A stretch of DNA of 64,000 bases from a virus, in the IMG/VR virus record IMGVR_UViG_3300037755_000850, positions 32,348 to 96,347 of that record. The stretch is one strand, 5' to 3'. This document shows, piece after piece, positions 1 to 64,000 of this stretch; within the stretch, counting starts at the first letter, position 1; each line of letters opens with the position of its first letter. The notes below the pieces were generated by a model. The model worked only from the letters and a program-made list of their open reading frames with translations. It did not search any database and was not told where the DNA came from. The translations under genes and the position numbers were made by a program.

Positions 1-6
1 AGCCAA

Positions 7-918
7 ATGGCAACCAAGACCAGAAGAAAACCCGTCAATATCGACGCCATGGCCAGAGATGTATCTTTCGACGATGAGGCCAAAGCACCGGCTCCACCGC
101 CAAAAGACATCAAGCTGGACATCAAGACCGAGACCATTACTCCCGATATTGCAAGGCAGTATCTGGGGGTAAATTTCGGTCACAACCGCAAGGTTATCAG
201 CTCCTATGTCCGCCGCTATGCTGATGACATGGCGGGTGGGCGCTGGCGCTTTGAAGCCTCAGACCCGATCCGGTTCAACATCAATGGCGAGTTGATTGAC
301 GGTCAACACCGCTTGCATGCGGTGGTTGCCACCGGCATCGCAACGCCTTTCATCGTCATACGCGGCATTCCTGTTGAGGCTATCCATGTCATTGACACCG
401 GCAAGGCGCGCTCACCGTCTGATGCCTTGAAGATCAGCGGGTTTCACAATACGGTCCTGCTGGCCTCAGCCCTGCGCCACCTGTTGATCATCAAGGATGG
501 CCCGCTGCAACTCAAGACGCCACGCTGGCGGACTCACAGTGACATCATCGCCGCTGCCCAGCAGCACAAAGACATTATTCCGTGGGTAACACGCATTCGT
601 CCTGTGCGCGGCGTAAGGCCGTCACAAGTGGTGACGATGAGCTATGTAGGCGACCAATTGCTTGGTCTTCCGGACACCGCCCATCGCTTCATGACCGTGT
701 TCAATACGGGTGTTCCCGATTATGAGGGATGCCCCGCACATCGTTTGCGTGAACAACTGATTGCGTCAGCAGGGCACAAGGGCAATCGCGCGTCCAGTTC
801 ATGGTCCTTGATGATGATGGCGCATGTGTGGAACCTGTTTGCAAAGCGCAAAGCCATTCAGCAATTGAAGCCCCCTTTGCAAGTTTCCATTGACGGACTT
901 GACAGCGATCTGATTTGA
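7..918 (+). CDS. ParB/Srx-like N-terminal domain protein
   Basis: 303-aa ORF with N-R...Y..DM..G.W....PI.F...G.LIDGQHRL motif typical of ParB-like phage proteins. Confidence 0.7.
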   Translation: MATKTRRKPVNIDAMARDVSFDDEAKAPAPPPKDIKLDIKTETITPDIARQYLGVNFGHNRKVISSYVRRYADDMAGGRWRFEASDPIRFNINGELIDGQHRLHAVVATGIATPFIVIRGIPVEAIHVIDTGKARSPSDALKISGFHNTVLLASALRHLLIIKDGPLQLKTPRWRTHSDIIAAAQQHKDIIPWVTRIRPVRGVRPSQVVTMSYVGDQLLGLPDTAHRFMTVFNTGVPDYEGCPAHRLREQLIASAGHKGNRASSSWSLMMMAHVWNLFAKRKAIQQLKPPLQVSIDGLDSDLI

Positions 919-952
919 TGTCAGAGACTTGGTAATATAAGGAGAGAGTTAC

Positions 953-1870
953 ATGGCAATAAACGAAACGCTTACGAAAAAAACACATAGCGATCAGGTC
1001 AAGCCGTCACAACTCCTGTCGGATCGCAAACGTGACATCCGCAAGGTTAAGCCCATCGATGACATGATGGGTATTCAGCCTAACAAGGTATCAACTTCCG
1101 AGCCGGAATTCATTCACGTCGATCCCAAGGAGGTCTATATTGACGGGACATATCAGCGTGATGTGACCCGTCAGGGAATGAAGCTCATTCTCAATATCAT
1201 CGAGAATTTTTCCTGGTCGAAATTCAAACCCCCTGTCCTGACGCGTGACGACAAGGATCGTCTGATTGCCATTGATGGCCAGCATACGCTGATTGGTGCG
1301 GCCAGCCATCCGGAAATCAAGAGAATCCCCGCAATCTTCATTCCCTTGAAGAGTGTGGAGGATCAGGCATCTTCTTTTGTCTCGCACAACACCGCCAAGG
1401 TGAATGTTCCGGTGATGGATTTGTTTTTTGCCCAATTGGCGCAAAAAGATCAAACCACAATGGACATTTACAATGTTCTGGTAAAAAATGGCATTGAGTT
1501 GCTTCGCTTCATGTCCGGTGCGACTACTGGCTCTTATGAGCCGAACACCACCATGGCGATCGGAGCCTTGAAGGAAATCTACCGGAAACACGGCAAGGCG
1601 AAACTGGATAATATTCTTGCCATGTGTGCGGAATGTGGCTTTACGCCGATCCGCCGCGATCATCTGATTGCCCTGAAAGAACTGCTTTACGGTCGCAAGG
1701 AAGAGCGCGGTGAGATTGATCAGGATCTTCTGATTGAAACCATCAAGAGCTTGAATGACACCACGTCACGCATGCGCGCGGCGAGCATTGCTAGCACCAC
1801 GCAAGTCTCTCAGGCGATAGGTCTGGCGATATTCTGGCGTAACCAATATTACCGGCTTTACGCTCAGTAA
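953..1870 (+). CDS. ParB-like protein (DUF6551-like)
   Basis: RBS AAGGAG; ID.TYQR and IDGQHT motifs; 305 aa. Confidence 0.65.
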   Translation: MAINETLTKKTHSDQVKPSQLLSDRKRDIRKVKPIDDMMGIQPNKVSTSEPEFIHVDPKEVYIDGTYQRDVTRQGMKLILNIIENFSWSKFKPPVLTRDDKDRLIAIDGQHTLIGAASHPEIKRIPAIFIPLKSVEDQASSFVSHNTAKVNVPVMDLFFAQLAQKDQTTMDIYNVLVKNGIELLRFMSGATTGSYEPNTTMAIGALKEIYRKHGKAKLDNILAMCAECGFTPIRRDHLIALKELLYGRKEERGEIDQDLLIETIKSLNDTTSRMRAASIASTTQVSQAIGLAIFWRNQYYRLYAQ

Positions 1871-1895
1871 TATATCGCCATCAATGTAATGTAAC

Positions 1896-1927
1896 AAAGC
1901 CGGGGATATTTCTCCGGCTTTTTCTTT
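1896..1927 (+). terminator. Intrinsic terminator
   Basis: AAAGCCGGGGA-tatt-TCTCCGGCTTT hairpin followed by T-run, after the ParB-like pair. Confidence 0.7.
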
Positions 1928-1941
1928 AACTGGATTTGCAC

Positions 1942-2796
1942 ATGACGAAAATTTCTCTATGCTCAGATTTGCATCTGGAATTCTGCCAAGCACCCGAACT
2001 TCCTGGTGGCGATATTCTGATTCTGGCAGGTGACATTTTTCAAGTATCACTGCTGGCCCCTCACCGAACTGACAAGGAAGCCAGAAAGGCGCGGGACCGG
2101 GCGGTCAAATTTTGCACCGAGCAATTGCGCAAATACCATGCGGTGTTTTATGTGACCGGAAATCATGAATATTATAGCAGTCTGATAGAAACGGCTGACC
2201 AGTCGCTCCGGGAGTTTCTGAGGCAATACGCACCCAATGTCAGGTTCCTCGATAACAGTATTGATCACATGGACGGTGTGACTTTCATTGGCTCCACGCT
2301 CTGGGCCAGAAGTTGCGCTGGAACAGCCGAGGAATGGCGGGCCGCGCGAGCCATGAATGATTTTTCCCGAATCAAGACCAGCGCAGAACCACCAGAGGGT
2401 ATGCGTCTGTATCACAAGCAGCGTGCCTTTCAGCCTGTTGACGCCAATCGCCTCTATCAGATCAACAGACAGTTCATCACCGACGCTGCCGCCGCTATCA
2501 ATGGGCCAATCATCCTGATTACCCATCACGCACCCTGCTTTGCCAGTGGTCACGGCGTGGACTTCAACGCAGCCTATCTGGATGATGTTTATTGCGGTGA
2601 TCTTGTTGACATTCTCTTCGAACACCCGCATATAAAATATGCCGTACATGGTCATACCCATTGTGCGGAGAACTACAAGGTGGGTGAAACCAGAGTTCTG
2701 TCCAATCCACGTGGGTATTTCCCCGATGAACGGATATCACGCCACTTTGACCCTGAGCAATTTTCATTTGAGCTAGAGGATCTGAAAAATGGATGA
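1942..2796 (+). CDS. Calcineurin-like metallophosphoesterase
   Basis: SDLH, AGDI, GNHE, THHAP and HGHTH motifs. Confidence 0.9.
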   Translation: MTKISLCSDLHLEFCQAPELPGGDILILAGDIFQVSLLAPHRTDKEARKARDRAVKFCTEQLRKYHAVFYVTGNHEYYSSLIETADQSLREFLRQYAPNVRFLDNSIDHMDGVTFIGSTLWARSCAGTAEEWRAARAMNDFSRIKTSAEPPEGMRLYHKQRAFQPVDANRLYQINRQFITDAAAAINGPIILITHHAPCFASGHGVDFNAAYLDDVYCGDLVDILFEHPHIKYAVHGHTHCAENYKVGETRVLSNPRGYFPDERISRHFDPEQFSFELEDLKNG

Positions 2797-3199
2797 CACG
2801 ATTTTAAGCAAAACGACACTCAGCGGCAGGGATGCGGAAAAGTTCTTTGAACTTCTTAGTGGCGGTGAAAAAAAGCGTGATGAAGACGGCCTGCCGCGCG
2901 ATGTTCAGGTTCTGCGGCTTCAGGAAGCCTATCGCCAGTTTCAGGAAACTCATGAGTTTGAGCCCGGCGATATCGTCCAGGTCAAGCCGTCGCTTTACGG
3001 CAATTTCTACTACCCGAAACCGGGCCAGCCAGCGTTGGTCATCAAGAAACATAATCCACCCCTGATGTCTACGGAAGCCGACTCAGGCGATCCTGCTTTT
3101 GGCCGTGAATTTGATGTTTCGGTGCGCGTCTGCGTGGAGGACAGGATCGTCGAATTCCCCTATAGCAGCGAGCTGCTGGAGCCTTATCAGGGCAAGTAA
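2789..3199 (+). CDS. Hypothetical phage protein
   Basis: 136-aa ORF overlapping the upstream gene, with RBS. Confidence 0.7.
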   Translation: MDDTILSKTTLSGRDAEKFFELLSGGEKKRDEDGLPRDVQVLRLQEAYRQFQETHEFEPGDIVQVKPSLYGNFYYPKPGQPALVIKKHNPPLMSTEADSGDPAFGREFDVSVRVCVEDRIVEFPYSSELLEPYQGK

Positions 3200-3210
3200 T
3201 GGGGTGAGGC

Positions 3211-3612
3211 ATGGGTCTCTACCAGCTTGAACTCATCCCGCAGCGTATCCGCTTCGCCGTCTTCGAGGCGCAGAACTGGCGGTGTTGCTATTGCGGCTTG
3301 CGCATGCATGCTGGCGAGCCTTGGGAATGCGAAATCCGTTATGCCAGATTTAACGGATTTCGCTACCGGGCTGGCAATGAAAGAGTTCGGTGGTTCCTGC
3401 GAAATTCACGGGCAACGATCGAACATCTCACCCGCAGGGCGGATGGCGGCACGCATTATTACGACAATCTGACTGGGGCTTGCAATTGGTGCAACTCCAA
3501 TCGTCAGGAACGCGGCGCGATGGAGTGGTTCGAAGAAATCCAGAAACTGGTTGCGAGCGGCGAACACCCGTTCGCCAGCCTGATCAATCGGGGCTTTGAC
3601 AATGAATTCTGA
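3211..3612 (+). CDS. Free-standing HNH endonuclease
   Basis: CCYC ... TIEHL..RADGG....DNL..ACNWCN. Confidence 0.85.
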   Translation: MGLYQLELIPQRIRFAVFEAQNWRCCYCGLRMHAGEPWECEIRYARFNGFRYRAGNERVRWFLRNSRATIEHLTRRADGGTHYYDNLTGACNWCNSNRQERGAMEWFEEIQKLVASGEHPFASLINRGFDNEF

Positions 3613-3826
3613 TGAGATTTTGTTCATGTTGCTGATCCTGTTTCTCGGCTTTGTCTATTTGAGTGTCGGGGCTTTTTTTGCCTGGATCTTGGGGATTGCA
3701 TCGGGGACGTTCGTCTGGATTGCGGTGGCGATATGCTGGCCGATCATCAGTGTCCTTACATTATTCCTGATGATCATTGTTGCCGGGCTGATCAGTAGCG
3801 TGCTTTCAGCGATAAGGGGGGGATAG
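3596..3826 (+). CDS. Small membrane protein
   Basis: Almost entirely hydrophobic; start probably ATG 3602. Confidence 0.6.
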   Translation: MTMNSDEILFMLLILFLGFVYLSVGAFFAWILGIASGTFVWIAVAICWPIISVLTLFLMIIVAGLISSVLSAIRGG

Positions 3827-3828
3827 AT

Positions 3829-4239
3829 ATGCGCTCGCGTACCGTTTTGTTTGCCGTCGATCTCGTCATCGTTCGTGGACAGAAGATATTATTCGTTGTG
3901 CGTAAATATCCGCCATTTGAGGGCATGCTGGCCTTGCCGGGCGGGTTTGTCGAGGTGGATGAGACCGCCGAAGCTGCCGCCATCCGCGAGCTGGAAGAAG
4001 AAACCGGCGTCGTGCTTCCGGAAAGCGAATTGGCCTTCGTGAAACTGTCCTCTGAGACAAAGCGTGATCCTCGGGGCCGGGTGATCAGCGCGGCCTACAT
4101 GGCCAAGGTTCCATCCAGAACCAGGGCGGTTGCCGCCGATGATGCCCGCGAGGTGGTGTGGTTGACGCCGGAACAAGCTTTCCGGCGCGGCTTGGCCTTT
4201 GATCATGAAGATATTCTAACCGCAGCTCTGGAAGATTAA
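3829..4239 (+). CDS. Nudix hydrolase (ADP-ribose pyrophosphatase/NrtR-like)
   Basis: Nudix box GGFVEVDETAEAAAIRELEEETG; RDPRGR and LAFDH motifs. Confidence 0.9.
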   Translation: MRSRTVLFAVDLVIVRGQKILFVVRKYPPFEGMLALPGGFVEVDETAEAAAIRELEEETGVVLPESELAFVKLSSETKRDPRGRVISAAYMAKVPSRTRAVAADDAREVVWLTPEQAFRRGLAFDHEDILTAALED

Positions 4240-4240
4240 A

Positions 4241-4498
4241 ATGACAATGGCTGATCCCACCATAAAGGAAATCGAAGCACTTGTGGACCGGCTTGAGGGC
4301 CGGTATCCGATCGGGCCACATCTTCCCAATGGCAACCCTGAATTCGGATGGCGTCAATTCGAGGCAACGCCAATTAATATTGAAGCCGCCGCTGCTCTGC
4401 GTTTCCTTCTCAAGGAACAAAGGGCGGCAGAGGCTGCTCTTCGCATCGGGGCTTCTGTAATAGAGAGACTCGCTACAAAGAAAGATTCCAATGGCTGA
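4241..4498 (+). CDS. Hypothetical protein
   Basis: Tightly packed in operon. Confidence 0.55.
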   Translation: MTMADPTIKEIEALVDRLEGRYPIGPHLPNGNPEFGWRQFEATPINIEAAAALRFLLKEQRAAEAALRIGASVIERLATKKDSNG

Positions 4499-4826
4499 AA
4501 TTCCAGCGTGGCTAGCCGCCCGCCGCGCGCAGTCCTCTGATCTCAACAGCATGGAGTGGGACGCTCTGCGCACCGCTCAGGAACTGTTTGATCGCAATCA
4601 GGAAGGCTTGGTGAGCGGTGAAGCCTTCAATGCGGATGTGACGCCAGCGATTGAACTGGTGCGGCTGGTTCGGGATCGCGTCATTGATGAATGTGCCAAG
4701 GCCGTCAAGGATTGCATGCCATTCATGATCGAAAACGACGCCACTGGCGATGGCTATCGGGCTGCGTTGGCTGCTGCCGAACAGGCAATACTGGCACTGA
4801 AGGGAAATCCAGATGCCGAAAAGTAG
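4491..4826 (+). CDS. Hypothetical protein
   Basis: Overlaps neighbours in operon. Confidence 0.6.
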   Translation: MAEIPAWLAARRAQSSDLNSMEWDALRTAQELFDRNQEGLVSGEAFNADVTPAIELVRLVRDRVIDECAKAVKDCMPFMIENDATGDGYRAALAAAEQAILALKGNPDAEK

Positions 4827-5184
4827 GAATCTCGGTAAGATCGCCTATGAAGGCTATCATGGAACCAGGCATCGAGACTATGAAAAAACCTGGCCTTGGA
4901 CACCATTTGACGAAATAACTCAAGGTGAAAAAGAAAATTGGGACGATGCCGCTGATGCGGTTTGGGATTTGTGTCAGGCTGACGCCAGCGTAAAAGGCGA
5001 GACCGTATCGCGCGAAGGCGCTCTTCAAGCTAGCATCGGCGCGGAAGCCTTTGGAGAATGGCAAAAGCTCATGCGAAAGGCAATCAACGTCCAGAACGGT
5101 ATCGCAACCGAAGAAGAACGGCAGATTGTTGCCGAAGCGCTGTTGCGGCGACTGGATCGTGAAGGATTGATCCGGAATTTATAG
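4813..5184 (+). CDS. Hypothetical protein
   Basis: GKIAYEGY...W....W..AA motif common in phage hypotheticals. Confidence 0.6.
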   Translation: MPKSRNLGKIAYEGYHGTRHRDYEKTWPWTPFDEITQGEKENWDDAADAVWDLCQADASVKGETVSREGALQASIGAEAFGEWQKLMRKAINVQNGIATEEERQIVAEALLRRLDREGLIRNL

Positions 5185-5283
5185 CTGAGAATCACAAGCG
5201 TTTTATTATCACAAATCTACAACAAATCAAGAAAGGGCGGCGCTTCCTCCCCTACCTGAAGGGGTATCCGCGCCGCAAGATTG

Positions 5284-5511
5284 ATGATGTTTCTCCCGAC
5301 ATCCACATTGGAAATCATTTTCACGTTGCTGGAAATAGCCTTTGGAATCTGGCTTTATAGTATCGGCTATTCTGGTGCAGCGGGGCTCCTGGTTGGTGGT
5401 GCCGTCGCCGCTTTCGTCACCAGACGGATGACCCCTTATCATATGGCGATGTATGCAAGTCAGCTTCTAAAGGCGCAAAAAAATGCACAACCGGATGACC
5501 TGCCCCGTTGA
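5284..5511 (+). CDS. Small membrane protein
   Basis: Two hydrophobic segments. Confidence 0.45.
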   Translation: MMFLPTSTLEIIFTLLEIAFGIWLYSIGYSGAAGLLVGGAVAAFVTRRMTPYHMAMYASQLLKAQKNAQPDDLPR

Positions 5512-5794
5512 TGGCTGCATCAAGCGCGGCACCAAATCAGCTCTGGCCCAGCACGCCAAGGCCGTCCATCCTGCCATCGCCCGCACCTTGTATGAGCGTG
5601 CGGTTCTGGCGGGTCTGCATCTGGATCAATCGGGACGCTTGCTGAACCGGCCCCGCCGCCGCACGCTCTGGCACAGGCCAAAACGCACCACCCGGTTGCT
5701 CACCCGCGCCAATTGGGCCAGCCGGATCTTTTATGGACTATCATTCGTGCTTATCGGATTCCTCTATCTTGCCAAATACCATAATATATTCTAA
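5483..5794 (+). CDS. C2H2 zinc-finger protein with C-terminal TM helix
   Basis: CPVDGC...ALAQHAKAVH; hydrophobic C-terminus. Confidence 0.5.
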   Translation: MHNRMTCPVDGCIKRGTKSALAQHAKAVHPAIARTLYERAVLAGLHLDQSGRLLNRPRRRTLWHRPKRTTRLLTRANWASRIFYGLSFVLIGFLYLAKYHNIF

Positions 5795-5835
5795 TTATGG
5801 TAGGAACGGAATATCTTATATGAGGGAATCACCTA

Positions 5836-6087
5836 ATGCGAGTTGTCCCCAGAAGCATCATCAAGGCGGGCCGCGCCCTGTTGTCGTGGACGCAAAGAGA
5901 TCTGGCCATGGCGATCAAGTCCGATGTCGCAACGGTTGCCCGGTATGAATCCGGGGCCGGAATGCATGATGACACCATGTCACGGATTATCGACAAATTT
6001 GAGGAAAGCGGCATCGAGATCATCTTTCACGATGACGTTGCCGTGGGTGTGCGTTTCGTGAAAGCCGAAGATCATATCCCGAGATGA
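5836..6087 (+). CDS. XRE-family HTH regulator (alphaproteobacterial type)
   Basis: IKAGRALLSWTQRDLA...VATVARYE...FEESGIE.....GVR. Confidence 0.85.
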   Translation: MRVVPRSIIKAGRALLSWTQRDLAMAIKSDVATVARYESGAGMHDDTMSRIIDKFEESGIEIIFHDDVAVGVRFVKAEDHIPR

Positions 6088-6093
6088 CCCACC

Positions 6094-6552
6094 ATGTTCA
6101 TACCCTGCGATAATAACAAGCTCATCCATTCCGGCAACATCACCTATGTCTGGCTGAGCGATGACGGTGCGCTGCGAGCAATCAATCGCGACGGCGAGAC
6201 CTTCCTGATTCCGGATTGCGATCTGGAGACCATCGAGACCATGGGATGCCCTACAGTTCAAGCTGGCGACGGCTATGTCAAGCTGTTCTTCAGCTTTACC
6301 GATCGGGACAGTTTCGAAGAGCACCCGGTTCTGGCCTGGAGACTACGCACCCCTTATGCCCCGGAAGCCATCAGTCTGTTTGATGATCAGTTCGTCCCGC
6401 CCGGCCTCACCGCTGTTCGTTATCCGGATGGGCGCATCATGGTGATGGATGCCGATGAGAACACCCCGACCATAGCCGACACCAAGGCATGGAAAAATTA
6501 CGCCAGCCAAGAACGGTTGAAATGGCTGCGCAATGGAGAAAATAATAAATGA
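6094..6552 (+). CDS. Hypothetical protein
   Basis: 152-aa ORF in operon. Confidence 0.6.
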   Translation: MFIPCDNNKLIHSGNITYVWLSDDGALRAINRDGETFLIPDCDLETIETMGCPTVQAGDGYVKLFFSFTDRDSFEEHPVLAWRLRTPYAPEAISLFDDQFVPPGLTAVRYPDGRIMVMDADENTPTIADTKAWKNYASQERLKWLRNGENNK

Positions 6553-6866
6553 AAGAATTTACAATCGCCATATTGGTGATTTTCGGCGTTATCGTTCTGA
6601 CGGTGATTTCCTGCCTTCTGTCTGGGTGGGTATTGACCATTCTATGGGGCTGGTTCCTGGTGCCATTCGGTCTTGCGCAGATCAACCTTGCGCACGGGAT
6701 TGGCATTTGCCTCGCTGGCAGGATCATCAGCGGGTCCGCCACTCGCGTCGAGCCTCACAATGCGAGTGAAGATCCTTTCGAGCGCATGGGCCGCGTGATG
6801 ATCACCGTGATCGTCGCACCGCTGACGGCGCTGCTGATCGGCTGGATTGCACAGATGTTCATGTAA
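6549..6866 (+). CDS. Membrane protein
   Basis: Three hydrophobic helices; LWGWFLVP motif. Confidence 0.7.
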   Translation: MKEFTIAILVIFGVIVLTVISCLLSGWVLTILWGWFLVPFGLAQINLAHGIGICLAGRIISGSATRVEPHNASEDPFERMGRVMITVIVAPLTALLIGWIAQMFM

Positions 6867-7174
6867 AAAATGAACGGCAGTTAAACGGGGGATCTAAGCC
6901 CGGATAACTGCCGCTCAAGTGCTCAGACAAAGGAGAAAGTCGAGTGGATTTTTTATGTCATAGCTCGTGATCGGGGGCAAGTGGACGATGCGGATTTTCC
7001 GAAAGTTTTTGTTATCCGGCCCCCAGTAAGCCGTTACCCAAACGCAACACAGACAACAGGTCCACCCGGCATAACTCACTTTTCTCTTTTTCTTGCCACA
7101 AATGGCGGGCTAAACAGTCCCCACATCGGCGTCGAATCCCCACCGGGACCGACATCTTACAAAGGAGATTATCG

Positions 7175-7843
7175 ATGCGAATTCTATCAACTTCAGCAAT
7201 TGCCCTGATTGCGGCGGCTAGCCTTAGTGGCTCGGCGCTGGCGGCGGATGTTCTGGATCGGCAGTATGAAGATAAGTATGCTGACCAGCCCGCAGGCGTC
7301 CATGTTGACTGGTCTGGCGTGTATGTCGGCGGCGCTATCGGATATGGTCTAGCCAATTATGAACTAGAAGGAAACGGTTTTCCATTCTCGTTTGACGGAA
7401 TTTCCGGCAATGGTTTTCAAGGGTGTGGAATTGTTGGCGCTCAAAGGCAGATGGGGATCATGGTTGCCGGTCTGGAGGGGCGCGGCTGCGGTGCGAACAT
7501 TTCGACCGGTCTGAAAATCGGCGCAAATGAAGCAAGTTTCGAGCTTGATTATTCTTATGCGGCCTATGCCAAGCTTGGTCTCGCGCAGGATGATTTCCTT
7601 GTTTCAGCTCTGGCTGGCTATAAATGGCAGCATGTCTCGCTGGATGCCTTCAATTTTGACGATACCATCGAGGGTTTCTCTGGCGGGCTGCTTGTCGAAA
7701 ACAAGCTTGACGAGGCTGGGCGCTGGAATCTCGGTTTCGAGATGCTGTTCACTCAGTTTGAGGAACAAGATGCCGTCATCCTGAATATCGACCCGACAGA
7801 ATATGAGGGCAATATTCGCCTGACTTATACGCTCGGTCGGTAA
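7175..7843 (+). CDS. Outer-membrane beta-barrel protein (Omp25/RopB-like)
   Basis: Signal peptide ending ALAAD; DWSGVYVGGAIGYG motif; C-terminal amphipathic strand; RBS AAGGAG. Confidence 0.8.
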   Translation: MRILSTSAIALIAAASLSGSALAADVLDRQYEDKYADQPAGVHVDWSGVYVGGAIGYGLANYELEGNGFPFSFDGISGNGFQGCGIVGAQRQMGIMVAGLEGRGCGANISTGLKIGANEASFELDYSYAAYAKLGLAQDDFLVSALAGYKWQHVSLDAFNFDDTIEGFSGGLLVENKLDEAGRWNLGFEMLFTQFEEQDAVILNIDPTEYEGNIRLTYTLGR

Positions 7844-7875
7844 TTCGTCAAAAAGTGCCAACAATGGAGACTATC

Positions 7876-8835
7876 ATGAAAAAACTGTCAACTTTCCTGA
7901 TTGCATCTGCCGCGCTCGTGTCGGTAGGCAGTCAGGCCCATGCTTTGGATTGCGTGACGAATACGCCCGTCGAAGCATCAGACGGCGCTGGACTTCTCGG
8001 CGCTGTTTTCGGTGGCCCGACCGTCAACATGGACGGCACCGCCACTTGCGACACGCTCAGCACTGCCGACATCAACACGGCGCTGGACGGCAAGGCCGAC
8101 AAGGCGGACACTTACACGAAAGGCGAGGTTGACGCTGACAACGCCAGCCAGGATGCGGCGATTTCAGCGAACACCGCCACGAACGCCAGCCAGCAGACCG
8201 AGATTGACGCCAACACGGCATCAAACACGGCACAGGACGCCACGCTTGCAGATCATGAAAACCGGATCACGGATAATGAAAGCGACATTGGCGATCTTCA
8301 GACCGAGAACGCCAGCCAGCAGACCGAAATCGACAGCAACACGGCGAAGAACGTCGATCAGGACGGCAGGCTTGATGGCCACGACGCGGATATTGCAGAC
8401 CATGAAACGCGCATCACGGCGAACAAGGACAAGAACGATCAGCAGGACGCAACGCTGATCGATCACGACAGCCGGATCACGACAAACACGAATAAGAACA
8501 TTCAGCAGGATACCCGGCTTGACGGTCACGACACACAGCTCGCAAATCACAATGCGCGGCTGAATGCTCATGACGACATTCTCGCCGGTCATGGCGAAAC
8601 GCTGGAAGACCACGCCAAAGGCTTGGCCATCGCAATGGCTCTGCCGGACGCATGGCTGAGCGACAGCAAGTCTTTCGGCATCTTCGGTTCTGTCGGTGGC
8701 TTTGATGATGAAACCGCGCTCGGCTTTGCCGCTATTGGCAGGCTTGATGAAACCTGGTCCGTGAACGGCAAGCTCGGTGCTGACACCGATTTCGATCATT
8801 TTGGCTGGCAGGCTGGTTTCGGCGCACAGTGGTAA
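7876..8835 (+). CDS. YadA-like trimeric autotransporter adhesin
   Basis: Signal peptide; stalk repeats (DHExRIT, NASQQTEID); anchor GLAIAMAL...GGFDDETALG ending in W. Confidence 0.8.
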   Translation: MKKLSTFLIASAALVSVGSQAHALDCVTNTPVEASDGAGLLGAVFGGPTVNMDGTATCDTLSTADINTALDGKADKADTYTKGEVDADNASQDAAISANTATNASQQTEIDANTASNTAQDATLADHENRITDNESDIGDLQTENASQQTEIDSNTAKNVDQDGRLDGHDADIADHETRITANKDKNDQQDATLIDHDSRITTNTNKNIQQDTRLDGHDTQLANHNARLNAHDDILAGHGETLEDHAKGLAIAMALPDAWLSDSKSFGIFGSVGGFDDETALGFAAIGRLDETWSVNGKLGADTDFDHFGWQAGFGAQW

Positions 8836-8891
8836 AATAAACTCGAAATCCCCTCTCTGCTGGCACAGCAGCAGAGTTGTGGTGCCCTGAA

Positions 8892-8929
8892 GCCGCCGAG
8901 CTAACACCCACCGCTCGGCGGTTTTTTTT
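8892..8929 (+). terminator. Intrinsic terminator
   Basis: GCCGCCGAGC...GCTCGGCGGT hairpin plus T-run. Confidence 0.8.
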
Positions 8930-8942
8930 ATCGGAGACCATC

Positions 8943-9215
8943 ATGAAGACATTTGACGAAAAACTGCTCAGTCTCATAATGGAAGAAACCAAGGGCAAGT
9001 TTGTCCCCACCGGCTTGCCGGAGGAAAAGTTTGCCGAGATCATCGAGGCGCTGGCGGCGCATCTGGGCAAGTTCATCGCCATTCAAACCAGCGGCGATGC
9101 CAAGACCATGGGCACCATACTTGACGGTTCCAGTTCCCATATGTACGAAGTCGCGGCGGAATTTCAGGCCCATGGTCAGTTGCTTGCCGGTCTGGCCAGT
9201 TTCAAGAAGAAATAA
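8943..9215 (+). CDS. Hypothetical protein
   Basis: RBS GGAG before ATG 8943. Confidence 0.6.
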   Translation: MKTFDEKLLSLIMEETKGKFVPTGLPEEKFAEIIEALAAHLGKFIAIQTSGDAKTMGTILDGSSSHMYEVAAEFQAHGQLLAGLASFKKK

Positions 9216-9281
9216 CAAGTCTTGATATTCCAGAGCATACGGCTTAAATTCTATTGAGTTTTGTTCAATGGGAGTCTCATT

Positions 9282-9587
9282 ATGGAAATCGTATTTTTAA
9301 TTCTCGGGGTTTTGATATTTTGGTCATTTTTAGTCGGAGTTCTGTCACCGCGATCAACCGATCGATTCAGCAAAAGCTATTGGGATTACATGGACCGCTT
9401 TGAGGCTCGGGAGTGGGCCTACAAAATGGAGATGTATGAAGCGGACTGCGCGCGGCTCCGCAAAAGGCTTCGCCACAAGATCGGCGACGGCAAAGAACCG
9501 GGCGCTCCCGGAACCCCGATCGGAAAATCAGTAGAATGGTACGAAACAGACTATCCGGCACTTGACACAGGCGAGTTGATAGAATAA
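9282..9587 (+). CDS. Membrane-anchored hypothetical protein
   Basis: N-terminal TM helix; RBS GGGAG. Confidence 0.55.
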   Translation: MEIVFLILGVLIFWSFLVGVLSPRSTDRFSKSYWDYMDRFEAREWAYKMEMYEADCARLRKRLRHKIGDGKEPGAPGTPIGKSVEWYETDYPALDTGELIE

Positions 9588-9590
9588 ATT
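9562..9590 (+). promoter_or_regulatory. Sigma70-type promoter for tRNA cluster
   Basis: TTGACA-17-TAAATT, 11 nt upstream of tRNA-Phe. Confidence 0.65.
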
Positions 9591-9601
9591 CTATGGAAGT
9601 T

Positions 9602-9676
9602 GCCGGGGTAGCTCAGTGGTAGAGCACGCGACTGAAAATTGCGGTGTCGGACGTTCAAACCGTTCCCCCGGCACCA
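9602..9676 (+). tRNA. tRNA-Phe(GAA)
   Basis: Cloverleaf; loop CTGAAAA; encoded CCA. Confidence 0.92.
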
Positions 9677-9698
9677 CGCTCTTTGACATTTTCATTTC

Positions 9699-9771
9699 TG
9701 CGGGTGGGCATAGTGCTCAGGGGGGTCTCATAAGCCTCCATTGCCGGGGGCAGTACCCGGACCCGCTACCA
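9699..9771 (+). tRNA. Atypical initiator-like tRNA-Met(CAT)
   Basis: Acceptor (T)GCGGGT/ACCCGC(T)ACCA; loop CTCATAA; T-loop GGCAGTA; short D arm. Confidence 0.65.
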
Positions 9772-9773
9772 TC

Positions 9774-10177
9774 TTGCAGTTCCCCATGAAGGTTCTGCAC
9801 TATGCGGGGGATCTGGTCCATCGCACGGGTTCCAGGTCAGATCATTAACCCTCATGCTAATGATCACCCCGCGCCCATTCCAGCTCTGTTTTGCTCATTT
9901 TCAGAGCTGGTGTACAGACGGCCCGGTGTTTCCGTGGAAGGTCATGGCGGGCCGTCTGCTTACAAGGTTCGGGCAGGAGCCTTTCGCCGTGCACGGCGAA
10001 AGGCTAGCCGCTAGTGAGGACGACAGCGCACCCTCCCTGCCCATCTAAGACCTGCTTCGGCAGGCCAGCCGGGGATAAGCTCCCGGCTGTAAGGTTTCGA
10101 GTTCTGGCGGCGGCGCAAATGCGCACAAAACTAGATGCGAGGATGTCCCGGCGATGCTAGGCCCTTCGCCGCCAGAT
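9774..10177 (+). ncRNA. Unassigned highly structured RNA inside tRNA cluster
   Basis: Eight or more consecutive GC-rich hairpins incl. C(UUCG)G loop; no convincing CDS. Confidence 0.5.
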
Positions 10178-10180
10178 GTC

Positions 10181-10255
10181 TTGGGTGTAGCTTAGTGGCT
10201 AAAGCAACGGTCTCCAAAACCGTGATCGCCGGTTCGATTCCGGTCACCCTTGCCA
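10181..10255 (+). tRNA. tRNA-Trp(CCA) with two terminal acceptor mismatches
   Basis: ACGGT-CTCCAAA-ACCGT; GGTTCGATTCC; G73-CCA. Confidence 0.85.
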
Positions 10256-10272
10256 TTCTATTAGATGATTAT

Positions 10273-10358
10273 GCGGGGTCCGCAAGGATAAGATCTACAG
10301 ACACCATGGATAGGTCTGTAGCGTAGAAGCGTCGGGGAGACCTGCCCGCCCCGCTCCA
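10273..10358 (+). ncRNA. tRNA-like element ending in UCCA
   Basis: GCGGGG/CCCCGC terminal stem + TCCA; GCAA tetraloop; 8-bp central stem; non-canonical T arm. Confidence 0.45.
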
Positions 10359-10363
10359 GTTTC

Positions 10364-10439
10364 GGATGGGTAGCTCAGTGGTCAGAGCAGCGGTCTTTTA
10401 AATCGCTGGTCGAGGGTTCGAATCCCTCCCCATCCTCCA
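10364..10439 (+). tRNA. tRNA-Lys(TTT)
   Basis: Cloverleaf; loop CTTTTAA; CCA. Confidence 0.92.
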
Positions 10440-10440
10440 A

Positions 10441-10516
10441 GGCTCTGTCGTTCAATGGTCAGGACGCCGGGTTGTCAACTCGGTAACGCTGGGTTCAATT
10501 CCCGCCAGAGCCGCCA
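10441..10516 (+). tRNA. tRNA-Asp(GTC)
   Basis: Cloverleaf; loop TTGTCAA; GCCA end. Confidence 0.88.
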
Positions 10517-10528
10517 GAGCCGCCAGAG
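10502..10528 (+). repeat. Triple tandem 9-mer CCGCCAGAG
   Basis: Exact copies at 10502, 10511 and 10520. Confidence 0.9.
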
Positions 10529-10603
10529 GGACCATCGTCTAAAGGTCAGGATACGGCTCTTTCAAAGCTGTGATGGCGAGTTCAAGTCTCCCTGGTCCCG
10601 CCA
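10528..10603 (+). tRNA. tRNA-Glu(TTC)
   Basis: Cloverleaf; loop CTTTCAA; GCCA end. Confidence 0.88.
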
Positions 10604-10627
10604 TTCCCCATAAAATGGAAAATCAAA

Positions 10628-11065
10628 ATGAAAGTTCTATTTCTCGACATTGACGGCGTTTTGAACCATGACGCAACCCAAGAAAGAATAAAGGGGCGCG
10701 GCGGACTGGTTGATGGCTTTGTTGGCATTGATCAGGCCCTGCTCAAGCGCTTCCAGACCTGGCTCAAGGATAAGGATATCAAGATCGTCCTGTCATCGAC
10801 ATGGCGAACGGATGAAGGCACCATGGCCGAGCTGAGGGCCAACGGCATCGAGTGGATTGATGTCACGCCGCGTGCTCGTCTTCGGGGTGATGAAGTTGCG
10901 CAGTGGCTCGCAGAACACGATGTCGATCGATACGCCATTATCGACGATGTTGATGAGTTCCTTTTCGATCAGATGGATTTTCTGGTTCTGACCAACCCCA
11001 GAATTGGTATCACCGATGATGATCTCAAACAGATTGACGCCATACTGGGCCTTGACGGTAAATAG
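10628..11065 (+). CDS. HAD-family phosphatase (Swiss Army Knife RNA-repair HAD type)
   Basis: FLDIDGVLN, IVLSSTWR, RG.EV..WL and YAIIDD motifs. Confidence 0.85.
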   Translation: MKVLFLDIDGVLNHDATQERIKGRGGLVDGFVGIDQALLKRFQTWLKDKDIKIVLSSTWRTDEGTMAELRANGIEWIDVTPRARLRGDEVAQWLAEHDVDRYAIIDDVDEFLFDQMDFLVLTNPRIGITDDDLKQIDAILGLDGK

Positions 11066-11154
11066 AATTTGCTCTATATCTCCTACATGAGAATTAGCAA
11101 ACTGGAAAAATGGAGGTCTCCAATGCAATAGGACAACAAATTGGAGACCTGATC

Positions 11155-11526
11155 ATGGCGCACTATAAGCGCGGTAAATGTCGTCGCAACTGCCCCAAGG
11201 CCATACGTGGCAGTCAAACCAGTTGGCGGGCGCGGTTTGGCATGAAGCCGATCCGCATTGCGTGGGGTGACATCCCGGATTTGCATCGCAGTGCTGAATG
11301 GGACGCGATGTGGCATCCCCGTGGTAGACATGGCAATCGAGGCCGGAAAATCAGCGGCCACTATTCGATGATGAGCAGCTATCCAGCCTGGTGGGATCGC
11401 ACCTTTCACACCAGACCGAGACGGGCTAAAGAAAAGGCAATGGCGCGTCGGATTCTGAAAGATGTTCTTGATCCCGACAATGCTGCATGGCCACTTCAGA
11501 AACGCCCTCATATTTACTATTGGTAA
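11155..11526 (+). CDS. Basic hypothetical protein
   Basis: RBS GGAG; Arg/Trp-rich; PAWWDRTFHTRPRR...PHIYYW. Confidence 0.65.
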   Translation: MAHYKRGKCRRNCPKAIRGSQTSWRARFGMKPIRIAWGDIPDLHRSAEWDAMWHPRGRHGNRGRKISGHYSMMSSYPAWWDRTFHTRPRRAKEKAMARRILKDVLDPDNAAWPLQKRPHIYYW

Positions 11527-11530
11527 ACCC

Positions 11531-12016
11531 GTGGAAAAACAGCCTGAATCCTATTCTCTGGAAATCAACAGCCAGCTGAAGATCCTTGACCGCCTGCACC
11601 GGGCCGAAGCGATCGCGTTCAAGCTGTTCTATCAGCCCAAATCTGATCTTTATGATTATATCAGGAACAGCATTCAGGGGGAACTGGAAATCTCTTGGGA
11701 TCAGCTTTTGAAGCTAGCTGATCCCAAGAAAAGAAAAACCTCAAATGCCGCCGCCGAGGCGATGGGCGAGATCTCCGAACGGATAAACTATGACCTCAAC
11801 CAGTTGCTGATCCAGATGGCGATGCTGCAAGACGCCTTCAGAGCCATTGAGAAAATGGAGGTCAACCAGAAGGATGCCGCCCAGACCTGCTGGATCAGCA
11901 TCCAGTCCCAGATCCTCGATTTACGCAAGAAAGTCCTCGAAAAAGTCCCCGAAGAACTTAAGCTGAAAGTACCCGATCATGAGTCCCAAGTCCCCCAAGA
12001 TTCACTCCACGGATAA
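11531..12016 (+). CDS. Hypothetical helical protein
   Basis: GTG start inside ORF 11462..12016. Confidence 0.55.
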   Translation: MEKQPESYSLEINSQLKILDRLHRAEAIAFKLFYQPKSDLYDYIRNSIQGELEISWDQLLKLADPKKRKTSNAAAEAMGEISERINYDLNQLLIQMAMLQDAFRAIEKMEVNQKDAAQTCWISIQSQILDLRKKVLEKVPEELKLKVPDHESQVPQDSLHG

Positions 12017-12356
12017 AAGCCTGATTGATGCCGCCACCGGTAGTGGCGCAGTGGCGCTGACACCGGAATTGCTGGAACAAATGCGTCAGAACTATCAGGA
12101 AAACATGAAGGACATCGCCGAGCGTTACCCAAAACTGGTTGCGGCCTGCGATTATGAAACCCGGCTGGCGATCACCGCCCAAGTTTTCAAGGCGATTGTT
12201 GATCACGCGCGAGAGAGCGGCACCTATAGGTATCTGATATACGAACGCCTTGGATTCGGCCCGGATGCCTATGTACCCCTGTATGAAGCGGGAGGGATGG
12301 AAATTTCCAATGAATTCGAGCTGCCACCTCTTGATGGCAGCAAAGAATCACACTAG
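11979..12356 (+). CDS. Hypothetical phage protein
   Basis: GTYRYLIYERLGFGPDAYVPLYEAGGMEISN motif. Confidence 0.7.
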   Translation: MSPKSPKIHSTDKSLIDAATGSGAVALTPELLEQMRQNYQENMKDIAERYPKLVAACDYETRLAITAQVFKAIVDHARESGTYRYLIYERLGFGPDAYVPLYEAGGMEISNEFELPPLDGSKESH

Positions 12357-12426
12357 ACAGAAAACGCTCACCGGGATGGCGATCTTGTCTCCTGCCGTTG
12401 GCCTGAGTCCCCGATGAGCGTTCCCA

Positions 12427-12534
12427 TTATTTCTTCTTGCCGCCGCCCTTGCTTGGATAGCCGCCCCCAGATGGGCCTTTGCCACCTGATGGTGCACTCG
12501 GCTTGCAAGAACCGCCTTTACCTTTTCCAGCCAT
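12427..12534 (-). CDS. Small Gly/Lys-rich protein (35 aa; below ORF-track cutoff)
   Basis: RBS TAGGAG; MAGKGKGGSCKPSAPSGGKGPSGGGYPSKGGGKKK; downstream hairpin + T-run. Confidence 0.6.
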   Translation of the reverse strand: MAGKGKGGSCKPSAPSGGKGPSGGGYPSKGGGKKK

Positions 12535-12633
12535 GATAAGCTCCTATTGTTAATAGAAGTTCAACCGTTTTGGGATTCGGCTGAAAAGTCAAGTCTTGCA
12601 TGTCCGCACGGAATATATTACATTGGCATAAAT

Positions 12634-12733
12634 GGAAGGGTAAGCCGAAAGATTGCTGGTTAGCGGCGGCGGTCCTGAAAACCGATGGGCTCCGAAAGGT
12701 GTCGTGGGGGTTCGAATCCCTCCCCTTCCGCCA
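12634..12733 (+). tRNA. tRNA-Ser(TGA)
   Basis: GGAAGGG/CCCTTCC-GCCA; long variable arm; loop CCTGAAA; enlarged D loop. Confidence 0.8.
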
Positions 12734-12941
12734 TTTAAGGATAACACATGTGGTGGTGTATCGACCTCAGCATCGTACAGCCGGAGACACAACACTGGCG
12801 CTCCATCGAACGCTGGGTCAAGGCTGAGACTGGACCGGAAGCCGTAATCGAGTTTTTGAATACAATCGACTTCAAGGATGGTGAGCTGATTCATTTCATG
12901 CATATCAGCAGGCCAAGCAAGAATGCACCGCTATAAGGATA

Positions 12942-13634
12942 ATGGCTATGGCTGAATTCCATCCAGACCTTTCAGATAGACAACGTGCCGAGCGTGAACT
13001 GGCCATGAAACTGCATGAAATAAATGTTCGGGCAGCAATGCAACAGGCATGTGACCTCTCTACAATGACAGATCAACAACTCGAAGACCACCAGGACAAA
13101 CTGCTAATTGGATTAAAGGCCCAAGAGCTTGAATGGCTGAAGTCCATGAGCGATGGAGACATTGACACATCCGATATTCCGGAAGTTCAGGACTGGTCCG
13201 GCGCTGAGCGTGGGAAATTCTATCGTCCGGTGGGGCAATGCGTCACTCTTGATGGCGTCGTAACGAGTCTCAAGCCAAGTGACCTAAAAGAAGGCAACGC
13301 CGTTTATCTCGAAGACATCAGGAAATCAATTGCAGACGTAACCGGGATTCCAAAAGCGATGATGAGCAATGACACACTGGACGATCATGGACCTGTGACA
13401 CTTCCATCAACCGAACAACTGGTGCAAACTCTGGTGGAAAAATACGGCATCGATCCAGACAAGCTCCGCATCACTGTGGTTGATCAAGTTGCTGCCGCCA
13501 CCCCGGATCTTGATATCAGCGTCGGTACTGTCGAGCCTGCCAATCCGGTTTTCGCCGCCATGAGTGCGATGCGAAACCAGTTCGAACATCCCAGTCTGCG
13601 TATGGTGAATAAGCAGGATCGGTCAAAACCATGA
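12942..13634 (+). CDS. Hypothetical protein with BrnA-antitoxin-like segment
   Basis: MSDGDIDTSDIPEVQDWSGAERGKFYRPV resembles the BrnA N-terminus. Confidence 0.55.
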   Translation: MAMAEFHPDLSDRQRAERELAMKLHEINVRAAMQQACDLSTMTDQQLEDHQDKLLIGLKAQELEWLKSMSDGDIDTSDIPEVQDWSGAERGKFYRPVGQCVTLDGVVTSLKPSDLKEGNAVYLEDIRKSIADVTGIPKAMMSNDTLDDHGPVTLPSTEQLVQTLVEKYGIDPDKLRITVVDQVAAATPDLDISVGTVEPANPVFAAMSAMRNQFEHPSLRMVNKQDRSKP

Positions 13635-13924
13635 AAATCCTTTCCACTATTGCCTTTTTTGCCTTGATGGTTAATCCAATACAAGCTGAATATATCAGCT
13701 ACAAGGACGACTGGAAAGCACCAGTGCCGATTGCCATCCCCGCACCATCCAAGGCAATCTATGTCGTGGTTGTCGATTGGCTGGGCAATGAAGAGTTCGA
13801 AATGCGCGTCGATAAAATGATTGTTGAGCGCTTCAATCTCAAGGCTGGTGATCGGGTTTCAGCCACTCAGGCGTTCAAGATCCGGGCGGCACAGAATGAG
13901 CTTGAGGCGATGAAGCTTCGATGA
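13631..13924 (+). CDS. Secreted hypothetical protein
   Basis: Signal-peptide-like N-terminus. Confidence 0.55.
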   Translation: MKILSTIAFFALMVNPIQAEYISYKDDWKAPVPIAIPAPSKAIYVVVVDWLGNEEFEMRVDKMIVERFNLKAGDRVSATQAFKIRAAQNELEAMKLR

Positions 13925-14029
13925 CACCACCAGATCATAGTTGGCTGCAATGGATCAAGATCAAGCTGGGATTGCGTGAAAACGAGTACGATACCCATAA
14001 TCCCGGCCCGCCGCGCCCAATGACCAGCA

Positions 14030-14398
14030 TCACCCGGCAGCAGCAAGAAAAGCGAAATAAGCAGCGGAGCCAGACGCCACCCAGCTCACCAGAATGAGCA
14101 TCCAGCCCCCGTAAACACCTGCAATCAACGCTGGTGTTGCAACCGCAAAGGCAATCGTCAGCAGCAGCACGGCGGCTTCCATGCGATCGCCCCGTGCACG
14201 CTGTTCATTTCTGATAGATCGCATTCCCGTAATGGTGTTGGTCTGGCCCTTGATCTCCATCACTGTCACCCTGAGATCGGCGCGATTTGCAGCTGATTTG
14301 AAATCATCTTCCTTCATCGATGCAACTGCCAAACAGCAGGCGATAAAAGCCAGATAGATGGCGATGAGGGATCTGGCGCGTTCGCTCATTTGCGGCAA
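14030..14398 (-). CDS. Membrane protein in lysis cassette (holin candidate)
   Basis: Three TM segments; follows the spanins. Confidence 0.45.
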   Translation of the reverse strand: MPQMSERARSLIAIYLAFIACCLAVASMKEDDFKSAANRADLRVTVMEIKGQTNTITGMRSIRNEQRARGDRMEAAVLLLTIAFAVATPALIAGVYGGWMLILVSWVASGSAAYFAFLAAAG

Positions 14399-14646
14399 TC
14401 CTCATAAGCGGCTATTGTTCGCTTGAGAGCCCTGGCCTTGGTGTGGACCTGCGTCACCAACCGTCCCGCCACTTCAACCGCTGTATCGCCGCGTATGACC
14501 GGCTTGCGCCTGCTTTCCGCAACAATGTCGCTCGGGATCGGAGGACAGCGCAAACTGGCGTCACTTATTGCCGGTGGCAAGGGTGAGCAGGCGCTGACGC
14601 TCCAGCTCAGTAAAGCGACAAGCGCCATTATCCTGATTGGCTTCAT
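14386..14646 (-). CDS. o-spanin (Rz1-like lipoprotein)
   Basis: Lipobox VSAC; Pro-rich; overlaps the i-spanin 3' end. Confidence 0.65.
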   Translation of the reverse strand: MKPIRIMALVALLSWSVSACSPLPPAISDASLRCPPIPSDIVAESRRKPVIRGDTAVEVAGRLVTQVHTKARALKRTIAAYEDCRK

Positions 14647-14881
14647 TGACGATTTGCTCCAATTGGCCAGCAAGGCGGGCCGCTTCTTCTTCCGCAGCGC
14701 GGGCGCGGGCGGCGTCAGCCTGTTCGATGGCGATGCGGTGAGCAAGCCCCTCCCGCAAGGCGGCGGCTTCCGCCCGGTATGGCGCGGCGGCATCATGTCT
14801 GATCCACGCAAGGAGCCCGACAGCAACGATGCCGATCAGAAGATAGCGCCCGATCGTGCCGGTGATGAATGACAGTATCAT
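14561..14881 (-). CDS. i-spanin (Rz-like)
   Basis: N-terminal TM, Ala-rich coiled coil, C-terminal Cys; follows the endolysin. Confidence 0.7.
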   Translation of the reverse strand: MILSFITGTIGRYLLIGIVAVGLLAWIRHDAAAPYRAEAAALREGLAHRIAIEQADAARARAAEEEAARLAGQLEQIVNEANQDNGACRFTELERQRLLTLATGNK

Positions 14882-16098
14882 CTCGCGGTATTTGCCCCCG
14901 TCTGATGATCCTCAAGTCGGGCCTGCTGAATATCGCGGAACCAGCGATAGAGGAAATACGACCCGAGAATGATGGCCAGATACCATTTATCGGCAAAGAA
15001 GCTCAAGACATCGGTGAACCCCATGGTGAGCGTCTTCAGCGTGTTGATCTCTTTCAGGATCTCACTTGCACCGATCAGCGCGTCAGCAGCCGTGCCAACC
15101 GCATAGAGCGCTGATCCTGTACCGATTGTCGCCACAGCCTTGACACCCTGATCCGCCTTTCCGACGATGCGGGAGCCGCTTTCACGCAGGTCATCAAGCG
15201 TATCATCGGCGCGCTCGCCTAGCGGCATGGGCTGAACGGTCTCGGCATTGAGAGCCGTGCGGGTCTTGGGGCCAATGATCCCATCCGTGACAAGATCGTT
15301 CTCAGCCTGGAATGTGAGCACCGCTGAACGCGTGCGGGAGCCGAAAATGCCATCAGAGCGGCCAACGGCATAGCCAAGCGCCTTCAGCCGATTCTGGAGC
15401 GCCCCGACAAGCTCACCGCGATCGCCGATCCTGAGCAGGTCGTCATCAACCTTGCCCGAGATCCCCAGCGCATCACAGGCGCGGGAATACCAGATTTGCC
15501 GATCGGCCCAGCCAATCGGATCATATTTCGACAAGGGATTGCCACGGTTGATGGCGTTGCAAACCGATTTCCATCCCCGCTCACCCATGTCACAATATTT
15601 GAGATGCTGGGAAAATTCCCAGCAGGCCGCCTTAAGTGAGATTTCAGCGTTTTCAATCAATTCCGGCTTGTTGCCAAGATCAACGCCGATTGCCTTTCCG
15701 GCCTGTTCGTAACTGTCGCGACCGGTCAGTTGAATCAGACCACCACCCCGGTATCGGTAACCATCATCGTCCTGAAGACCATTGCGTTCATTGCCCATCC
15801 GTCCGCCATAGACAGAATTGGCAAGAGCCTTGGGATTACGGGCAAAGCGTGTTGCTTCAGGACGGGTGGGCCACACCGCGCGAATGCGCGGTGCTGAATA
15901 ATTCATGTTTTCGCGGACAATCGTCAAGCCACCAGACTCGTGGCAGATCGTTGCTAGAAATGCTGCCAATCTCAATGGTGTATTAATGCCGTATTTATCG
16001 AGGTCATCTTTACCGTTGACTAACGCAGAAGCATAGTCCTCATTTGCCTTTGGCGACAAAGTTCTGATAATGTCTTTTGAAATCATGGCCAATATCAC
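14878..16098 (-). CDS. Endolysin: GH19 domain, PG-binding domain, C-terminal TM helices
   Basis: RLAAFLATICHESGG, DGYRYRGGGLIQLTGR, DGIFGSRT...FQ....L..DGIIGPKT. Confidence 0.9.
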   Translation of the reverse strand: MILAMISKDIIRTLSPKANEDYASALVNGKDDLDKYGINTPLRLAAFLATICHESGGLTIVRENMNYSAPRIRAVWPTRPEATRFARNPKALANSVYGGRMGNERNGLQDDDGYRYRGGGLIQLTGRDSYEQAGKAIGVDLGNKPELIENAEISLKAACWEFSQHLKYCDMGERGWKSVCNAINRGNPLSKYDPIGWADRQIWYSRACDALGISGKVDDDLLRIGDRGELVGALQNRLKALGYAVGRSDGIFGSRTRSAVLTFQAENDLVTDGIIGPKTRTALNAETVQPMPLGERADDTLDDLRESGSRIVGKADQGVKAVATIGTGSALYAVGTAADALIGASEILKEINTLKTLTMGFTDVLSFFADKWYLAIILGSYFLYRWFRDIQQARLEDHQTGANTAR

Positions 16099-16119
16099 CG
16101 TTTGTTCTCTAAGAACTTA

Positions 16120-16137
16120 AAGTGATTCGCGTGTCAA
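16120..16137 (-). promoter_or_regulatory. Putative late promoter with GANTC-containing 12-mer
   Basis: Minus strand TTGACA-CGCGAATCACTT upstream of the endolysin; same 12-mer at 21031 and 58598. Confidence 0.5.
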
Positions 16138-16161
16138 GAATATACTTACTTTGGCGGGCAT

Positions 16162-16187
16162 TAAAAAGCCCCTGAAAAGGGGCTGGA
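16162..16187 (-). terminator. Intrinsic terminator
   Basis: AGCCCCT-tttc-AGGGGCT plus T-run on the minus strand. Confidence 0.7.
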
Positions 16188-16209
16188 TTTGAGATTGCAT
16201 GAGTGGGCG

Positions 16210-16803
16210 TCATTTGGCCCGCGCAACGCCGACGATGCGCCCGTTCTCAATTCGGCATGTATCGCCCGTCCGAAACCAGCCATCTGCATTAGCAAGACCT
16301 TGCACGACACCGCCGCATCGGACATGCAGAACATCGTCATGCATCTCGATTTCGACGCCATCGAGCGGCACTCCGTCGATAGCAATGCATCCGGTCTCAG
16401 TCGTTCCGTAGTAATTGCGGACGGGAACATTCAACATGTCTTCGATACGATCCGCATGCTTCTGTATAAAGATGTGAGCGAACCATATCTCTTTCAGGGT
16501 TTTCCATGTGTCTGGATAATCACGTAGCGCCTTCAGGATTGGGCTGTAATTGGTAACCAGAAGCGTTGTGGTTTCATCACCCGGCCATTCCTGCGCATTT
16601 CCGCCGCCATGCTTTACGGCTTCCGTCGCGGTAATCACCTTTATGGTCGTATCAGCGCTAAAGTTGCACGCAACAGCTTGACCAACACGCTCCATATGCA
16701 GCCTCAGCGCTTCGCAACGCGCCGAAATGGCAGCATCACCGATCTCGATCATCTTGCGAGGCCCTGACGTGCCGCTCGTTCTGGCTTTAATCAAGCTGCC
16801 CAT
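16210..16803 (-). CDS. Minimal AMP-binding (ANL adenylation) enzyme-like protein
   Basis: TSGTSGPRK (A3), YYGTTETG (A5) and GWFRTGD (A7) in 197 aa. Confidence 0.65.
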   Translation of the reverse strand: MGSLIKARTSGTSGPRKMIEIGDAAISARCEALRLHMERVGQAVACNFSADTTIKVITATEAVKHGGGNAQEWPGDETTTLLVTNYSPILKALRDYPDTWKTLKEIWFAHIFIQKHADRIEDMLNVPVRNYYGTTETGCIAIDGVPLDGVEIEMHDDVLHVRCGGVVQGLANADGWFRTGDTCRIENGRIVGVARAK

Positions 16804-17435
16804 AAGTATCCTCCTGCCAAGGTATTGCCAAATCCTTCGTCATCCATATCTATAGATACATCAACAAGAGACGCATTTTGTAACTGATATTTTAAATAGT
16901 GGTAATTTATAGCACCGCCATTTAATTCTGCTGTTGCCGCTGGTGACATAGTGCGTGGATTAATAGTTCCACTATTATTTGCGTAAAAACCAAATGCGAT
17001 AAGTGGTAAAGTACCATTCGTAGCAACAATATTCTGAGCCGAAGGATTTCCATCGGTTATCTGAGTTGTTGGCGTTGAAGCCGTTATAGTTGTTATGGCT
17101 ACATCAGGGCGAAAGACGGCAAGTATTTTATCATCAATAAAACCTTCACTCATCCCTGTAAGTGTCGTTTCACTTCCAGTCGCAATTTTATAGCTTACGG
17201 CAACTCTCGTAAAGTCTCCAGCAACATTAATCCAATTTGTAAAACCGGACGGAGTAACTAAACTGGGCGCACCAACCTTATCACTACTAAAATCAGAAAG
17301 TATAATTAGATCACCAGCCTGAACTGTACCTGGAACGGTTATCTGATCCGTCGAGCTATAGGCATCATCGTGGAATGCGAGTGAAGTCACGGAGCCGCCA
17401 GCCGCAACATACGGCGCAGGAAACACAGCGAACAT
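16791..17435 (-). CDS. Tail-fibre-associated/structural protein
   Basis: TGATG coupling to upstream fibre gene; AT-rich; beta-rich (VPGTVQAGDLI...TPSGFT). Confidence 0.6.
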   Translation of the reverse strand: MFAVFPAPYVAAGGSVTSLAFHDDAYSSTDQITVPGTVQAGDLIILSDFSSDKVGAPSLVTPSGFTNWINVAGDFTRVAVSYKIATGSETTLTGMSEGFIDDKILAVFRPDVAITTITASTPTTQITDGNPSAQNIVATNGTLPLIAFGFYANNSGTINPRTMSPAATAELNGGAINYHYLKYQLQNASLVDVSIDMDDEGFGNTLAGGYLWAA

Positions 17436-18799
17436 CAGCTTACATCCTGCACGGTCAGCGATGAGAATCCGTTTATTTTTATGATGGTGCAAATAAAATC
17501 ATCACCGTTCGTCGTAGTGAAAGCGTCTCCGAATACACCGGAAAATCCGGATGTAGTGATCGCACCGGCAGACGCGTTATTGGTGATCTGAACAATGATA
17601 CAACAATTATTTGTCGGCGGGGCGAGCGTGAAGGCTCCGCCATTAACAATACGTTTCATGTTGCCAGTGGTCTCAACTGGCGTATAAGTGCCAGATGATT
17701 GCGTGCCATCATTGTCCGGCGTATGGGCAAAGCCTGCCGTCAGCACGTCCGCTACATCTGCTTTCAGTGTGTCTGCGTCAAACGCCTGCGTGATCGAACC
17801 AAGGCCGCTGGCCAGGAGGATATTCGACCCTTCAATGGCAGCAACGCCAGCCGATACACGGGTTAGTGTCGTATCGGAAGCGTGGCCAATATTGAGTGCT
17901 GTGAATTGTGGGCTATCCCCTGTTCCAAGACCAAGACTTGTTCGTGCTGTTGCACCGCTCTCAGCTACCCATGCGGAACCGTTGCCAACAATGATATTGC
18001 TGTCTGTCGGGGTCAATGCGGCAATCGCCGTCAAGTCAGAGTCGAGCGGCTGAAAAGCGGCATCCGCCCCGGCAATCGAATAAAAATCCGTTCCAGCTTC
18101 CAGGTCGAGTGATGACCGCATTTGCGCAAATGTCTGTGGCACCAGCGTCTGGAAATTGGCGCTTGGCGTTAACCCGGCCCATGTGTCAAGATCAGCGTCA
18201 TAGGCTTGAATCGTTGAGCCAATATCCGAGCTGGTCAGATAATCTGCCTCAATGGCATCAATGGCGGTCCTATTTTCAGCCAGCGCTCCCTCGACATCCG
18301 TCGCAGTGATCAGCGTTCCGGCATCCTCTATGCCGATGAGAGACGCTCCAAGGGCATTGGCATTGGAGGCCAGATCTTCAAAATTGGCGAGACTGAAATC
18401 GGTTCCCGCATCATCGGTAAACATAGCCAGATTGGGCGTGGCGGTCTGCACCCAGAACTGGCCGCTGCCTGGAACATCGGCTTCGGCGGCAGCTTTCTCG
18501 GTCAGGAACAATCCGGCAAAATCTGGATTATCGGTTGTCCCGACACCAAGGGTGGTTCTGGCGGCTCCTTGCGTGGTGTCATCCAGAACACTCTGCATGA
18601 AGGCGGGTACGACCACTTCAGCAGATAGATTGGCATTTGCCGAGGTGACATAATAGGTCGCATCCGATGGCGCGGAATCGGTGGAGACCTCTTCGATCGC
18701 CCGCTGCACATCGGTCGATTCAATATTGTCGGTTGGCGAAAAACGGGTATGATGGGCCTGACGTTTATGAACGCCGATTTCAGTTTTGACAGTGGTCAT
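17435..18799 (-). CDS. Tail fibre protein
   Basis: ARTTLG, QAYDADL, QPLDSDLTAIAAL and ESGATARTSLGLG fibre repeats. Confidence 0.8.
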   Translation of the reverse strand: MTTVKTEIGVHKRQAHHTRFSPTDNIESTDVQRAIEEVSTDSAPSDATYYVTSANANLSAEVVVPAFMQSVLDDTTQGAARTTLGVGTTDNPDFAGLFLTEKAAAEADVPGSGQFWVQTATPNLAMFTDDAGTDFSLANFEDLASNANALGASLIGIEDAGTLITATDVEGALAENRTAIDAIEADYLTSSDIGSTIQAYDADLDTWAGLTPSANFQTLVPQTFAQMRSSLDLEAGTDFYSIAGADAAFQPLDSDLTAIAALTPTDSNIIVGNGSAWVAESGATARTSLGLGTGDSPQFTALNIGHASDTTLTRVSAGVAAIEGSNILLASGLGSITQAFDADTLKADVADVLTAGFAHTPDNDGTQSSGTYTPVETTGNMKRIVNGGAFTLAPPTNNCCIIVQITNNASAGAITTSGFSGVFGDAFTTTNGDDFICTIIKINGFSSLTVQDVS

Positions 18800-18875
18800 C
18801 GTTTTGCTCTATAATACCCAAGAATATGCGAATTTCCGCGCGTAGTGTGGAGAATGTGAGAGCCACTAGCGTCGC

Positions 18876-20072
18876 CTACTCATAGAAGATGTTCACTTGG
18901 CCGCCGTCGAAGGTATCGCTACCAGTGCGGGTCAGTCGAACGCGATCAAGCTCCGCGCTCAGCGCCTTGCGTCCAGCGCCGTAGCCTGGTGCCTCGGAAA
19001 GGCGATCAATGACGTGGCTTGATACCCAAGTGTTTCCGGTAACGCGGGAAATAACGAGTATGCCAGTAGCCGGGATAGAGGAATTGATGACAAAACCCGC
19101 CGTAGACGTTGTTTCTCCGCTCCTTAGCCCGCCTACAGACACATATCCGGATGATTCTATGCCGCCGCTATCGCCTATCTGAACAAGCGGTAGATTCGTC
19201 CCGCTCAGCGAGACCTGATCCAGCATCACTGTTATTCGGTTCACCCCCGCCGGGATGCCGGTGAAATCAAACTCTGTTCCTGAGGTTGTCGCCTGCACTG
19301 TCTCAGAGACAAGCGTCTGCGCCGCTATCGCCTGAGCCACCCGCTGCGCCGTCCAGGCCCGTGTTGTCGTTCCCGTGCCTGCTTCTGCTTCGGATTGATC
19401 CACTGTAGCGAGCCCGAGATTGGTTCTGGCATCAGCAGCGCTTGACGCCCCAGTGCCGCCATCTGTCACGGGAACATCCGTACCGCCTACGCGGTAAAGC
19501 GCATTACCTTCGATCTCGATATCAGTATCGGAAACAGTTATGGTACGGGTGTTTCCGGTTGTGATATCAGAAACCTCGAAGGCCAGCTCCTTGGTGGCAT
19601 CACCATTGTCCTGAACGCGAAACACATTATCGGCAAATTCTGTGGTTGTGGTAGAGTAGAAATTCCGAGCATACCAGCAATCATCGCCGCTATCATAGGT
19701 GAACTCATAGACACCGCCAGAATTCATCACCCCCGAGACAATGGCAGTTGAGGTATGCGAGCGGATAGCCTTTGCACCAAGACTGTCAACATTCAAGGTC
19801 GGGCTTGCACCATTGGCTGTGTGCATCCTGGCAACAATGACAATGCCATCGGCCAAAGATGTATAGGTCTGGTTCGAGGCGACAGTATAGGCTGTGGAAG
19901 AGCCCCCGGTATTGACTTGGCCGGAAATGTCATCACGGTATTTTGCCACCGCCGCCATCATCGCGCGTGCAGAATTGTTCACGGTTGAGGGCGCTTGGCC
20001 CTCTCTCCAGTTTACGGTTGCGTCTGCCGTATTATTACTGCTGGCGGTTGTACTCCACGTGAACATTGTCAT
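18876..20072 (-). CDS. Tail fibre protein (with N-terminal anchor)
   Basis: WSTTASSN...EGQAPSTVNNSARAMMA anchor; DGGTGAS..ADARTNLGL repeat. Confidence 0.8.
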   Translation of the reverse strand: MTMFTWSTTASSNNTADATVNWREGQAPSTVNNSARAMMAAVAKYRDDISGQVNTGGSSTAYTVASNQTYTSLADGIVIVARMHTANGASPTLNVDSLGAKAIRSHTSTAIVSGVMNSGGVYEFTYDSGDDCWYARNFYSTTTTEFADNVFRVQDNGDATKELAFEVSDITTGNTRTITVSDTDIEIEGNALYRVGGTDVPVTDGGTGASSAADARTNLGLATVDQSEAEAGTGTTTRAWTAQRVAQAIAAQTLVSETVQATTSGTEFDFTGIPAGVNRITVMLDQVSLSGTNLPLVQIGDSGGIESSGYVSVGGLRSGETTSTAGFVINSSIPATGILVISRVTGNTWVSSHVIDRLSEAPGYGAGRKALSAELDRVRLTRTGSDTFDGGQVNIFYE

Positions 20073-20079
20073 AGCAGGA

Positions 20080-20982
20080 CTACCCCATCATCCGAGGGCG
20101 GAAGATCCCCAGTTTGCCGGTCTGCTGGAGCATCTGGCCGAGGCGCTGCATATCGACGGGACGCTGCTGCATCTGCATGCCGCCTTCATCCCCGCCTTGC
20201 GCATTCTGCATGGCTTGGGCAGCAAGTGAACTGTCAGCCCCTGATTGCTGCCCACTAGATTGTGCATCCTGACCGCCAGGGGCGAAATTGCTGAGCGAGC
20301 CGAACAGATTCTGCATGTCGGTGCCAGGATTGGCGGCGCTGGCCATTTTGGGGACTGCGGACCCGGCAACACCGGGGCCTGCGGCAGCGGCTGGTCCGCC
20401 ACCACCAAACAGCTTGGCAAGCATTGCGATATCGAACATGGGTTTGCCTTTTGCGTTCTGTGAAGGTTGGGATTGTGGTTTTGGGTTCTGGCCATCCGGG
20501 CGCAGGAAAGCATGGCTGTCATCGCGCATGACGACGCCTTGATACGATCCGGTTTCGGGATTATAATTGGTCCAGTTCGCGCCGCGTGGACCCCAATTCT
20601 TGTATTTGCTCGGCTCTTTGGCCTCCAAGGCCAACATGGTCTTTTCTGGAGCCAGAAAATGGGTTGCGCCTTGCACCCAATCGCCGATCTCGCCCTTGCC
20701 GCGCCGCTCGGCAATGCCGGTCAGATGCTGGAAGGCCGGGGAGTTGACGATCTGGGGCAGGCGGGCGCGCTGGGTGTCTTCGATGGTGGGCTGGTAGCGT
20801 TTTCCGGAAACCGAGGCCGTCAGATCATGGCCATCAGCCTCGGCGCGATTATAAATCGCCCCGAGTACATTCACCGCCCCTTGTGCGTCACCTGAATTGG
20901 CCTCCATCAGCGCCATTGCCGCAGCCTTCTGCGCTGGCGTGAGAGAGAGCCACAGGCGATCGCGATCCGCCCAATAGGCCAT
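20080..20982 (-). CDS. Cell-wall hydrolase-like virion protein with low-complexity tail
   Basis: EA...V...I.NR...GATHF motif (SleB-like); Gln/Gly/Ala-rich C-terminus. Confidence 0.5.
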   Translation of the reverse strand: MAYWADRDRLWLSLTPAQKAAAMALMEANSGDAQGAVNVLGAIYNRAEADGHDLTASVSGKRYQPTIEDTQRARLPQIVNSPAFQHLTGIAERRGKGEIGDWVQGATHFLAPEKTMLALEAKEPSKYKNWGPRGANWTNYNPETGSYQGVVMRDDSHAFLRPDGQNPKPQSQPSQNAKGKPMFDIAMLAKLFGGGGPAAAAGPGVAGSAVPKMASAANPGTDMQNLFGSLSNFAPGGQDAQSSGQQSGADSSLAAQAMQNAQGGDEGGMQMQQRPVDMQRLGQMLQQTGKLGIFRPRMMG

Positions 20983-21025
20983 CGGCCTTGCCCCGTCTAA
21001 CCAAAATACCTCTTGACACTAGAAA

Positions 21026-24000
21026 CTATAAAGTGATTCGCGCGTCGTTCTTAGAGAATTCTTTGAACGATATTGGTTTTTTACCGGATTTCTGTGATCT
21101 TTTAAGATAATCCGTGTATAGTTCCGTCATCGGTTTTGAATTCGTATCTGTGAAACCTTCAACAGAAGAACCACCATCTGCTGACCCCAGCGCAAATTGC
21201 GGCATAATCTCTTCCAGACCTTCTTCCCGCAAGGCACGGTTGAGTTCTTGCCGCATGTCGGCTTCCATGAAGGGAACAGAGGCGTATAATCCCGGATTGC
21301 CATCGGCGCGCGGATCGAATGTATCAAAGGCAGAGCGCACCCGTGCGGCATCCCAGAGGAACAGGCTGTCATTGCCGACATCTTCATAATCGTTCTTGTA
21401 GATCAGACTGTCATAACCGTGGGATTCCAGGATATTGACAAGCGCCTGACGGAATGTCTGCTGTTCATCGAAACCAGCGCCAACAAGGGCTTTTTCGGTC
21501 ATGACGGCAACCATCATGTCATCGATGGCGCGGAACACAGGGTAGTTTTTCGGACCAATATCCGGGATCTGACCTGCCATAATTTCCTGGATCGCTCCGC
21601 GCCACATCGGCATCGAGCCCCAGGCGTTGAGATCGGGAACGCGTAAGGGATTGCGGGCCTTGACCAGCAGGGGAAGATTGCGGATATTCTTGCGGTTATC
21701 CCAAAAAGCATTCGACAGGAATCTGGCGAGCTTGCCAATCATGCCCGGTTTTTCCAGCGTGAGCTGATTGTCCACATCGTGGAATGAGAACCCGGCTCGT
21801 TCATTGGCAGCATTAGGTGTATTGATGGCGACATGGAAACCGAAATCGCGGCCCTTGATATTCGGGTTCGGGACCAGAAAATCCGAAGGCGTTGCATGCC
21901 AGGCTGGAAGCGTGAAGCCTTGCAGTTTTGCCCGCTTTAATGGCGCGTCGGCTTTCCACCAGTTTCCGAGATAGGTCCGGATCGCCGATTGCCTGAGCCT
22001 GTCATCAATGGGGCCGCGTCCGAGCGATTCTCCGATGAGGGAAGATCGACCAAAGTCTTCGCGTGTTGGAGTAATTCGATCCGCTGGGCTGAGCCCTTGG
22101 GGTGCTCCAGCGCCCGCTTGAGCAGCGCCCGGCTGGCCAGGATCAGATCGTGCCGGTTGAGTCGCATTGGTGATTTCCCTTAGCCGTTTTACAATCGTGT
22201 CTGGTACATGGTAATCTGGTTCTGGAACAGAAAGCGTTCTGGCTTGGTTCGGCGTGCCGCGCGAGAAATCCCCCCGGAACATGGCATCGAGAATATGTTT
22301 GACCGGTGCGATTTCTTGCGGGGTAAAGACGCCATGTTCATAGAGTTCGACCATGTGAGCGATCTGCTCCTGATCGATGAACTCTTGATAAAATCTTGTA
22401 TTGGCTTTATATAGATCATGATAGGAATCGTAGATTGAGACCTCGTGATCTTTGGAATTTGTATCGGTTATTCCAGTGGCCTCAAGATACGAACCCAAAG
22501 AATGATCCATAACTCGGAGTTTTTCAGCATGGTCAAGAAGACGGAGCCAGATCGCCTCGGGGATACGATTTTTAGTCCTGAGAGCGTGGACAGCCTCATG
22601 CCGTATTACGCCCCGGAGATATTGCGAGCTGCCGCCATCCGGGGTAAGGTTGACAAAGAAAATCCCCGACGTGGCAGGCCGATTTTGCATTTCCGGAAGG
22701 ATCGCGTGGAACGCCGATGATCGTATGTAGTGCGGCGGAAGCCGCAAGGTGAACCGCTTGCCGTCCTCGGTCTTGAAATCAAACAGGATCTTTTCCGGTT
22801 TCGCCTGATTGGGCTCGTCTTGATCAGGGTAAATTCCACTGATATTGGCGACGATATACTCGCTTGGCACCATGTCTTGCGCCGGGCGGATGGCATCGAA
22901 GACCGGCTTGGCTGACTCGATTGGAACCGGAGCCGCCAATCCATTTCTGACGAGCAGAAGCATGTCCTGCGTCAGTCGCGAACGCGCCCCCTTCTTCTCG
23001 CCCCCGATCGCGGCGAGGATATTGGGATCGTCTGGATCAAAGCCACCGGCATTGAAGACGGATTTGATCTGTTCTGGCTTGAAGACGATATAATGGGTGG
23101 CCCCTTGAATACCCTGCATGGTCGGGAATTTTTCATCCACCGTATGATCGATGATGCCATCATAGCCAATCATCTCATAGGCGCGGCGGATCGGCTCCAT
23201 GGTGGACAGTTGGCCAGATTCCGGATCTTCGCCATAGATCAGGAAATCGCTGTTGGAGGCGACATTATAAATCTGCTCAGCCGTTAATCCTTCATTGATG
23301 AAGACATCATCCATCAGATCCGCGATGAAGGCTTCGACATCGATGTTGTTGTAATCCGGCGCAACTTGGCGCAGGGCTTCGAAGAACTCATCAAGCTTGC
23401 CAGAGGGTTCGCCATACTCATAGTCATCAGTTTCCTCATCATAGATCTCGCCAGCCTGGTATGGGAGGAAAGTTGATTCAATTCCCGAATACGGATCGCT
23501 GATCACCACCGGATTTTGAATACTGAGGTAAACCGGCAGGTTCATGCCCTCATGGACATAACCGAGTTGCTCTCTGGCCTTGTTAAAACCATGGGGATCA
23601 TTATATTCGAGCCCGGCATCGCTGTTGAGGCGTTCGGCCAGATTTGTTATTCTTCCCTCGATATCAGGTCCAATGGCGCGGCCATAATTGGCGCTGCTAT
23701 CATCCGGGCTGTCGGTGAAGTAAAAGCCTCTGCCAAGATTTGATTCAACCTGTGTGCGTCTTGGATCAAAGGCTGGAAAATCCGCCAGCGTCGCGTGATA
23801 GAGGATTTTCGGCTCACCCATCTCATCGACTGCGGCGCTTTGTTTGAAGAACGCCTTGAATCTGGGATCATTCTTGATCGGCTGGCCTTCCCGGTCTACC
23901 GGGCGAAGGGCATAGGACAGATCCTGACCGCCACCGCGCGGATCAGGGCTTGCCCCTGAATAGCGACCGGCAAAGATATCGTCAAGAATGTCCTTGACGG

Positions 24001-27000
24001 GGGCGATTTCTTCTTGTGTCCAGGCGTCGTGACTGTATAATTCACTTAAATGAGCGACGGCTTCTTGTTCAAATACCTCTTGAAAATCAGAACGTCCGCT
24101 ATAAAATGATCTGTATTGGTCGCCGACAGAAACAGCATGCGCTCTGAAATCTTGCGTTGGGCGGCCAATTGCATCCAGATAATCAGCAAAGCTGATGTCC
24201 ATAACTTGGAGTTTTCGAGCATGGCCGACAAGAGCAGACCAGACATGATCCGGAAGACGCCCGCTGCGCCGCAGGGCGTGGATGGCCTCATGCCGTATTT
24301 CGCCGACGACACCGCGCTGGAACTCGCCCTGCGTGGTCGTGCGCAGGAAAAAGATGCCGGTCGGGAGCGCCCCATTCGGCGGCTGAAAAAACGCCCGCAG
24401 ACCGAGTAAACCATCACGGTCATATTCCATGACGTGGCTTGAGCCATCTTCGGTGGTGAAATACGCATTGACGCGTTTTCTATTGCCCTTGACAGGCTCG
24501 ATCCGGCTCAGATAGCCGACACTCAATCCGGATGGAACAATGACCCTGTGGGGCTCTATCGCGTTGAGAATGGCGTCCTTGACATTCTCACCAATGGTTA
24601 CAGACCGGCCTGCGGCCAGTAATGTATCAATGCCGCGCAGGATCTGTTCTTGCCCAATCGCCAGTGGCTGTCCTGTTCCTTCCCCTGACAGATCCTTGCG
24701 CATCTGATCGGTAATGGGCCAGTATGGTTGCTCAATGCCGGTTTCAGCGACATGGTAAGGGCTCGGCGCATCATCAGAAATTTTATCGCCTACGGCAACT
24801 CTGGCAATGGATAATTCTCCAGATGGCCTGCGCCAATAGGCTGGAATATTATCTGTGCGACGCGTAAATAGTCTAGCATGGCCGTTTAACACAGATGAGA
24901 TGTCGCCATTGAAATCAGGCGAAGCAACAGTTTCTAACGCTAGATCTATGGACCCACGGATCAAATGTCCATCATAAGCAGGATTGCCCTGATCCATGTA
25001 GTATGTTTGGTTTTTCAGCGCATTCAGCCATTTAACAAAATCATCAACGGTGTAATTCGGGCGAAGAACCTCAGCGTGACGCCGATCAGTGCCGCTGAGC
25101 ATTTTCTTCTCAGGTTTCGATCCCCATTTCTTGACATATTTATTGATAAACTTGGGAACATTCTCACCATAGAATTTCTGTGCCACCTTCTCTGGCGTAT
25201 AGGTGGCTTCACGGATCTGGGCTGGTGTTGTCAGGGCAACGCCGTCAAAACCCTTTTCGACCGCACGTTGAAGTGCAGCCTTGAACCCAAGTTCCCACCA
25301 TGCTGTGCCGGTATAGGGGGCCTCAGGGGCTCCATCAAAGCGGGCGAAGGTGCTGATGTAGGTCGAGGCCGCCTCGCGATTGGCAATAATCCGTGCGTTG
25401 ACCTCGCTCACCTTGGCTTCCGCCTCGCGCGCCTCATTGATAATCGTCTGCACCAGTGGGTGGTCCTGTCTTTGCTCGCTCAACTGATGCAATTCCTCGC
25501 GAACCTTGTACAGTTGCTGCGCTGCCTGCTCCAGGGCTTGGCCTAATTCTGGCGTCACCCCACCATCTTCATGGACTTTCTTGGCCCGCTCCAGCCCTTG
25601 CTTGCCAAAGCCAAAGGCGCGTGCGCGCTGATGCAGATCCGATTGGATCTCATGGATGAACAGAACTTTTTCGCCATTGAGGCCAGTTCTGACATCATAA
25701 CGGATATGGACGACTTCCTGATCCTGATAGTGGTGCGATGAATATTTGCCCTCCAGCATCGGCAGGCGGACCAGCATTTCCTGATAGTGACGGCCACCCT
25801 TGATGCGGTATTGCTTGTAACGGGTCTGATCGGAGAAATAATCACCGCTGCGCCTTACACCATCGCCATATTCGTCTTCGAAGTCTCGCTCTGCCTGCTG
25901 ATGAGCTTGGTCATATTCATAGGCGAAATCCTGCTCATAGATATCTTGCCTTGCAGCCTCTAACTCTTCATCATAAGCATCACGAATGGCTTCAAGTCTG
26001 GCGTTGGCGGCTTCCTGTGCGGCTTGGCGGGTCGGGAATACGTCACCATTCTCAAGCTCTTCATCCTCGCGATCATAAGGATGCTCCAGATTGACTACCC
26101 AGCCGAGATTGCCGTTGCGCCAGTCTTCAAGCGTATCTTCGGTCAGCACTCTTTCGGCTATTGTTTCAAAACGTGGTTCAACGGGTCTTGGTGATGCCAG
26201 GCCAGGAAGCGGAATTTGCCCAAAAACTTCGCCGCTCGCTGCCCACGCGTCCAAAGCGCGTCTGTACAAATCCATCGCATCGCTGTAACGACGCTCGACT
26301 TCTAACAGTTCTTGTTCAGCATCGCTGATTGTGCCGGTGAAATCTTCAAACTGAATTTCGACATCGTAATCAGAAGGATCGTTGCGCTGTTCCCACGTGC
26401 CGATTTGTTCTTGTATGGCTTCACTTTCTAGTTCATTCTGAATTTCCTGAGCACGCTCAGAAATCCACTCATCCCGCTCTTCCTCGTCCATGACGTCAGC
26501 GGGTTCATCATCGTCATCGACCCGTTCGTCTTCCGGAATATCGTCAGGATCGCGTTCCGAGAGCAGGATGCGCTGTTCGATTTCATATTGATGGGCGCGC
26601 AGGAAATCGATAACATCGCTCTTGGCAATGGTCTTTTCGGATTTGGGCTGGTTGGAGCCGGGGCGATCAACCATCATCGAGGCTTGCTCATCAAGCCAGT
26701 CCATTACCCCAAGCCAGCGCACCTCTTCCTGTCTGACGCCGGGGCCGGTCAGAACCTTTTTCCACTGTTCCGGGGTTGCCTTGTCCTGTTTGGCGGTCTC
26801 GACGGCACGGATCGCCGGGGAATAAAACCCACGCAGGGCAAAGACGAGATTGGCCAGATCATCATTGATTTTGTCAAGTTCGGCTTGGGCATCTGAATAG
26901 ACAGCATCAGCCTCGCTCAGACGTTGCTGGGCAAGCTGTAATTGCCGCCTTGTCTGAAAATCGTTCGGATTGGCTTCAAGCTTTTGCTCAAGGTCAATCA

Positions 27001-30000
27001 CCTGCTTTTCAAGATCAACCTTTTCATGGAAGGCTTGACGCGTTCGATCGCCTGCTTCTGAGCGTTTTTCAAACAGTCCCGATTGCACTCTGGCATCATG
27101 CTGTTTATCATAGAGATCGTTCAGTTCTCTTTCAACTTCGGGCAGGCGTTCATTCAAGGCATCAATTTGAGATGCCAGATCATTATAGGCCGCCTCTTCT
27201 TCCGGGGTCAGATCATTGGCTTTGCCACCGATGAGATCCTTGATTTCACCTTGGAGCGTGTCGATCTGGTTGAAAATATCATTTTGCTGGCGTTGCAATA
27301 CCGCCATCCGCCCGGCATTCCCCGTGATTGGAAACGCGGTAATGGCAAAGAGCGGATCAATGCCTTCCTTGGTCTCAGGGGCCATCAGGAAATTGGCGGC
27401 GAGCAAGCCTTGGGACAGGACCTCATCGGAAATGGGTTCTTTGAACCCGGCATCAACCATGGCGCGGCGCAGAGCCTCCATGGTGCGCTGTCCTGATTGA
27501 GTGATGGCCGAGACCGCCGCTAATGCCGCATCCGGTCCCGGCCCTACCCCCTCTGGAGAGACTTGCGCAAAGTTCCCGAGCCAATCTTGCAGGATCTCGC
27601 CGCCGATTCGCAAGGCATCAATTGCAGCCTGTGGATTATTTTCCAGCGCATAGGTTGGGACGCTGGCAAGCGGACTATCCTGATCGGCAACCCGGCCTTC
27701 GGCCCAAGTCCATTCCGGCATCAACCCAGATTTCTGATCACCGAATACGGTGTCTTCAAGGCTGGCGGTGCGGTTGTTTTCGCCGTAAGGGCCAAAATTG
27801 AGCCAGCTATTCTGACCTCTGGTCTCCGAGGTCATTGCCCCTTGTGCCAGACCGGTATAGAGTCGGATATGGGCCTGCCAAGCGTTTTCTTCGCCTTGCG
27901 CGCGGAACCCTGCGCCCTCCATTGAGTGCCCGAACACATCATGCACGGCGCGGAACAGGTCATTGACCAGCACCCGCTTCATGGGACCATCAGGGGCTCC
28001 ATAGGGCCACTGAATACCGCTATCGACCAGCAGCGGTGAGGTGCTGGTGTCAACATCGGTTGCCCCTGAACCAAATCCGGCTTCGGTGGCAAACACCGCC
28101 ATCGACTGATTTTGTCTCAGATCACGAATGGCATTCCAAGGATTGCCCGCATACGGATCATTACCCTCATCATAGAACCAGAATTTGTAGCCATCGGCTT
28201 TAAGGGCTTTATACTGGTCAACGGTCTGTTCGATCATCGCCTGATAGGCCGCCGCAACTTTCGGGTCATTCGGCGCATGCGGCATCTGATCATAGGCGGT
28301 GGCGATCCGAGCGGCTAACTCTGGATTTATTTTCGCGTATTCGGCCTGACGCTTGAGCGGGATACCGTGGTCGCGGGCGTAGCGCTCGGCGACGGCGACA
28401 ACCCTTGGGTCTGGGCCGGTTGCGTCCTCGACTGTCGGCGCACCCTTAAGCGGCGCAAGGCTTCCGCCCTGATCCCGTCCTGCTCGGTCTCTGGCGCGTT
28501 TGGATCGTCTTTCATCTTGACCTCCTGGTCCTAAAGCAAACAGCGGCTGGCCTTCTTCCTTGACCTTCTGGCGTACCTTGTCGGTGATCGGGAAGAAGAT
28601 GAAATCCTGTTTGACAATCCGGGCATCATTGTCCGACAAAGCATTATAGGGATAATCCTCAAATGTCTTGCCTTCGGCTTGCATTCTTTGTAGAATGTCA
28701 GTCTGCTGAGCAATCTTGTGTGGTAACAGTTTCACCCGTTCCGGCTTGACGCTCTTGTCATATTTCTGCAAGATTTTCGCCAGCGCACGGGGATAGATCT
28801 TGTCATAGGTGGCGCGCATGCCCTCGCCGCCGATTTCGAGATCTCCGACATCAAACACATCACTGTGCGGGGTTCCCATCGCCAGATCGGCAGGCTCCCG
28901 CCCAATCACCTCAGAAAGAGAATGTCCTACAAGTTCCGACGTGCTGGAATGAACAATTGTTCCCTCAGAGTTGACACCGATCGTTGTCGTTGGCCTGCCT
29001 GTTTTTTTCAGCCTTATAAGTCTGTCGTCGGAAGAAAACTGCACTTCGACTTCCATCTCATCGGCAACAGCGATAAGACCGGGATAGCGCTTGTTCTGCA
29101 CATCCCCCGGCGTAATCGTCACCCCATCAACACCGGCATCAACGGCGTCTTTTACAAATTTACGTAATGTTGTCGCCAGCCATTGATCTGTGGTGCGGAC
29201 AAGGGGATGGGCTGGGGTGGCGGCGTTGGCTGTGGCAAGTTCAGCCACAATCCGCATTCTCGTATTGAAGGCAGCGGCTATTTTGTCGGCATGCTTGTCC
29301 GCAAATTCGCCAAATTCTTCGTTGGCTGTTTCCTGCCCAGCTCTGAACAGCCAATCCCCTGTTGCCTTCGGGCTAAGCCCGAATTCCCCTGCCTCAATGC
29401 GGTCAATATAGTTCGGCGATGGTCCTGGGAAGAAATTCAACAGTCGGTTATTATCATCGACATCCCCGTTGGGGTCCATGATATGGTCGCGATATCGCCT
29501 GTCTCCCTCTATGGAAAGCTCACGAAGCTGTTTGTCGGTTTCCTCAAGTTGCTTTTTCAGCTCAGCAATCTTGGCCTCATCCCGTGCCCCGCCTTCACGG
29601 ATCTTCTGACCCCAGTCAGACTGGAATTCATCACCATTCAGAACCGTGCGGCCATCAACTGTCTGAAGCTGCTGGGTGCGGTAATGGGAGACGACATTGG
29701 GTTCCTCGAAATGGCCTTGGCGGAACGCAGGCTGCATGGGTTCAAGGCGATTGAACCTGTCGCCCTTTTCGAAGACGCGGCGCGCATAATCGATCCAGTA
29801 GGAATCTGGCTTCCCTGCGCTGTCTTCGGCACCATCAAGCAAGACCTTGCCATCGTAGGAAATCGTGGCACTTCCTTGCGTGGTAGACTGGCGACGGCGT
29901 TCGATCTTGACCTTGGCGGGATCAAATTGTGGGGCCGATTCCGGAATCGGAAGATGCACCACATTTTCCCGATAAGTCGGGTTGCCTGGATCGAGAGACC

Positions 30001-32644
30001 ATTTTTCCCATTTGGCAGGACCGGTGACATCTTCGGGGTGATCAACCTGGTTTTCCAGCCAATCCTGGATCGCCAGCATCGCATGACGTTCACGCTGGCG
30101 ATTCATCGGCGCATTGACAGGGATATATTCCCCGTCAGGCCCGCGAACCGTCACATTGCCCGCATCATCATCGACATTGACGACAAAGATATTGCCGCTC
30201 TCGCGATCTTCAACTTCAACATCATAGCTGCCATCTTCATTGGGAACCCTGGCGTATTCTCGCAAGGACGGAAACGCAGCTTCCTTGCCCCCATACCGTG
30301 ACTGTTGCAACCTGACTCTATTCTGGTCCAGATACCCCACCAGATCATCACGGGCGATCCGGCGCGGCAGGTTGGTGTTCTGCATGGCTTGGCGGAATTC
30401 ATCTTCGCCAGTTGCCAGCAACGGCTGAATGCGCGCCAATTCGGCTTCGATCTCGGCGCGGCGCGCTGGCGTGATCTCTGGATCTTTCTGCCCCATCTCA
30501 CTGCGCAGCGCATTGGCCTCGGTGCGCAGATCGACAAGCTGGCGGCGCTGCTGGGCAAGAGGCTCGCCAAACAGGAATTTATCCAGATCCGTGGCGCGGA
30601 TTTCCGCTTCCTTGGTGCCGCCCTTTTCGATCTGTGCCAGCATCTGTTCCGGGGTGCCGGTCGCTTGCGGCAGCGTGCGGGCTGATTCCAGCGCTTGACT
30701 GTAAAAGCCGAGATCATCAATATCGCGGGACGGAACGCCGGGGCCGATCGCGGGCAGAATATCTTCTTCCGACAGCGGCGCCGATGGCAAGGTCAAGGGC
30801 TCGCGATCCAGTGTCTGGGTCTGGCCTGGTGTCTGTTCTTGGAATGGCGAGGTCTGCACCCGCCCTGCCGTGCCAGGCGCTGCAAATTGATCACGGACCT
30901 CCACGTCTGGTGTATCTTGCGGTTCCTGTGGCGTTTGCGGGGAAGGCATCTGCGCCATCGCCGGGCGCATGGTCTGGATCAACTCATTGGCGACCGCTGA
31001 CAGTTTCCCGGTGTCGCGAACCTTTTGCAAGGCCGCCTGCACGACATTCTGGGTCGGGCCAGGCTCATCAACCGCGCTCAGGAACTGATCGGCCTGCGCA
31101 GCAAGAGGCGGGCTGGCGTTCAGCAGGCGGGACATTTCCGCCTTCAGCGCATTGCGCTCCGGTGCATTCAGATCAGGCAGCGCCAGCGGTGCGCTGGGAT
31201 CTGGCTCACCGCCAATTGGCAGGTCTTCCAATGGCGTCAAGGGACCGCGATCTTCGACCCCATCATTCAGCCAGTCCCAATTGTCAGGCGGTGGCAATTG
31301 CGGGTAAGGACCAACCTGTCCCCCAGTTTGACCACCACCTTGATCAGGGCTAAATCGGCCCGGCATCAGGAAGTTCATCAAGCCACCAAGCGTGCCACCT
31401 ACTGCCGCACTCTCGCCAACCCCTGCCATTGCCGCACGCTCGGGATCGGTGGTATGCTGACTGATGACATTTTGCGCCAGCTGTGCGCCCGATTCCTGCA
31501 CCGCCTCTTCTGCGGCCCCTTCGGCCCCTTGAATGAGCCTCTGGCCCAACCGGGTCTGCGCATTAGGCACCGCGCGGGTCAGGGTTCTGGCAATCGGCGC
31601 GGCCTCGGTCAGACCAACTGCGCTATAGCCAAGGGTCTTGAGCAATCTATCATAATCATCAATCGCTGGCTGATCACCACTTGCCGCCGCCTCGGCGCGG
31701 GCTTGCTGCAATTCGCGGGTGGCCTCTTCAAAGCCTTGCGTCCCGCTGGCTGATCCACCAAAGGCAGAGACAATCCCGATCTGCGCTGGCTGGCTCAGCT
31801 TTGCCAGTCGCGCCAGAATGCCGACACCGTAAAAGCTGACCAAGGAGCCAGCGCCTGTCGCCAATTGCTGGGCGAACTCATCCTGGCGCGCGGGATCGCC
31901 GGGGAACTGCCGCGCTACCCAGTCTTTTGCCCCACGGCTCCAGTTCAGCAGATATTCGTCATCAACCGGGCCGTCTTGAACATAACCCTTGATTATCCCG
32001 GCCATTTGCGGGATACTGATCATGGTTTCAGCGACGGAGCGCGGGAAGTTCTCTACAGCAGACCGCAACCCACTTTTGATCGGCAGAGCCAACTCGCCCC
32101 GCTCCATCGCGGCCAGCTCTTTGAGACGTGTTTGACCCTGTTTGATCGAGGCAGTCGCTTGCCGGGTTTCATCAGCCCCCAGCAGATCGTCGTCCGGACT
32201 CATCCCCATGGCGCGGCGATTGCGCAAGCGCTCTTGCGCCCCCGAGATCATCCCTTGTGCGGCCTGCTTTTCCGCCTTCAGCCAGTTTTGCTGATCCTGC
32301 GGCGAATAGACCCCGAAACTTTCGCCCAGCACCCCAAGATTGGGCTCATCGCTGACCGGCCCCCGAGAACGCGGAAACAAAATAGACGGATCTGGCTGTT
32401 CAACCGCCGTGCGCGATTGCCGGAATGTTGCGAACGGATCATAATCGGTCGCCTGCGGCAAGACCGGATCAACTTTTGGCGCTTGGAGATTGACACCGCG
32501 CTTGGCCATTTCCGCTTGTGGGAAATCCGAGACAGCCGCGCCGATCTCGCCGAAGCGGAAATCATTCGGGTTGATCTGCTTGCGCCTGCGCTCTTTATCC
32601 CAGATATCTGGAAACACAGAAAACGGATCATAATCGGTGGACAT
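21026..32644 (-). CDS. Giant polyvalent ejection protein (3872 aa)
   Basis: Two ART-like modules (YHAT/WHAT...GFYF...GYDG), two IRHEA.HALR zincin motifs, an HDVFGH module, two GFYS...E.QSD modules. Confidence 0.75.
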   Translation of the reverse strand: MSTDYDPFSVFPDIWDKERRRKQINPNDFRFGEIGAAVSDFPQAEMAKRGVNLQAPKVDPVLPQATDYDPFATFRQSRTAVEQPDPSILFPRSRGPVSDEPNLGVLGESFGVYSPQDQQNWLKAEKQAAQGMISGAQERLRNRRAMGMSPDDDLLGADETRQATASIKQGQTRLKELAAMERGELALPIKSGLRSAVENFPRSVAETMISIPQMAGIIKGYVQDGPVDDEYLLNWSRGAKDWVARQFPGDPARQDEFAQQLATGAGSLVSFYGVGILARLAKLSQPAQIGIVSAFGGSASGTQGFEEATRELQQARAEAAASGDQPAIDDYDRLLKTLGYSAVGLTEAAPIARTLTRAVPNAQTRLGQRLIQGAEGAAEEAVQESGAQLAQNVISQHTTDPERAAMAGVGESAAVGGTLGGLMNFLMPGRFSPDQGGGQTGGQVGPYPQLPPPDNWDWLNDGVEDRGPLTPLEDLPIGGEPDPSAPLALPDLNAPERNALKAEMSRLLNASPPLAAQADQFLSAVDEPGPTQNVVQAALQKVRDTGKLSAVANELIQTMRPAMAQMPSPQTPQEPQDTPDVEVRDQFAAPGTAGRVQTSPFQEQTPGQTQTLDREPLTLPSAPLSEEDILPAIGPGVPSRDIDDLGFYSQALESARTLPQATGTPEQMLAQIEKGGTKEAEIRATDLDKFLFGEPLAQQRRQLVDLRTEANALRSEMGQKDPEITPARRAEIEAELARIQPLLATGEDEFRQAMQNTNLPRRIARDDLVGYLDQNRVRLQQSRYGGKEAAFPSLREYARVPNEDGSYDVEVEDRESGNIFVVNVDDDAGNVTVRGPDGEYIPVNAPMNRQRERHAMLAIQDWLENQVDHPEDVTGPAKWEKWSLDPGNPTYRENVVHLPIPESAPQFDPAKVKIERRRQSTTQGSATISYDGKVLLDGAEDSAGKPDSYWIDYARRVFEKGDRFNRLEPMQPAFRQGHFEEPNVVSHYRTQQLQTVDGRTVLNGDEFQSDWGQKIREGGARDEAKIAELKKQLEETDKQLRELSIEGDRRYRDHIMDPNGDVDDNNRLLNFFPGPSPNYIDRIEAGEFGLSPKATGDWLFRAGQETANEEFGEFADKHADKIAAAFNTRMRIVAELATANAATPAHPLVRTTDQWLATTLRKFVKDAVDAGVDGVTITPGDVQNKRYPGLIAVADEMEVEVQFSSDDRLIRLKKTGRPTTTIGVNSEGTIVHSSTSELVGHSLSEVIGREPADLAMGTPHSDVFDVGDLEIGGEGMRATYDKIYPRALAKILQKYDKSVKPERVKLLPHKIAQQTDILQRMQAEGKTFEDYPYNALSDNDARIVKQDFIFFPITDKVRQKVKEEGQPLFALGPGGQDERRSKRARDRAGRDQGGSLAPLKGAPTVEDATGPDPRVVAVAERYARDHGIPLKRQAEYAKINPELAARIATAYDQMPHAPNDPKVAAAYQAMIEQTVDQYKALKADGYKFWFYDEGNDPYAGNPWNAIRDLRQNQSMAVFATEAGFGSGATDVDTSTSPLLVDSGIQWPYGAPDGPMKRVLVNDLFRAVHDVFGHSMEGAGFRAQGEENAWQAHIRLYTGLAQGAMTSETRGQNSWLNFGPYGENNRTASLEDTVFGDQKSGLMPEWTWAEGRVADQDSPLASVPTYALENNPQAAIDALRIGGEILQDWLGNFAQVSPEGVGPGPDAALAAVSAITQSGQRTMEALRRAMVDAGFKEPISDEVLSQGLLAANFLMAPETKEGIDPLFAITAFPITGNAGRMAVLQRQQNDIFNQIDTLQGEIKDLIGGKANDLTPEEEAAYNDLASQIDALNERLPEVERELNDLYDKQHDARVQSGLFEKRSEAGDRTRQAFHEKVDLEKQVIDLEQKLEANPNDFQTRRQLQLAQQRLSEADAVYSDAQAELDKINDDLANLVFALRGFYSPAIRAVETAKQDKATPEQWKKVLTGPGVRQEEVRWLGVMDWLDEQASMMVDRPGSNQPKSEKTIAKSDVIDFLRAHQYEIEQRILLSERDPDDIPEDERVDDDDEPADVMDEEERDEWISERAQEIQNELESEAIQEQIGTWEQRNDPSDYDVEIQFEDFTGTISDAEQELLEVERRYSDAMDLYRRALDAWAASGEVFGQIPLPGLASPRPVEPRFETIAERVLTEDTLEDWRNGNLGWVVNLEHPYDREDEELENGDVFPTRQAAQEAANARLEAIRDAYDEELEAARQDIYEQDFAYEYDQAHQQAERDFEDEYGDGVRRSGDYFSDQTRYKQYRIKGGRHYQEMLVRLPMLEGKYSSHHYQDQEVVHIRYDVRTGLNGEKVLFIHEIQSDLHQRARAFGFGKQGLERAKKVHEDGGVTPELGQALEQAAQQLYKVREELHQLSEQRQDHPLVQTIINEAREAEAKVSEVNARIIANREAASTYISTFARFDGAPEAPYTGTAWWELGFKAALQRAVEKGFDGVALTTPAQIREATYTPEKVAQKFYGENVPKFINKYVKKWGSKPEKKMLSGTDRRHAEVLRPNYTVDDFVKWLNALKNQTYYMDQGNPAYDGHLIRGSIDLALETVASPDFNGDISSVLNGHARLFTRRTDNIPAYWRRPSGELSIARVAVGDKISDDAPSPYHVAETGIEQPYWPITDQMRKDLSGEGTGQPLAIGQEQILRGIDTLLAAGRSVTIGENVKDAILNAIEPHRVIVPSGLSVGYLSRIEPVKGNRKRVNAYFTTEDGSSHVMEYDRDGLLGLRAFFQPPNGALPTGIFFLRTTTQGEFQRGVVGEIRHEAIHALRRSGRLPDHVWSALVGHARKLQVMDISFADYLDAIGRPTQDFRAHAVSVGDQYRSFYSGRSDFQEVFEQEAVAHLSELYSHDAWTQEEIAPVKDILDDIFAGRYSGASPDPRGGGQDLSYALRPVDREGQPIKNDPRFKAFFKQSAAVDEMGEPKILYHATLADFPAFDPRRTQVESNLGRGFYFTDSPDDSSANYGRAIGPDIEGRITNLAERLNSDAGLEYNDPHGFNKAREQLGYVHEGMNLPVYLSIQNPVVISDPYSGIESTFLPYQAGEIYDEETDDYEYGEPSGKLDEFFEALRQVAPDYNNIDVEAFIADLMDDVFINEGLTAEQIYNVASNSDFLIYGEDPESGQLSTMEPIRRAYEMIGYDGIIDHTVDEKFPTMQGIQGATHYIVFKPEQIKSVFNAGGFDPDDPNILAAIGGEKKGARSRLTQDMLLLVRNGLAAPVPIESAKPVFDAIRPAQDMVPSEYIVANISGIYPDQDEPNQAKPEKILFDFKTEDGKRFTLRLPPHYIRSSAFHAILPEMQNRPATSGIFFVNLTPDGGSSQYLRGVIRHEAVHALRTKNRIPEAIWLRLLDHAEKLRVMDHSLGSYLEATGITDTNSKDHEVSIYDSYHDLYKANTRFYQEFIDQEQIAHMVELYEHGVFTPQEIAPVKHILDAMFRGDFSRGTPNQARTLSVPEPDYHVPDTIVKRLREITNATQPARSDPGQPGAAQAGAGAPQGLSPADRITPTREDFGRSSLIGESLGRGPIDDRLRQSAIRTYLGNWWKADAPLKRAKLQGFTLPAWHATPSDFLVPNPNIKGRDFGFHVAINTPNAANERAGFSFHDVDNQLTLEKPGMIGKLARFLSNAFWDNRKNIRNLPLLVKARNPLRVPDLNAWGSMPMWRGAIQEIMAGQIPDIGPKNYPVFRAIDDMMVAVMTEKALVGAGFDEQQTFRQALVNILESHGYDSLIYKNDYEDVGNDSLFLWDAARVRSAFDTFDPRADGNPGLYASVPFMEADMRQELNRALREEGLEEIMPQFALGSADGGSSVEGFTDTNSKPMTELYTDYLKRSQKSGKKPISFKEFSKNDARITL

Positions 32645-34770
32645 TATGGTGCGGCCTGATCATAAAAGTTCTGGTTGACACCAGTCTGCACGGCCACTGG
32701 CGTCAGGTCGGCAATCATGTCGTCAAAAGCCCTCAGGGCATCAATGATTGGATGCCGCGCGGCCTGTTGCAGTCCTTGCAGGAACAGATCCGGATCGCGC
32801 GAAGTCAACAGATTGCCAATTTCTTCTGCGACATTTTCATTGATCCGCAACTGCGCAGCACGACCTCCGGCAGCGATGGCTCCAATAATTGCTGCTGCTG
32901 GGTCTCTCAAGGTGCCAAGGTTGAAGCCAAGGTTAACGCCGCTATATCCCTTCATCATGTCGGAAGCCTGCTGCGCTGTTGTCGAATTGCCCATAGCGTT
33001 GCGCATTTTTTCCATGATGTTTTCCACTCTGAAGAAAGCTTCGATCTGATCGAAGCGCTGTTGCCCCAACGCGATTCGAATCCGATTGCGCTCCATATCC
33101 GACTGCGCAATCCGATTAAGGAGATTAGACCGGTCTGACGTGGCACTTATTCTTTGCATCAACTCATCGGCAAAACCTTCAGAAAACAAGCTGCGTTCTG
33201 CCGTGTTAAGACGATTGACCGCCTGTTCCGCATCGCGCCAGTTAAACTGACCCTTGGCAAAATTGCGTCCGGCTTCAAGAGCATCTTCTTCGCCAAAGAA
33301 CCGTGCCGCCGTGCTCCGAGCTTGACGATAGATCGGAACCACCCGATCCAACTCTTCGCGTAACTGCCGCGCCATTTCGGAAAACGTCGCCGCTTGATTG
33401 TTCCTGCCCGCACGAAGAGCTTGCCCAGCGTAATCATCGAGCGCCCGCTTGGTCTGATCCCAGAAGGCCAAGGTATATGGCCCCGCACCGCCTTGCCCAG
33501 ACTGGGCTTGCCATTGCCGCCAGTTAGGCATGGCGTTCTGGTCCGCCAGCATACGTTCAGCCCGCCCCATGGCGCGCTGAAACGTGCCAGAGCGTTGCAA
33601 TTGATCCAGCAAAGGTGTATCAATACCACTAGCGCCTTGCTGATAGGCTTGATTATAGAGTGGCGCTCGCAGATTTCTGGCTTGGGTGCGCAAATCATCC
33701 CGGATCATTTGCGATGATCGCGCAAGATTCATCTCGCCTTCGATCAATCCCCCAGCGCGCGGGCTCTGAGTTTCGAACCTATCACCAATAACGCGCATAA
33801 TCTCGTTCTTGGCGCTTGGTGACAAGTTCGCAGCCTTGCGGCCTTCGCGCGCTACGTTTTCACCACCATAATCCATAACCCTTAGATCTTGATTGCGCCC
33901 GGTCGCTTGCTGTCGTTCTGCCGGAGTCAACGCCGCACCAGCACGCCAGCCCGAAGGTCGGGCCGGGCGGTTCGCAAGCTGTCCACTCTCAAAATCACGC
34001 TGAAAAGCGGCTTGAACCTCTCGCCGAGCTGCCGCCTGCGGATCTTGAACATTCTGGATCGCGGATCGCGCACGGCGTCCGGTTTCACCAAGATAACTGC
34101 TTATCCCTTTAGCGACACCAATCCCTGCCGGTATGGCAGCGCCGATAGCGCCAGAAATCGCAGCTCGTTCGGGATCAATGCCTTGTTCAGAACCTGCCTG
34201 TCCGGCAATGACATCCTGTGTGGCGCTGGCGACGGGCAAAGCCAGCGCACCTCGTCCCATTAAGCCAAGCATGCTTCTAGCACCACCTGCCCAGCCCAAT
34301 AGCGGTGCGGTGGCCAAGGTTTGTGTGCCAAATTCATCAAGATCACGGCCTGACAAACCGGGTTTGTTCAGATAGGCAAAGTCCGACATCCCTGGCGCTT
34401 TCAGCATGATATTGCCGTGCGCATCCTGCTTCCTCTCAAGTCCAGGAATGGCTTTCTTGATGATGTCGAACTGGGCTTCTTCATCTGGGCTGATCGCCGA
34501 TTGCATGATTGCGGGCGCACCCGAGGCCATCGGCGGATTGCCGTCCGCACCTGGACTCCGGCTAAAATAGGCCGGACCAAATTCCTGTGCCTCTGGAAAC
34601 TCGGTGCGCCCCTCACCGGTGAAAGCCGATTTCACCCCAGACCACGCCGAAGACATCCAGCCCTGATCATCTGGTGGTGGCTGGCTTGCCACCGGCTGTG
34701 CATCAGATGCAGGAAATTGATCCCACTGGCCTTGCGTGGCATTAGGAAATTGATCCCATGCGGTTGGCAT
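32644..34770 (-). CDS. Internal virion/ejection protein
   Basis: WDQFP repeats; Gly/Ala-rich helices; GNSTTAQ motif; position in ejection cluster. Confidence 0.65.
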   Translation of the reverse strand: MPTAWDQFPNATQGQWDQFPASDAQPVASQPPPDDQGWMSSAWSGVKSAFTGEGRTEFPEAQEFGPAYFSRSPGADGNPPMASGAPAIMQSAISPDEEAQFDIIKKAIPGLERKQDAHGNIMLKAPGMSDFAYLNKPGLSGRDLDEFGTQTLATAPLLGWAGGARSMLGLMGRGALALPVASATQDVIAGQAGSEQGIDPERAAISGAIGAAIPAGIGVAKGISSYLGETGRRARSAIQNVQDPQAAARREVQAAFQRDFESGQLANRPARPSGWRAGAALTPAERQQATGRNQDLRVMDYGGENVAREGRKAANLSPSAKNEIMRVIGDRFETQSPRAGGLIEGEMNLARSSQMIRDDLRTQARNLRAPLYNQAYQQGASGIDTPLLDQLQRSGTFQRAMGRAERMLADQNAMPNWRQWQAQSGQGGAGPYTLAFWDQTKRALDDYAGQALRAGRNNQAATFSEMARQLREELDRVVPIYRQARSTAARFFGEEDALEAGRNFAKGQFNWRDAEQAVNRLNTAERSLFSEGFADELMQRISATSDRSNLLNRIAQSDMERNRIRIALGQQRFDQIEAFFRVENIMEKMRNAMGNSTTAQQASDMMKGYSGVNLGFNLGTLRDPAAAIIGAIAAGGRAAQLRINENVAEEIGNLLTSRDPDLFLQGLQQAARHPIIDALRAFDDMIADLTPVAVQTGVNQNFYDQAAP

Positions 34771-36125
34771 TACGGCCTCACCTTCTGCTGACCGTCAGGC
34801 GTCTCGAAAAGCGTGCCTGACGGAAGACGCCACGCCTCTTCCGGCGACTGAACTCGAACCGGTGCTGTCTGGGCTTGACCCTGACCACCAGCTGTTGCTG
34901 GCGGCGGAACGACTTGCCCCGCGCCATATTGCTGTTCGTAAGCTTGTTGAATCCGCGCCATAGAGTCCCGTAAATCCTTGGTCAGCAGTTGCAGATTCTG
35001 GCGCATGTTGGCTTCGCCTTGTCCGAGCGTGAGGCTGCGGAAAGAATTTTTCATCAACTCGATTTCTCGCTCGGTCACCGAACCAAGGGCACCGCCCGTT
35101 TTGGACAATTCCCGCATGGAATTGATCGCCGAAACGAAAAGTCGTGTCTGCAATGTATCGAGATCAGTTTCAAAGTTGGCTGTTTCCTTCTGAACATTTG
35201 GCAAATATTGTGAAATCGGGCCAACCGCTGCATCCAATCCAGGATGTTTCAATAAATTATTTACCATTTCAATATTTGTATTAATCTTGGAAAACGCATC
35301 TTGAGCGCGTGCTTGAGCGGTCGGTTTATCCGCTTGAATTTTCCCCTGCTCTGTACCAAAGGCTTTGCCATAGCCTTGTTGCTGTGCAATATCTCCGGGC
35401 GGAACCGCTCTGACGCCTGGCGGTAACTGTGTCCGAGCACCAATCCCTTGGCTGCTTACCTGAAGCGGAACCCAATTGCCCTCTTCATCATAACCCCAGA
35501 CGACTTGCTTGCCAAAAGCGCCTGCGCCGGTCTTGTACTTGCTGGCCAGAACCGATTTCAAAATATCCGGATTGAGCGCGGCGGCTTTGGCAGAATCATC
35601 ATCAAAGCCGAGATTGCGCAACATCTTGAAAGTCGATTGACGCTGTTGCTGCTGCTCGGCAAAGTTCGTGACTGTGCCTTGGCTGGTCAGCGCATTGCCG
35701 AAATTGGTCAGCCTTTCGCCAAAGCTGGGATTGAAATCCGGCACTGGCGCATTCGTCTGCTGGCTCGTGCGTTCCGCAACCGTTGGCAGACGCCCGGTTT
35801 TCGGCAATGGGCTGGGCTCAAGCCGATCCTGCCGCTTGGTCGATGTCGGTTGTGGCCCGCCTTCCAGGAACCGGCTGTCAACACTTGGCGCTTGCGTGCT
35901 GGGCTGTTGACTTGCCGCTGGCGTAGCCGCAGATCGACCGCCAGCAGGCGCATCGCGCACCGCCATTCCCGGAAATGGCAGGCTCATGGGCTGAGCGTTC
36001 TGCGCATCGGCGCGATCGGCATTGATGGTGCGGAACAACTCATCCAGTTGCTGATCCTGCATCGCCTGAGGCGACGATGCCTGCGCCGTCAGCGCTTGGG
36101 CAAGCGGGTCAAAAAGCGGTGCCAT
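34770..36125 (-). CDS. Internal virion/ejection protein
   Basis: GGALGSVTERE motif; C-terminal LPSGTLFETPDG. Confidence 0.6.
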   Translation of the reverse strand: MAPLFDPLAQALTAQASSPQAMQDQQLDELFRTINADRADAQNAQPMSLPFPGMAVRDAPAGGRSAATPAASQQPSTQAPSVDSRFLEGGPQPTSTKRQDRLEPSPLPKTGRLPTVAERTSQQTNAPVPDFNPSFGERLTNFGNALTSQGTVTNFAEQQQQRQSTFKMLRNLGFDDDSAKAAALNPDILKSVLASKYKTGAGAFGKQVVWGYDEEGNWVPLQVSSQGIGARTQLPPGVRAVPPGDIAQQQGYGKAFGTEQGKIQADKPTAQARAQDAFSKINTNIEMVNNLLKHPGLDAAVGPISQYLPNVQKETANFETDLDTLQTRLFVSAINSMRELSKTGGALGSVTEREIELMKNSFRSLTLGQGEANMRQNLQLLTKDLRDSMARIQQAYEQQYGAGQVVPPPATAGGQGQAQTAPVRVQSPEEAWRLPSGTLFETPDGQQKVRP

Positions 36126-36133
36126 CGGCGTTC

Positions 36134-36625
36134 TTACCTCATTGGGCCGCCGCCGAAACCGGGCGGTGTCATACGGTTATTGCCACCTTGAACCATTTGT
36201 GGCTGTTCTTGCGGTCCAGCGGGCGGTTGTCCGCCTTGGTTCTGGCCGCCCTGCAACTGCCTGAGAATATCGCGCAAAAGAGCGGGATTGTTGATTGCTT
36301 CTTTCGCCAATTGTGGCGGCACGCCTTGAGAAACCAGCACCTGATAGGTGCGGTTGCCCTGATCGGGGCCTGCTTGCGGGGCTTGTCCGCCTGGCATCGC
36401 ACCTGGGGCTGCGCCTGGCAATGGCGACCCCGGTGCGGCTCCTTGCTGTTGACCGCCTGCCCCCAGCGCTGATTGAGGCAAGGGTTGGCGCATCGCGCCC
36501 GCCGCCCCGCCTTGTGAGGCCCCAGCCGCCCCGCCAGAGCCCATCATAAGCTTCGAAATCATCTCTTCCAGTTCCGGATTGACGCCGGGTTGGGATTGCT
36601 GCAACATCTGTTCTAACATGGCCAT
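36134..36625 (-). CDS. Gln/Gly-rich virion-associated protein
   Basis: RBS GGAGG; in late operon. Confidence 0.55.
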   Translation of the reverse strand: MAMLEQMLQQSQPGVNPELEEMISKLMMGSGGAAGASQGGAAGAMRQPLPQSALGAGGQQQGAAPGSPLPGAAPGAMPGGQAPQAGPDQGNRTYQVLVSQGVPPQLAKEAINNPALLRDILRQLQGGQNQGGQPPAGPQEQPQMVQGGNNRMTPPGFGGGPMR

Positions 36626-36637
36626 GGGGATACCCTC

Positions 36638-37759
36638 CTATGCCGGATAAAGGCCGAAATAATTGCTGTTCGGCATGGATTCATTTCTCTTCTTCCGCTT
36701 CATCAGTTCAGCGGCGTGATCTGTGGCTTCGCCATATTCAACCATCTTGACACCGCCAACCTCGGTAACCGCATCCGGGTGATCACCCTCGATTTCCTGC
36801 GCCATGACCCCGATGTGAACGGTCCTGCTCGGATCATGGGAATAACGATAACGATAGATCGGCGTGCCATCGGCAAGTTCGCCAACCTGCTCGGCATCTT
36901 CCTTGGTCCGCTCATCAGAAAGCAATGACCCCAGCCCGCCGAACAGATTCGAAATCCCGATCCCCATCGATGAGCCCTTGGATGTGCTTTGCTGGGTTTG
37001 CTGTTGACCAAGCTGAGCCAGCGGTCCAAGCAGGGCCTCAAGCCGTCCAAGATCTTCCATCGGCAGCTGTTTCATCTGCTGTTCCAGTGCCAGGATGGTA
37101 TTCGGCCCCCAATTTTCGGCATCCATCGCCGCATTGGCGACTTCAATCCCTGGTATCCGACTTTGCAACGCACCGGTATCCAGTCCCTGGACAGCGGTTG
37201 CTGTTCCGGTGCCAGCGCCAAACAGCTGATTGGCGGCATTGGACTGGTTCTGGCGCTCAAGATTATACTGGTTGAACAGGGTTGGCAGCGTGCCTTCGGA
37301 GACACCGCGCGCCACCGCCATCTGGTTCATGCCCGACAGATCACGTCCCGCCCCGGCAAATTGCGAGTTGATCCGTCCACTGATATCATCGCCGACCTGC
37401 TGGAGCATCTGTTGCAAATAGGGATTCTCATTGACATCCAGATTATCCCCCGCAGCGATGCCGCCAATCTGATCTTGCAATCTGGTATAGGCATCGGTTA
37501 CAGTTCCAGACTGACTATCGACGCCTTGCAGAACATCCCCGGCCAGATTGCCGATCTGGCCTGCATAGGGGTTACCACCTTCAGCATTGCTCAAAAGCGC
37601 GCTGAAAGCGTCTTCCTGCCCCGGCGTGATGCCGACATTGCCCTGCTGGCCCTCGATCTGACCGACAAGATTGGTCAGTGCCGGGATTGTGACATCCCAG
37701 GGATCAACCTGACCTGATGAATTGGTTTTCTTTTTCGACGACCCGAATGAGAGCGACAT
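36638..37759 (-). CDS. Ejection/pilot protein with C-terminal peptidase-S74-like chaperone domain
   Basis: NPYLQQ motif; SDERTKE...YRYRY...IGVMAQEI. Confidence 0.7.
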   Translation of the reverse strand: MSLSFGSSKKKTNSSGQVDPWDVTIPALTNLVGQIEGQQGNVGITPGQEDAFSALLSNAEGGNPYAGQIGNLAGDVLQGVDSQSGTVTDAYTRLQDQIGGIAAGDNLDVNENPYLQQMLQQVGDDISGRINSQFAGAGRDLSGMNQMAVARGVSEGTLPTLFNQYNLERQNQSNAANQLFGAGTGTATAVQGLDTGALQSRIPGIEVANAAMDAENWGPNTILALEQQMKQLPMEDLGRLEALLGPLAQLGQQQTQQSTSKGSSMGIGISNLFGGLGSLLSDERTKEDAEQVGELADGTPIYRYRYSHDPSRTVHIGVMAQEIEGDHPDAVTEVGGVKMVEYGEATDHAAELMKRKKRNESMPNSNYFGLYPA

Positions 37760-38254
37760 CTAATCCACCAATCTTTCGTAGATGAAATGGCCATCCACCT
37801 CACCTGTCACCTGATAGTCAGGCGGCAATATCCGGGTCCACGCCTTGCGGCCAGCGAGGCGGACGCGTGAACACTCATGCAGACGGGCAAAGCGTTGCGC
37901 CTCTTCATGGCAAGCCATCACCCAGCCTTTGGCGTCCTGTCCGACCAGATTGTGCAAGCTCAAGACCCATTGGCCCTGATCGCGCTCGATCGCGGTCAGA
38001 AACACCGCCGCCAGTTCCGCACAACAACCGTTCCTGACCGTCACCCAGAGCTGCAAGCTCTCATCCGCCAAGCCTTCAATGATCTGGTCCATCGTCATCA
38101 GCGGGTTGATCTCGCGCGATTGATCCAGAAGCGGAAACACATAGGACCAGATCGCAGAAATATGGTTGACAGGAATTCTGACAACATCATAAAGTGATTC
38201 GGATGATTTTTCTTGTTTTTCTTCAGGCGTTTCCTGTATTGATCTCATGATCAC
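37760..38254 (-). CDS. GNAT-fold-like tail-region protein
   Basis: LQLWV...FARLHEC..V...GRKAW.R.L pattern; usual position after the nozzle gene. Confidence 0.55.
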   Translation of the reverse strand: MIMRSIQETPEEKQEKSSESLYDVVRIPVNHISAIWSYVFPLLDQSREINPLMTMDQIIEGLADESLQLWVTVRNGCCAELAAVFLTAIERDQGQWVLSLHNLVGQDAKGWVMACHEEAQRFARLHECSRVRLAGRKAWTRILPPDYQVTGEVDGHFIYERLVD

Positions 38255-38568
38255 CCCTGTATAGTATAAGAAAACGTTTCATCGTTATTTGCCGTTGCAT
38301 CATGAGTAACGGTGAACGTCCCCGATCCGACATTTCCCTCTTCAATATAGGTGGTCGCAATGGCTCCAGCGGCATTGGCGGTTCTTGGCATCAAGGTGAT
38401 GATCGAGCCTGGTCCACAATTGGCAGCGGTAACAACTGTCGAGGTCGCCGGGCTGACATCCAGCGTGAATACGCCGGTTGCATTGGAGCGTCCCGCATAA
38501 AGATCGCGGATCGACTGAATGATCCGGGGCAGGCTGGTTTCGGTAATCGCGGGATAGTTGCCCGACAT
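38251..38568 (-). CDS. Small structural protein
   Basis: RBS GGAG before MSGNYP; GRSNATG.FTL motif. Confidence 0.6.
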   Translation of the reverse strand: MSGNYPAITETSLPRIIQSIRDLYAGRSNATGVFTLDVSPATSTVVTAANCGPGSIITLMPRTANAAGAIATTYIEEGNVGSGTFTVTHDATANNDETFSYTIQG

Positions 38569-38579
38569 TTGGTCGTCTC

Positions 38580-40280
38580 CTATTGCCATCCAGCGCGGCG
38601 TGTGTCTGGGTGAATGCCTGTGGCAAAGCTCCAATCCGAGCCAGCTGGCACCCGCATCTTGGCGCGCAGATAGCGGCCTTCTTCGAGAAGATCGGCATAG
38701 CCATCAATGTTGAGTGTGCTTTCCTCGCCATAAGTGGCGGAGCTGCTGAGATTATCCCGCATCGCAATCGAGATCGCGGCATCTGGACTGTCCGTCAACG
38801 GAACAATGCCATTGACAAGCAGGCGATAGGTAGCCAGAGTCTGCTCTGGCGTTTCCAGAACCGCTTCCAGATTGTCGCCCTGGAAAAAGCCAATGCTGTT
38901 ATCGGTGCTGGCGATACTGATCTGGGCCAGATCGGCAACGGCGAACGTATCCAGCGATTGCGTCATCGCATCGAGCGAACCCGCAACGATCCCCCCGCTG
39001 GTATAGCTACCAGCAAAAGTTGAGGCGAGCAGGTCAAAATCGGTGCCGTCGATAATGTCTATTTCCCAGGTGCCATCCGCATTGGGAACCCCGCCAACAT
39101 CGGAAATCGTATAGAACGCACCATCGGTGAGCGTGGTGGTCGAGGCAACGGTGATGCGGATCAGGCCGGAGCCATTATCATCAGCGTCGGTAATCGCCAA
39201 GGCCCCCGGCGCGAGGTCATCCAGAGACTCCAGCGTCAGGCCAGGCGAGGCAAGCGGGGCAATGAATTGCCCGCTGACCGAGATCAGGGACCAGCGGTCG
39301 AGCGCCCAATCATAGCAGATGATCTTGTCAAATTCGCCGTCTGCACCGCCATCGGCGGATTTATAGGTCCAGTAGATCAGATGCGCTGCCGGATCAGAGG
39401 CGGCGATCACCAATTGCAGATCATTTTCATCAAAAGCGCGCAAGAATGTCCGGTCCACACGTTCTTTCCCGATCGGGGTGATCACTCCGGACTGATCGGT
39501 CTTGACAAAACCGCGCGGTGACAGGAAGAATACGCTCTCACCGCCATTGATGATCGAATAAGGGGCCAGAGTCCCGGTGTCTCTGGAAATCCTGTCAATC
39601 TGGAAAACGATATCCGAGCCTGGCACATGGATCATCCGGCGCAGAGCCAGATCCTGCACGATAATGCCAAATTCACCCCCCACCACGCCGCGCACGATGC
39701 CGCCATCGGGAAGATCTTGAAAATCAGAAAAATTGGTGCCGGAGGTCCATGTCGTGATTGCATTGAGCCCGGACCATTGCACCCGGTAAGGATTGTCAAG
39801 CAGACCGGAGAGAACCACAAACCGGTTGATGATCGAGACATAGCGGGCCTCTGGCGGCGAACCGCCGAGATCAGCAAATTCGCTGGATGATGTGGTGTTG
39901 AAGGCTTGCGGGACCGTGTTTTCTTGCACCGCGATGACAACATTGTTAAACTGCACGAATTGCCATTGGGCATTGGATGCGAGGCTGCTATAGGCGTTGC
40001 CACCCTTCGACACATCGGTCCATTCCAGGGTGGTATTGTCGAGCTGATAAATTCGTGTCGCTGTGGCGGCAAACACCATCAGCACCCCGGCATTCCGGGC
40101 AAAGAACAATCCCCGGCATGGCCCGGCAAGCGTGTCGGTCAGCGCGGCATAGTCCTTGACCGGCATATAGCCATCGGCTCTGGGCAGGACGTTCAGGATC
40201 GATGAGGTATAGGGCGCATTGGCGTCGAAAAGGTCAGGATGCCACTGGCCCCATCGGATCGGCTGGTTGCTGAGCGGCAT
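38580..40280 (-). CDS. Tail nozzle/DNA-stabilisation protein (P22 gp10/T7 gp12-like)
   Basis: WHPD, WQFVQF, LGGSPP and VQWSGLN propeller-type motifs; follows the adaptor. Confidence 0.7.
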   Translation of the reverse strand: MPLSNQPIRWGQWHPDLFDANAPYTSSILNVLPRADGYMPVKDYAALTDTLAGPCRGLFFARNAGVLMVFAATATRIYQLDNTTLEWTDVSKGGNAYSSLASNAQWQFVQFNNVVIAVQENTVPQAFNTTSSSEFADLGGSPPEARYVSIINRFVVLSGLLDNPYRVQWSGLNAITTWTSGTNFSDFQDLPDGGIVRGVVGGEFGIIVQDLALRRMIHVPGSDIVFQIDRISRDTGTLAPYSIINGGESVFFLSPRGFVKTDQSGVITPIGKERVDRTFLRAFDENDLQLVIAASDPAAHLIYWTYKSADGGADGEFDKIICYDWALDRWSLISVSGQFIAPLASPGLTLESLDDLAPGALAITDADDNGSGLIRITVASTTTLTDGAFYTISDVGGVPNADGTWEIDIIDGTDFDLLASTFAGSYTSGGIVAGSLDAMTQSLDTFAVADLAQISIASTDNSIGFFQGDNLEAVLETPEQTLATYRLLVNGIVPLTDSPDAAISIAMRDNLSSSATYGEESTLNIDGYADLLEEGRYLRAKMRVPAGSDWSFATGIHPDTRRAGWQ

Positions 40281-40294
40281 GGGTATCCCCCCCC

Positions 40295-40957
40295 CTAATA
40301 CGCCATCGCTCTGACCTTGCCGTCAGAGCGTTGCGTCATCCGGGCGGTGCGCCGTTTCAGTTGTTCAAAGGCTTCAGAGGTTGCCGAACCCATGGTTTGC
40401 GCCATTTCCAGATCTCTGAGCACATGCAGGCCCAGCTCATATTTGGCCCGGCACCGGATCAGCCGCTCAGCATCGGTCATCCAGAAATTATCCGCCTCCG
40501 CATCGCTTGCTGGCGCGGCATATTTGAATGTTCCAGCGACCCTGATGGTCCAATCGGCGCTGGTTGGAATCGGATAAAGCCGGATCTTGCGATCATAGAA
40601 CAGATACCATCCAGGTTGACCGGTTGCGGTATTGCTGGAAGATGCGCTTTCGATCTCGGCTGGATAATCGGGGATCAGCTGATAGCTTTGCGCCCCATCG
40701 GACAGGGTGACATAATCGATCTTGAGAAGATCGGCGAGGTCGGCAGCATCGCTGGAATCATAGAATTCCTGATCAACCACCGTTGCAAAGGTGGTGTCGC
40801 GCGATTCATTGAAGAAGAACCGCTCATCATTATAGGCCCCGATTGCAGAGGTGATGGCATCGTCAATTGCGCTTTGCATGATGCTATCGACATCGGCATA
40901 GGCTTTGCGCCTGACTTCCTGCGCAATCCGCGTCTTCATGTCACCCAACGTTGTCAT
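40295..40957 (-). CDS. Head-tail adaptor protein
   Basis: TLGDMKTRIA; GQP..Y......IRLYPIP; N.W...AE.LI...AK. Confidence 0.7.
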   Translation of the reverse strand: MTTLGDMKTRIAQEVRRKAYADVDSIMQSAIDDAITSAIGAYNDERFFFNESRDTTFATVVDQEFYDSSDAADLADLLKIDYVTLSDGAQSYQLIPDYPAEIESASSSNTATGQPGWYLFYDRKIRLYPIPTSADWTIRVAGTFKYAAPASDAEADNFWMTDAERLIRCRAKYELGLHVLRDLEMAQTMGSATSEAFEQLKRRTARMTQRSDGKVRAMAY

Positions 40958-41068
40958 GACTTGACATGCCCCCGTAATTCCCCCTAAAGTCCAAGTCTGA
41001 CTGCTCTGATGTCAGTGGTGGAATGGCATCGGTGAATTAAGCTCCCATCCTTGCCATTCCGCCTTTAA

Positions 41069-41554
41069 TCATGGTCCGTTTGATTCAATTTCCAGTGTTA
41101 CCTGGAAAACCTCTGCGGAAGCTGGAGCATAAGCGCCACTGGCTTCAATCAGGCCGTAAATCAGACTGCCGGAATGGGCAAAATTGAACCCAATCGCGAC
41201 AGCCGCTGAAGGCTTGTACAGATAAGCCGTTCCGACCGATGCGCCCGAACTCATATCGACCGCCACCTCATCAAGATAATTGGCGGCGGTTGAGACCGCG
41301 AATGCACCATTATCGCCATTGGTGACAACCGGTGCGACCGAAAACAGATGCACGACAAAGGTGGCAGCAGTCGCCGTGGTGCTACTCTTGTAGAGCCGCA
41401 CGCGCCGGATAATGCCATGTGTGCCGATACTGTTGCTACCAAAGGTGAGTGGCACCACATCACCGGCATCAACATCATTGGCAACCAGATCCGCTGCCGT
41501 GTAAGATGTTGTGTCGCCGGGTCTGGTAAAACTGTCTGTGGGTGTAATGATCAT
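41069..41554 (-). CDS. Virion structural protein
   Basis: FTRPGDTTSYTAADLV motif; position. Confidence 0.6.
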   Translation of the reverse strand: MIITPTDSFTRPGDTTSYTAADLVANDVDAGDVVPLTFGSNSIGTHGIIRRVRLYKSSTTATAATFVVHLFSVAPVVTNGDNGAFAVSTAANYLDEVAVDMSSGASVGTAYLYKPSAAVAIGFNFAHSGSLIYGLIEASGAYAPASAEVFQVTLEIESNGP

Positions 41555-41580
41555 TGAGAACCGCTATCGGTTAAAGGCAC

Positions 41581-41615
41581 AAAAAGAGAAAAAATGGGGC
41601 CGAGGCCCCATTTTA
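41581..41615 (-). terminator. Intrinsic terminator
   Basis: AAAATGGGGC-ctcg-GCCCCATTTT plus T-run. Confidence 0.75.
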
Positions 41616-42590
41616 TTACGGTGTGTCGAGACCGATAAGTACGCCAGAAGCAGCATCGCCAGTCGATACGGTTTCGGTGTAGTAGTTCTCGAACAGGAAG
41701 CATTGATCTGCCACAATGGAATTTGCCGGGGCCGCAACATTACAAACAATATAGTTGTCTGCGATGATGCCGGTTGTATTAGTCAGCAGTTCGATGGCCG
41801 GTTCCGTGCCGATATTGCCTCCAACACCCTGAACCAGAAGATTGCCCTTGATCAAGATGTTCGTAGACAGTGTGGTGTCACCCACGATACAAGCCGTTGA
41901 ATAATCACCGGTAATGTAGTTGCCAATGATCTGACCGTATGATGTATCGGCATCCATGTGGATCGCCGCAACAGCGCCGCCGAGACCCATATGGATGGTA
42001 TTGCCTTCAACGAGGAAACCTGTATTATTATCCTCGAAGTAGATAGTGGCGTTGAATTCATCGGTGCCGGTGGCTTCAACGGTAAATTCACAGCCGCGAA
42101 TTGTCGTATAGTCAACGCCAGCTTCGACGTTGATCGCCTTCAAAACGGCAGTTACACTGGATACGCAGCGAATGTTTTCAATGGTGACGTTATCCGCGCC
42201 GACCGTAATCTCGCCCGCTGCTACCGTATAGGTGAAGGTTGGTCTCGTTGCACCGACGCCAAGGCCGATGACCCTGATGCCAGCAACATCGAGATCGATC
42301 TGATCTGCCGCTATCAGCGTTTCCGCATGACCGGGAAGAACAATGATCTTGTCGCCGTTGTTCGCCGTGCACAGGGCAACGGCAGCGTCCAGCGTCGAAA
42401 CCGCCAGCGCCGGGGATGAGCCGTCACCGGAGGCCGCCACGCCGCTATCCACATAGAACACGTTGCCCGTCAGGAACTCGGGCTGAGCCAGAACATTTGC
42501 ACCGCTTGCGATCACGCGCTTGCACAAAATGTCCATATTGGCAAATTGTCGGGCAACGCCATAAGCGCCAGCCGTTTCAGGTGTAGCCAT
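41616..42590 (-). CDS. Beta-helix (pectin-lyase-like) virion/head-fibre protein
   Basis: FYVDS...GSSP...TLDAAV.LCTANNGDKIIVLPGHAE; I.GN repeats. Confidence 0.7.
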   Translation of the reverse strand: MATPETAGAYGVARQFANMDILCKRVIASGANVLAQPEFLTGNVFYVDSGVAASGDGSSPALAVSTLDAAVALCTANNGDKIIVLPGHAETLIAADQIDLDVAGIRVIGLGVGATRPTFTYTVAAGEITVGADNVTIENIRCVSSVTAVLKAINVEAGVDYTTIRGCEFTVEATGTDEFNATIYFEDNNTGFLVEGNTIHMGLGGAVAAIHMDADTSYGQIIGNYITGDYSTACIVGDTTLSTNILIKGNLLVQGVGGNIGTEPAIELLTNTTGIIADNYIVCNVAAPANSIVADQCFLFENYYTETVSTGDAASGVLIGLDTP

Positions 42591-42644
42591 TTTCTAAATC
42601 TCCTATGCTAAACAGGAGGGAGGCTTTTAGCCTCCCTGCCATTA

Positions 42645-43043
42645 TTAGCCGTCATTATCCGGAATGAACATGATGACCAGCTCACCAGATCCGGTTGTAT
42701 GAGACCCACCGCCACCGACGAGGGCATAAACATCCGTATCCGCTGTCACGAGGAAACCGGCATCATTCTGATCGAGAGGAACAAACGATCCAACCGTATC
42801 AATGTCGCCACCATCCATCCAGGCATCCGTTTCGCCATCAACGCCGACATCAATTGTTGGCGATGAGCCATCAAAATCTGTCGTCGGAAGAAAGCCGCTG
42901 GAGTCTGGAATGACAATCGCTCCTGATGGGATCGTGCCAACAAAAGTGGCAGTCGTGTCATCAACAGTCAGTGTCTTCCGGAGATAATGCACCGCCTGAA
43001 ACGCGAGTTCCCGAGCGGTAGTCCCGGCAGTATTCGTAACCAT
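42645..43043 (-). CDS. Capsid decoration/cement protein
   Basis: Directly after the MCP; VGTIP.GA...TTG pattern. Confidence 0.65.
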   Translation of the reverse strand: MVTNTAGTTARELAFQAVHYLRKTLTVDDTTATFVGTIPSGAIVIPDSSGFLPTTDFDGSSPTIDVGVDGETDAWMDGGDIDTVGSFVPLDQNDAGFLVTADTDVYALVGGGGSHTTGSGELVIMFIPDNDG

Positions 43044-43058
43044 GGGTAATACCCCCTA

Positions 43059-45245
43059 TTAAGACGCCGCTGTCGCGTAGGTTGAAATAACAACAGTCCC
43101 GAAATCTGCACTGTCAAAGACTGTCTTCTTCATACCCCAGATACACCAGGCGGAGACTTCAAGTTTACGCTTGTGATCAAGCACTTTTTTGTTCACCGAG
43201 GGCCGCTAGTCCCCGACCGCCCCTTTCGGGACTGCTCATAGTTTCCTATGAGATCTGACCATATCATGCCCCACGTCTTTCTCGTTTGGGGCCTGTGCGC
43301 TTCCAGCCGCTTGGCTGTACTCCCTTTCGGGATGGTCGATGCACCTTCCTTTCGAGTTTGATAATAACTCAAAGGCTTGGCTCAGGATTACCCACCGCTT
43401 ACGCGGCTAGGGCTTCCCCTGAGTTCACACAGTTGTCATTTGCCGGTTTCCCGACAACGGAGCTGCCAATCAACTCTTCATTCCAGCGGTATTTCATGGG
43501 GCCGTAATTTGCCTGACCGTAACCAACGACGGCAGACTGGGCTCCAAGTAATACTGCCCGTCTAACAGTAGTAATAGCTGCGCTAGTAGAACTGTTTACA
43601 CCCTGAGTAACATCCTGAGACTGCCGGATGATGACTCCGTTGTATTCTCCAAGAGCGCCGGTGTAGATTGGGTTCTTGGTTACTTGGCCACCCATCATGG
43701 CTGCTTTTTGAATATCAAGCCATTGACCAGTAGAACTGTTAGTTCTAAGGCTCGTAACCTGGTATGGGTGCAGGTAGATTACGTATTTAGGCTGACCACC
43801 GATACGGATAGGCCGGACCATATTGCTGCCAACCTTGGCAAGCTCTACGGCCTGATCGATCAGATCGAGGGTGAACACGTCAGCCGATGTGATATCCTGG
43901 TCGTTGGAACCAGACCCGGCGACGATCTTGCGACCGGATGTCGGGGCGGTTACGGAATTGAGACCGGTGTACTTGGTGTTGGTCTGGACCGTGTAGCCGC
44001 ATACCTGATTGAAAAAGCTTCGTGTGTTCGCATCGAGATCGCAACTCTCGACACCGCCCTTTCGGGCTGCTGCATGTTTCCATGCAGTCCAGACTATATC
44101 ATCATTCCCTTTCGGGACGCCGGGCGCTTCGGGCCGCTTGGCCCTACGAGATTGCTCTCTAGTCGTTGCTCTTTCCCTTGCGTCGGCGATCCTTGACAAG
44201 GACTCCGCCGTTTCTTCGTTTGCCGAAATTGCAGTTAAAACAGAGAACTTCGAGGTGTTCTGGCATCCCCTCACGGAGGATTCGAACATAAAGTCCATAC
44301 CCGATTTCACGATGTCGATTTTCCCGCCGTAATTCGCCACCATCATTATTGATGTGGTCAATGGTGAGGAAAAGCGACTCTGTCTCACCACACGCTTGGC
44401 ATTCGCATCCGAGCTTTTCAAAGACCGCTTCGCGCAATTGCGCATAGCGGGAAATGCTAAGTTCATTTGCTCTTTGCCGCCGTTCTGGCGTCCAGACCGC
44501 AAGAGGGTCTTTGGCGTATCGATCTCTAGCCCTGCTGAGGCGGCGCTCCTTATTGGCAACATGGTGCGCTTCGACACGTACGCTATTGCACGTTCTGCAA
44601 GCATGTCGCCGTTTTGTATGTGCCGGATCATAGAACTGAAATTCCTCGATCGCCTTAGTCTGACTGCATTTTTTGCAAACTCTGGTTGTCATATTAATCC
44701 TTGTGGTGGGTTGATCCATTCACAAAGAATTACTCTAACCAGAACTGAAGCTGCAAGGGCTTAGATCAGGATTGCCGCCAGCCGGACTGGGACGGGATTC
44801 CCTGAGTTCACCCGGTTTTACATCCGCTAAGCTATTGAATACTCACGGATTTTCTATCCGCCCACCACTCACCCAGACCATCACGGGCCTGCTGGCGAAG
44901 GTTGAACGGAACGCGTTGCTGGTCGATGGTATTCTGAGACTTGACGCCGACATTATGGCCCAGCTCGTTGATCAGAACAGCATCGCTGTAGATCGACAGG
45001 CTTTCACCATTGCCTTCGGCAGTTTCCGTTTCAGTGATACCGTCCCCGGTCAGGCGGGCGCGCAGACCGAAGGTCACGCTGTCCCCGGACCCTTTCGAGG
45101 TCTCGGACTTCATCTGGATGATGGAATTGTCATCCGATCCGATAAGTGGAGCAATGTCGAGGGCCTCTCTCTCGGCCACAATCAGCATTTTACTCCACAG
45201 CTTCACGGCGAATGCATCATTCACCGGAAACGATGTATAAGCCAT
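43059..45245 (-). CDS. Major capsid protein (N4-gp56/DUF4043-like), spliced; exons 45245-44845, 44020-43473, 43183-43059; 357 aa
   Basis: AVKLWS, GDSVTFGLR, EGNGESL, LHPYQ...W.DIQKAA...NPIYTGALGEYNGV, RAVLLGAQ, GMKKTVF...DFGTV; joined exons total 1074 nt in frame. Confidence 0.88.
43184..43472 (-). mobile_element. Group I intron 2 in MCP (289 nt, no ORF)
   Basis: P1 GAGU|UG/CAGCUC with U-G at the splice site; P10 GGCA/UGCU; core AAUCCUGAGCCAA and GAUAUGGUC; terminal G. Confidence 0.88.
44021..44844 (-). mobile_element. Group I intron 1 in MCP (824 nt, encodes HNH)
   Basis: P1 AUCCGU|/GCGGAU with U-G; P10 AGCUU/AAGCU; core GGCAAUCCUGAUCUAAGC and GAUAUAGUC; terminal G. Confidence 0.88.
44159..44692 (-). 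CDS. Intron-encoded HNH homing endonuclease
   Basis: CKKC...CRTC N-terminus; CQAC...LTIDHINNDG...LCFNCN; RBS AAGGA. Confidence 0.85.
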   Translation of the reverse strand: MTTRVCKKCSQTKAIEEFQFYDPAHTKRRHACRTCNSVRVEAHHVANKERRLSRARDRYAKDPLAVWTPERRQRANELSISRYAQLREAVFEKLGCECQACGETESLFLTIDHINNDGGELRRENRHREIGYGLYVRILREGMPEHLEVLCFNCNFGKRRNGGVLVKDRRRKGKSND

Positions 45246-45570
45246 CGTTATCTCCGCTTGTGAAATGAATGCCCTGTAACGCCGGAGCAGGATGCGAAGC
45301 AGATCAGATAACCGCCGATACTGCGGGGGCGGGAGCTAAGAATAACGGGGCTCAGACCGAAGCTGGTCGAAGACGATGGAGGGATGCATTCGGATACTGA
45401 TCAGATGAACTGGCTACGAATACGCAAATACAGAAAAAATCATCTTTAACGCTGTAATACAGACCGAGACGCGCGAGACAAACTCCGAATCGAATCGATA
45501 GCAATACTAGAATTCGCCAGAATCAATAGCTTGTCAATAAAAAAATTACGTTAGCGGAAATTATTCCGCG

Positions 45571-45599
45571 TTGACAAAGGGCATGTAAAATTTTATATG
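45571..45599 (+). promoter_or_regulatory. Sigma70-type promoter
   Basis: TTGACA-17-TATATG upstream of the ncRNA and tRNA-Arg. Confidence 0.65.
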
Positions 45600-45606
45600 T
45601 ACAGAC

Positions 45607-45836
45607 AATGGACGGCGGCGCTGAAAGCAGAAGCGCAGGATTAGCGAGGTCCCGAGCAATCGAGAGCGAAGGAGAGCGAGTGCAAACGGCTGGGAACCCG
45701 TCAGGATTACCTGACAAGCCTTAGAGGTCCTTGCCAACGATCTGTCGAAGCCAGTGTTCCCTGATACGGCAGTGATTGAATCCGAAAAATTGTTGGTGAA
45801 AGCACCGCAAGCGGGGGTAGCGTCCCGCCCGCCATT
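45607..45836 (+). ncRNA. tRNA-shaped ncRNA with large insert in the anticodon arm
   Basis: Terminal stem, GCGC D-like arm, GGAUU/AAUCC stem enclosing ~135 nt, GCGGG/CCCGC T-like arm. Confidence 0.5.
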
Positions 45837-45841
45837 ACATT

Positions 45842-45918
45842 GGTCCCGTAGCTCAACTGGATAGAGCGTCGGATTTCGAATCCGAAGGTTGCACGTTTGA
45901 GTCGTGCCGGGATCACCA
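45842..45918 (+). tRNA. tRNA-Arg(TCG)
   Basis: TCGGA-TTTCGAA-TCCGA; CCA. Confidence 0.88.
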
Positions 45919-45923
45919 GTTTA

Positions 45924-46030
45924 GCAAAAAACGGGAAGAAAAGTCGTAGTAGTATATTGGCAGAAATGATGAAGTGTGATTTGGTGTGTTCTAATTGTCA
46001 CCGTGAACGCACATACAGAAGGCTGATGGC
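45924..46030 (+). pseudogene. C-terminal remnant of an HNH endonuclease
   Basis: ILAEMMKCDLVCSNCHRERT with no N-terminal half or proper start. Confidence 0.55.
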
Positions 46031-46089
46031 TCGCCTGGCCACCAAAGCTGACGTTGGACAGCACGCCTTAAAACAAGAAAGTTCTGAAA

Positions 46090-46356
46090 TTGCGTAAGGA
46101 CACCCCGATCCCAGAATGGATCAGATCCATTCCCCGGCATAAGATGGAACAGGCGTTAGCCGCCGTTGCCGAGAAAGCAAAAATAGTTGAAGACGATATC
46201 GAAAAACAGATCGTCCCCAATCCGGATACGGTAACGCGGGAATCTTTTGCCTTCAAACGGGGCCTCCGCACTGCGTTTGCTGACGTGATGGGCGAATTTG
46301 AAAAGCATACCGTCATGGCGTCAGTGAAGAAGAAGAAAGCCAAGGAAGTAGCCTGA
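46090..46356 (+). CDS. Hypothetical protein
   Basis: ORF coupled to downstream gene. Confidence 0.45.
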   Translation: MRKDTPIPEWIRSIPRHKMEQALAAVAEKAKIVEDDIEKQIVPNPDTVTRESFAFKRGLRTAFADVMGEFEKHTVMASVKKKKAKEVA

Positions 46357-46568
46357 TGGAGTGGAAGAACCAGATCAGAGTCCCGCAGTCGATTAGCGAT
46401 CAGATCTGGGTTGAAGCTCGCTATGTTGGTCCTTACGGATCGCGCGCCTATGTCGAAGTCATAACGTCAGAATACTGGCGCGGCCTGCGGGCCATCAGCA
46501 GCATGTATGTTCCGGCCAGTACATTACCATGGAACAGACCAAGGAAGAAGGCGAAGGAACCGGCATGA
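46356..46568 (+). CDS. Hypothetical protein
   Basis: TGATG overlap; RBS. Confidence 0.5.
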   Translation: MEWKNQIRVPQSISDQIWVEARYVGPYGSRAYVEVITSEYWRGLRAISSMYVPASTLPWNRPRKKAKEPA

Positions 46569-46807
46569 CAAACAACCGTCTCTGGCTGGTTCACAAGCCA
46601 TCCGGCAAACATGTGCTCCTGGCCAAAAAGGGGGCAGAGTTTTGGGGTGCCTTCGGCGAAGACCACCTCAATCAGTTTTTTGATAAGCTCTATGATGAGC
46701 CGACATATAGAGGCGAGGCCCAGGACGAATTTGTCTTGTTGCAAGATCACGAGTGGGATGCCTATGAAGGCCCCCTAGACCCGTATCCAAGAAGTACGCG
46801 AGAGTAA
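46565..46807 (+). CDS. Hypothetical protein
   Basis: ATGA overlap; MTNNRLWLVHKPSGK. Confidence 0.55.
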   Translation: MTNNRLWLVHKPSGKHVLLAKKGAEFWGAFGEDHLNQFFDKLYDEPTYRGEAQDEFVLLQDHEWDAYEGPLDPYPRSTRE

Positions 46808-46817
46808 AAACGCAAAT

Positions 46818-46891
46818 TTCAGCGTCGTATAAAGGTATTACACCAGGTTGTTACCCTGAGAATCGAGGTTCGAGTCCTCGCGCTGGAGCCA
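46818..46891 (+). tRNA. tRNA-Asn(GTT)
   Basis: Loop TTGTTAC; GGTTCGAGTCC; GCCA. Confidence 0.85.
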
Positions 46892-46912
46892 ATTAGAAAG
46901 TAGGATCGTAAA

Positions 46913-47719
46913 ATGGGATGTTGGAACGGCACATGCATGGTCACCAATCTGCCAATTATGGTGGGTGATCCCGTTGTCTGTCAAGTCATCGTCGCCGCAC
47001 GCTTTGCTGATCCACTGATGGGCGCAGCCGCAACCAGCTATTCCTATGATCGCTTCGTGCCTGTTGGCTATGCTTTTCAGGCAAAATACAATGACTATGG
47101 TTATGTCGAGGATATCGAAGAAGACATCTATACCGCCGATACGCTATCTTACATCCGTGATCATCTGGTGGAGCGCGAGCAGGGTGAAAATCCCTATCAT
47201 GAGCAAGAGGTCAAAAAGGATCTTCTGACATGGAAAACCTTTGGTGAGTGGATTCACGATGGTCGTGTGCTCTTTGCCAACGCCGCCGCCAGGGCCTATC
47301 CGCAATATCCGCGTTTCCGTCCTGTTGGAATGGCCATGATCCACGAGATGGCATATGACGCAATGACCAGCCACAAGATAGGTCAAAGCTGGGGAATGGA
47401 AGACGTAATCAAGGAAGCACTTAGTATTCCAATTAATGCCATTAGAACCGAATTTACGGTCAAGGACAAGTTGTTTAATTTCACCAAAAACAGGGAAATG
47501 AACAGCCCTATTTATCTTGAAGGCGCTGATATTGATGAGATCACGCGCCGCTTAAGCAGAATGATTCATTTTGAAGGCAATCTTAATCGTTCACGCAAGC
47601 AATGGTATCCCGTATCCGGTGCCGGAAGTCAGTCCGAAGAATTTGATTTATTCAGAACTCTAGCTGTTGCCGCAGAGCATATCATGAAACAGCGTGAAAC
47701 AGAAATTGCTGAAGATTAG
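46913..47719 (+). CDS. Hypothetical phage protein
   Basis: MGCWNGTC...NLPI, YNDYG and GAGSQ motifs; 268 aa. Confidence 0.75.
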   Translation: MGCWNGTCMVTNLPIMVGDPVVCQVIVAARFADPLMGAAATSYSYDRFVPVGYAFQAKYNDYGYVEDIEEDIYTADTLSYIRDHLVEREQGENPYHEQEVKKDLLTWKTFGEWIHDGRVLFANAAARAYPQYPRFRPVGMAMIHEMAYDAMTSHKIGQSWGMEDVIKEALSIPINAIRTEFTVKDKLFNFTKNREMNSPIYLEGADIDEITRRLSRMIHFEGNLNRSRKQWYPVSGAGSQSEEFDLFRTLAVAAEHIMKQRETEIAED

Positions 47720-47902
47720 GAGTCTGGTATGAGTGAAGCCATCTTATGACTGACAAGGACGCCTATATCAGGAAACTGGAAGACGAGCGCATCGCCGCTT
47801 ATGAGCTGGCATTGACCATGATCGGCGGAGGATCTCCGAAACAGCTTCATGATCTTCTCAATCTGCTCGAATGCCGGGATCTGATGCGAGAAAGGCGAAG
47901 AA

Positions 47903-48220
47903 ATGAGTGAAGCCACAATGCTGAACCAGCTTCACGCCGAAGGCTACCGCAACATCAGGTTGCTGCCGACAGGCGAATGGGCGGCGACATTGCAGATGAA
48001 TTTCACCACAGGGTTGTTCGTTGGCCTCGATGATGAAGGTTACCGCACCAGATTCTGTTATGAAACCGAACATGACGCCAAACAGGCTTTGGAGCAATGG
48101 GACGGCAATGGATTTCCACCGGGATGGTGGGTGAAACAGAAGCCGGAAGATGTGCCGAATCCAGCGGCAATCGCAGATGTCGAAAAAATATCAGCCGCAC
48201 CACCCGAACGGGATCGGTGA
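47903..48220 (+). CDS. Hypothetical protein
   Basis: FTTGLFVGLD..GY..RFCY...A..AL..WDG...P..W. Confidence 0.65.
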   Translation: MSEATMLNQLHAEGYRNIRLLPTGEWAATLQMNFTTGLFVGLDDEGYRTRFCYETEHDAKQALEQWDGNGFPPGWWVKQKPEDVPNPAAIADVEKISAAPPERDR

Positions 48221-48371
48221 TGTGCCAAAACGTGTCCGCAGTAACCTGGTTGCCCGTCGCCGCATAAGCAAAACCTTGGTCTTCAATGGCCTGTGGTATC
48301 CCGGCGATGATCCGGAATGTCCAGTTGATGAACGGCAGCATGAGCGCATCAAGAGGCGAGAAAGGCGAAAA

Positions 48372-48549
48372 GATGACAGATGAAGATGCATTGCAGATGG
48401 AAACCATAACCTCTGAACTGATCGGATCGTTACGGCAAATCATGGAGCAAACCAATCTTCATGAAACGCATCGCCGCCGTGCTCAGGACGCCATCGATGC
48501 AGCCTTTCAGTTCAAAGAACAATGGGTCTACAAGCCGAGGAAAAGATGA
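48372..48549 (+). CDS. Small hypothetical protein
   Basis: MTDEDALQME; in operon; start approximate. Confidence 0.35.
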
Positions 48550-48700
48550 AGAAATCAAGCCGTTTCAGACTCGCCCTGCGCGAATGCCTGTACCTCAAGC
48601 GGCCATGGAAAGACCTCTGGCGGGCCTTGCTGCCGGTGCGGCGATCCACGATGTCAAAGAGCAGAAAACACTTGCAATCATCCGGCAGGAAAAACTTGTA

Positions 48701-48994
48701 ATGACAACAAAAGATCGCAGGAAGTTAAAACGTAGAATAAATTGGGCTCGAAAGCAAGCTGCGTTCGGCAACATTGTCCAAGACTGTCGCGGTCATCCCG
48801 GCAAAGTGATTACTTGCAGTGGTGGTGCTGGCTACGGCAAAGGCTATATTGATATGTATGATGACAGTTGCGAAATAAAATCGCTGTTTGATGGGTCGGT
48901 ATCTTCCTGTTCCTTGTTCAATTGTGTGCCACAAAAGCTAAGATCTGAAGAAATTGATCTGCTGCTCGCTGAGCACCGTAACCAGTCACATTGA
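48701..48994 (+). CDS. Hypothetical protein
   Basis: DCRGHP...SLFDGSVSSCSLFNC motif. Confidence 0.55.
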   Translation: MTTKDRRKLKRRINWARKQAAFGNIVQDCRGHPGKVITCSGGAGYGKGYIDMYDDSCEIKSLFDGSVSSCSLFNCVPQKLRSEEIDLLLAEHRNQSH

Positions 48995-49000
48995 GAAACC

Positions 49001-49414
49001 ATGCCCATCGAAACCAAAACCGGCGAGACCGATGCCGAAAAACGCCTGATCGCCGCCATGCTAAAAGTCGATGAGGCAATCCATTTCTATCATTCAGTCC
49101 ACGGCAATGTCAGCCGCGAATCAAGATTGTCGAGATCAAATGAAATGGAAGATATTATCAAGAAGGTCGCCCGTGACACCCTCTATTGCTCATTCTGCGG
49201 CAAGACCAATCACGAGACCCAAAGACTGATCGCTGGCCCCTCAGTCTTCATCTGCGATGAGTGCATTTTTCTATGCCTGTCGATTCTGATCAAGGAGATG
49301 GACAAGAAGATTGTCGCCAAGGAAATCAAATCCATCATTGATTTTATCCGGCAGGATGATATATCTATAGAAAATAAGCCGGATACAGGAATCGATAATG
49401 AGATTGTGGATTGA
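49001..49414 (+). CDS. ClpX C4-type zinc-finger domain protein
   Basis: LYCSFCGK......[16 protein letters not shown]. Confidence 0.85.
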
Positions 49415-49709
49415 TGACGTTCGTGAGCCGCCCGATCCGGAACGCTGGGTCTGGGCCAAGACATCCGAGGAAGCCTTGACCATCATCCGTAATGGCGGCG
49501 TCGCGTTCATCTCCTTCGATCATGATCTCGATGGTAGCGACACCACCTATCCGGTGGCTAACTATATCGAGCGCCAAGCGCAAGCTGGTGTTCAGCCCCC
49601 AGGCTGGGCGATCCATTCGCAGAACCCGGTCGGACGCGTCAATTTGCGCGCCGCGCTGGAAAGCGCTGAACGCTTCTGGCGGGATTATATAAAGAGTAGA
49701 GCGGCATGA
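49398..49709 (+). CDS. Cyclic-phosphate-processing receiver-like domain protein
   Basis: LWIDDVR.P, ISFDHDL and IHSQNPVG; coupled to rtcB. Confidence 0.8.
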
Positions 49710-52093
49710 CCAGATCTGATCCAGACAAGGAACGCGCTTACGAAATGGCCATTGCTGCCGGGATCGACCCCAACGCCAAGATCGCGCGTGAGGGGCTGAG
49801 ACCCATGCCAGCCTGGTGCACATTCCGACAGGCCGCGCGAGACGAGCGCATGGCGCGTGAGGCCAAAGCGTTTGGCGCAACCATCGCTCCGCAAGATCCA
49901 AAATACGCCGACAGCCCGCTGACCGTGCTCGGCAACCACGAATATGCCACTCTTGAGCAGATGAAGAACTGCATGGCTGTAGGTAATGTGGTCGGTGCGA
50001 CCTTGTGCGCTGATGGCCATCTTGGCTATGCCCAGCCGGTGGGCGGCGTGATCGCTTATGAAGGCCAGATCTCGATTTCTGGGGTTGGCTTTGATATTGG
50101 GTGCTTTACTGGTGATACCCGCATTTTTACCATGGATGGTCAAACGCCAACGTTGGCGGAAATTCAAGGGCAGGATGTTTACATCCTAGCATGCGAACCG
50201 GATGGAAAGCCAATTCCAGCGAAGGGAACTTGCTACAAAACACGCCGGTCGGCTGGCTTAGTTCGCGTCACCTTGGATAACGGAGAAACAATACGCTGCA
50301 CTCCTGACCACAAGTTCATGTTGCGCGATGGCTCATATCAGCGTGCCGATTGCCTTGTGCCAAACCAGCCCCTAATGCCGCTTTACATGACGGCTGATCG
50401 CGATGGTTACGTCCTCGTGCGCAACAACAACACGAAGAGACTGATGCGTCTTCACTGGATGGTCTATCGTGCTGGCATGACTGATCCGGCACCAGATCTC
50501 GATGGCGATGAGATGATCCTTCACCATAGGAACTTTATTCGATCGGACAACACTCCGTCAAACCTGCAACCTATGGGGAAAATTGCGCACGATGCCATGC
50601 ACGCCGCAATGCGCGATAGAGCGCACTTCAATACGCCAAAGTTCCATGCCAACAGGATAAGGGCAATCAAAAAATTCTGGGAAGGTGCTCGCCATGACGA
50701 CGAATTCATGGAGAAGCGACGCAGGACAGCATCGACCAACATCGTCTCCTATATGAACGAGCGCCCCGATCATTTCCGCGAGAGCATCAGTGAAAATGGG
50801 TTGCGAGGTGCGCAGCACATTACCAAGTTCAATTCTGATCCGGAGACGATCAAGCGCACATCAGAGCGGTCCAGAGTTCCACATATCTGCCCAATCTGCG
50901 GCTTTGTTGCCCGTGGGCCATCTGGATTGTCCATCCACGCACGCTTCAAACACCCAGAAGCCGCCGCAATAGCAAGAAGAGGAAAGAATTGGAAGCCTGG
51001 GTATCCATCACTTATCGAACGTCTAGCGGAAGCCGCAAACAACCATAAGGTCGTGTCTATCGAACCCATCACAGATGTTGAGGATGTCTACTGCCTCACC
51101 GTTCCAGGTCTTAATAATTTCGGGCTTGCAAGCGGTGTGTTCGTTCACAATTGTGGCAACCTGGCGGTGCGGCTTGATGTGCCGTTCAAAGCCATCGAAG
51201 ACAAGGTGCTGCCACTTGCTCGCGATATCGCCAAGACCATCTCGTTCGGCGTGGGCCGCACCAATGAAGAGCGCGCCGAGCATGACCTGTTTGACGATGA
51301 TGCAGCCTGGAAAGCCTCCGGCATGGAGGATTTTCGCGGCAAGGCGCAAAAACAGCTCGGCACTGTCGGTTCTGGGAATCACTATGTCGATCTCATGAAA
51401 GATGAAGACGGGTTCGTCTGGATCGGGGTGCATTTCGGCTCGCGCGGGCTTGGCCATACCGCTGCCACCCGCTATCTTAAACTTGCCGGTGGCAAGGATG
51501 GCATGCATGTGCCGCCAGCGGTGATTGATGATAATACCGAACTGGGTGAGCGCTATATCGCCGCCATGGAACTGGCTGGGCGCTATGCCTATGCGGGCCG
51601 GGAATGGGTGGTTGAGCGGGTCCGACAGATGATCGGCGGTAAGGTCACGGACAGCGTTCACAACCACCACAATTTCGCCTGGCGCGAGCGACATGGCGAC
51701 AAAAACCTCTGGGTAGTCCGCAAGGGCGCAACGCCAGCCTTCCCCGGCCAGCGCGGCTTTGTCGGCGGCTCGATGGGCGATGATGCCGTCATTCTCGAAG
51801 GCATCGAAAGCGAGGACAGCAAGGGCGCGCTCTATTCCACCGTTCATGGTGCGGGCCGGGTCTTTGGCCGCAAGGAAGCCAAGCGCCGATTTGGCCGGGC
51901 TGAAATGGATGACTGGATCAAGGCGCGCGGCGTTACCTTGATCGGCGGTGATCTCGATGAGAGTCCGATGGCCTATCGCCGCCTTGATGAAGTGTTGAGC
52001 TATCACCACAAGACCGCCCGTGTTCTGCACCGGCTGTCACCCTTTATCGTTGTCATGGCAGGGAGCGGAGAGAAAGATCCGTATAAAGATTGA
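49706..52093 (+). CDS. rtcB: RtcB RNA ligase with intein
   Basis: ADGHLGY, GFDIG|CG, QLGTVGSGNHY, HFGSRGLG, HNHHN, RKGATPA, HGAGR, DESPMAY. Confidence 0.93.
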   Translation: MTRSDPDKERAYEMAIAAGIDPNAKIAREGLRPMPAWCTFRQAARDERMAREAKAFGATIAPQDPKYADSPLTVLGNHEYATLEQMKNCMAVGNVVGATLCADGHLGYAQPVGGVIAYEGQISISGVGFDIGCFTGDTRIFTMDGQTPTLAEIQGQDVYILACEPDGKPIPAKGTCYKTRRSAGLVRVTLDNGETIRCTPDHKFMLRDGSYQRADCLVPNQPLMPLYMTADRDGYVLVRNNNTKRLMRLHWMVYRAGMTDPAPDLDGDEMILHHRNFIRSDNTPSNLQPMGKIAHDAMHAAMRDRAHFNTPKFHANRIRAIKKFWEGARHDDEFMEKRRRTASTNIVSYMNERPDHFRESISENGLRGAQHITKFNSDPETIKRTSERSRVPHICPICGFVARGPSGLSIHARFKHPEAAAIARRGKNWKPGYPSLIERLAEAANNHKVVSIEPITDVEDVYCLTVPGLNNFGLASGVFVHNCGNLAVRLDVPFKAIEDKVLPLARDIAKTISFGVGRTNEERAEHDLFDDDAAWKASGMEDFRGKAQKQLGTVGSGNHYVDLMKDEDGFVWIGVHFGSRGLGHTAATRYLKLAGGKDGMHVPPAVIDDNTELGERYIAAMELAGRYAYAGREWVVERVRQMIGGKVTDSVHNHHNFAWRERHGDKNLWVVRKGATPAFPGQRGFVGGSMGDDAVILEGIESEDSKGALYSTVHGAGRVFGRKEAKRRFGRAEMDDWIKARGVTLIGGDLDESPMAYRRLDEVLSYHHKTARVLHRLSPFIVVMAGSGEKDPYKD
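50102..51151 (+). mobile_element. Intein in RtcB (350 aa) with HNH endonuclease and C2H2 finger
   Basis: Starts CFTGDT; CTPDHKF; HHRNF..SDN..SNL; CPIC...H..KH; ends VFVHN before Cys. Confidence 0.9.
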
Positions 52094-52449
52094 TGTTGAA
52101 AGACAAGGAAGAACTCACCACTGAAGGCGGCTATTTTGCCCGCGTCATCAGTTTCATGCACGATCTGAAAGCCACCAATGGCAATTTCAGCGCCGTGTTC
52201 AAGATCGGCATCAATGCTGATACCCAAGATCCGGCGATCGGTATTGTCATCAATGATGGCATATCGCATCCTTTCACCATTGCTGAAGCCCGCAATATCG
52301 CCAGGATCTGCGAAGAAACCCTCACAGAGGGTGATTATGATGAAATCGAAAAAACTGTCAAAGAGCTGGTTGCCGAGATCAGGAGCATAGCAAATCTGGC
52401 GGAGAAGCGCCATGGTGAGATTCTGTCAAAGCTGATCACGACGCATTAG
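52093..52449 (+). CDS. Hypothetical protein
   Basis: Coupled to the rtcB stop codon. Confidence 0.55.
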   Translation: MLKDKEELTTEGGYFARVISFMHDLKATNGNFSAVFKIGINADTQDPAIGIVINDGISHPFTIAEARNIARICEETLTEGDYDEIEKTVKELVAEIRSIANLAEKRHGEILSKLITTH

Positions 52450-52451
52450 GA

Positions 52452-52526
52452 TGGTCCTGCTTCGCATAATCGAAATGCGCTTTCCCGGTCCACAACCGAG
52501 CGTCTTAACCACTAGACCAAAGCAGG
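52452..52526 (-). tRNA. tRNA-His(GTG), no G-1, A73
   Basis: CCUGCUU/AAGCAGG-ACCA; loop UUGUGGA. Confidence 0.85.
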
Positions 52527-52528
52527 TT

Positions 52529-52605
52529 TGGTCAGGGTGGCCGGACTCGAACCGGCGATCTTCTCATTCCAAGTGAGACGGGATGACCAACTTCCCCACA
52601 CCCTG
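52529..52605 (-). tRNA. tRNA-Pro(TGG)
   Basis: CAGGGUG/CACCCUG-ACCA; loop CUUGGAA. Confidence 0.9.
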
Positions 52606-52664
52606 ACAGGCCGAGCTTCAATGGCTCGGTCGAGGGTGCGGATGATGTGGAAGTCTGATCTGGA

Positions 52665-52710
52665 TTGACATGATTTTCTGTAGATATAACACTTTATGTT
52701 CGGTGTCAAG
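52665..52710. promoter_or_regulatory. Overlapping divergent promoter region
   Basis: TTGACA on both strands between divergent tRNA groups; -10 spacing imperfect. Confidence 0.4.
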
Positions 52711-52727
52711 CGTGGTATGAAATTAAT

Positions 52728-52819
52728 GGGCTCCCTTCCCTTCAATGGGCTGTAAACCCGTTGGCTTTGAAAACAGAAGGGTGGATGCCGGAGATGTTCG
52801 ATTCATCGGGGGCTCACCA
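52728..52819 (+). tRNA. Atypical D-armless tRNA-Tyr(GTA)-like RNA
   Basis: GGGCUCC/GGGGCUC-ACCA; loop CUGUAAA; 9-nt pyrimidine linker in place of the D arm; long variable region. Confidence 0.6.
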
Positions 52820-52835
52820 AATTGAGGTTGTAAAG

Positions 52836-53036
52836 ATGACTGACCAAGAGCTGTTCAAAAACCTCGCCACCTTCAGCATCGTGAAGCAAAAACAGATGCG
52901 GGATAAGGCTTTTGCCGCCCACGAAGCTGAGCGCAAAGACACATCTGATCAGCGGTGGCTCGATCATATAAAGAAGACCTTGATCGAGATCGTAGAAGAC
53001 GAAGTGCGCAAAAGAGAAGCAACGCAGGCACACTGA
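52836..53036 (+). CDS. Small hypothetical protein
   Basis: RBS GAGG; MTDQELFK. Confidence 0.5.
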   Translation: MTDQELFKNLATFSIVKQKQMRDKAFAAHEAERKDTSDQRWLDHIKKTLIEIVEDEVRKREATQAH

Positions 53037-53040
53037 CTAT

Positions 53041-53115
53041 TCGGGGATCGTCTAACTGGTAGGACATCAGATTTTGATTCTGACAATAGGGGTTCGAAGC
53101 CCTTTCCCCGATCCA
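53041..53115 (+). tRNA. tRNA-Gln(TTG)
   Basis: TCAGA-TTTTGAT-TCTGA; CCA. Confidence 0.88.
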
Positions 53116-53132
53116 GACAAAGGAGACCAACA

Positions 53133-53405
53133 ATGCCCCATTCAGACTTCTGGGCAGAAGACCCAACCAGAGTAGACCGGTTCATCGATATGTGGAACAA
53201 GGGGCTGACCGTTGACGAGATCGCCCGTGAGCTTGGCACCAGCCGTGGATCGATATCCGGCAAACGCCAGCGGCTTGATCTGCCGCGAAGATCAAACATC
53301 CTTGTGCAAAACTGGCGCGCAACGCCAGAGAAAATCGCCGGTGCCAAAAATCTGCGCCGTCTTGGATTGTCCCTTAATGCCATCGCTGAACGGTGTATGG
53401 GGTGA
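53133..53405 (+). CDS. GcrA-like HTH regulator (frameshifted extension to 53461)
   Basis: W....V.....MWNKGLTVDEIARELGTSRGSISGKRQRLDL; RBS AAGGAG. Confidence 0.75.
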   Translation: MPHSDFWAEDPTRVDRFIDMWNKGLTVDEIARELGTSRGSISGKRQRLDLPRRSNILVQNWRATPEKIAGAKNLRRLGLSLNAIAERCMG

Positions 53406-53461
53406 CAGCGGGAGCAATCCGGAAATGGGTGGCTAAAGACGTTGTGGAAGAGACTTCATAA

Positions 53462-53544
53462 GCGGGCGTGGCGGAAATGGTAGACGCATCGGGTTTAAGC
53501 CTCGATTCTTCGGAGTGAGAGTTCAAGTCTCTCCGCCCGCACCA
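53462..53544 (+). tRNA. tRNA-Leu(TAA)
   Basis: GGCGGAAATGGTAGACGC; loop TTTAAGC; variable arm; ACCA. Confidence 0.9.
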
Positions 53545-53553
53545 TCATTAAAT

Positions 53554-53630
53554 GCCCCTGTAGGCCAATTGGTAGAGTCACCTGATTTAGGATCAGGGTG
53601 TTGGGAGTTCAAGTCTCTCCAGGGGCACCA
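53554..53630 (+). tRNA. tRNA-Leu(TAG) with short variable loop
   Basis: CCTGA-TTTAGGA-TCAGG; ACCA. Confidence 0.82.
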
Positions 53631-54137
53631 TTATTCCAGCCACCCATCCGGTTTCTCCAGATAACAGACCTGAAGATCATTTTCATCAAAACTCATTTCC
53701 GCCACCGCATAGGGCGGGCCATTATACCAGGTGGTGTCGTGGGGTTTGTCGAGGTAGATGGCCGTTATGGTTCTGACCCCAACATCGGTAACCCGGTGCG
53801 GGAACTCGGCCCCGGAGCCCACCCAGAACTCCATGCCGATCTTCCAGTTTTCAAACGGCACCGGATAGACCGGACGATAGGCCCCGCCATAGCGGCGTCC
53901 CCAGATCCCTGCTGCATCCAGATCACGGATCAAGGCCATGATGTCATCAACACTGGGAAGATAGACCACAGCGTGGCCTTTGCGGCGGATGGTGCGAATG
54001 GCGCTGATGGCTTCGAACAGAGGCATCTTGCGGCGCATCAGCGCGCGGATGGCTTTGGTAATGCGGAGCTTGGCGCGGAAATGCTTGCGCAGGATGAACG
54101 TGTAGGAATCGCCGGGATTATGCTGGAATGGTTTCAT
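53631..54137 (-). CDS. Hypothetical protein
   Basis: DVGVRTITAI...WYNGPPYAVAE..FDE.DL motif. Confidence 0.6.
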   Translation of the reverse strand: MKPFQHNPGDSYTFILRKHFRAKLRITKAIRALMRRKMPLFEAISAIRTIRRKGHAVVYLPSVDDIMALIRDLDAAGIWGRRYGGAYRPVYPVPFENWKIGMEFWVGSGAEFPHRVTDVGVRTITAIYLDKPHDTTWYNGPPYAVAEMSFDENDLQVCYLEKPDGWLE

Positions 54138-54373
54138 GAGTGATTCCAACGGGCATTAGCGGCAGCTTTGGCGATTTCGGTTCGGCGCTCAGGAGTCAAC
54201 GCATTGGCCCGCGCGATGCCGCCCCTGTGTTGCTTTGATGACTGCTTGTCCTTGTCATCACCACCAAGCTCTGCGACACGCATCTTGATGATCGCCCATT
54301 GCTCGAATGTCGGCCTATCGGTGATGGCCTCAGAGAAACCTGCAAACCAGATCTTAAACCGTGCTGGCGTCAT
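54134..54373 (-). CDS. Small protein with basic GG.ARA..LTPERR.EIA..AA.ARW motif
   Basis: Recognisable basic nucleic-acid-binding-like motif. Confidence 0.6.
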   Translation of the reverse strand: MTPARFKIWFAGFSEAITDRPTFEQWAIIKMRVAELGGDDKDKQSSKQHRGGIARANALTPERRTEIAKAAANARWNHS

Positions 54374-54635
54374 TGTATTCTGCCCTCATGACTTCACGGA
54401 TCTCCTGCATCGGCGGACCTTCATGCTTTCTCCGCTTGTTGCAGCACCAGCGGCTGCAATGCGCAAGATTATCCGCAAGGCGTTCACAATCTTTCATCCA
54501 GCGAAGCCGATCGTCATTCGATTTCCAGAAATCAATCGGCGTCTCGTGAAATTTCGTGAAGATCCGCCGTGCCTTGGCCTTCATGCGCTGCTTGTCGCGG
54601 ATGCGGCGAGCGCGAGATGGTTCTGGGTAGTTCAC
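54354..54635 (-). CDS. Basic Cys-motif hypothetical protein
   Basis: SRARR...LADNLAHCS..CCN.RR...PMQE. Confidence 0.6.
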   Translation of the reverse strand: MNYPEPSRARRIRDKQRMKAKARRIFTKFHETPIDFWKSNDDRLRWMKDCERLADNLAHCSRWCCNKRRKHEGPPMQEIREVMRAEYNDASTV

Positions 54636-54636
54636 C

Positions 54637-54876
54637 TTACTGCTCCCGGTTGCCTTCTTTCAACAGCATGGCGATGAACTCATCCTCGCTGATGCCTTCA
54701 GCCGCCATGAACGCGCGAACCTGATCACTAAGCACAACTTCGCCGCCATTGAGCATGAGTGATGCCAGCTGTTCCGGATCACCCTCGCGGATCTCGCCTG
54801 CATCGATCGCTTCCTTAACATCGATATCGCCGAATTCCTGTTCTTCTTCTGGCGTTGAGGGTCTGACTTTTACCAT
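54637..54876 (-). CDS. Acidic hypothetical protein
   Basis: ATG with RBS; in operon. Confidence 0.5.
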   Translation of the reverse strand: MVKVRPSTPEEEQEFGDIDVKEAIDAGEIREGDPEQLASLMLNGGEVVLSDQVRAFMAAEGISEDEFIAMLLKEGNREQ

Positions 54877-54893
54877 GATGCACCCTTAAAGAT

Positions 54894-54968
54894 TGGAGAC
54901 GGCGGCAGGGCTCAAACCTGCATGTTCCGGATTTGCAGTCCAGCGCGATGTCAACTGAGCAGTGAGTC
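54894..54968 (-). pseudogene. Degenerate tRNA-Cys(GCA) overlapping the scaffold gene 3' end
   Basis: Intact CUGGA-CUGCAAA-UCCGG, T arm and U73-CCA; only 3 of 7 acceptor pairs form. Confidence 0.65.
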
Positions 54969-56279
54969 AAATTTCTTGCGACCGACACGGGCAACCAGAT
55001 CGACGAACGCGTCTTCATCCATTTCGGCCAGTTGCTTGATGGTCAGGCCCGCCCCGGCTGAGCCCCCCGCCCCTGACAGGCTGGCATTGGCCTGCATGGA
55101 GCGCTGAGCGTTCTGGATCTGCTGAGCGGCTTGCTGATTGACCTGTGGTGCCTGCTGACCGTTCTGGGCTGGCTGCTGCTGCGTCATCTGGTTGATCTGT
55201 GCAGGTGTCGGCGCTGGGGTCTCGACCTTCTTTTCAGGGGCCTTCCAACCCCGATGCCGGGCCATGTTGTAGAACACCGATGCTGGTGATTTGCCATCCT
55301 TGTAGGCTTTGCGCACCATCATCTTTTGCTCTTCACCAAGCTGGGCGTCGATGGCCTGCTGATTGGTGAAGCCCATTTCCTGCAATTCATTCTTGCGGCT
55401 GTCGATCAGATAGCGCCAGGCTTCGGTGAAATCAGGCTGGGCCTGCGCAAACCGGACCACATCCTGGCGGAAACTGTCATTGATCTTCATTTCCTGGGAT
55501 TGCTGGGTGGTCTGGTTCTTGATCTCGGTGACGGTTGACGCCAGAGAATCATGGCGCTTTTTCAGTTGAGCATAGGCCCCAAAAATATCCTGCTCGGGGT
55601 CGATGTCATGCTCTTCCTGGGGCTGCTGATCTTGAACCCCATTATTCTGGAGGTTCTGCGAGCCCTCCATGATCTGGGTAAGCAGATTCAAGCGTTCCTG
55701 GGCTCTGGCGTTTTCTTCCCGCAGCTTTTGCGCTTCTTCCCTGGTTTCCTTGTGCTTGACCCGTTCGGCATGCAGTGCCTGATGAGGCACATATTTGCCG
55801 GTCTTGGCATCGCGCAGCTTGCCCTCAGCATCAACAGTTACTTCGCCAGGCTCGAACTCATCTTCACCCTGAGGTTTCTGGCCCTGCTCGCCTTCTGGCT
55901 TGTCAGCAGACTGATCAACCGGCTTTTGCCTTGGTGCGTCTGCCGCATAAGGGTCAAGAGCCTGTTCCTGCGTAACCCGCTGATTGGCTTGTGGGGATTG
56001 CGATGCAGGATCAGTTGGAGCCGGATCAGGGCGCTTTTCAAGCTTGACATCCTCGCCCTTGTCATTGATCGGCAGTTGCCAATCTTCGTAAGATGATCTA
56101 TCCTGCTGGGATTGGGTTTGCTCCTGGCGCGGTGCTGGATCAGGCGCATCCGATTTCAACGCCTGCAAGGCCGCTTCAAGATCGGGCATCAGATCGGAGA
56201 CATCTTCGCCGCTGTCTTTCAGAAAATCAAGCTCTTCAAGATTAAGGCTGTTTTGGTTCTGGTTGGGTTGGTCTGACAT
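54951..56279 (-). CDS. Capsid scaffolding protein
   Basis: After portal; acidic low-complexity N-terminus; VPHQALHAER motif; C-terminal T...LAEMDEDAF. Confidence 0.75.
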   Translation of the reverse strand: MSDQPNQNQNSLNLEELDFLKDSGEDVSDLMPDLEAALQALKSDAPDPAPRQEQTQSQQDRSSYEDWQLPINDKGEDVKLEKRPDPAPTDPASQSPQANQRVTQEQALDPYAADAPRQKPVDQSADKPEGEQGQKPQGEDEFEPGEVTVDAEGKLRDAKTGKYVPHQALHAERVKHKETREEAQKLREENARAQERLNLLTQIMEGSQNLQNNGVQDQQPQEEHDIDPEQDIFGAYAQLKKRHDSLASTVTEIKNQTTQQSQEMKINDSFRQDVVRFAQAQPDFTEAWRYLIDSRKNELQEMGFTNQQAIDAQLGEEQKMMVRKAYKDGKSPASVFYNMARHRGWKAPEKKVETPAPTPAQINQMTQQQPAQNGQQAPQVNQQAAQQIQNAQRSMQANASLSGAGGSAGAGLTIKQLAEMDEDAFVDLVARVGRKKFDSLLS

Positions 56280-56282
56280 GGG

Positions 56283-58553
56283 TTATCGTCCCTCATAAAC
56301 ATTGGCAAAAGGCGGCTCCAGCAGCTCTGGTTCCGCCTCCGGAACGATGCCGCCCTGGGTGGCAAGACCCATCGGCATCGGTTGATTGTTACCACCACCG
56401 CGATAGACCGGCAGCGACGGCAGAGATGGCAATTGCGGCCCTGACAGATCCGGCCCGACCAGGAACGGATTATCAAACTCCGAGGGCGGCGGCAGGCGTG
56501 AAAGCTCATCACGTCTTGCCGTATCAGCCTCAATGGCTTCGGCTTGCGCCTGATCCAGCTTGGCTTGACCCATCTCTGACGCCGCCTTGGCAATATCGAG
56601 GACGGCACCGACACGCTCTGATGCGGTTTTGGCTTCATCAAGCCCTGCCCCTGCCAAGGTTTTCTTGGCTCTGGATTGCAGGTCGATGATTTCGGCCTTG
56701 CCCTTTTCCATAACCAGTTGCTTTTGCATCGCGGCTTCTGGGTTGGGCTCGGAAGCAAGCTGTTTCATTGCTTCGACAAATTTGGCTGGTAGTGGCGAGT
56801 ACTCTAAGATCATCATCGCGATTTCCGGCGTCAGCATGTCGCGGAACATCGGCAGCATCTGCATCAGGATGCCCCAAGTCTGCTCTTTCTGGTTCGGTGA
56901 GGTCGGCGCATCATCGACAATCACATCATAATTGCCGATGGTGTTGTCGCGCAGAAGCGGAATCAGGCGGAAATTCTCGCCACCAGAAATCCGGATCAAT
57001 CGACCATCGGACAGATAGTTCTGGATGTAATGCAGGCGAATGCGTCCAACTTCTTTACGGAAGCGCCGGAGACTGTCAAACAGGGTGGCCAGAATGGTCA
57101 ACGCGGCCTGCTTGCGCTGAGCTTCCAGAATGCCGGGCTGATTGGCATCGCGCATCCCCAGAAGTTCAAGATTGATACCAGTGACATCGCGGATCGAGGA
57201 TATTGCAAATTCGAGCAAGTTGACATAATGGCCAGACGCCATGGCAACGCCTGGCTTCTGCATGATCTTGTTTTTTTGAATGGCATCGCGCGCCGCCCAG
57301 GTGATTTCGTTGGGCTGTGCATAGCTGGCTTCGGCTTGGCGCTGATCGTCAAAGGCGTCAACCTCGGCGATGATCCCGCCCTTGGCGGTAGAATTGAGGA
57401 TATGCAGGGTCTGGCTCAACCACTTGTTTGCCCAAAGCTGGGGATCTCGCATGATCCTCGTCAGGCCGAACCAATAACCCTTGTTGCGATGTTTCTCGCC
57501 GGTGATGCAGGTGAAATTGAACCGGTTACCAGCGGGGCAATCCCTGATCGGGCCAAGGATGGAAGCCCCCAGAAAAGCCTGCTTGTATTTGCGCCTTGTC
57601 ATTGGGGCGGCAATGACATCAATCCCGAGCTTTTGAGCGCGGGATTTTAGCGTCATGAACTCGTCTTCGCTCAGGTCGGAGGTCTGATTGCCGCCAAAAT
57701 CAGCAACGCGCCAGTAACGCTCACGCTCCCACCATTGCACCTGGACGATATAGACTTCGGAACGGGGATCGAAAGGCAGTTCGACATTTTCATCACGCAA
57801 ACGGCGATCTTCGATCGGCTTGGGGTCACTGGTGTCGCCAAAACCTGCTGAGGCGGCCCATGCGGCGTTTAATTCACTATCAGGGACATTGACACCAAGC
57901 CCTTGCACAAAAGAACGGGCATCATCCAGAGACATTCGCCGCACCCGCCAGATCCGCCTGCCGTCGATGAGGTTCTTGGCTCTGGCATCGCGATCCCAAT
58001 ACATCTCCAGCGGATCAACCCGGCGCTCGATGTACTTGCCGTCCGGATCTTCCTCATGGTCGATGATGCTTTCAGACCAGCCCATCCCGCAAATCAGACT
58101 GTCCTGGAAGGCTTCAGACTGCTCGTCCTCGGCGTCGCAGCCGTCGCCCATCCACTGTGATGCCTGGCTCAGGATCTCGTTGATCTTGACATCGCCCTCA
58201 CCGGTATCGCGAGGAATGAAGATGGTTTCATGACGGCCATTGATCTCGATACCGGCAACAGCCTTGATGACGGAAAGGACACGGTTGAAGGTAATGACCG
58301 GGCGGCCCTGCGCCTCAAGTTCGCGCCTTACATCTTCTTCCCATTGATCGCCAGCAGCAAAGTCGTAATCTTCGCGCGCATTGGTGCGCCATTCATGCGA
58401 GTGCGCCGCATCAAGCTCAAACCATGATCGGAGCGTGCGGTAAAGGGTTTCACTCTCCAGAAGCGATGGCGGGACGTTATCGGTCTCTTCCAGATCGGCA
58501 AGGATGGCGTCCCGCTCGCTGATAACGGCTTGATCGACATTGGGATCATACAT
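56283..58553 (-). CDS. Portal protein (P22-like)
   Basis: WR..AREDYDFAAGDQW....GRP.ITFNR; DPQ...NK; YDVIVDDAPTSP. Confidence 0.9.
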   Translation of the reverse strand: MYDPNVDQAVISERDAILADLEETDNVPPSLLESETLYRTLRSWFELDAAHSHEWRTNAREDYDFAAGDQWEEDVRRELEAQGRPVITFNRVLSVIKAVAGIEINGRHETIFIPRDTGEGDVKINEILSQASQWMGDGCDAEDEQSEAFQDSLICGMGWSESIIDHEEDPDGKYIERRVDPLEMYWDRDARAKNLIDGRRIWRVRRMSLDDARSFVQGLGVNVPDSELNAAWAASAGFGDTSDPKPIEDRRLRDENVELPFDPRSEVYIVQVQWWERERYWRVADFGGNQTSDLSEDEFMTLKSRAQKLGIDVIAAPMTRRKYKQAFLGASILGPIRDCPAGNRFNFTCITGEKHRNKGYWFGLTRIMRDPQLWANKWLSQTLHILNSTAKGGIIAEVDAFDDQRQAEASYAQPNEITWAARDAIQKNKIMQKPGVAMASGHYVNLLEFAISSIRDVTGINLELLGMRDANQPGILEAQRKQAALTILATLFDSLRRFRKEVGRIRLHYIQNYLSDGRLIRISGGENFRLIPLLRDNTIGNYDVIVDDAPTSPNQKEQTWGILMQMLPMFRDMLTPEIAMMILEYSPLPAKFVEAMKQLASEPNPEAAMQKQLVMEKGKAEIIDLQSRAKKTLAGAGLDEAKTASERVGAVLDIAKAASEMGQAKLDQAQAEAIEADTARRDELSRLPPPSEFDNPFLVGPDLSGPQLPSLPSLPVYRGGGNNQPMPMGLATQGGIVPEAEPELLEPPFANVYEGR

Positions 58554-58728
58554 TATTGCGTTGTCCGTGGCAAAAAGCTATTGACACGCAAAATGTTAAG
58601 TGATTCGCGAGTTAAAACCTAAAGGTTTTTGAAGTAATACAACTATATCGTCTTGTTAATCTGGGAAAACAGGGCCGTTTTTCATGATTCTATCATTCCT
58701 GATTTGATTTTAGGATGGCTTGCCATGC

Positions 58729-59169
58729 TCAAAGCCAATCTATTCCTAAGCGCTTCAACCAAGTGGTGCGATCTTCTTCGCTGATCAGAGACGAGAAATA
58801 TTCGCTTTCATAGCGCTGGAGATTGCGTTTATATTGCATATGCATGGCAGCGGATAGAGAAATCGAATGCAAGGCGGCAATGTCCGGATCAAGCTGGCGC
58901 GCGGTGCGTTTGGCCCGCCAGTCCCATTCTTCCTTCTTGAACTTGGGGATGCCGGAGAATTTCAGGATCTCGACCAGTGCGCGGCCCTTGGGGCCGCTGG
59001 AGCGCTCATAGCCAAGCAACCCGCCGACTGCTTCGCGGTCAAGATCGCGATCAGCAATCAGTCCGGATACCCCCGCCAGTTTGGCTGCCTGTTTTTTGAG
59101 TTCCCCACCCGCCAGCGGCAGCGCCGCCATACGCCCCAGAAATCCCCGTCTACTTACCGAGCTTTTCAA
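58729..59169 (-). CDS. Hypothetical protein with Tat-like signal
   Basis: SRRGFLG motif. Confidence 0.55.
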   Translation of the reverse strand: MKSSVSRRGFLGRMAALPLAGGELKKQAAKLAGVSGLIADRDLDREAVGGLLGYERSSGPKGRALVEILKFSGIPKFKKEEWDWRAKRTARQLDPDIAALHSISLSAAMHMQYKRNLQRYESEYFSSLISEEDRTTWLKRLGIDWL

Positions 59170-59455
59170 GATATTTTTTCCTGTCGCTTACAGCCATCAT
59201 CTTGTCAAGACGATCCACCATCCGCTCCAACACCGGATATAGCGATGGCTCATCAATGATCTTGGCCTTGCATAGCTGATGGAGAGCTTTACGTCTAGTC
59301 CCGTGATCCAGCGGATCGGGATCTGGGGCAGGATTGCTACCCCATTTACGTGACCGACGCTGATAAACGATCGGGGCGATATAGTAATTTTCAGGAATGT
59401 TCAGGCTCTTGTGGATCTTCTTGATCACCGCTTCCTGCTGCTTCTTGTCCGTCAT
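59150..59455 (-). CDS. Hypothetical protein
   Basis: ORF in operon. Confidence 0.45.
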   Translation of the reverse strand: MTDKKQQEAVIKKIHKSLNIPENYYIAPIVYQRRSRKWGSNPAPDPDPLDHGTRRKALHQLCKAKIIDEPSLYPVLERMVDRLDKMMAVSDRKKYLEKLGK

Positions 59456-59746
59456 TCTGTTTGACACTCCCCTTTGAGGCCGGGAACCATTTCGGTGTCG
59501 GCCTGATCAGCTTCGCCTTGAAGTACACGTGCTTCATCAGGTAATCCAGCCTCTTGGTGGACAGGCGTCCGCTTTCCCAGGATTTGTCTTTCACGGCACC
59601 TCGATAGGAAATTGTAGATCAGGGACTCACGCACGCCGAGCAGATTGGCGATTTCAAGTGTTCCAAAACCATCATGCCAATATTTTATCGCCAAGGCTGG
59701 GTCAACCGCTGGTAACTGCCAGTGACTCTTGCTATCTTTGATATGT

Positions 59747-59962
59747 TTACTCGGAGGCATTTGCAAGTTTCTTCTTTGCAGCGTTGCGTTTCAGCTTGGT
59801 GGCATCGGCGTTATTCTCGGTCAACGCCTTGTCGATCCTGGTCACAAGATCGGCATGGGCGACATGGAACAAGCCTTTCGCCCCGCCGCCATCTTTCAGA
59901 TAAATCAGATTGTCTCTGACCCAGGCGTCAACGATATCGGTTGCCTTGTCTTGGAATTTCAT
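59747..59962 (-). CDS. Hypothetical protein
   Basis: RBS AAGGAG. Confidence 0.5.
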   Translation of the reverse strand: MKFQDKATDIVDAWVRDNLIYLKDGGGAKGLFHVAHADLVTRIDKALTENNADATKLKRNAAKKKLANASE

Positions 59963-60199
59963 TGTTCTTTCTCCTTAGTTTGCTTCCTGTCGCCATCATG
60001 GGCTTGGCCTTGGCGAGAGCTGCTCGGGCAGCATCAAACTCGTCCGTCTTCCGATCCGCGATGGCGAGAACACGTTCAAGTGCTTCGTACAGATCTTGAG
60101 CTATCAGATAATCCTTATCCTTAAAGTGTTCACTCAAGGAATATTCTGTTCCGACGCCGCACCACGGACAATTGAGTGTGAAATCATATTCAGTTTTCA

Positions 60200-62707
60200 T
60201 CATGCTGCCCATGGGTTACGGAAGGCCGGGCCTCGGGTCCGGCGCATCGGGATCTTGCGCTTCGAGAAGCCGTGGAATGTGAGGCAAAGCGCATCGGCCA
60301 GGTCCGGAGACTTCAGCGAACGTTCCTTCATATCCTTCTTGCTCTCAACCACGATCTTGCCGTTCGAATGGAAATCATAGGTCGGACTGGTCAGTTGTGC
60401 GATAAGCTTTTCATCGTTAGGGATTGAACAGTCCTTGGACTGAAACCATTCTCTACATCGCCACCATAGCTCATCTCTGAGCCGCATGCACTTTTCAACC
60501 GATGCCGCTCCCTCGCCGACATTGACACCGCGTGCGGGCAAGCCCAATTCACGCATCCTGTCAACAACGCCAGCACCGATCCCAATAACGTCGATGAGTA
60601 TTTCTTTTGGCTGCATATCTTCGTGAGTATTGATGTACTCATCATGAAGTATGCCAACTAACTGCATTAAATCTTTATTTTTCCACTCCTTGACAGGCTC
60701 CAATAGCCGATTAGCTTGCCTCTTGGCTAATGCACTGGAGTCATCTCCAAATCTAGCAACGTCCACACCCCATATCGGAATATAGTCTAGCGGCACGACC
60801 TCGCGGTCTACAGCGTCCAGAGCCCATTGCAACGGAATGACAACATCATCGGCAGCGGTTGGGAATAGGCCCTGTACTCTCACCCGATGGCGGTTTGAAT
60901 CTTTTCCATACGCAGCTATCACGTCCTCGATGTGATGGCGTGCTCTGGGAACATCCTCTGACGAAACGCGCCAGCACTTCCACCGATGACGCAAGCGATG
61001 ATGCGTGTCGAAAAAGAATCCGTCAGGCCGTGTCGGGTTGGACATCATGACGGCGGACGCACCTTCGGTTGACAGCGAGCCTTGCGCGACTTCAAATATA
61101 ATGTCTTCGATGCCCGATCCTTCGTCGATCAAAAAAAGTAAAAACTTGGCGTGGAACCCCTGTAGACTTTCTGGGTTGTGCTTACTTGCAGTTCTTCTCA
61201 CGATGAATGCCATCTCTGGCTCAGATCTTATGTATATTCTTTCTTGATCTACTTGAAGTTGATCTTGAAGCTCTACTGGAAGATGGCGAACCCATTTCCT
61301 AAGTTCTGGCCAAAAAGCATCCCTCAACTGGTCCTGGCTACTCGACGTTACTACACATTTACTGTCATAGCGTGTGAGTATCCACCATATTGCCAAAATA
61401 GACAGTGCCACAGTGTTATGGGTCGGAATATGATCTCTGGTGACGTAGAGCTTAGATGGATGCGCAACCGATATGCAGACGCAATCTGCGGTTCCGGCCT
61501 CTTCGACAGCGACAATGAAACGACCGAGCGTTCTGTCCTTATTTCTACTGCCGTGATGAGGATTATATTTCTCTGCCTTACGTGGAGATCTGAACGGCAT
61601 CAAATTCTCTGGCAGGGATATGAAGACGCGGTATGACCAGCGCTTATCGACTCCGTTTAGACGACCCTGACGCCCGCTCCGGCGCGCCACTCCCCCCAAC
61701 GACCGCACGATTTCGCTCACACCATCGGCAAGAGCTTCGGACGACGTATCGAAAGTTGCTGCATTATTGCCAGCTCCGGGCGTTCCATCTGTATCCATTA
61801 AACCTTGGAGAAGAGCGTGCCGTTGCTCCGGTGATGCATATAAATATATTTTTGGAATAAATTTGTCCCATGATCTAGCCTCTCCCAACCCAAGATCGCG
61901 CAACGCGCTCTTAATTGAGCTTGTGATTTTACCCAGAGCCACTGTGCTTCGTTCGGTTTTCTTGACAATTTTTAGACCATCATCTGATATTTCATCCGCG
62001 AACTCGGATGAAAAGTGCTCGATGTCTTCGGCGTTAAAGGAGATTGTTCCATTTCCTGCCGCCCCATTCCCCAGATAAGCCCCCAAGAAATAAGGAGGAA
62101 CGGGCAGGCTGACTTCTTCATGCTGGATTGGTCTTGAGAATTGAGGTAGGCGGTGATTGAGTCCTGTCCTTAATCCATTCGGAAAGGTCAGGCTCTTAGC
62201 AATCTCTTCCGTTGTCCTAATGCTCGGGGGTCTGCCACGTTTTCGTTCTAAGCGTGAGGTTGTCAACCAGAGGTGGTCTTCAACCGCAAAAGTAAATGTC
62301 CCATCATCAAGGACAACTTTGAATATTGGCTTCTCCCCTTGTGGGAACGTACCTGTGACCGTGGTGAAGCTACCATCAATGGTGGCGACCTTATCACCAG
62401 CCTTTAAGTTGCCAATTTCAATCCAACCGCTAGGAGTTAATACTGGCTCAACCATAGGTTGGGCTTTCCCGACGCCATGGCCCGCACTGATGGAATGCCT
62501 TGCGTCTGGTGCTGGCTTGCCGTCCGGCCCGATAAAGAAATTGGCCAACAGGTCATGCTGCCATTGCTCAAGCTGAAGATCCCCATCGGGGTTATCTACG
62601 CCAGCGGGCAAGAAGCCCAGCACCTTGGTTGCAAACAAGAGTGGATCGTCATAGCTGTTCTGCCAAGCGACCATCCAGTCTGGGATTTTCTGCTCAGTCG
62701 CGCTCAT
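60200..62707 (-). CDS. terL: Terminase large subunit with intein
   Basis: GHGVGK|T Walker A; QGFH...LIDEGSG; GVDVARFGDD; SPDLADAL. Confidence 0.93.
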   Translation of the reverse strand: MSATEQKIPDWMVAWQNSYDDPLLFATKVLGFLPAGVDNPDGDLQLEQWQHDLLANFFIGPDGKPAPDARHSISAGHGVGKAQPMVEPVLTPSGWIEIGNLKAGDKVATIDGSFTTVTGTFPQGEKPIFKVVLDDGTFTFAVEDHLWLTTSRLERKRGRPPSIRTTEEIAKSLTFPNGLRTGLNHRLPQFSRPIQHEEVSLPVPPYFLGAYLGNGAAGNGTISFNAEDIEHFSSEFADEISDDGLKIVKKTERSTVALGKITSSIKSALRDLGLGEARSWDKFIPKIYLYASPEQRHALLQGLMDTDGTPGAGNNAATFDTSSEALADGVSEIVRSLGGVARRSGRQGRLNGVDKRWSYRVFISLPENLMPFRSPRKAEKYNPHHGSRNKDRTLGRFIVAVEEAGTADCVCISVAHPSKLYVTRDHIPTHNTVALSILAIWWILTRYDSKCVVTSSSQDQLRDAFWPELRKWVRHLPVELQDQLQVDQERIYIRSEPEMAFIVRRTASKHNPESLQGFHAKFLLFLIDEGSGIEDIIFEVAQGSLSTEGASAVMMSNPTRPDGFFFDTHHRLRHRWKCWRVSSEDVPRARHHIEDVIAAYGKDSNRHRVRVQGLFPTAADDVVIPLQWALDAVDREVVPLDYIPIWGVDVARFGDDSSALAKRQANRLLEPVKEWKNKDLMQLVGILHDEYINTHEDMQPKEILIDVIGIGAGVVDRMRELGLPARGVNVGEGAASVEKCMRLRDELWWRCREWFQSKDCSIPNDEKLIAQLTSPTYDFHSNGKIVVESKKDMKERSLKSPDLADALCLTFHGFSKRKIPMRRTRGPAFRNPWAA
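61415..62464 (-). mobile_element. Class-3-type intein (350 aa) with LAGLIDADG endonuclease
   Basis: Starts Ala (AQP); DHLW, CVCI and PTHN/T; LGAYLGNG and LQGLMDTDG. Confidence 0.88.
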
Positions 62708-62938
62708 TCAGTCACTAGCGTCCGGTGCTGGCGGCAACGCCATCCAGTGGGTCACGGCATCATCGAAGCCGCAATCATTCATGTCCCACCAATAGTTTCT
62801 GGCGTAGGAAACTGTCTGCATTATTGGCGGATTGTCGCCTTCGCTACGGATATAAGCCAGAATTACCGTTCCGTCTCTTGGCGCGGTTTCGATGGGTTCC
62901 CAGTCTCTTCCCATGCGATCAGCACAGACCTGCCACAC
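62708..62938 (-). CDS. DUF551-like protein
   Basis: WEPIETAPRDGT...THWMALPPAP; start likely ATG 62914. Confidence 0.7.
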   Translation of the reverse strand: MWQVCADRMGRDWEPIETAPRDGTVILAYIRSEGDNPPIMQTVSYARNYWWDMNDCGFDDAVTHWMALPPAPDASD

Positions 62939-63083
62939 CGCACCATAGCCAGCGCGATTCCGGGTGATCGGCGAGGGCGAGCCCGTAAGATCCGAGCAGA
63001 AGCACGATAACCAGAACCAGCATCACCGTCCAGAAATGATGCTGCATCAAGTCAGAAAACTTGAGTTTGATCTTGTCAAGCAT
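62919..63083 (-). CDS. Small membrane protein
   Basis: RBS GGAG before MLDKIK; one TM helix. Confidence 0.45.
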   Translation of the reverse strand: MLDKIKLKFSDLMQHHFWTVMLVLVIVLLLGSYGLALADHPESRWLWCGVAGLC

Positions 63084-63165
63084 CGATTTTCTCCGATTTC
63101 TACTTAGCGAATCTCTGATTACCAAAAAAAAGTGCAAAAAACAAGAAAATAGTCTGTTTATCCAC

Positions 63166-63194
63166 TTGACAATGCTAACGGAAAGAATTATATT
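63166..63194 (+). promoter_or_regulatory. Strong sigma70-type promoter with A-tract upstream element
   Basis: TTGACA-17-TATATT; A-tracts at 63124-63150. Confidence 0.75.
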
Positions 63195-63199
63195 ACAAT

Positions 63200-63450
63200 C
63201 ATAGACGGAGCGATGGCCCGATACGGGCCGCCAGCTAGACTGAGGTGAGACCCTCGGACCCGACAAGGGAAAGCCAGAACCGACGTAGCGGCACAGGCGG
63301 ACAAGCGAAGCGGACCGGACGCGCAAGCAAGGACTTCCATCCTCCCGAGATCAGCCCCAAGCGAGGCAATGTGCGAAGCTATGCACGAACCGCCAGCGCC
63401 GGGTTGCTACTCATCCGATCTGACAGGCGGCAACGTCCTGGGATCAAACA
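63200..63450 (+). ncRNA. Structured leader or ncRNA candidate
   Basis: Several hairpins and long-range stems between the promoter and the first gene. Confidence 0.35.
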
Positions 63451-63465
63451 AAATGGAGCTTAATC

Positions 63466-63801
63466 ATGAATGAAGGTCTTATCATCGTCCCGCAGGCTGA
63501 CAATGACGGCAAACCCCTCGATGGCGTGAAACGCGATGTGATGGGGAGGCTGATCAATGCTTTCGGCGGGTGCCGGGTCGCCTCGGCAGAAGGCGCATGG
63601 GCTGATAGCGACGGCACGCTCTATATCGAGCCTGTCAATGAAATCACCACAGCCTATGAGCCCAATGATTACAATGACCAGAAACTCCGGCTTATCGCGC
63701 TGGAGTCCGGCATCGCAGGCAGGCAGATCGCCGTCTATGTCCGCTATGCCGGTGGCAAAGTCGAGATCCTTCAGATCAAGGCTAGTGTCAAAGCTGCATG
63801 A
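63466..63801 (+). CDS. Hypothetical phage protein
   Basis: RBS GGAG; DNDG...FGG......GAW motif. Confidence 0.7.
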   Translation: MNEGLIIVPQADNDGKPLDGVKRDVMGRLINAFGGCRVASAEGAWADSDGTLYIEPVNEITTAYEPNDYNDQKLRLIALESGIAGRQIAVYVRYAGGKVEILQIKASVKAA

Positions 63802-64000
63802 TCTCCCGGCCCTTCGGGGCCGTCTTTCAGATCGGATGAATAAAGCGAAAGCCTTCAAGGAATGATCTGAACCTGGAGGACTGAAAATGCCAAACTTCGA
63901 CCGATCCCCGGCAGAATGTGATCTCATCGGCCTGATAACCGAACGGGCGCTTACCCTTCCGTGGCCGCGACGCCCTGAGCGTCTCAGCCTCGAAATGGAC

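Follow-up and report, generated by a model that had tools for sequence, protein, structure and literature searches.

Phages are already known to combine replacement tRNAs with an RtcB/cREC/HAD repair set (PMC7824862). T5 provides tRNAs that escape host defence, its tRNA-Tyr evading retron-Eco7 and Septu PtuAB and its tRNA-Lys evading PARIS, where the part of tRNA-Tyr ‘read’ by the nuclease is the variable loop (PMC11555353, PMC13096335, PMC11464382). Unusual tRNA shapes also have precedents: alphaproteobacterial phages carry (8/4) tRNA-Ser and tRNA-His within their tRNA clusters (Mukai et al., NAR 2017, PMC5389517), and D-armless mitochondrial tRNA-Ser(AGY), tRNA-Pyl and type II mitochondrial tRNAs are functional adaptors (reviewed in PMC7609411). 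One phage tRNA-like RNA, the CDS-less tmRNA of mycobacteriophage DS6A, is reported to inhibit a host system (PMC11915505).

Here, we consider an alphaproteobacterium phage with a 96-kb genome, which carries 12 canonical tRNA genes, an RtcB module and several odd-shaped, conserved tRNA genes; ‘the window’ denotes the whole stretch of 64,000 nucleotides that was analysed. An earlier note on this DNA had proposed replacement tRNAs, repair, and a third layer of non-translating tRNA mimics that titrate nucleases or synthetases. Replacement tRNAs and RtcB repair are already known in phages; what is unusual here is the non-canonical tRNA architecture. Judging from sequence, we think it probable that the elements with initiator-Met, Tyr and Ser character, despite their unusual build, serve as true adaptors and not as decoys, and that the repair module is a separate matter.

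Canonical tRNAs and RNA-repair genes

The canonical tRNAs lie in clusters and were found both by ARAGORN and by Rfam (48.8-73.8 bits), their number agreeing with the dozen or so near-canonical tRNAs counted previously:

9602..9676, + strand: tRNA-Phe(GAA), with TTGACA-17-TAAATT upstream
10181..10255, + strand: tRNA-Trp(CCA)
10364..10603, + strand: tRNA-Lys(UUU), tRNA-Asp(GUC), tRNA-Glu(UUC)
45842..45918, + strand: tRNA-Arg(UCG)
46818..46891, + strand: tRNA-Asn(GUU)
52452..52605, - strand: tRNA-His(GUG), tRNA-Pro(UGG)
53041..53630, + strand: tRNA-Gln(UUG), a GcrA-like gene (53133-53405), tRNA-Leu(UAA), tRNA-Leu(UAG)

The genes associated with repair, or put forward as such in the earlier note, are:

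1936..2796, + strand: metallophosphoesterase (PF00149, E 6e-11), the sole one in the genome, with its PF00149 assignment at 1993-2664
10628..11065, + strand: HAD_SAK_2 phosphatase (E 7.5e-26; 333 homologues, 333/333 PF18143)
49398..49709, + strand: cREC_REC (cyclic-phosphate-processing receiver domain) gene (E 1.9e-24)
49706..52093, + strand: RtcB RNA ligase, 795 aa, intein-interrupted (PF01139, E 1.8e-60)

The earlier note had placed RtcB next to a receiver-like gene, and this is borne out, with the 3' end of the cREC_REC gene overlapping the start of rtcB. The ligase consists of an N-extein ending in ..FDIGC (about residue 133), an intein (about 134-482) and a C-extein that contains the motifs GSGNH, HfGSRGLGH, HHN and HGAGR. 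Equally, the HAD phosphatase does sit directly 3' of the first tRNA cluster, 25 nt past tRNA-Glu, and its HAD domain is the one found in ‘Swiss Army Knife’ RNA-repair proteins. The metallophosphoesterase is present, but falls outside the span of 9602-54968 to which it had been assigned, about 7 kb from any tRNA. Both parts of ‘replace plus repair’, a phage tRNA set and an RtcB/cREC/HAD module, are encoded; we suggest that they represent two separate, individually ordinary counter-measures to tRNA damage, one being the phage's own tRNAs and the other the healing and sealing of ends by RtcB, cREC and HAD.

Conserved elements with initiator, tyrosine and serine identities

The non-canonical elements (m1 to m5, plus one Ser-like tRNA) are as follows:

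9699..9771, + strand: m1, initiator-like tRNA(CAU), a conserved RNA class with strong covariation
10273..10358, + strand: m2, tRNA-shaped RNA with a 7-bp acceptor, U73 and CCA; a singleton
12634..12733, + strand: Ser(UGA)-like non-canonical tRNA with an oversized D loop, 7/5 branch, G73 and CCA
45604..45841, + strand: m4, 238-nt promoter-proximal leader, from a TTGACA-17-TATATG promoter-like site to tRNA-Arg
52728..52819, + strand: m3, 8/4 tRNA-Tyr(GUA), D stem re-wired; member of a conserved, covarying class
54890..54975, - strand: m5, decayed tRNA-Cys(GCA), its anticodon arm near-identical to that of a relative's tRNA-Cys

The Ser(UGA)-like tRNA is a sixth element, absent from the earlier list of five mimics; of those five, ARAGORN called none (0/5), relaxed settings included, and none (0/5) reached the Rfam tRNA threshold.

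The RNA at 9699 is real and belongs to a conserved class, but it keeps an initiator identity set, which speaks against a non-translating mimic. Its acceptor joins a U1xU72 mismatch to G2-C71, C3-G70, A73 and an encoded CCA, and CUCAUAA forms its anticodon loop; the D arm consists of a mini-hairpin of 5 bp with a UAG triloop, lacking G18G19, and the T arm (CCGGG-GGCAGUA-CCCGG, 17 nt) matches the Rfam alpha_tmRNA consensus (RF01849) exactly. All 10 members of the class (8 parsed, plus 2 further in metagenomes) come from phage or metagenome DNA, and 87 of 88 cognate stem positions are paired; exchanging strands among members lowers the pairing to 57.6%. Every CAU member has G2-C71, C3-G70 and G4-C69; at 1:72 the class shows a weak pair or a mismatch, with the textbook C1xA72 and A73 in two metagenome members, and most anticodon stems have two, not three, consecutive loop-adjacent G-C pairs. 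A 42-tRNA array has two further CAU tRNAs besides its m1-class element, which alone of the three has an initiator acceptor. The same T arm is found elsewhere with other coherent identity sets, namely UGC with G3:U70 and A73 (Ala), and GCA with U73 (Cys). We suggest that m1 would be an initiator-type tRNA(Met) with its elbow exchanged for the alphaproteobacterial tmRNA kind; that is, a D mini-hairpin without G18G19 together with a GGCAGUA T loop without T-Psi-C.

Such an elbow could also be taken to mean that the m1 class, with its Ala, Cys and Ile cousins, serves in trans-translation or some other elbow-reading role and not as adaptors; the invariant 17-nt T arm might then bind SmpB, RNase P or a phage factor. 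The match to the alpha_tmRNA consensus is exact, every bacterial match to the T-arm pattern (120/120) is a tmRNA, and the DS6A tmRNA offers a precedent (PMC11915505); m1, however, has C3-G70 in place of G3:U70, the alanine identity of tmRNA. Strict conservation of the arm across unrelated phages, stem included, suggests sequence-specific recognition, but stem identity was imposed by the design of the exact-match search, and G[GU]CAG[UC]A T loops on other stems belong to Gly, Asp and Val tRNAs of two large phage arrays (G013 and G014) that Rfam still recognises, so this loop fits ordinary tRNA bodies. Absence of T54-Psi55-C56 makes an SmpB-related or other non-decoding role conceivable, but the anticodon arm of m1 is complete and the phage does not encode SmpB; an ARAGORN search of its genome found no tmRNA. 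On balance, we regard a role of this kind as improbable, and continue to read m1 as an initiator-type adaptor.

The RNA at 52728 is likewise real, conserved and covarying, but the Tyr identity set that it keeps speaks against a non-translating mimic. It has an 8-bp acceptor with A73 and CCA, a 4-bp T stem with the loop UUCGAUU, a 6-bp anticodon stem with the loop CUGUAAA, and a 6-bp stem (CCCUUC/GAAGGG) with its 3' strand placed after the anticodon arm; a TTGACA-17-TATAAC site of its own is present, and the best-matching Rfam model is tRNA-Sec. The 7 members of the class, from 7 viral contigs, share an invariant GGC, UGGAUGCC, CUGUAAA, G1-C72 and A73. Across 24 pairs, 95.2% are paired (42-55% with partners slid), compensatory changes on both sides are seen in 16, and the covariation score was reached by 0 of 500 shuffles. 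No match in 151 alphaproteobacterial genomes exceeded 37 bits, and class members score 91-101 bits. In three large arrays (G001, with 27 tRNAs, G013 and G014) the element is present and a canonical Tyr is missing; the complete 176-kb phage G013, which also has a UCU (Arg) copy of the re-wired D-arm fold, covers 19 amino acids normally and Tyr solely by an m3-type element, although these counts rely on ARAGORN and Rfam calls, blind by construction to odd tRNAs, such that a second odd Tyr may hide.

We propose that m3 acts as the tRNA-Tyr of the phage, with acceptor and T stem together forming a 12-bp branch. EF-Tu reads the 12-bp acceptor/T branch. In its fold, the anticodon stem begins right where the 5' strand of the D stem ends, while the 3' strand of the D stem follows the anticodon arm; with this arrangement, stacking of the two stems should, on geometric reasoning, still be possible. 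The D loop and variable arm are replaced by a single 11-13-nt strand plus the connector UGGAUGCC.

The element at 12634-12733 we would read as a tRNA-Ser with an enlarged D loop. The D loop of its class spans 17-18 nt and contains an invariant 15-nt motif, GUAAGCCGAAAGAUU, in at least 10 contigs. Position 33 is C in the window copy versus U in all relatives, and the window copy may be impaired.

Adaptors, decoys or decaying genes

Not all of the listed mimics withstood scrutiny, and some resemble what would be expected were the aberrant RNAs simply dying, functionless tRNA genes. The putative mimic at 54894 (m5) is a tRNA-Cys remnant, probably dead: it keeps the T arm GCAGG-UUUGAGC-CCUGC, followed by CGCCGUC-U-CCA, but the end of a 442-aa ORF, with its stop codon in the former D loop, has taken the place of the 5' acceptor strand. 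The tRNA shape proposed for the RNA at 45607 (m4) finds no clear support: its minimum-energy fold has a tRNA-like four-way layout but does not stand out from shuffled sequence (z -0.98), and no homologue was found in the one related phage. The lack of any m2 homologue in our searches and the C33 of the Ser copy point the same way. Compensatory changes in 7 to 10 independent phage lineages, however, exclude decay for m1 and m3, and the Ser class keeps its D-loop motif; for these three, decay was rejected on covariation. The earlier note had treated a lack of covariation as telling against its proposal, but m1 and m3 do covary (87/88 stem positions; 16/24 pairs), and, being conserved and covarying, are not junk. 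As a general account, decay seems to us a poor prospect.

A second possibility is the mimic layer itself, in which the aberrant RNAs do not translate but absorb anticodon or variable-arm nucleases, or synthetases, whilst RtcB reseals cut tRNAs. In its favour is m2, the RNA at 10273, for which the proposed tRNA shape holds, though no homologue was found. The acceptor set is Gly-like (G1-C72, C2-G71, G3-C70, U73, CCA), with a mini D hairpin capped by GCAA and an odd T arm; an 8-bp stem has an 11-nt loop holding the palindrome CCAUGG, and the normal anticodon loop is missing. Because it has no usable anticodon loop, m2 may be a true non-decoding look-alike, in which case the cluster would contain one or more of these. 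The DS6A tmRNA (PMC11915505) also lends the idea some plausibility. In the aberrant RNAs, precisely those parts that a nuclease would read (anticodon loop, acceptor end) are kept while the core has changed, which favours a decoy, but charging identity elements are conserved alongside the anticodon, for which a pure nuclease sponge has no need, and in near-complete arrays these elements fill the one missing isoacceptor. Remodelling of the variable arm, moreover, removes the known PtuAB cut site instead of presenting one. Neither did the supposed co-occurrence with rtcB materialise: RtcB is missing from other phages that carry odd tRNAs, among them ones with completeness ratings of 91% and 100%, and 80 RtcB loci (1.3 Mb) contained no Tyr-class element and only one variant-T-loop tRNA, such that the odd tRNAs are independent of rtcB. 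We therefore think a decoy layer unlikely.

Genuine adaptors remain our preferred reading, since m1 and m3 resemble working tRNAs in keeping coherent identity elements and in filling isoacceptor gaps in large phage arrays. Charging would be by host TyrRS for m3, SerRS for the Ser element, and MetRS with the formylase for m1. We suggest that, with their D, variable and T regions altered, the odd tRNAs would be cut poorly by host nucleases that recognise these regions; one such nuclease is PtuAB/Septu, whose cut falls in the variable arm of tRNA-Tyr.

Comparison with known systems

The repair genes resemble the RtcB-cREC-HAD phage sets of Burroughs and Aravind (2016), so far as these are recounted in PMC7824862, in having the same RtcB, cREC and HAD_SAK_2 in a tRNA-rich phage; unlike the sets recounted there, the RtcB here has an intein and the HAD gene lies 39 kb from rtcB. 

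With the alphaproteobacterial two-piece tmRNA (RF01849), m1 shares the 17-nt T-arm consensus and the want of a G18G19 D loop, but in contrast to that RNA and to the CDS-less tmRNA of DS6A (PMC11915505) it has a CAU anticodon arm, C3-G70 and not G3:U70, and neither tag frame nor permuted layout. With bacterial initiator tRNA(fMet) it has in common the CUCAUAA loop, G2-C71, C3-G70, A73, a weak or mismatched 1:72 pair and loop-adjacent G-C pairs; it differs in its non-canonical D arm and T loop and, in the window copy, by UxU at 1:72, and most members have just two G-C pairs in a row.

Mitochondrial tRNA-Ser(AGY), tRNA-Pyl and type II mitochondrial tRNAs lack the D arm, or G18G19 and T-Psi-C, yet translate (PMC7609411); these are organellar or part of a dedicated orthogonal system whose partner proteins are adapted, whereas the phage elements would need the ordinary bacterial apparatus. 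The T5 escape tRNAs keep the canonical cloverleaf and differ from it locally, whereas m3 has a changed architecture, and for the host of m3 no nuclease is known; the logic is the same, in that the phage supplies its own version of a targeted isoacceptor, changed in the nuclease-read part. Finally, m3 shares with the (8/4) tRNAs and allo-tRNAs (PMC5389517) an 8/4 12-bp branch, a 6-bp anticodon stem, a long variable region and carriage by alphaproteobacterial phages; those phage tRNAs are Ser and His and m3 is Tyr, and where the 6-bp D stem of allo-tRNAs is contiguous and capped with a tetraloop, the D-stem strands of m3 are split by the whole anticodon arm.

Canonical tRNAs, repair genes and host

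The tRNA-replacement and RNA-repair layers proposed in the earlier note are largely borne out by database comparison. The same 12 canonical tRNAs, grouped in three clusters, are recognised by both ARAGORN and Rfam; Pfam places RtcB (PF01139; 205.8 bits, above cut-off) at 49706-52093, with the receiver-like gene to which it is coupled (cREC_REC, PF20274; 86.5 bits, cut-off 27) overlapping its start, and a HAD phosphatase (HAD_SAK_2, PF18143; 91.6 bits, cut-off 27.5) directly after the first tRNA cluster, 25 nt past tRNA-Glu. The metallophosphoesterase counted with them is present, but its sole copy, at 1993-2664, lies outside the span over which the system had been drawn. RtcB owes its length of 795 aa to an intein of ~350 aa, sitting directly after the DIGC metal-binding motif; this and the motifs GSGNH, HfGSRGLGH, HHN and HGAGR align to RtcB of P. 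horikoshii, all but DIGC falling in the C-extein. Metal-binding and GMP-histidine motifs are both present, and the ligase would be active once the intein is spliced out. Neither a CCA-adding enzyme nor a phage-encoded SmpB was found in the phage. Since phage tRNAs together with RtcB-type ligases are a combination already described (PMC7824862), and the inventory is confirmed here, the replacement and repair layers are real, previously known and textbook.

Across 80 RtcB loci, tblastn gave no match to the cREC gene, the ClpX-Zn-finger gene or the neighbouring ORFs, and a single match to the HAD gene, such that this RtcB neighbourhood was not encountered elsewhere in these searches. A HAD homologue, P0002, is 88% identical; no relatives of the phage were reached through the HAD protein in viral and metagenome contigs.

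The record is that of a 96,347-bp virus with direct terminal repeats, its bases 32348-96347 coding for a portal, a major head protein, an endolysin and a very long ORF, along with the following features:

21026-32644 (-), ORF of 3872 aa
43235-43482 (-), group I intron, matched in Rfam with 73.6 bits; lies at the 3' end of the ORF for the major head protein (43399-44631)
53133-53405 (+), gene for a GcrA-like HTH protein (PF07750, E 3.8e-8), between tRNA-Gln and two tRNA-Leu genes

The capsid gene appears to be split. Length is the sole ground for guessing that the 3872-aa ORF could encode an N4-type virion RNA polymerase. No close relative was found among GenBank phages (megablast of 45400-55100 gave no match), and a distant blastn search of 9000-11200 matched only canonical tRNAs; the single relative in IMG/VR is a 102-kb phage, G001, with a portal protein 68% identical. 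The GcrA-like gene, taken with the Alphaproteobacteria-specific, tmRNA-type T arm of the RNA m1 described below, points to a probable alphaproteobacterial host.

Two conserved classes of probable non-canonical tRNA

The earlier note had also listed five aberrant tRNA-like RNAs (m1 to m5), to which we add a sixth:

9699-9771, m1, with an initiator-like CAU anticodon
10273-10358, m2, with a Gly-like acceptor
52728-52819, m3, with a Tyr anticodon
45604-45841, m4
54890-54975 (-), m5
12634-12733 (+), Ser-like element

With a canonical tRNA defined by the Rfam RF00005 gathering score (29 bits) or by an ARAGORN call, there is no tRNA match to m1, m2, m3, m4 or the Ser-like element by either route; m5 scores 19.7 bits to tRNA, under threshold, and the one match of m3 is to tRNA-Sec, at 21.7 bits. 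Allowing introns and lowered thresholds in ARAGORN yielded 121 calls that amount to noise, none of them on the five listed RNAs. Thermodynamic z-scores for single elements (-0.7 to -1.4; +1.4 for m5) are uninformative for RNAs so short. The known exceptions to the usual tRNA build comprise tRNA-Sec and tRNA-Pyl as well as the allo-tRNAs of 8/4 and 9/3 type. A Ro60/Y RNA (YrlA) module was considered separately and rejected: a TROVE protein match is absent, and the YrlA match overlaps tRNA-Phe and, at 19.6 bits, falls far short of its cut-off (69).

The structure of m3 is defined by comparison. Its homologue in G001 sits 3 nt upstream of tRNA-Val, and a motif search returned at least five more in unrelated viral contigs; in the resulting seven-sequence alignment 95.2% of the pairs in a structure of four helices form, a figure that drops to 42-55% once the partners are slid, with changes on both sides in 16 of 24 pairs and a covariation score reached by none of 500 shuffles.

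Helices of m3
Helix 1: acceptor, 8 bp; compensatory changes in 7 of 8 pairs
Helix 2: D stem, 6 bp; 5' strand at the usual start of the D arm, 3' strand past the anticodon arm
Helix 3: anticodon stem, 6 bp; loop CUGUAAA (7 nt, U33)
Helix 4: T stem, 4 bp; canonical loop UUCGAUU

The strands of the D stem (alignment columns 12-17 and 50-55) therefore enclose the anticodon arm, and there is no contiguous D arm; as read from the alignment, most members are unable to make the fifth T-stem pair of a 7/5 layout. As in a canonical tRNA, the ends of m3 are closed by the acceptor stem, with a discriminator and CCA, and its 7-nt anticodon loop contains U33. Throughout the class, G1-C72 and A73 do not vary, nor do a GGC triplet and UGGAUGCC; the marks of bacterial (class II) tRNA-Tyr, namely a long variable region as well as GUA, A73 and G1-C72, are shared by 7/7 members. 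A TTGACA-17-TATAAC site precedes m3; this and a TTGACA-17-TATATG site were read by eye, the promoter scanner listing neither because both lack the T that it demands at the end of the -10 box.

The class appears to fill a gap. Canonical tRNA-Tyr is missing from G001 (27 tRNAs) and from two other phages with large tRNA arrays, G013 (complete, 176 kb; otherwise covering 19 amino acids) and G014 (27 tRNAs), and in all three an m3-type element is the sole RNA with a Tyr anticodon. A covariance model of the class scores its members at 91-101 bits and nothing above 37 bits in 151 alphaproteobacterial genomes. G013 holds a second gene of the re-wired D-stem 8/4 fold (L410:14108-14196 (-)), with a UCU (Arg) anticodon and G73, that scores 44 bits to the Tyr-class model. 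From these features we conclude that m3 is probably the phage's tRNA-Tyr in a non-canonical architecture, one that would be aminoacylated by TyrRS.

The second class, that of m1, departs from the canonical form at the elbow. The m1 cloverleaf has an end-closing 6-bp acceptor (G2-U7) beneath U1xU72, A73 and CCA; a D arm that is a 5-bp hairpin capped by a triloop; the anticodon loop CUCAUAA (7 nt, U33); and the T arm CCGGG-GGCAGUA-CCCGG, with no partners for G18G19/T54-Psi55-C56 pairing. The T arm matches the alphaproteobacterial tmRNA (RF01849) consensus CCGGGGGC(g/a)GUACCCGG, but m1 has C3-G70 rather than the alanine-identity G3:U70, and lacks a tag frame and the permuted two-piece layout; ARAGORN called no tmRNA in the genome, nor did Rfam match one in the window. 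The 17-nt arm occurs in at least 119 viral stretches, most of them permuted tmRNAs and a minority tRNA-shaped genes within phage tRNA arrays (anticodons CAU, UAU, GCA, CUC, GGU and UGC). Among the matches listed to a pattern combining the CAU loop and the T arm, the tRNA form occurs in viral and metagenome DNA only, and 120/120 bacterial matches are tmRNA.

As MAFFT alignments mis-register the 5' strands, this class was analysed by a per-sequence structural parse. In eight of its members the acceptor and anticodon stems are paired at 87 of 88 positions (57.6% with strands swapped between members), with compensatory changes at 3:70, 5:68, 7:66 and in the anticodon stem. Members with CAU keep G2-C71, C3-G70 and G4-C69, with 1:72 weak or mismatched. 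A mismatched 1:72, G2-C71, C3-G70 and A73 are the determinants of the formylase, and C1xA72 with A73 is the hallmark of bacterial initiator tRNA, a combination carried by two metagenome members (L493 and L494). The window copy shares with tRNA(fMet) the CAU anticodon, a mismatched 1:72 (here UxU), the G-C and C-G pairs that follow, and A73; of the three consecutive G-C pairs at the base of the tRNA(fMet) anticodon stem, G30-C40 is found in all CAU members, but mostly there are two consecutive pairs. In an array of 42 tRNAs, two further CAU genes accompany the m1-type element, which alone has an initiator-type acceptor. We conclude that m1 is, as far as its sequence can tell, an initiator-type tRNA with an alternative elbow, which MetRS may charge and which may undergo formylation and act in the P site.

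Further odd RNAs and their relation to rtcB

Variant T loops of the form G[GU]CAG[UC]A also occur on other stems, with GG-less D loops, in tRNAs of G013 and G014 that Rfam scores as tRNA and ARAGORN misses; Ala-like genes with the tmRNA-type arm lie inside other phage tRNA arrays:

L410 (G013 165287-165357), tRNA-Gly(UCC), T loop GGCAGUA
L410 (G013 168929-168999), tRNA-Asp(GUC), T loop GGCAGCA
L413 (G014 14659-14729), tRNA-Val(UAC), T loop GUCAGUA
L021:11818-11893, tRNA-Ala(UGC)-like gene
L153 ~4030-4110 (-), tRNA-Ala(UGC)-like gene

In both Ala-like genes, G3:U70 and A73 go with a mini D hairpin (GCAG-AAGG-CUGC) and the alphaproteobacterial tmRNA T arm. The unannotated Ser-like element, exposed by a covariance search and by comparison of this phage with G001, has UGA, G73 and CCA. 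Its T arm is canonical, and its D loop, of 17-18 nt, carries the invariant motif GUAAGCCGAAAGAUU; the 15-nt core of this loop is identical in G001 and at least seven other viral contigs (leaving out L443 and L488, of the same sequence as L431). C33 is found in the window copy alone, its relatives having U33.

Of the five listed RNAs, m1 and m3 are conserved and covarying, the lack of which had been among the grounds set for rejecting the earlier proposal. For m4, a tRNA-like layout can be drawn, but its fold is no better than shuffles, and it has no counterpart in G001. The RNA m5 aligns to tRNA-Cys of G001 over a stretch that begins with the D arm and runs through to CCA, lacks the 5' acceptor strand and contains the stop codon of the upstream ORF, the matching place in G001 being taken by a Thr-Met-Thr-Thr cluster; it is, to judge by this alignment, a tRNA remnant. 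Finally, m2 combines a Gly-like acceptor set and CCA with an 8-bp stem and an 11-nt loop in place of a 7-nt anticodon loop; no homologue was found and, with no matches to its T-arm pattern, it remains a singleton. It is for m2 above all that a decoy role is possible, in which the RNAs bind, or are cut by, a defence nuclease and are unused in translation.

The decoy idea as proposed is not supported, nor is the coupling of such mimics to rtcB. G001 has no RtcB, and neither do seven of the other eight searched records with variant-T-arm tRNAs (four m1-class), three of the RtcB-less records being rated 100% complete. Conversely, 80 IMG/VR RtcB loci (1.32 Mb) hold no m3-type element and one variant-T-loop tRNA, the Ala(UGC) gene of L021, ~1.1 kb downstream of RtcB. 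The odd tRNAs go with tRNA arrays, not with rtcB.

Several other non-coding stretches were observed. At 9774-10177 (+), between m1 and tRNA-Trp, lie ~400 nt of dense hairpins with short ORFs only. Some 16 kb ahead of the window start, genome positions 15732-16200 hold a promoter-driven non-coding unit of two circularly permuted tRNA-like modules, each comprising a T arm, 3' acceptor strand, U, CCA, 8-11-nt linker, 5' acceptor strand and D arm; read directly, both T arms are followed by 7 nt, U and CCA. In G001, tRNA-cluster spacers at 20718-20800 (-) and 60048-60160 (+) form long CCA-ending hairpins (e.g. 13 bp, then CCA), which may be processing signals or minihelix RNAs.

Proposed remodelled replacement tRNAs and known systems

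Taking conservation, covariation, coherent identity elements and gap-filling together, the best reading of the odd tRNAs is as replacement tRNAs with remodelled bodies. The classes are conserved, covarying and phage-only, their connectivity altered or their elbow of tmRNA type, and each appears to make good the lack of a single isoacceptor. Their charging, ribosomal use and selective reason are inferred from sequence. For m3, one candidate reason is suggested by PtuAB of Septu and retron-Eco7, which cleaves tRNA-Tyr in the variable loop, the tRNA-Tyr of T5 escaping through a distinctive variable loop (PMC13096335, PMC11555353); m3, without a conventional variable arm, might escape PtuAB-like cutting. 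VapC-type toxins cut tRNA-fMet, according to a reference listed in PMC7824862; nothing found here links m1 to them.

We also put forward, as a speculation that we consider rather doubtful, that phages of alphaproteobacteria and other bacteria keep whole classes of translationally active tRNAs of alternative architecture, selected because they go unseen by those host defence nucleases (PtuAB/Septu-like, VapC-like) whose recognition relies on the variable arm, D loop or elbow, yet remain usable by synthetases, by EF-Tu or IF2 and by the ribosome. These classes would include the 8/4 tRNA-Tyr with its D stem threaded round the anticodon arm, the initiator whose elbow is of tmRNA type, and related forms for Ala, Cys, Ile, Arg, Gly, Asp and Val. 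If the odd tRNAs described here are charged and used, they would imply a wider tolerance of the bacterial ribosome, EF-Tu, RNase P and synthetases, provide natural scaffolds for orthogonal tRNAs, point to a structural escape route from tRNA-cleaving defences, and mean that standard annotation under-counts phage tRNAs.

Among the known architectures closest to that of m3 is the (8/4) allo-type tRNA. Alphaproteobacterial phages are reported to have tRNA-Ser and tRNA-His of this kind (PMC5389517), with no split D stem described there. The contiguous long D stem with a tetraloop belongs to those tRNAs and not to m3; common to both are the 8-bp acceptor and 4-bp T stem, a division that, in m3, preserves the 12-bp branch of normal tRNAs.

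Follow-up and report, generated by a model that had tools for sequence, protein, structure and literature searches.

A phage genome carries a gene for a tRNA-like RNA in which the D hairpin is missing and the strand left in its place pairs with a partner inside an enlarged variable loop. It is one of a conserved class of tRNA-Tyr genes, found almost solely in viruses, that represents a new structural variant of a known molecule. The window analyzed here covers the final 64 kb of an IMG/VR phage record that is 96,347 bp long and carries direct terminal repeats, and the gene spans 92 bases of it (52728-52819, plus strand). On the strength of sequence comparison alone, we regard it as very probable that the rewired fold and its linker:variable-loop helix, hereafter helix X, are real. 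Our favored functional reading, held with clearly less assurance, is that the gene encodes a phage-specific, non-cloverleaf tRNA-Tyr(GUA) that is charged and decodes; RNA production, charging, and decoding are all inferred.

Counting 52728 as nt 1, the gene comprises the following parts.

52728-52735 (+), nt 1-8: 5' strand of the acceptor stem, 8 nt, GGGCUCCC, pairing with 52808-52815
52736-52737 (+), nt 9-10: spacer following the acceptor stem, UU here; every member has NU, most of them UU
52738-52743 (+), nt 11-16: 5' strand of helix X, CCCUUC, pairing with 52776-52781; supported by covariation and a blind census
52744-52749 (+), nt 17-22: 5' strand of the anticodon stem, 6 nt, AAUGGG; supported by covariation
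52750-52756 (+), nt 23-29: anticodon loop CUGUAAA, with the GUA anticodon at 52752-52754
52757-52762 (+), nt 30-35: 3' strand of the anticodon stem, CCCGUU; supported by covariation
nt 36-62 (+): variable region of 27 nt, starting with GGC and ending with GCC; read from the sequence
52763-52765 (+): 5' strand of the variable-arm stem, GGC, pairing with 52787-52789
52766-52775 (+): A-rich portion of the variable loop; A/U-rich and about 5-14 nt long across the family
52776-52781 (+), nt 49-54: 3' strand of helix X, GAAGGG, within the variable loop; supported by covariation and the census
52782-52784 (+): UGG, proposed counterpart of D-loop G18/G19; elbow role inferred
52787-52789 (+): 3' strand of the variable-arm stem, GCC, closing the pseudoknot together with helix X
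nt 63-65 (+): GGA; read from the sequence
52793-52807 (+): T arm, with a 4-bp stem GAUG/CAUC (nt 66-69/77-80) and loop UUCGAUU (nt 70-76)
52808-52815 (+), nt 81-88: 3' strand of the acceptor stem; supported by covariation
52816-52819 (+): discriminator A73 (52816, nt 89) and encoded CCA (52817-52819, nt 90-92)

Several hallmarks of canonical tRNAs are retained, namely a 12-bp acceptor/T branch (8 + 4), a 7-nt anticodon loop with U33, and a UUCRANY T loop. The D hairpin is absent, only 8 nt separating the 8-bp acceptor stem, which includes two G-U pairs, from the anticodon stem. The 5' strand of helix X sits in the place of the D stem and directly abuts the anticodon stem. We read the acceptor/T branch as 8/4 rather than 7/5 because C52735 (nt 8) pairs with G52808 (nt 81), whereas A52792 (nt 65) cannot. 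A previous sequence-only reading had called CCCUUC (52738-52743) complementary to GAAGGG (52776-52781), and its coordinates are exact; the two segments are exact Watson-Crick complements with a duplex energy of about -7.9 kcal/mol. That reading was equally right about the GGC/GCC closure of the enlarged variable arm, which brackets 27 nt, and about the CUGUAAA (GUA) loop and the 3' ACCA. Its statement that the surrounding elements are intact holds for the T loop, with the qualification that the T stem has only 4 bp and the acceptor stem 8 bp. Because of these stem lengths, the 9-nt CUUCCCUUC that it took to replace the D arm must be redrawn as a spacer of UU + CCCUUC.

Standard annotation does not recover the gene. 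ARAGORN called 12 tRNAs in the window, 52728-52819 not among them, and called 0 of 67 family members, while Rfam returned no match to the gene at the gathering score, RF00005 included. At relaxed Rfam thresholds the sole alignment was to tRNA-Sec (RF01852; 21.7 bits versus a cut-off of 47), using the long acceptor stem and the 4-bp T stem. The nested minimum-free-energy fold of the single sequence was no better than that of shuffles (z = -0.9), an uninformative result because the algorithm cannot form a pseudoknot.

Homologues were gathered from phage and metagenome contigs by pattern scans and a covariance model. This yielded 67 distinct sequences with G+C contents of 41 to 66%, mostly 82-92 nt long ahead of the CCA position, with two insert-bearing genes outside that range. 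The first IMG/VR pattern scan returned one twin of the same architecture in a 226-kb phage, in which the eighth acceptor pair has changed from C-G to G-C and one hexamer pair from C-G to U-A. Broader IMG/VR patterns gave about 20 viral members, and further variants comprised an anticodon-free viral pattern, a metagenome scan, and a viral scan with UGG and T-loop position 56 left free. The covariance model (R1), built from 20 sequences, separates members from chance matches: the window gene, itself one of the 20 seeds, scores 91.8 bits, and at least 30 non-seed members score 64-97 bits. All features of the R1 family are present in the window gene, including the hexamer helix followed by YGG, the GGC/GCC closure, and the 8/4 branch.

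Not every candidate survived inspection. L086 and L098 were pattern false positives, about 46 of the 80 metagenome loci returned were chance pattern matches, and neither of two doubtful loci, L183 (GCA loop, 38.5 bits) and L343:8127-8236, was counted. A blastn search of the region and three family members against GenBank phages found no family member, and the RtcB-related phage loci L002-L081 contained no homologue of the region. Weak matches in Felix O1-like phages (Moogle, phiSUSP1) fell on another tRNA-Tyr that keeps its D loop and scores 16.7 bits with R1. As an observation in its own right, Citrobacter phage Moogle (L345, 1473-1560) and, at the same place, phiSUSP1 (L346) have an 88-nt tRNA-Tyr whose D stem pairs poorly; it goes uncalled by ARAGORN, and its GenBank labels vary among tRNA-Tyr, tRNA-Asn, tRNA-OTHER, pseudo, and none.

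Beyond viral sequences the family is almost absent. Scanning 185,579 prokaryote species (one genome each) with the anticodon-free pattern gave 41 matches, of which 40 were false positives, about the number expected by chance. The one true member lies on a 3.6-kb MAG contig that is almost the same in sequence as copies from metagenome phages. As far as an exact pattern can show, then, the family is essentially viral. A cultured phage, crAss001 (L347, MH675552), whose GenBank record annotates 23 tRNAs, none for Tyr, carries a remoter version of this design. R1 gives a 30-bit match at 4141-4238 (+), between tRNA-Lys and tRNA-Phe, where the record annotates nothing; the element there has a GUA anticodon and A73, a branch divided 7/5, a linker:variable helix of 4 bp (CAUC/GAUG), and CUCC/GGAG as its closing stem.

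Around the window gene we annotated the following neighbors.

49706-52093 (+): RtcB RNA ligase with an intein (Pfam RtcB 1.8e-60; Intein_splicing 1.3e-16)
52452-52605 (-): canonical tRNA-His and tRNA-Pro, upstream and divergent, called by ARAGORN
52836-53630 (+): downstream block of a 66-aa ORF, tRNA-Gln, a GcrA-like ORF, and two tRNA-Leu

The RtcB gene lies 640 nt upstream of the rewired gene, beyond tRNA-Pro and tRNA-His; its relatives in other phages are about 445 aa long and lack the intein. As a family-wide neighbor RtcB was rejected, since the six other genomes that were checked contain no homologue. An alpha-proteobacterial host is probable. The tRNA-His(GUG) at 52452-52526 (-) has no encoded G-1 and carries A73, a combination typical of a group of alpha-proteobacteria (Mukai et al., PMC5389517), and the closest cultured portal proteins, at about 37% identity, come from Rhizobium and Paracoccus phages.

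Several other features of these genomes deserve mention. The window tRNA-Leu(UAG) at 53554-53630 is one of a set of leucine tRNAs of 74-77 nt that lack the usual long variable arm, five more being present in the 226-kb phage (L082 13-1481). At window positions 12634-12733 (+), a 100-nt tRNA-like gene missed by ARAGORN and by the Rfam gathering score has a GGAAGGG/CCCUUCC acceptor stem, G73, encoded CCA, a D loop of 16 nt, and a long variable arm, with CCUGAAA as its anticodon loop (anticodon UGA, C33); it scores 36.3 bits with Rfam tRNA-Sec against a cut-off of 47. The major head protein ORF (43399-44631, phrog_334) shares its 3' end with a group I intron (43235-43482, minus strand; Rfam 73.6 bits), which may split the capsid gene. 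Finally, 21026-32644 (-) is a single ORF of 3,872 aa.

The identity of the gene points to tyrosine. Bacterial tyrosyl-tRNA synthetase (TyrRS) recognizes A73, G1-C72, the GUA anticodon, and a long variable arm, and the window gene carries all four. Across the family, the discriminator is A in 30/30 GUA members of a strict census and in 63 of 67 members overall, 1:72 is G-C in 44/50, and CCA is encoded in 31 of 67 (46%, against 1 in 64 by chance). The anticodon loop retains U33, G34-U35-A36, and A37-A38, and the acceptor/T branch is always 12 bp.

Gene content agrees with a decoding role in seven carrier genomes. Across its whole genome, this phage encodes 12 canonical tRNAs, none of them Tyr; six further complete or near-complete carrier genomes likewise have 4-25 canonical tRNAs each with Tyr missing, and in these six the rewired gene lies on the same strand as an adjoining tRNA gene, 1-6 nt away. 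Anticodon-free scans returned members with GUA and a few with UCU. Carrier genome G011 holds a second copy of the scaffold with a UCU anticodon and discriminator G and is without a canonical Arg(UCU), and there are two more UCU members; the loci recorded for UCU (Arg) on the same scaffold, with discriminator G or A, are L104:1848-1936 (-), L127:1501-1589 (-), and L219:6043-6131 (+). Canonical tRNA-Tyr is also present in three partial phage records, so the rewired gene is not always the sole Tyr tRNA, and it may do something that a normal tRNA-Tyr cannot. Three further loci were recorded separately. L343:7694-7779 (-) has the same or a similar scaffold with UCU, a 7-bp acceptor stem, and a CGUUAC/GUAACG helix. 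At L182:272-374 (+) and L331:724-826 (-), a second gene on the same scaffold immediately adjoins the Tyr gene; its 6-bp linker:variable helix is perfect, and a sequence of 16-19 nt takes the place of the 7-nt anticodon loop.

Under our preferred reading, RNase P and 3' trimming would free the RNA from a polycistronic transcript, and the RNA would adopt an L shape, as inferred by reasoning rather than from a model. The host TyrRS would then charge it through A73, G1-C72, GUA, and the long variable arm, and the charged RNA would read UAU/UAC on the host ribosome, filling the Tyr slot of the phage tRNA set. Among the sequencing runs searched, none was an RNA data set containing the gene, which says nothing about expression.

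The alternative that best withstands these data is a tRNA look-alike working outside translation, either as a decoy or sponge for a host defense nuclease that attacks tRNA-Tyr or as a regulator, with the Tyr marks kept for recognition. Its coexistence with canonical tRNA-Tyr in three phage fragments suggests a separate job, the RtcB ligase 640 nt upstream would suit such a role, and a precedent exists in Retron-Eco7 PtuAB, a defense that phage tRNA-Tyr neutralizes (PMC12673091). We nevertheless consider a purely nontranslational role unlikely. An encoded CCA in 46% of members, an exact 12-bp branch, and a MiaA/Tgt-type anticodon loop fit a charged decoder; seven tRNA-rich phage genomes have this as their sole Tyr gene; the same scaffold carries an Arg anticodon; and RtcB is missing from six other genomes checked. 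Decoy and decoder roles are not mutually exclusive.

The evidence for the fold itself is covariation. In a MAFFT alignment of 19 sequences, 97.4% of cells are paired in the acceptor stem, 97.4% in helix X, 96.5% in the anticodon stem, and 98.7% in the T stem. Three of the six helix X pairs vary on both sides in this set (one pair, for example, is CG 7, UA 6, AU 3, UG 2, GC 1), and the inner pairs show 5-6 pair types. With 50 distinct model-aligned sequences, helix X remains 96.3% paired, and five of six pairs vary on both sides. None of 500 shuffles attained the observed pairing values, and sliding the 3' partner by 1-3 columns lowered whole-structure pairing to 44-55%. All eight acceptor pairs covary, including the eighth (8:65; n = 50, GC37 UG5 AU3 CG3 UA1). 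Weakest is the outermost anticodon-stem pair, mostly G-U, which resembles position 26:44 of canonical tRNAs.

Because the 50-sequence alignment leans toward the model and the scan patterns forced the two outer C-G pairs of helix X, we performed a blind census in which every pattern match was read at set positions, and its acceptor, anticodon, and T pairing alone decided whether it counted as tRNA-like. All four unconstrained X pairs formed in 29/32 distinct tRNA-like matches and three of four in the remaining 3/32; chance matches mostly had 0-3 of the four. Across the 67 members there are 39 distinct 5' hexamers, pairing 6/6 in 57 and 5/6 in 10, and many independent compensatory events must therefore have occurred. 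The acceptor, anticodon, and T helices and helix X are thus demonstrated by covariation, as far as alignments can establish a helix. By itself, a single 6-mer and its complement would be weak evidence; the same pairing held in register in 67 homologues is more than chance. The sequence-only reading had proposed that the RNA adopts an alternative tRNA fold and is not the product of random decay, naming covariation of the two segments in homologues as the check; with 96-97% pairing and changes on both sides, that proposal is borne out.

The second stem of the core is less secure. The GGC/GCC stem crosses helix X, which makes the core a pseudoknot, and its three pairs are invariant across the family. 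Since GGC/GCC never varies, support for this stem rests on a partly covarying fourth variable-arm pair, standard in 21/32 members (G-U 8, A-U 7, C-G 5, U-A 1); in some members the stem reaches 5 bp. The data are compatible with the GGC/GCC stem but give it only weak proof. In addition, several scan patterns required the GGUGG, GUUCGA, and GG(C) motifs, so their conservation is only partly independent, and the TT of the spacer was also required by some patterns.

These same data bear on the remaining alternatives. The earlier wording, that the linker "can pair" with the variable loop, is upheld as to the pairing, which judging from the alignments looks constitutive; an optional alternative conformer finds no support. 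It is accordingly improbable in our estimation that the RNA switches between two folds, with the linker:variable-loop pairing present in only one of them. A switch could account for the different pairing in the nested minimum-free-energy fold and for a long, A-rich variable loop, yet covariation shows that the pairing is under selection in all 67 members, the register never shifts in the slid controls, and no rival helix is conserved. We give next to no credence to a decaying tRNA-Tyr pseudogene with a deleted D arm and chance complementarity. Rejection by standard finders and the known occurrence of tRNA fragments in phage genomes would fit decay, but the 67 distinct homologues come from unrelated phages with G+C of 41 to 66%, compensatory change maintains all helices, lengths stay at 82-92 nt save in two insert-bearing genes, and divergence among homologues excludes one recent mobile sequence. 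Scarcely any weight attaches, finally, to the region being part of a coding gene (the ORF 52761-53036, which opens with a TTG at 52761 and overlaps the gene's 3' half) or the leader of the downstream 66-aa ORF, as that ORF has its own ATG at 52836 with GAGG ahead of it, the conserved unit elsewhere is an 82-92-nt RNA with differing neighbors, and variation tracks base pairs, not codons.

Taking the rewired fold as given, its geometry can be compared with that of a cloverleaf tRNA, by reasoning and without a computed model. The 5' strand of helix X would lead straight into the anticodon stem, like the 3' strand of a D stem, and the 3' strand would climb to the elbow, like the D-stem 5' strand. 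With its strands so placed, the stem would be retained in space while its connections are rewired, and because helix X runs directly into the anticodon stem, it could stack there as the D stem does. The YGG that follows the 3' strand of helix X probably stands in for D-loop G18/G19 in contacting the T loop. It occurs together with T-loop C56 in 62 members, and when UGG and position 56 were both left free in the scan, NGG was present in 19/20 new members. Two exceptions appear compensated: L328 has CGU with the T loop UUAAACU (A56), which would give U19-A56, and the insert-bearing relative L182:272-374 has UGA with UUUGAAU (U56), which would give A19-U56. The role of YGG is inferred, and the compensated exceptions number only two.

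We compared the rewired gene with known tRNAs of unusual shape. Class II tRNA-Tyr(GUA), such as E. coli tyrT/tyrU, shares the CUGUAAA loop, A73, G1-C72, a long variable arm, a UUCGAUU-type T loop, UUCC after the acceptor stem, and placement in tRNA arrays. Unlike those tRNAs, the rewired gene has no D hairpin, keeps the partner strand of its "D stem" in the variable loop, divides its branch 8/4 instead of 7/5, has a 27-nt pseudoknotted variable region, and goes undetected by ARAGORN and Rfam. Similar in branch geometry are the (8/4) tRNAs and allo-tRNAs (PMC5389517), which also have a 12-bp branch split 8 + 4 and a long variable arm; 8/4 tRNA-Ser and tRNA-His, all with D arms, have been reported in alpha-proteobacterial phages (Mukai et al., NAR 2017, PMC5389517), and the phage studied here looks alpha-proteobacterial too. 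Those molecules differ in having a D arm with a long stem and tetraloop and Ser, His, Cys, or Sec rather than Tyr identities, and no linker:variable-loop helix has been described for them (PMC5389517). The likeness to tRNA-Sec (RF01852) lies in the long acceptor stem, 6-bp anticodon stem, long variable arm, and 4-bp T stem; the rewired gene departs from it in having GUA rather than UCA and no D arm, and in its score of 21.7 bits versus 47.

Reviews list D-armless tRNAs for mitochondria only (PMC4013460, PMC7609411). Functional examples are known from animal mitochondria alone, where the partner proteins are adapted to them. Such tRNAs, including metazoan mt-tRNA-Ser(AGY), lack a D hairpin and yet work (PMC4013460, PMC7609411), but they are short, have no long variable arm, rely on adapted factors, and carry a D-replacement loop that is not paired to a distant strand. 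The rewired gene, by contrast, rebuilds the stem from the variable loop and comes from a phage record, with bacterial host machinery. A full-text literature search found no phage or bacterial tRNA described with a D stem formed by the variable loop.

As to why the core would be rewired, the most attractive proposal is escape from host nucleases that cut tRNA-Tyr. Retron-Eco7 PtuAB cleaves the variable loop of E. coli tRNA-Tyr; a phage tRNA-Tyr whose variable loop is longer withstands cleavage and neutralizes the defense (PMC12673091). The SP15/T5-type phage tRNA-Tyr resembles the present family in being phage encoded with an altered variable loop, a plausible selective reason for the change; it differs in keeping a normal cloverleaf with a loop 5 nt longer, and no test links the rewired family to defense. 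Counter-defense as the reason for rewiring therefore remains a tentative idea that we rate as possible rather than probable.

For tRNA and phage biologists the rewired class is of high interest. If these genes are indeed used with unmodified bacterial machinery, they would widen the structural limits accepted by RNase P, the CCA-adding enzyme, TyrRS, EF-Tu, and the ribosome, and would offer a natural, orthogonal-looking scaffold for synthetic biology. Phage tRNA counts would be systematically too low, ARAGORN calling 0/67 members and the crAss001 copy being unannotated. A broader hypothesis, which we advance as speculative and would not yet bet on, holds that bacterial translation routinely accepts a second, non-cloverleaf route to the L shape and that the tRNAs with a D stem rebuilt by phages from the variable loop, for Tyr and for Arg, may still be processed, charged, and read by the host's enzymes and ribosomes, serving both as decoders and as counter-defense devices that hide the D arm and variable loop recognized by tRNA-cutting immune nucleases of the host. 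The reshaping of tRNAs by phages to escape tRNA-targeting immunity would, if the rewired class is what it appears to be, become a testable idea.
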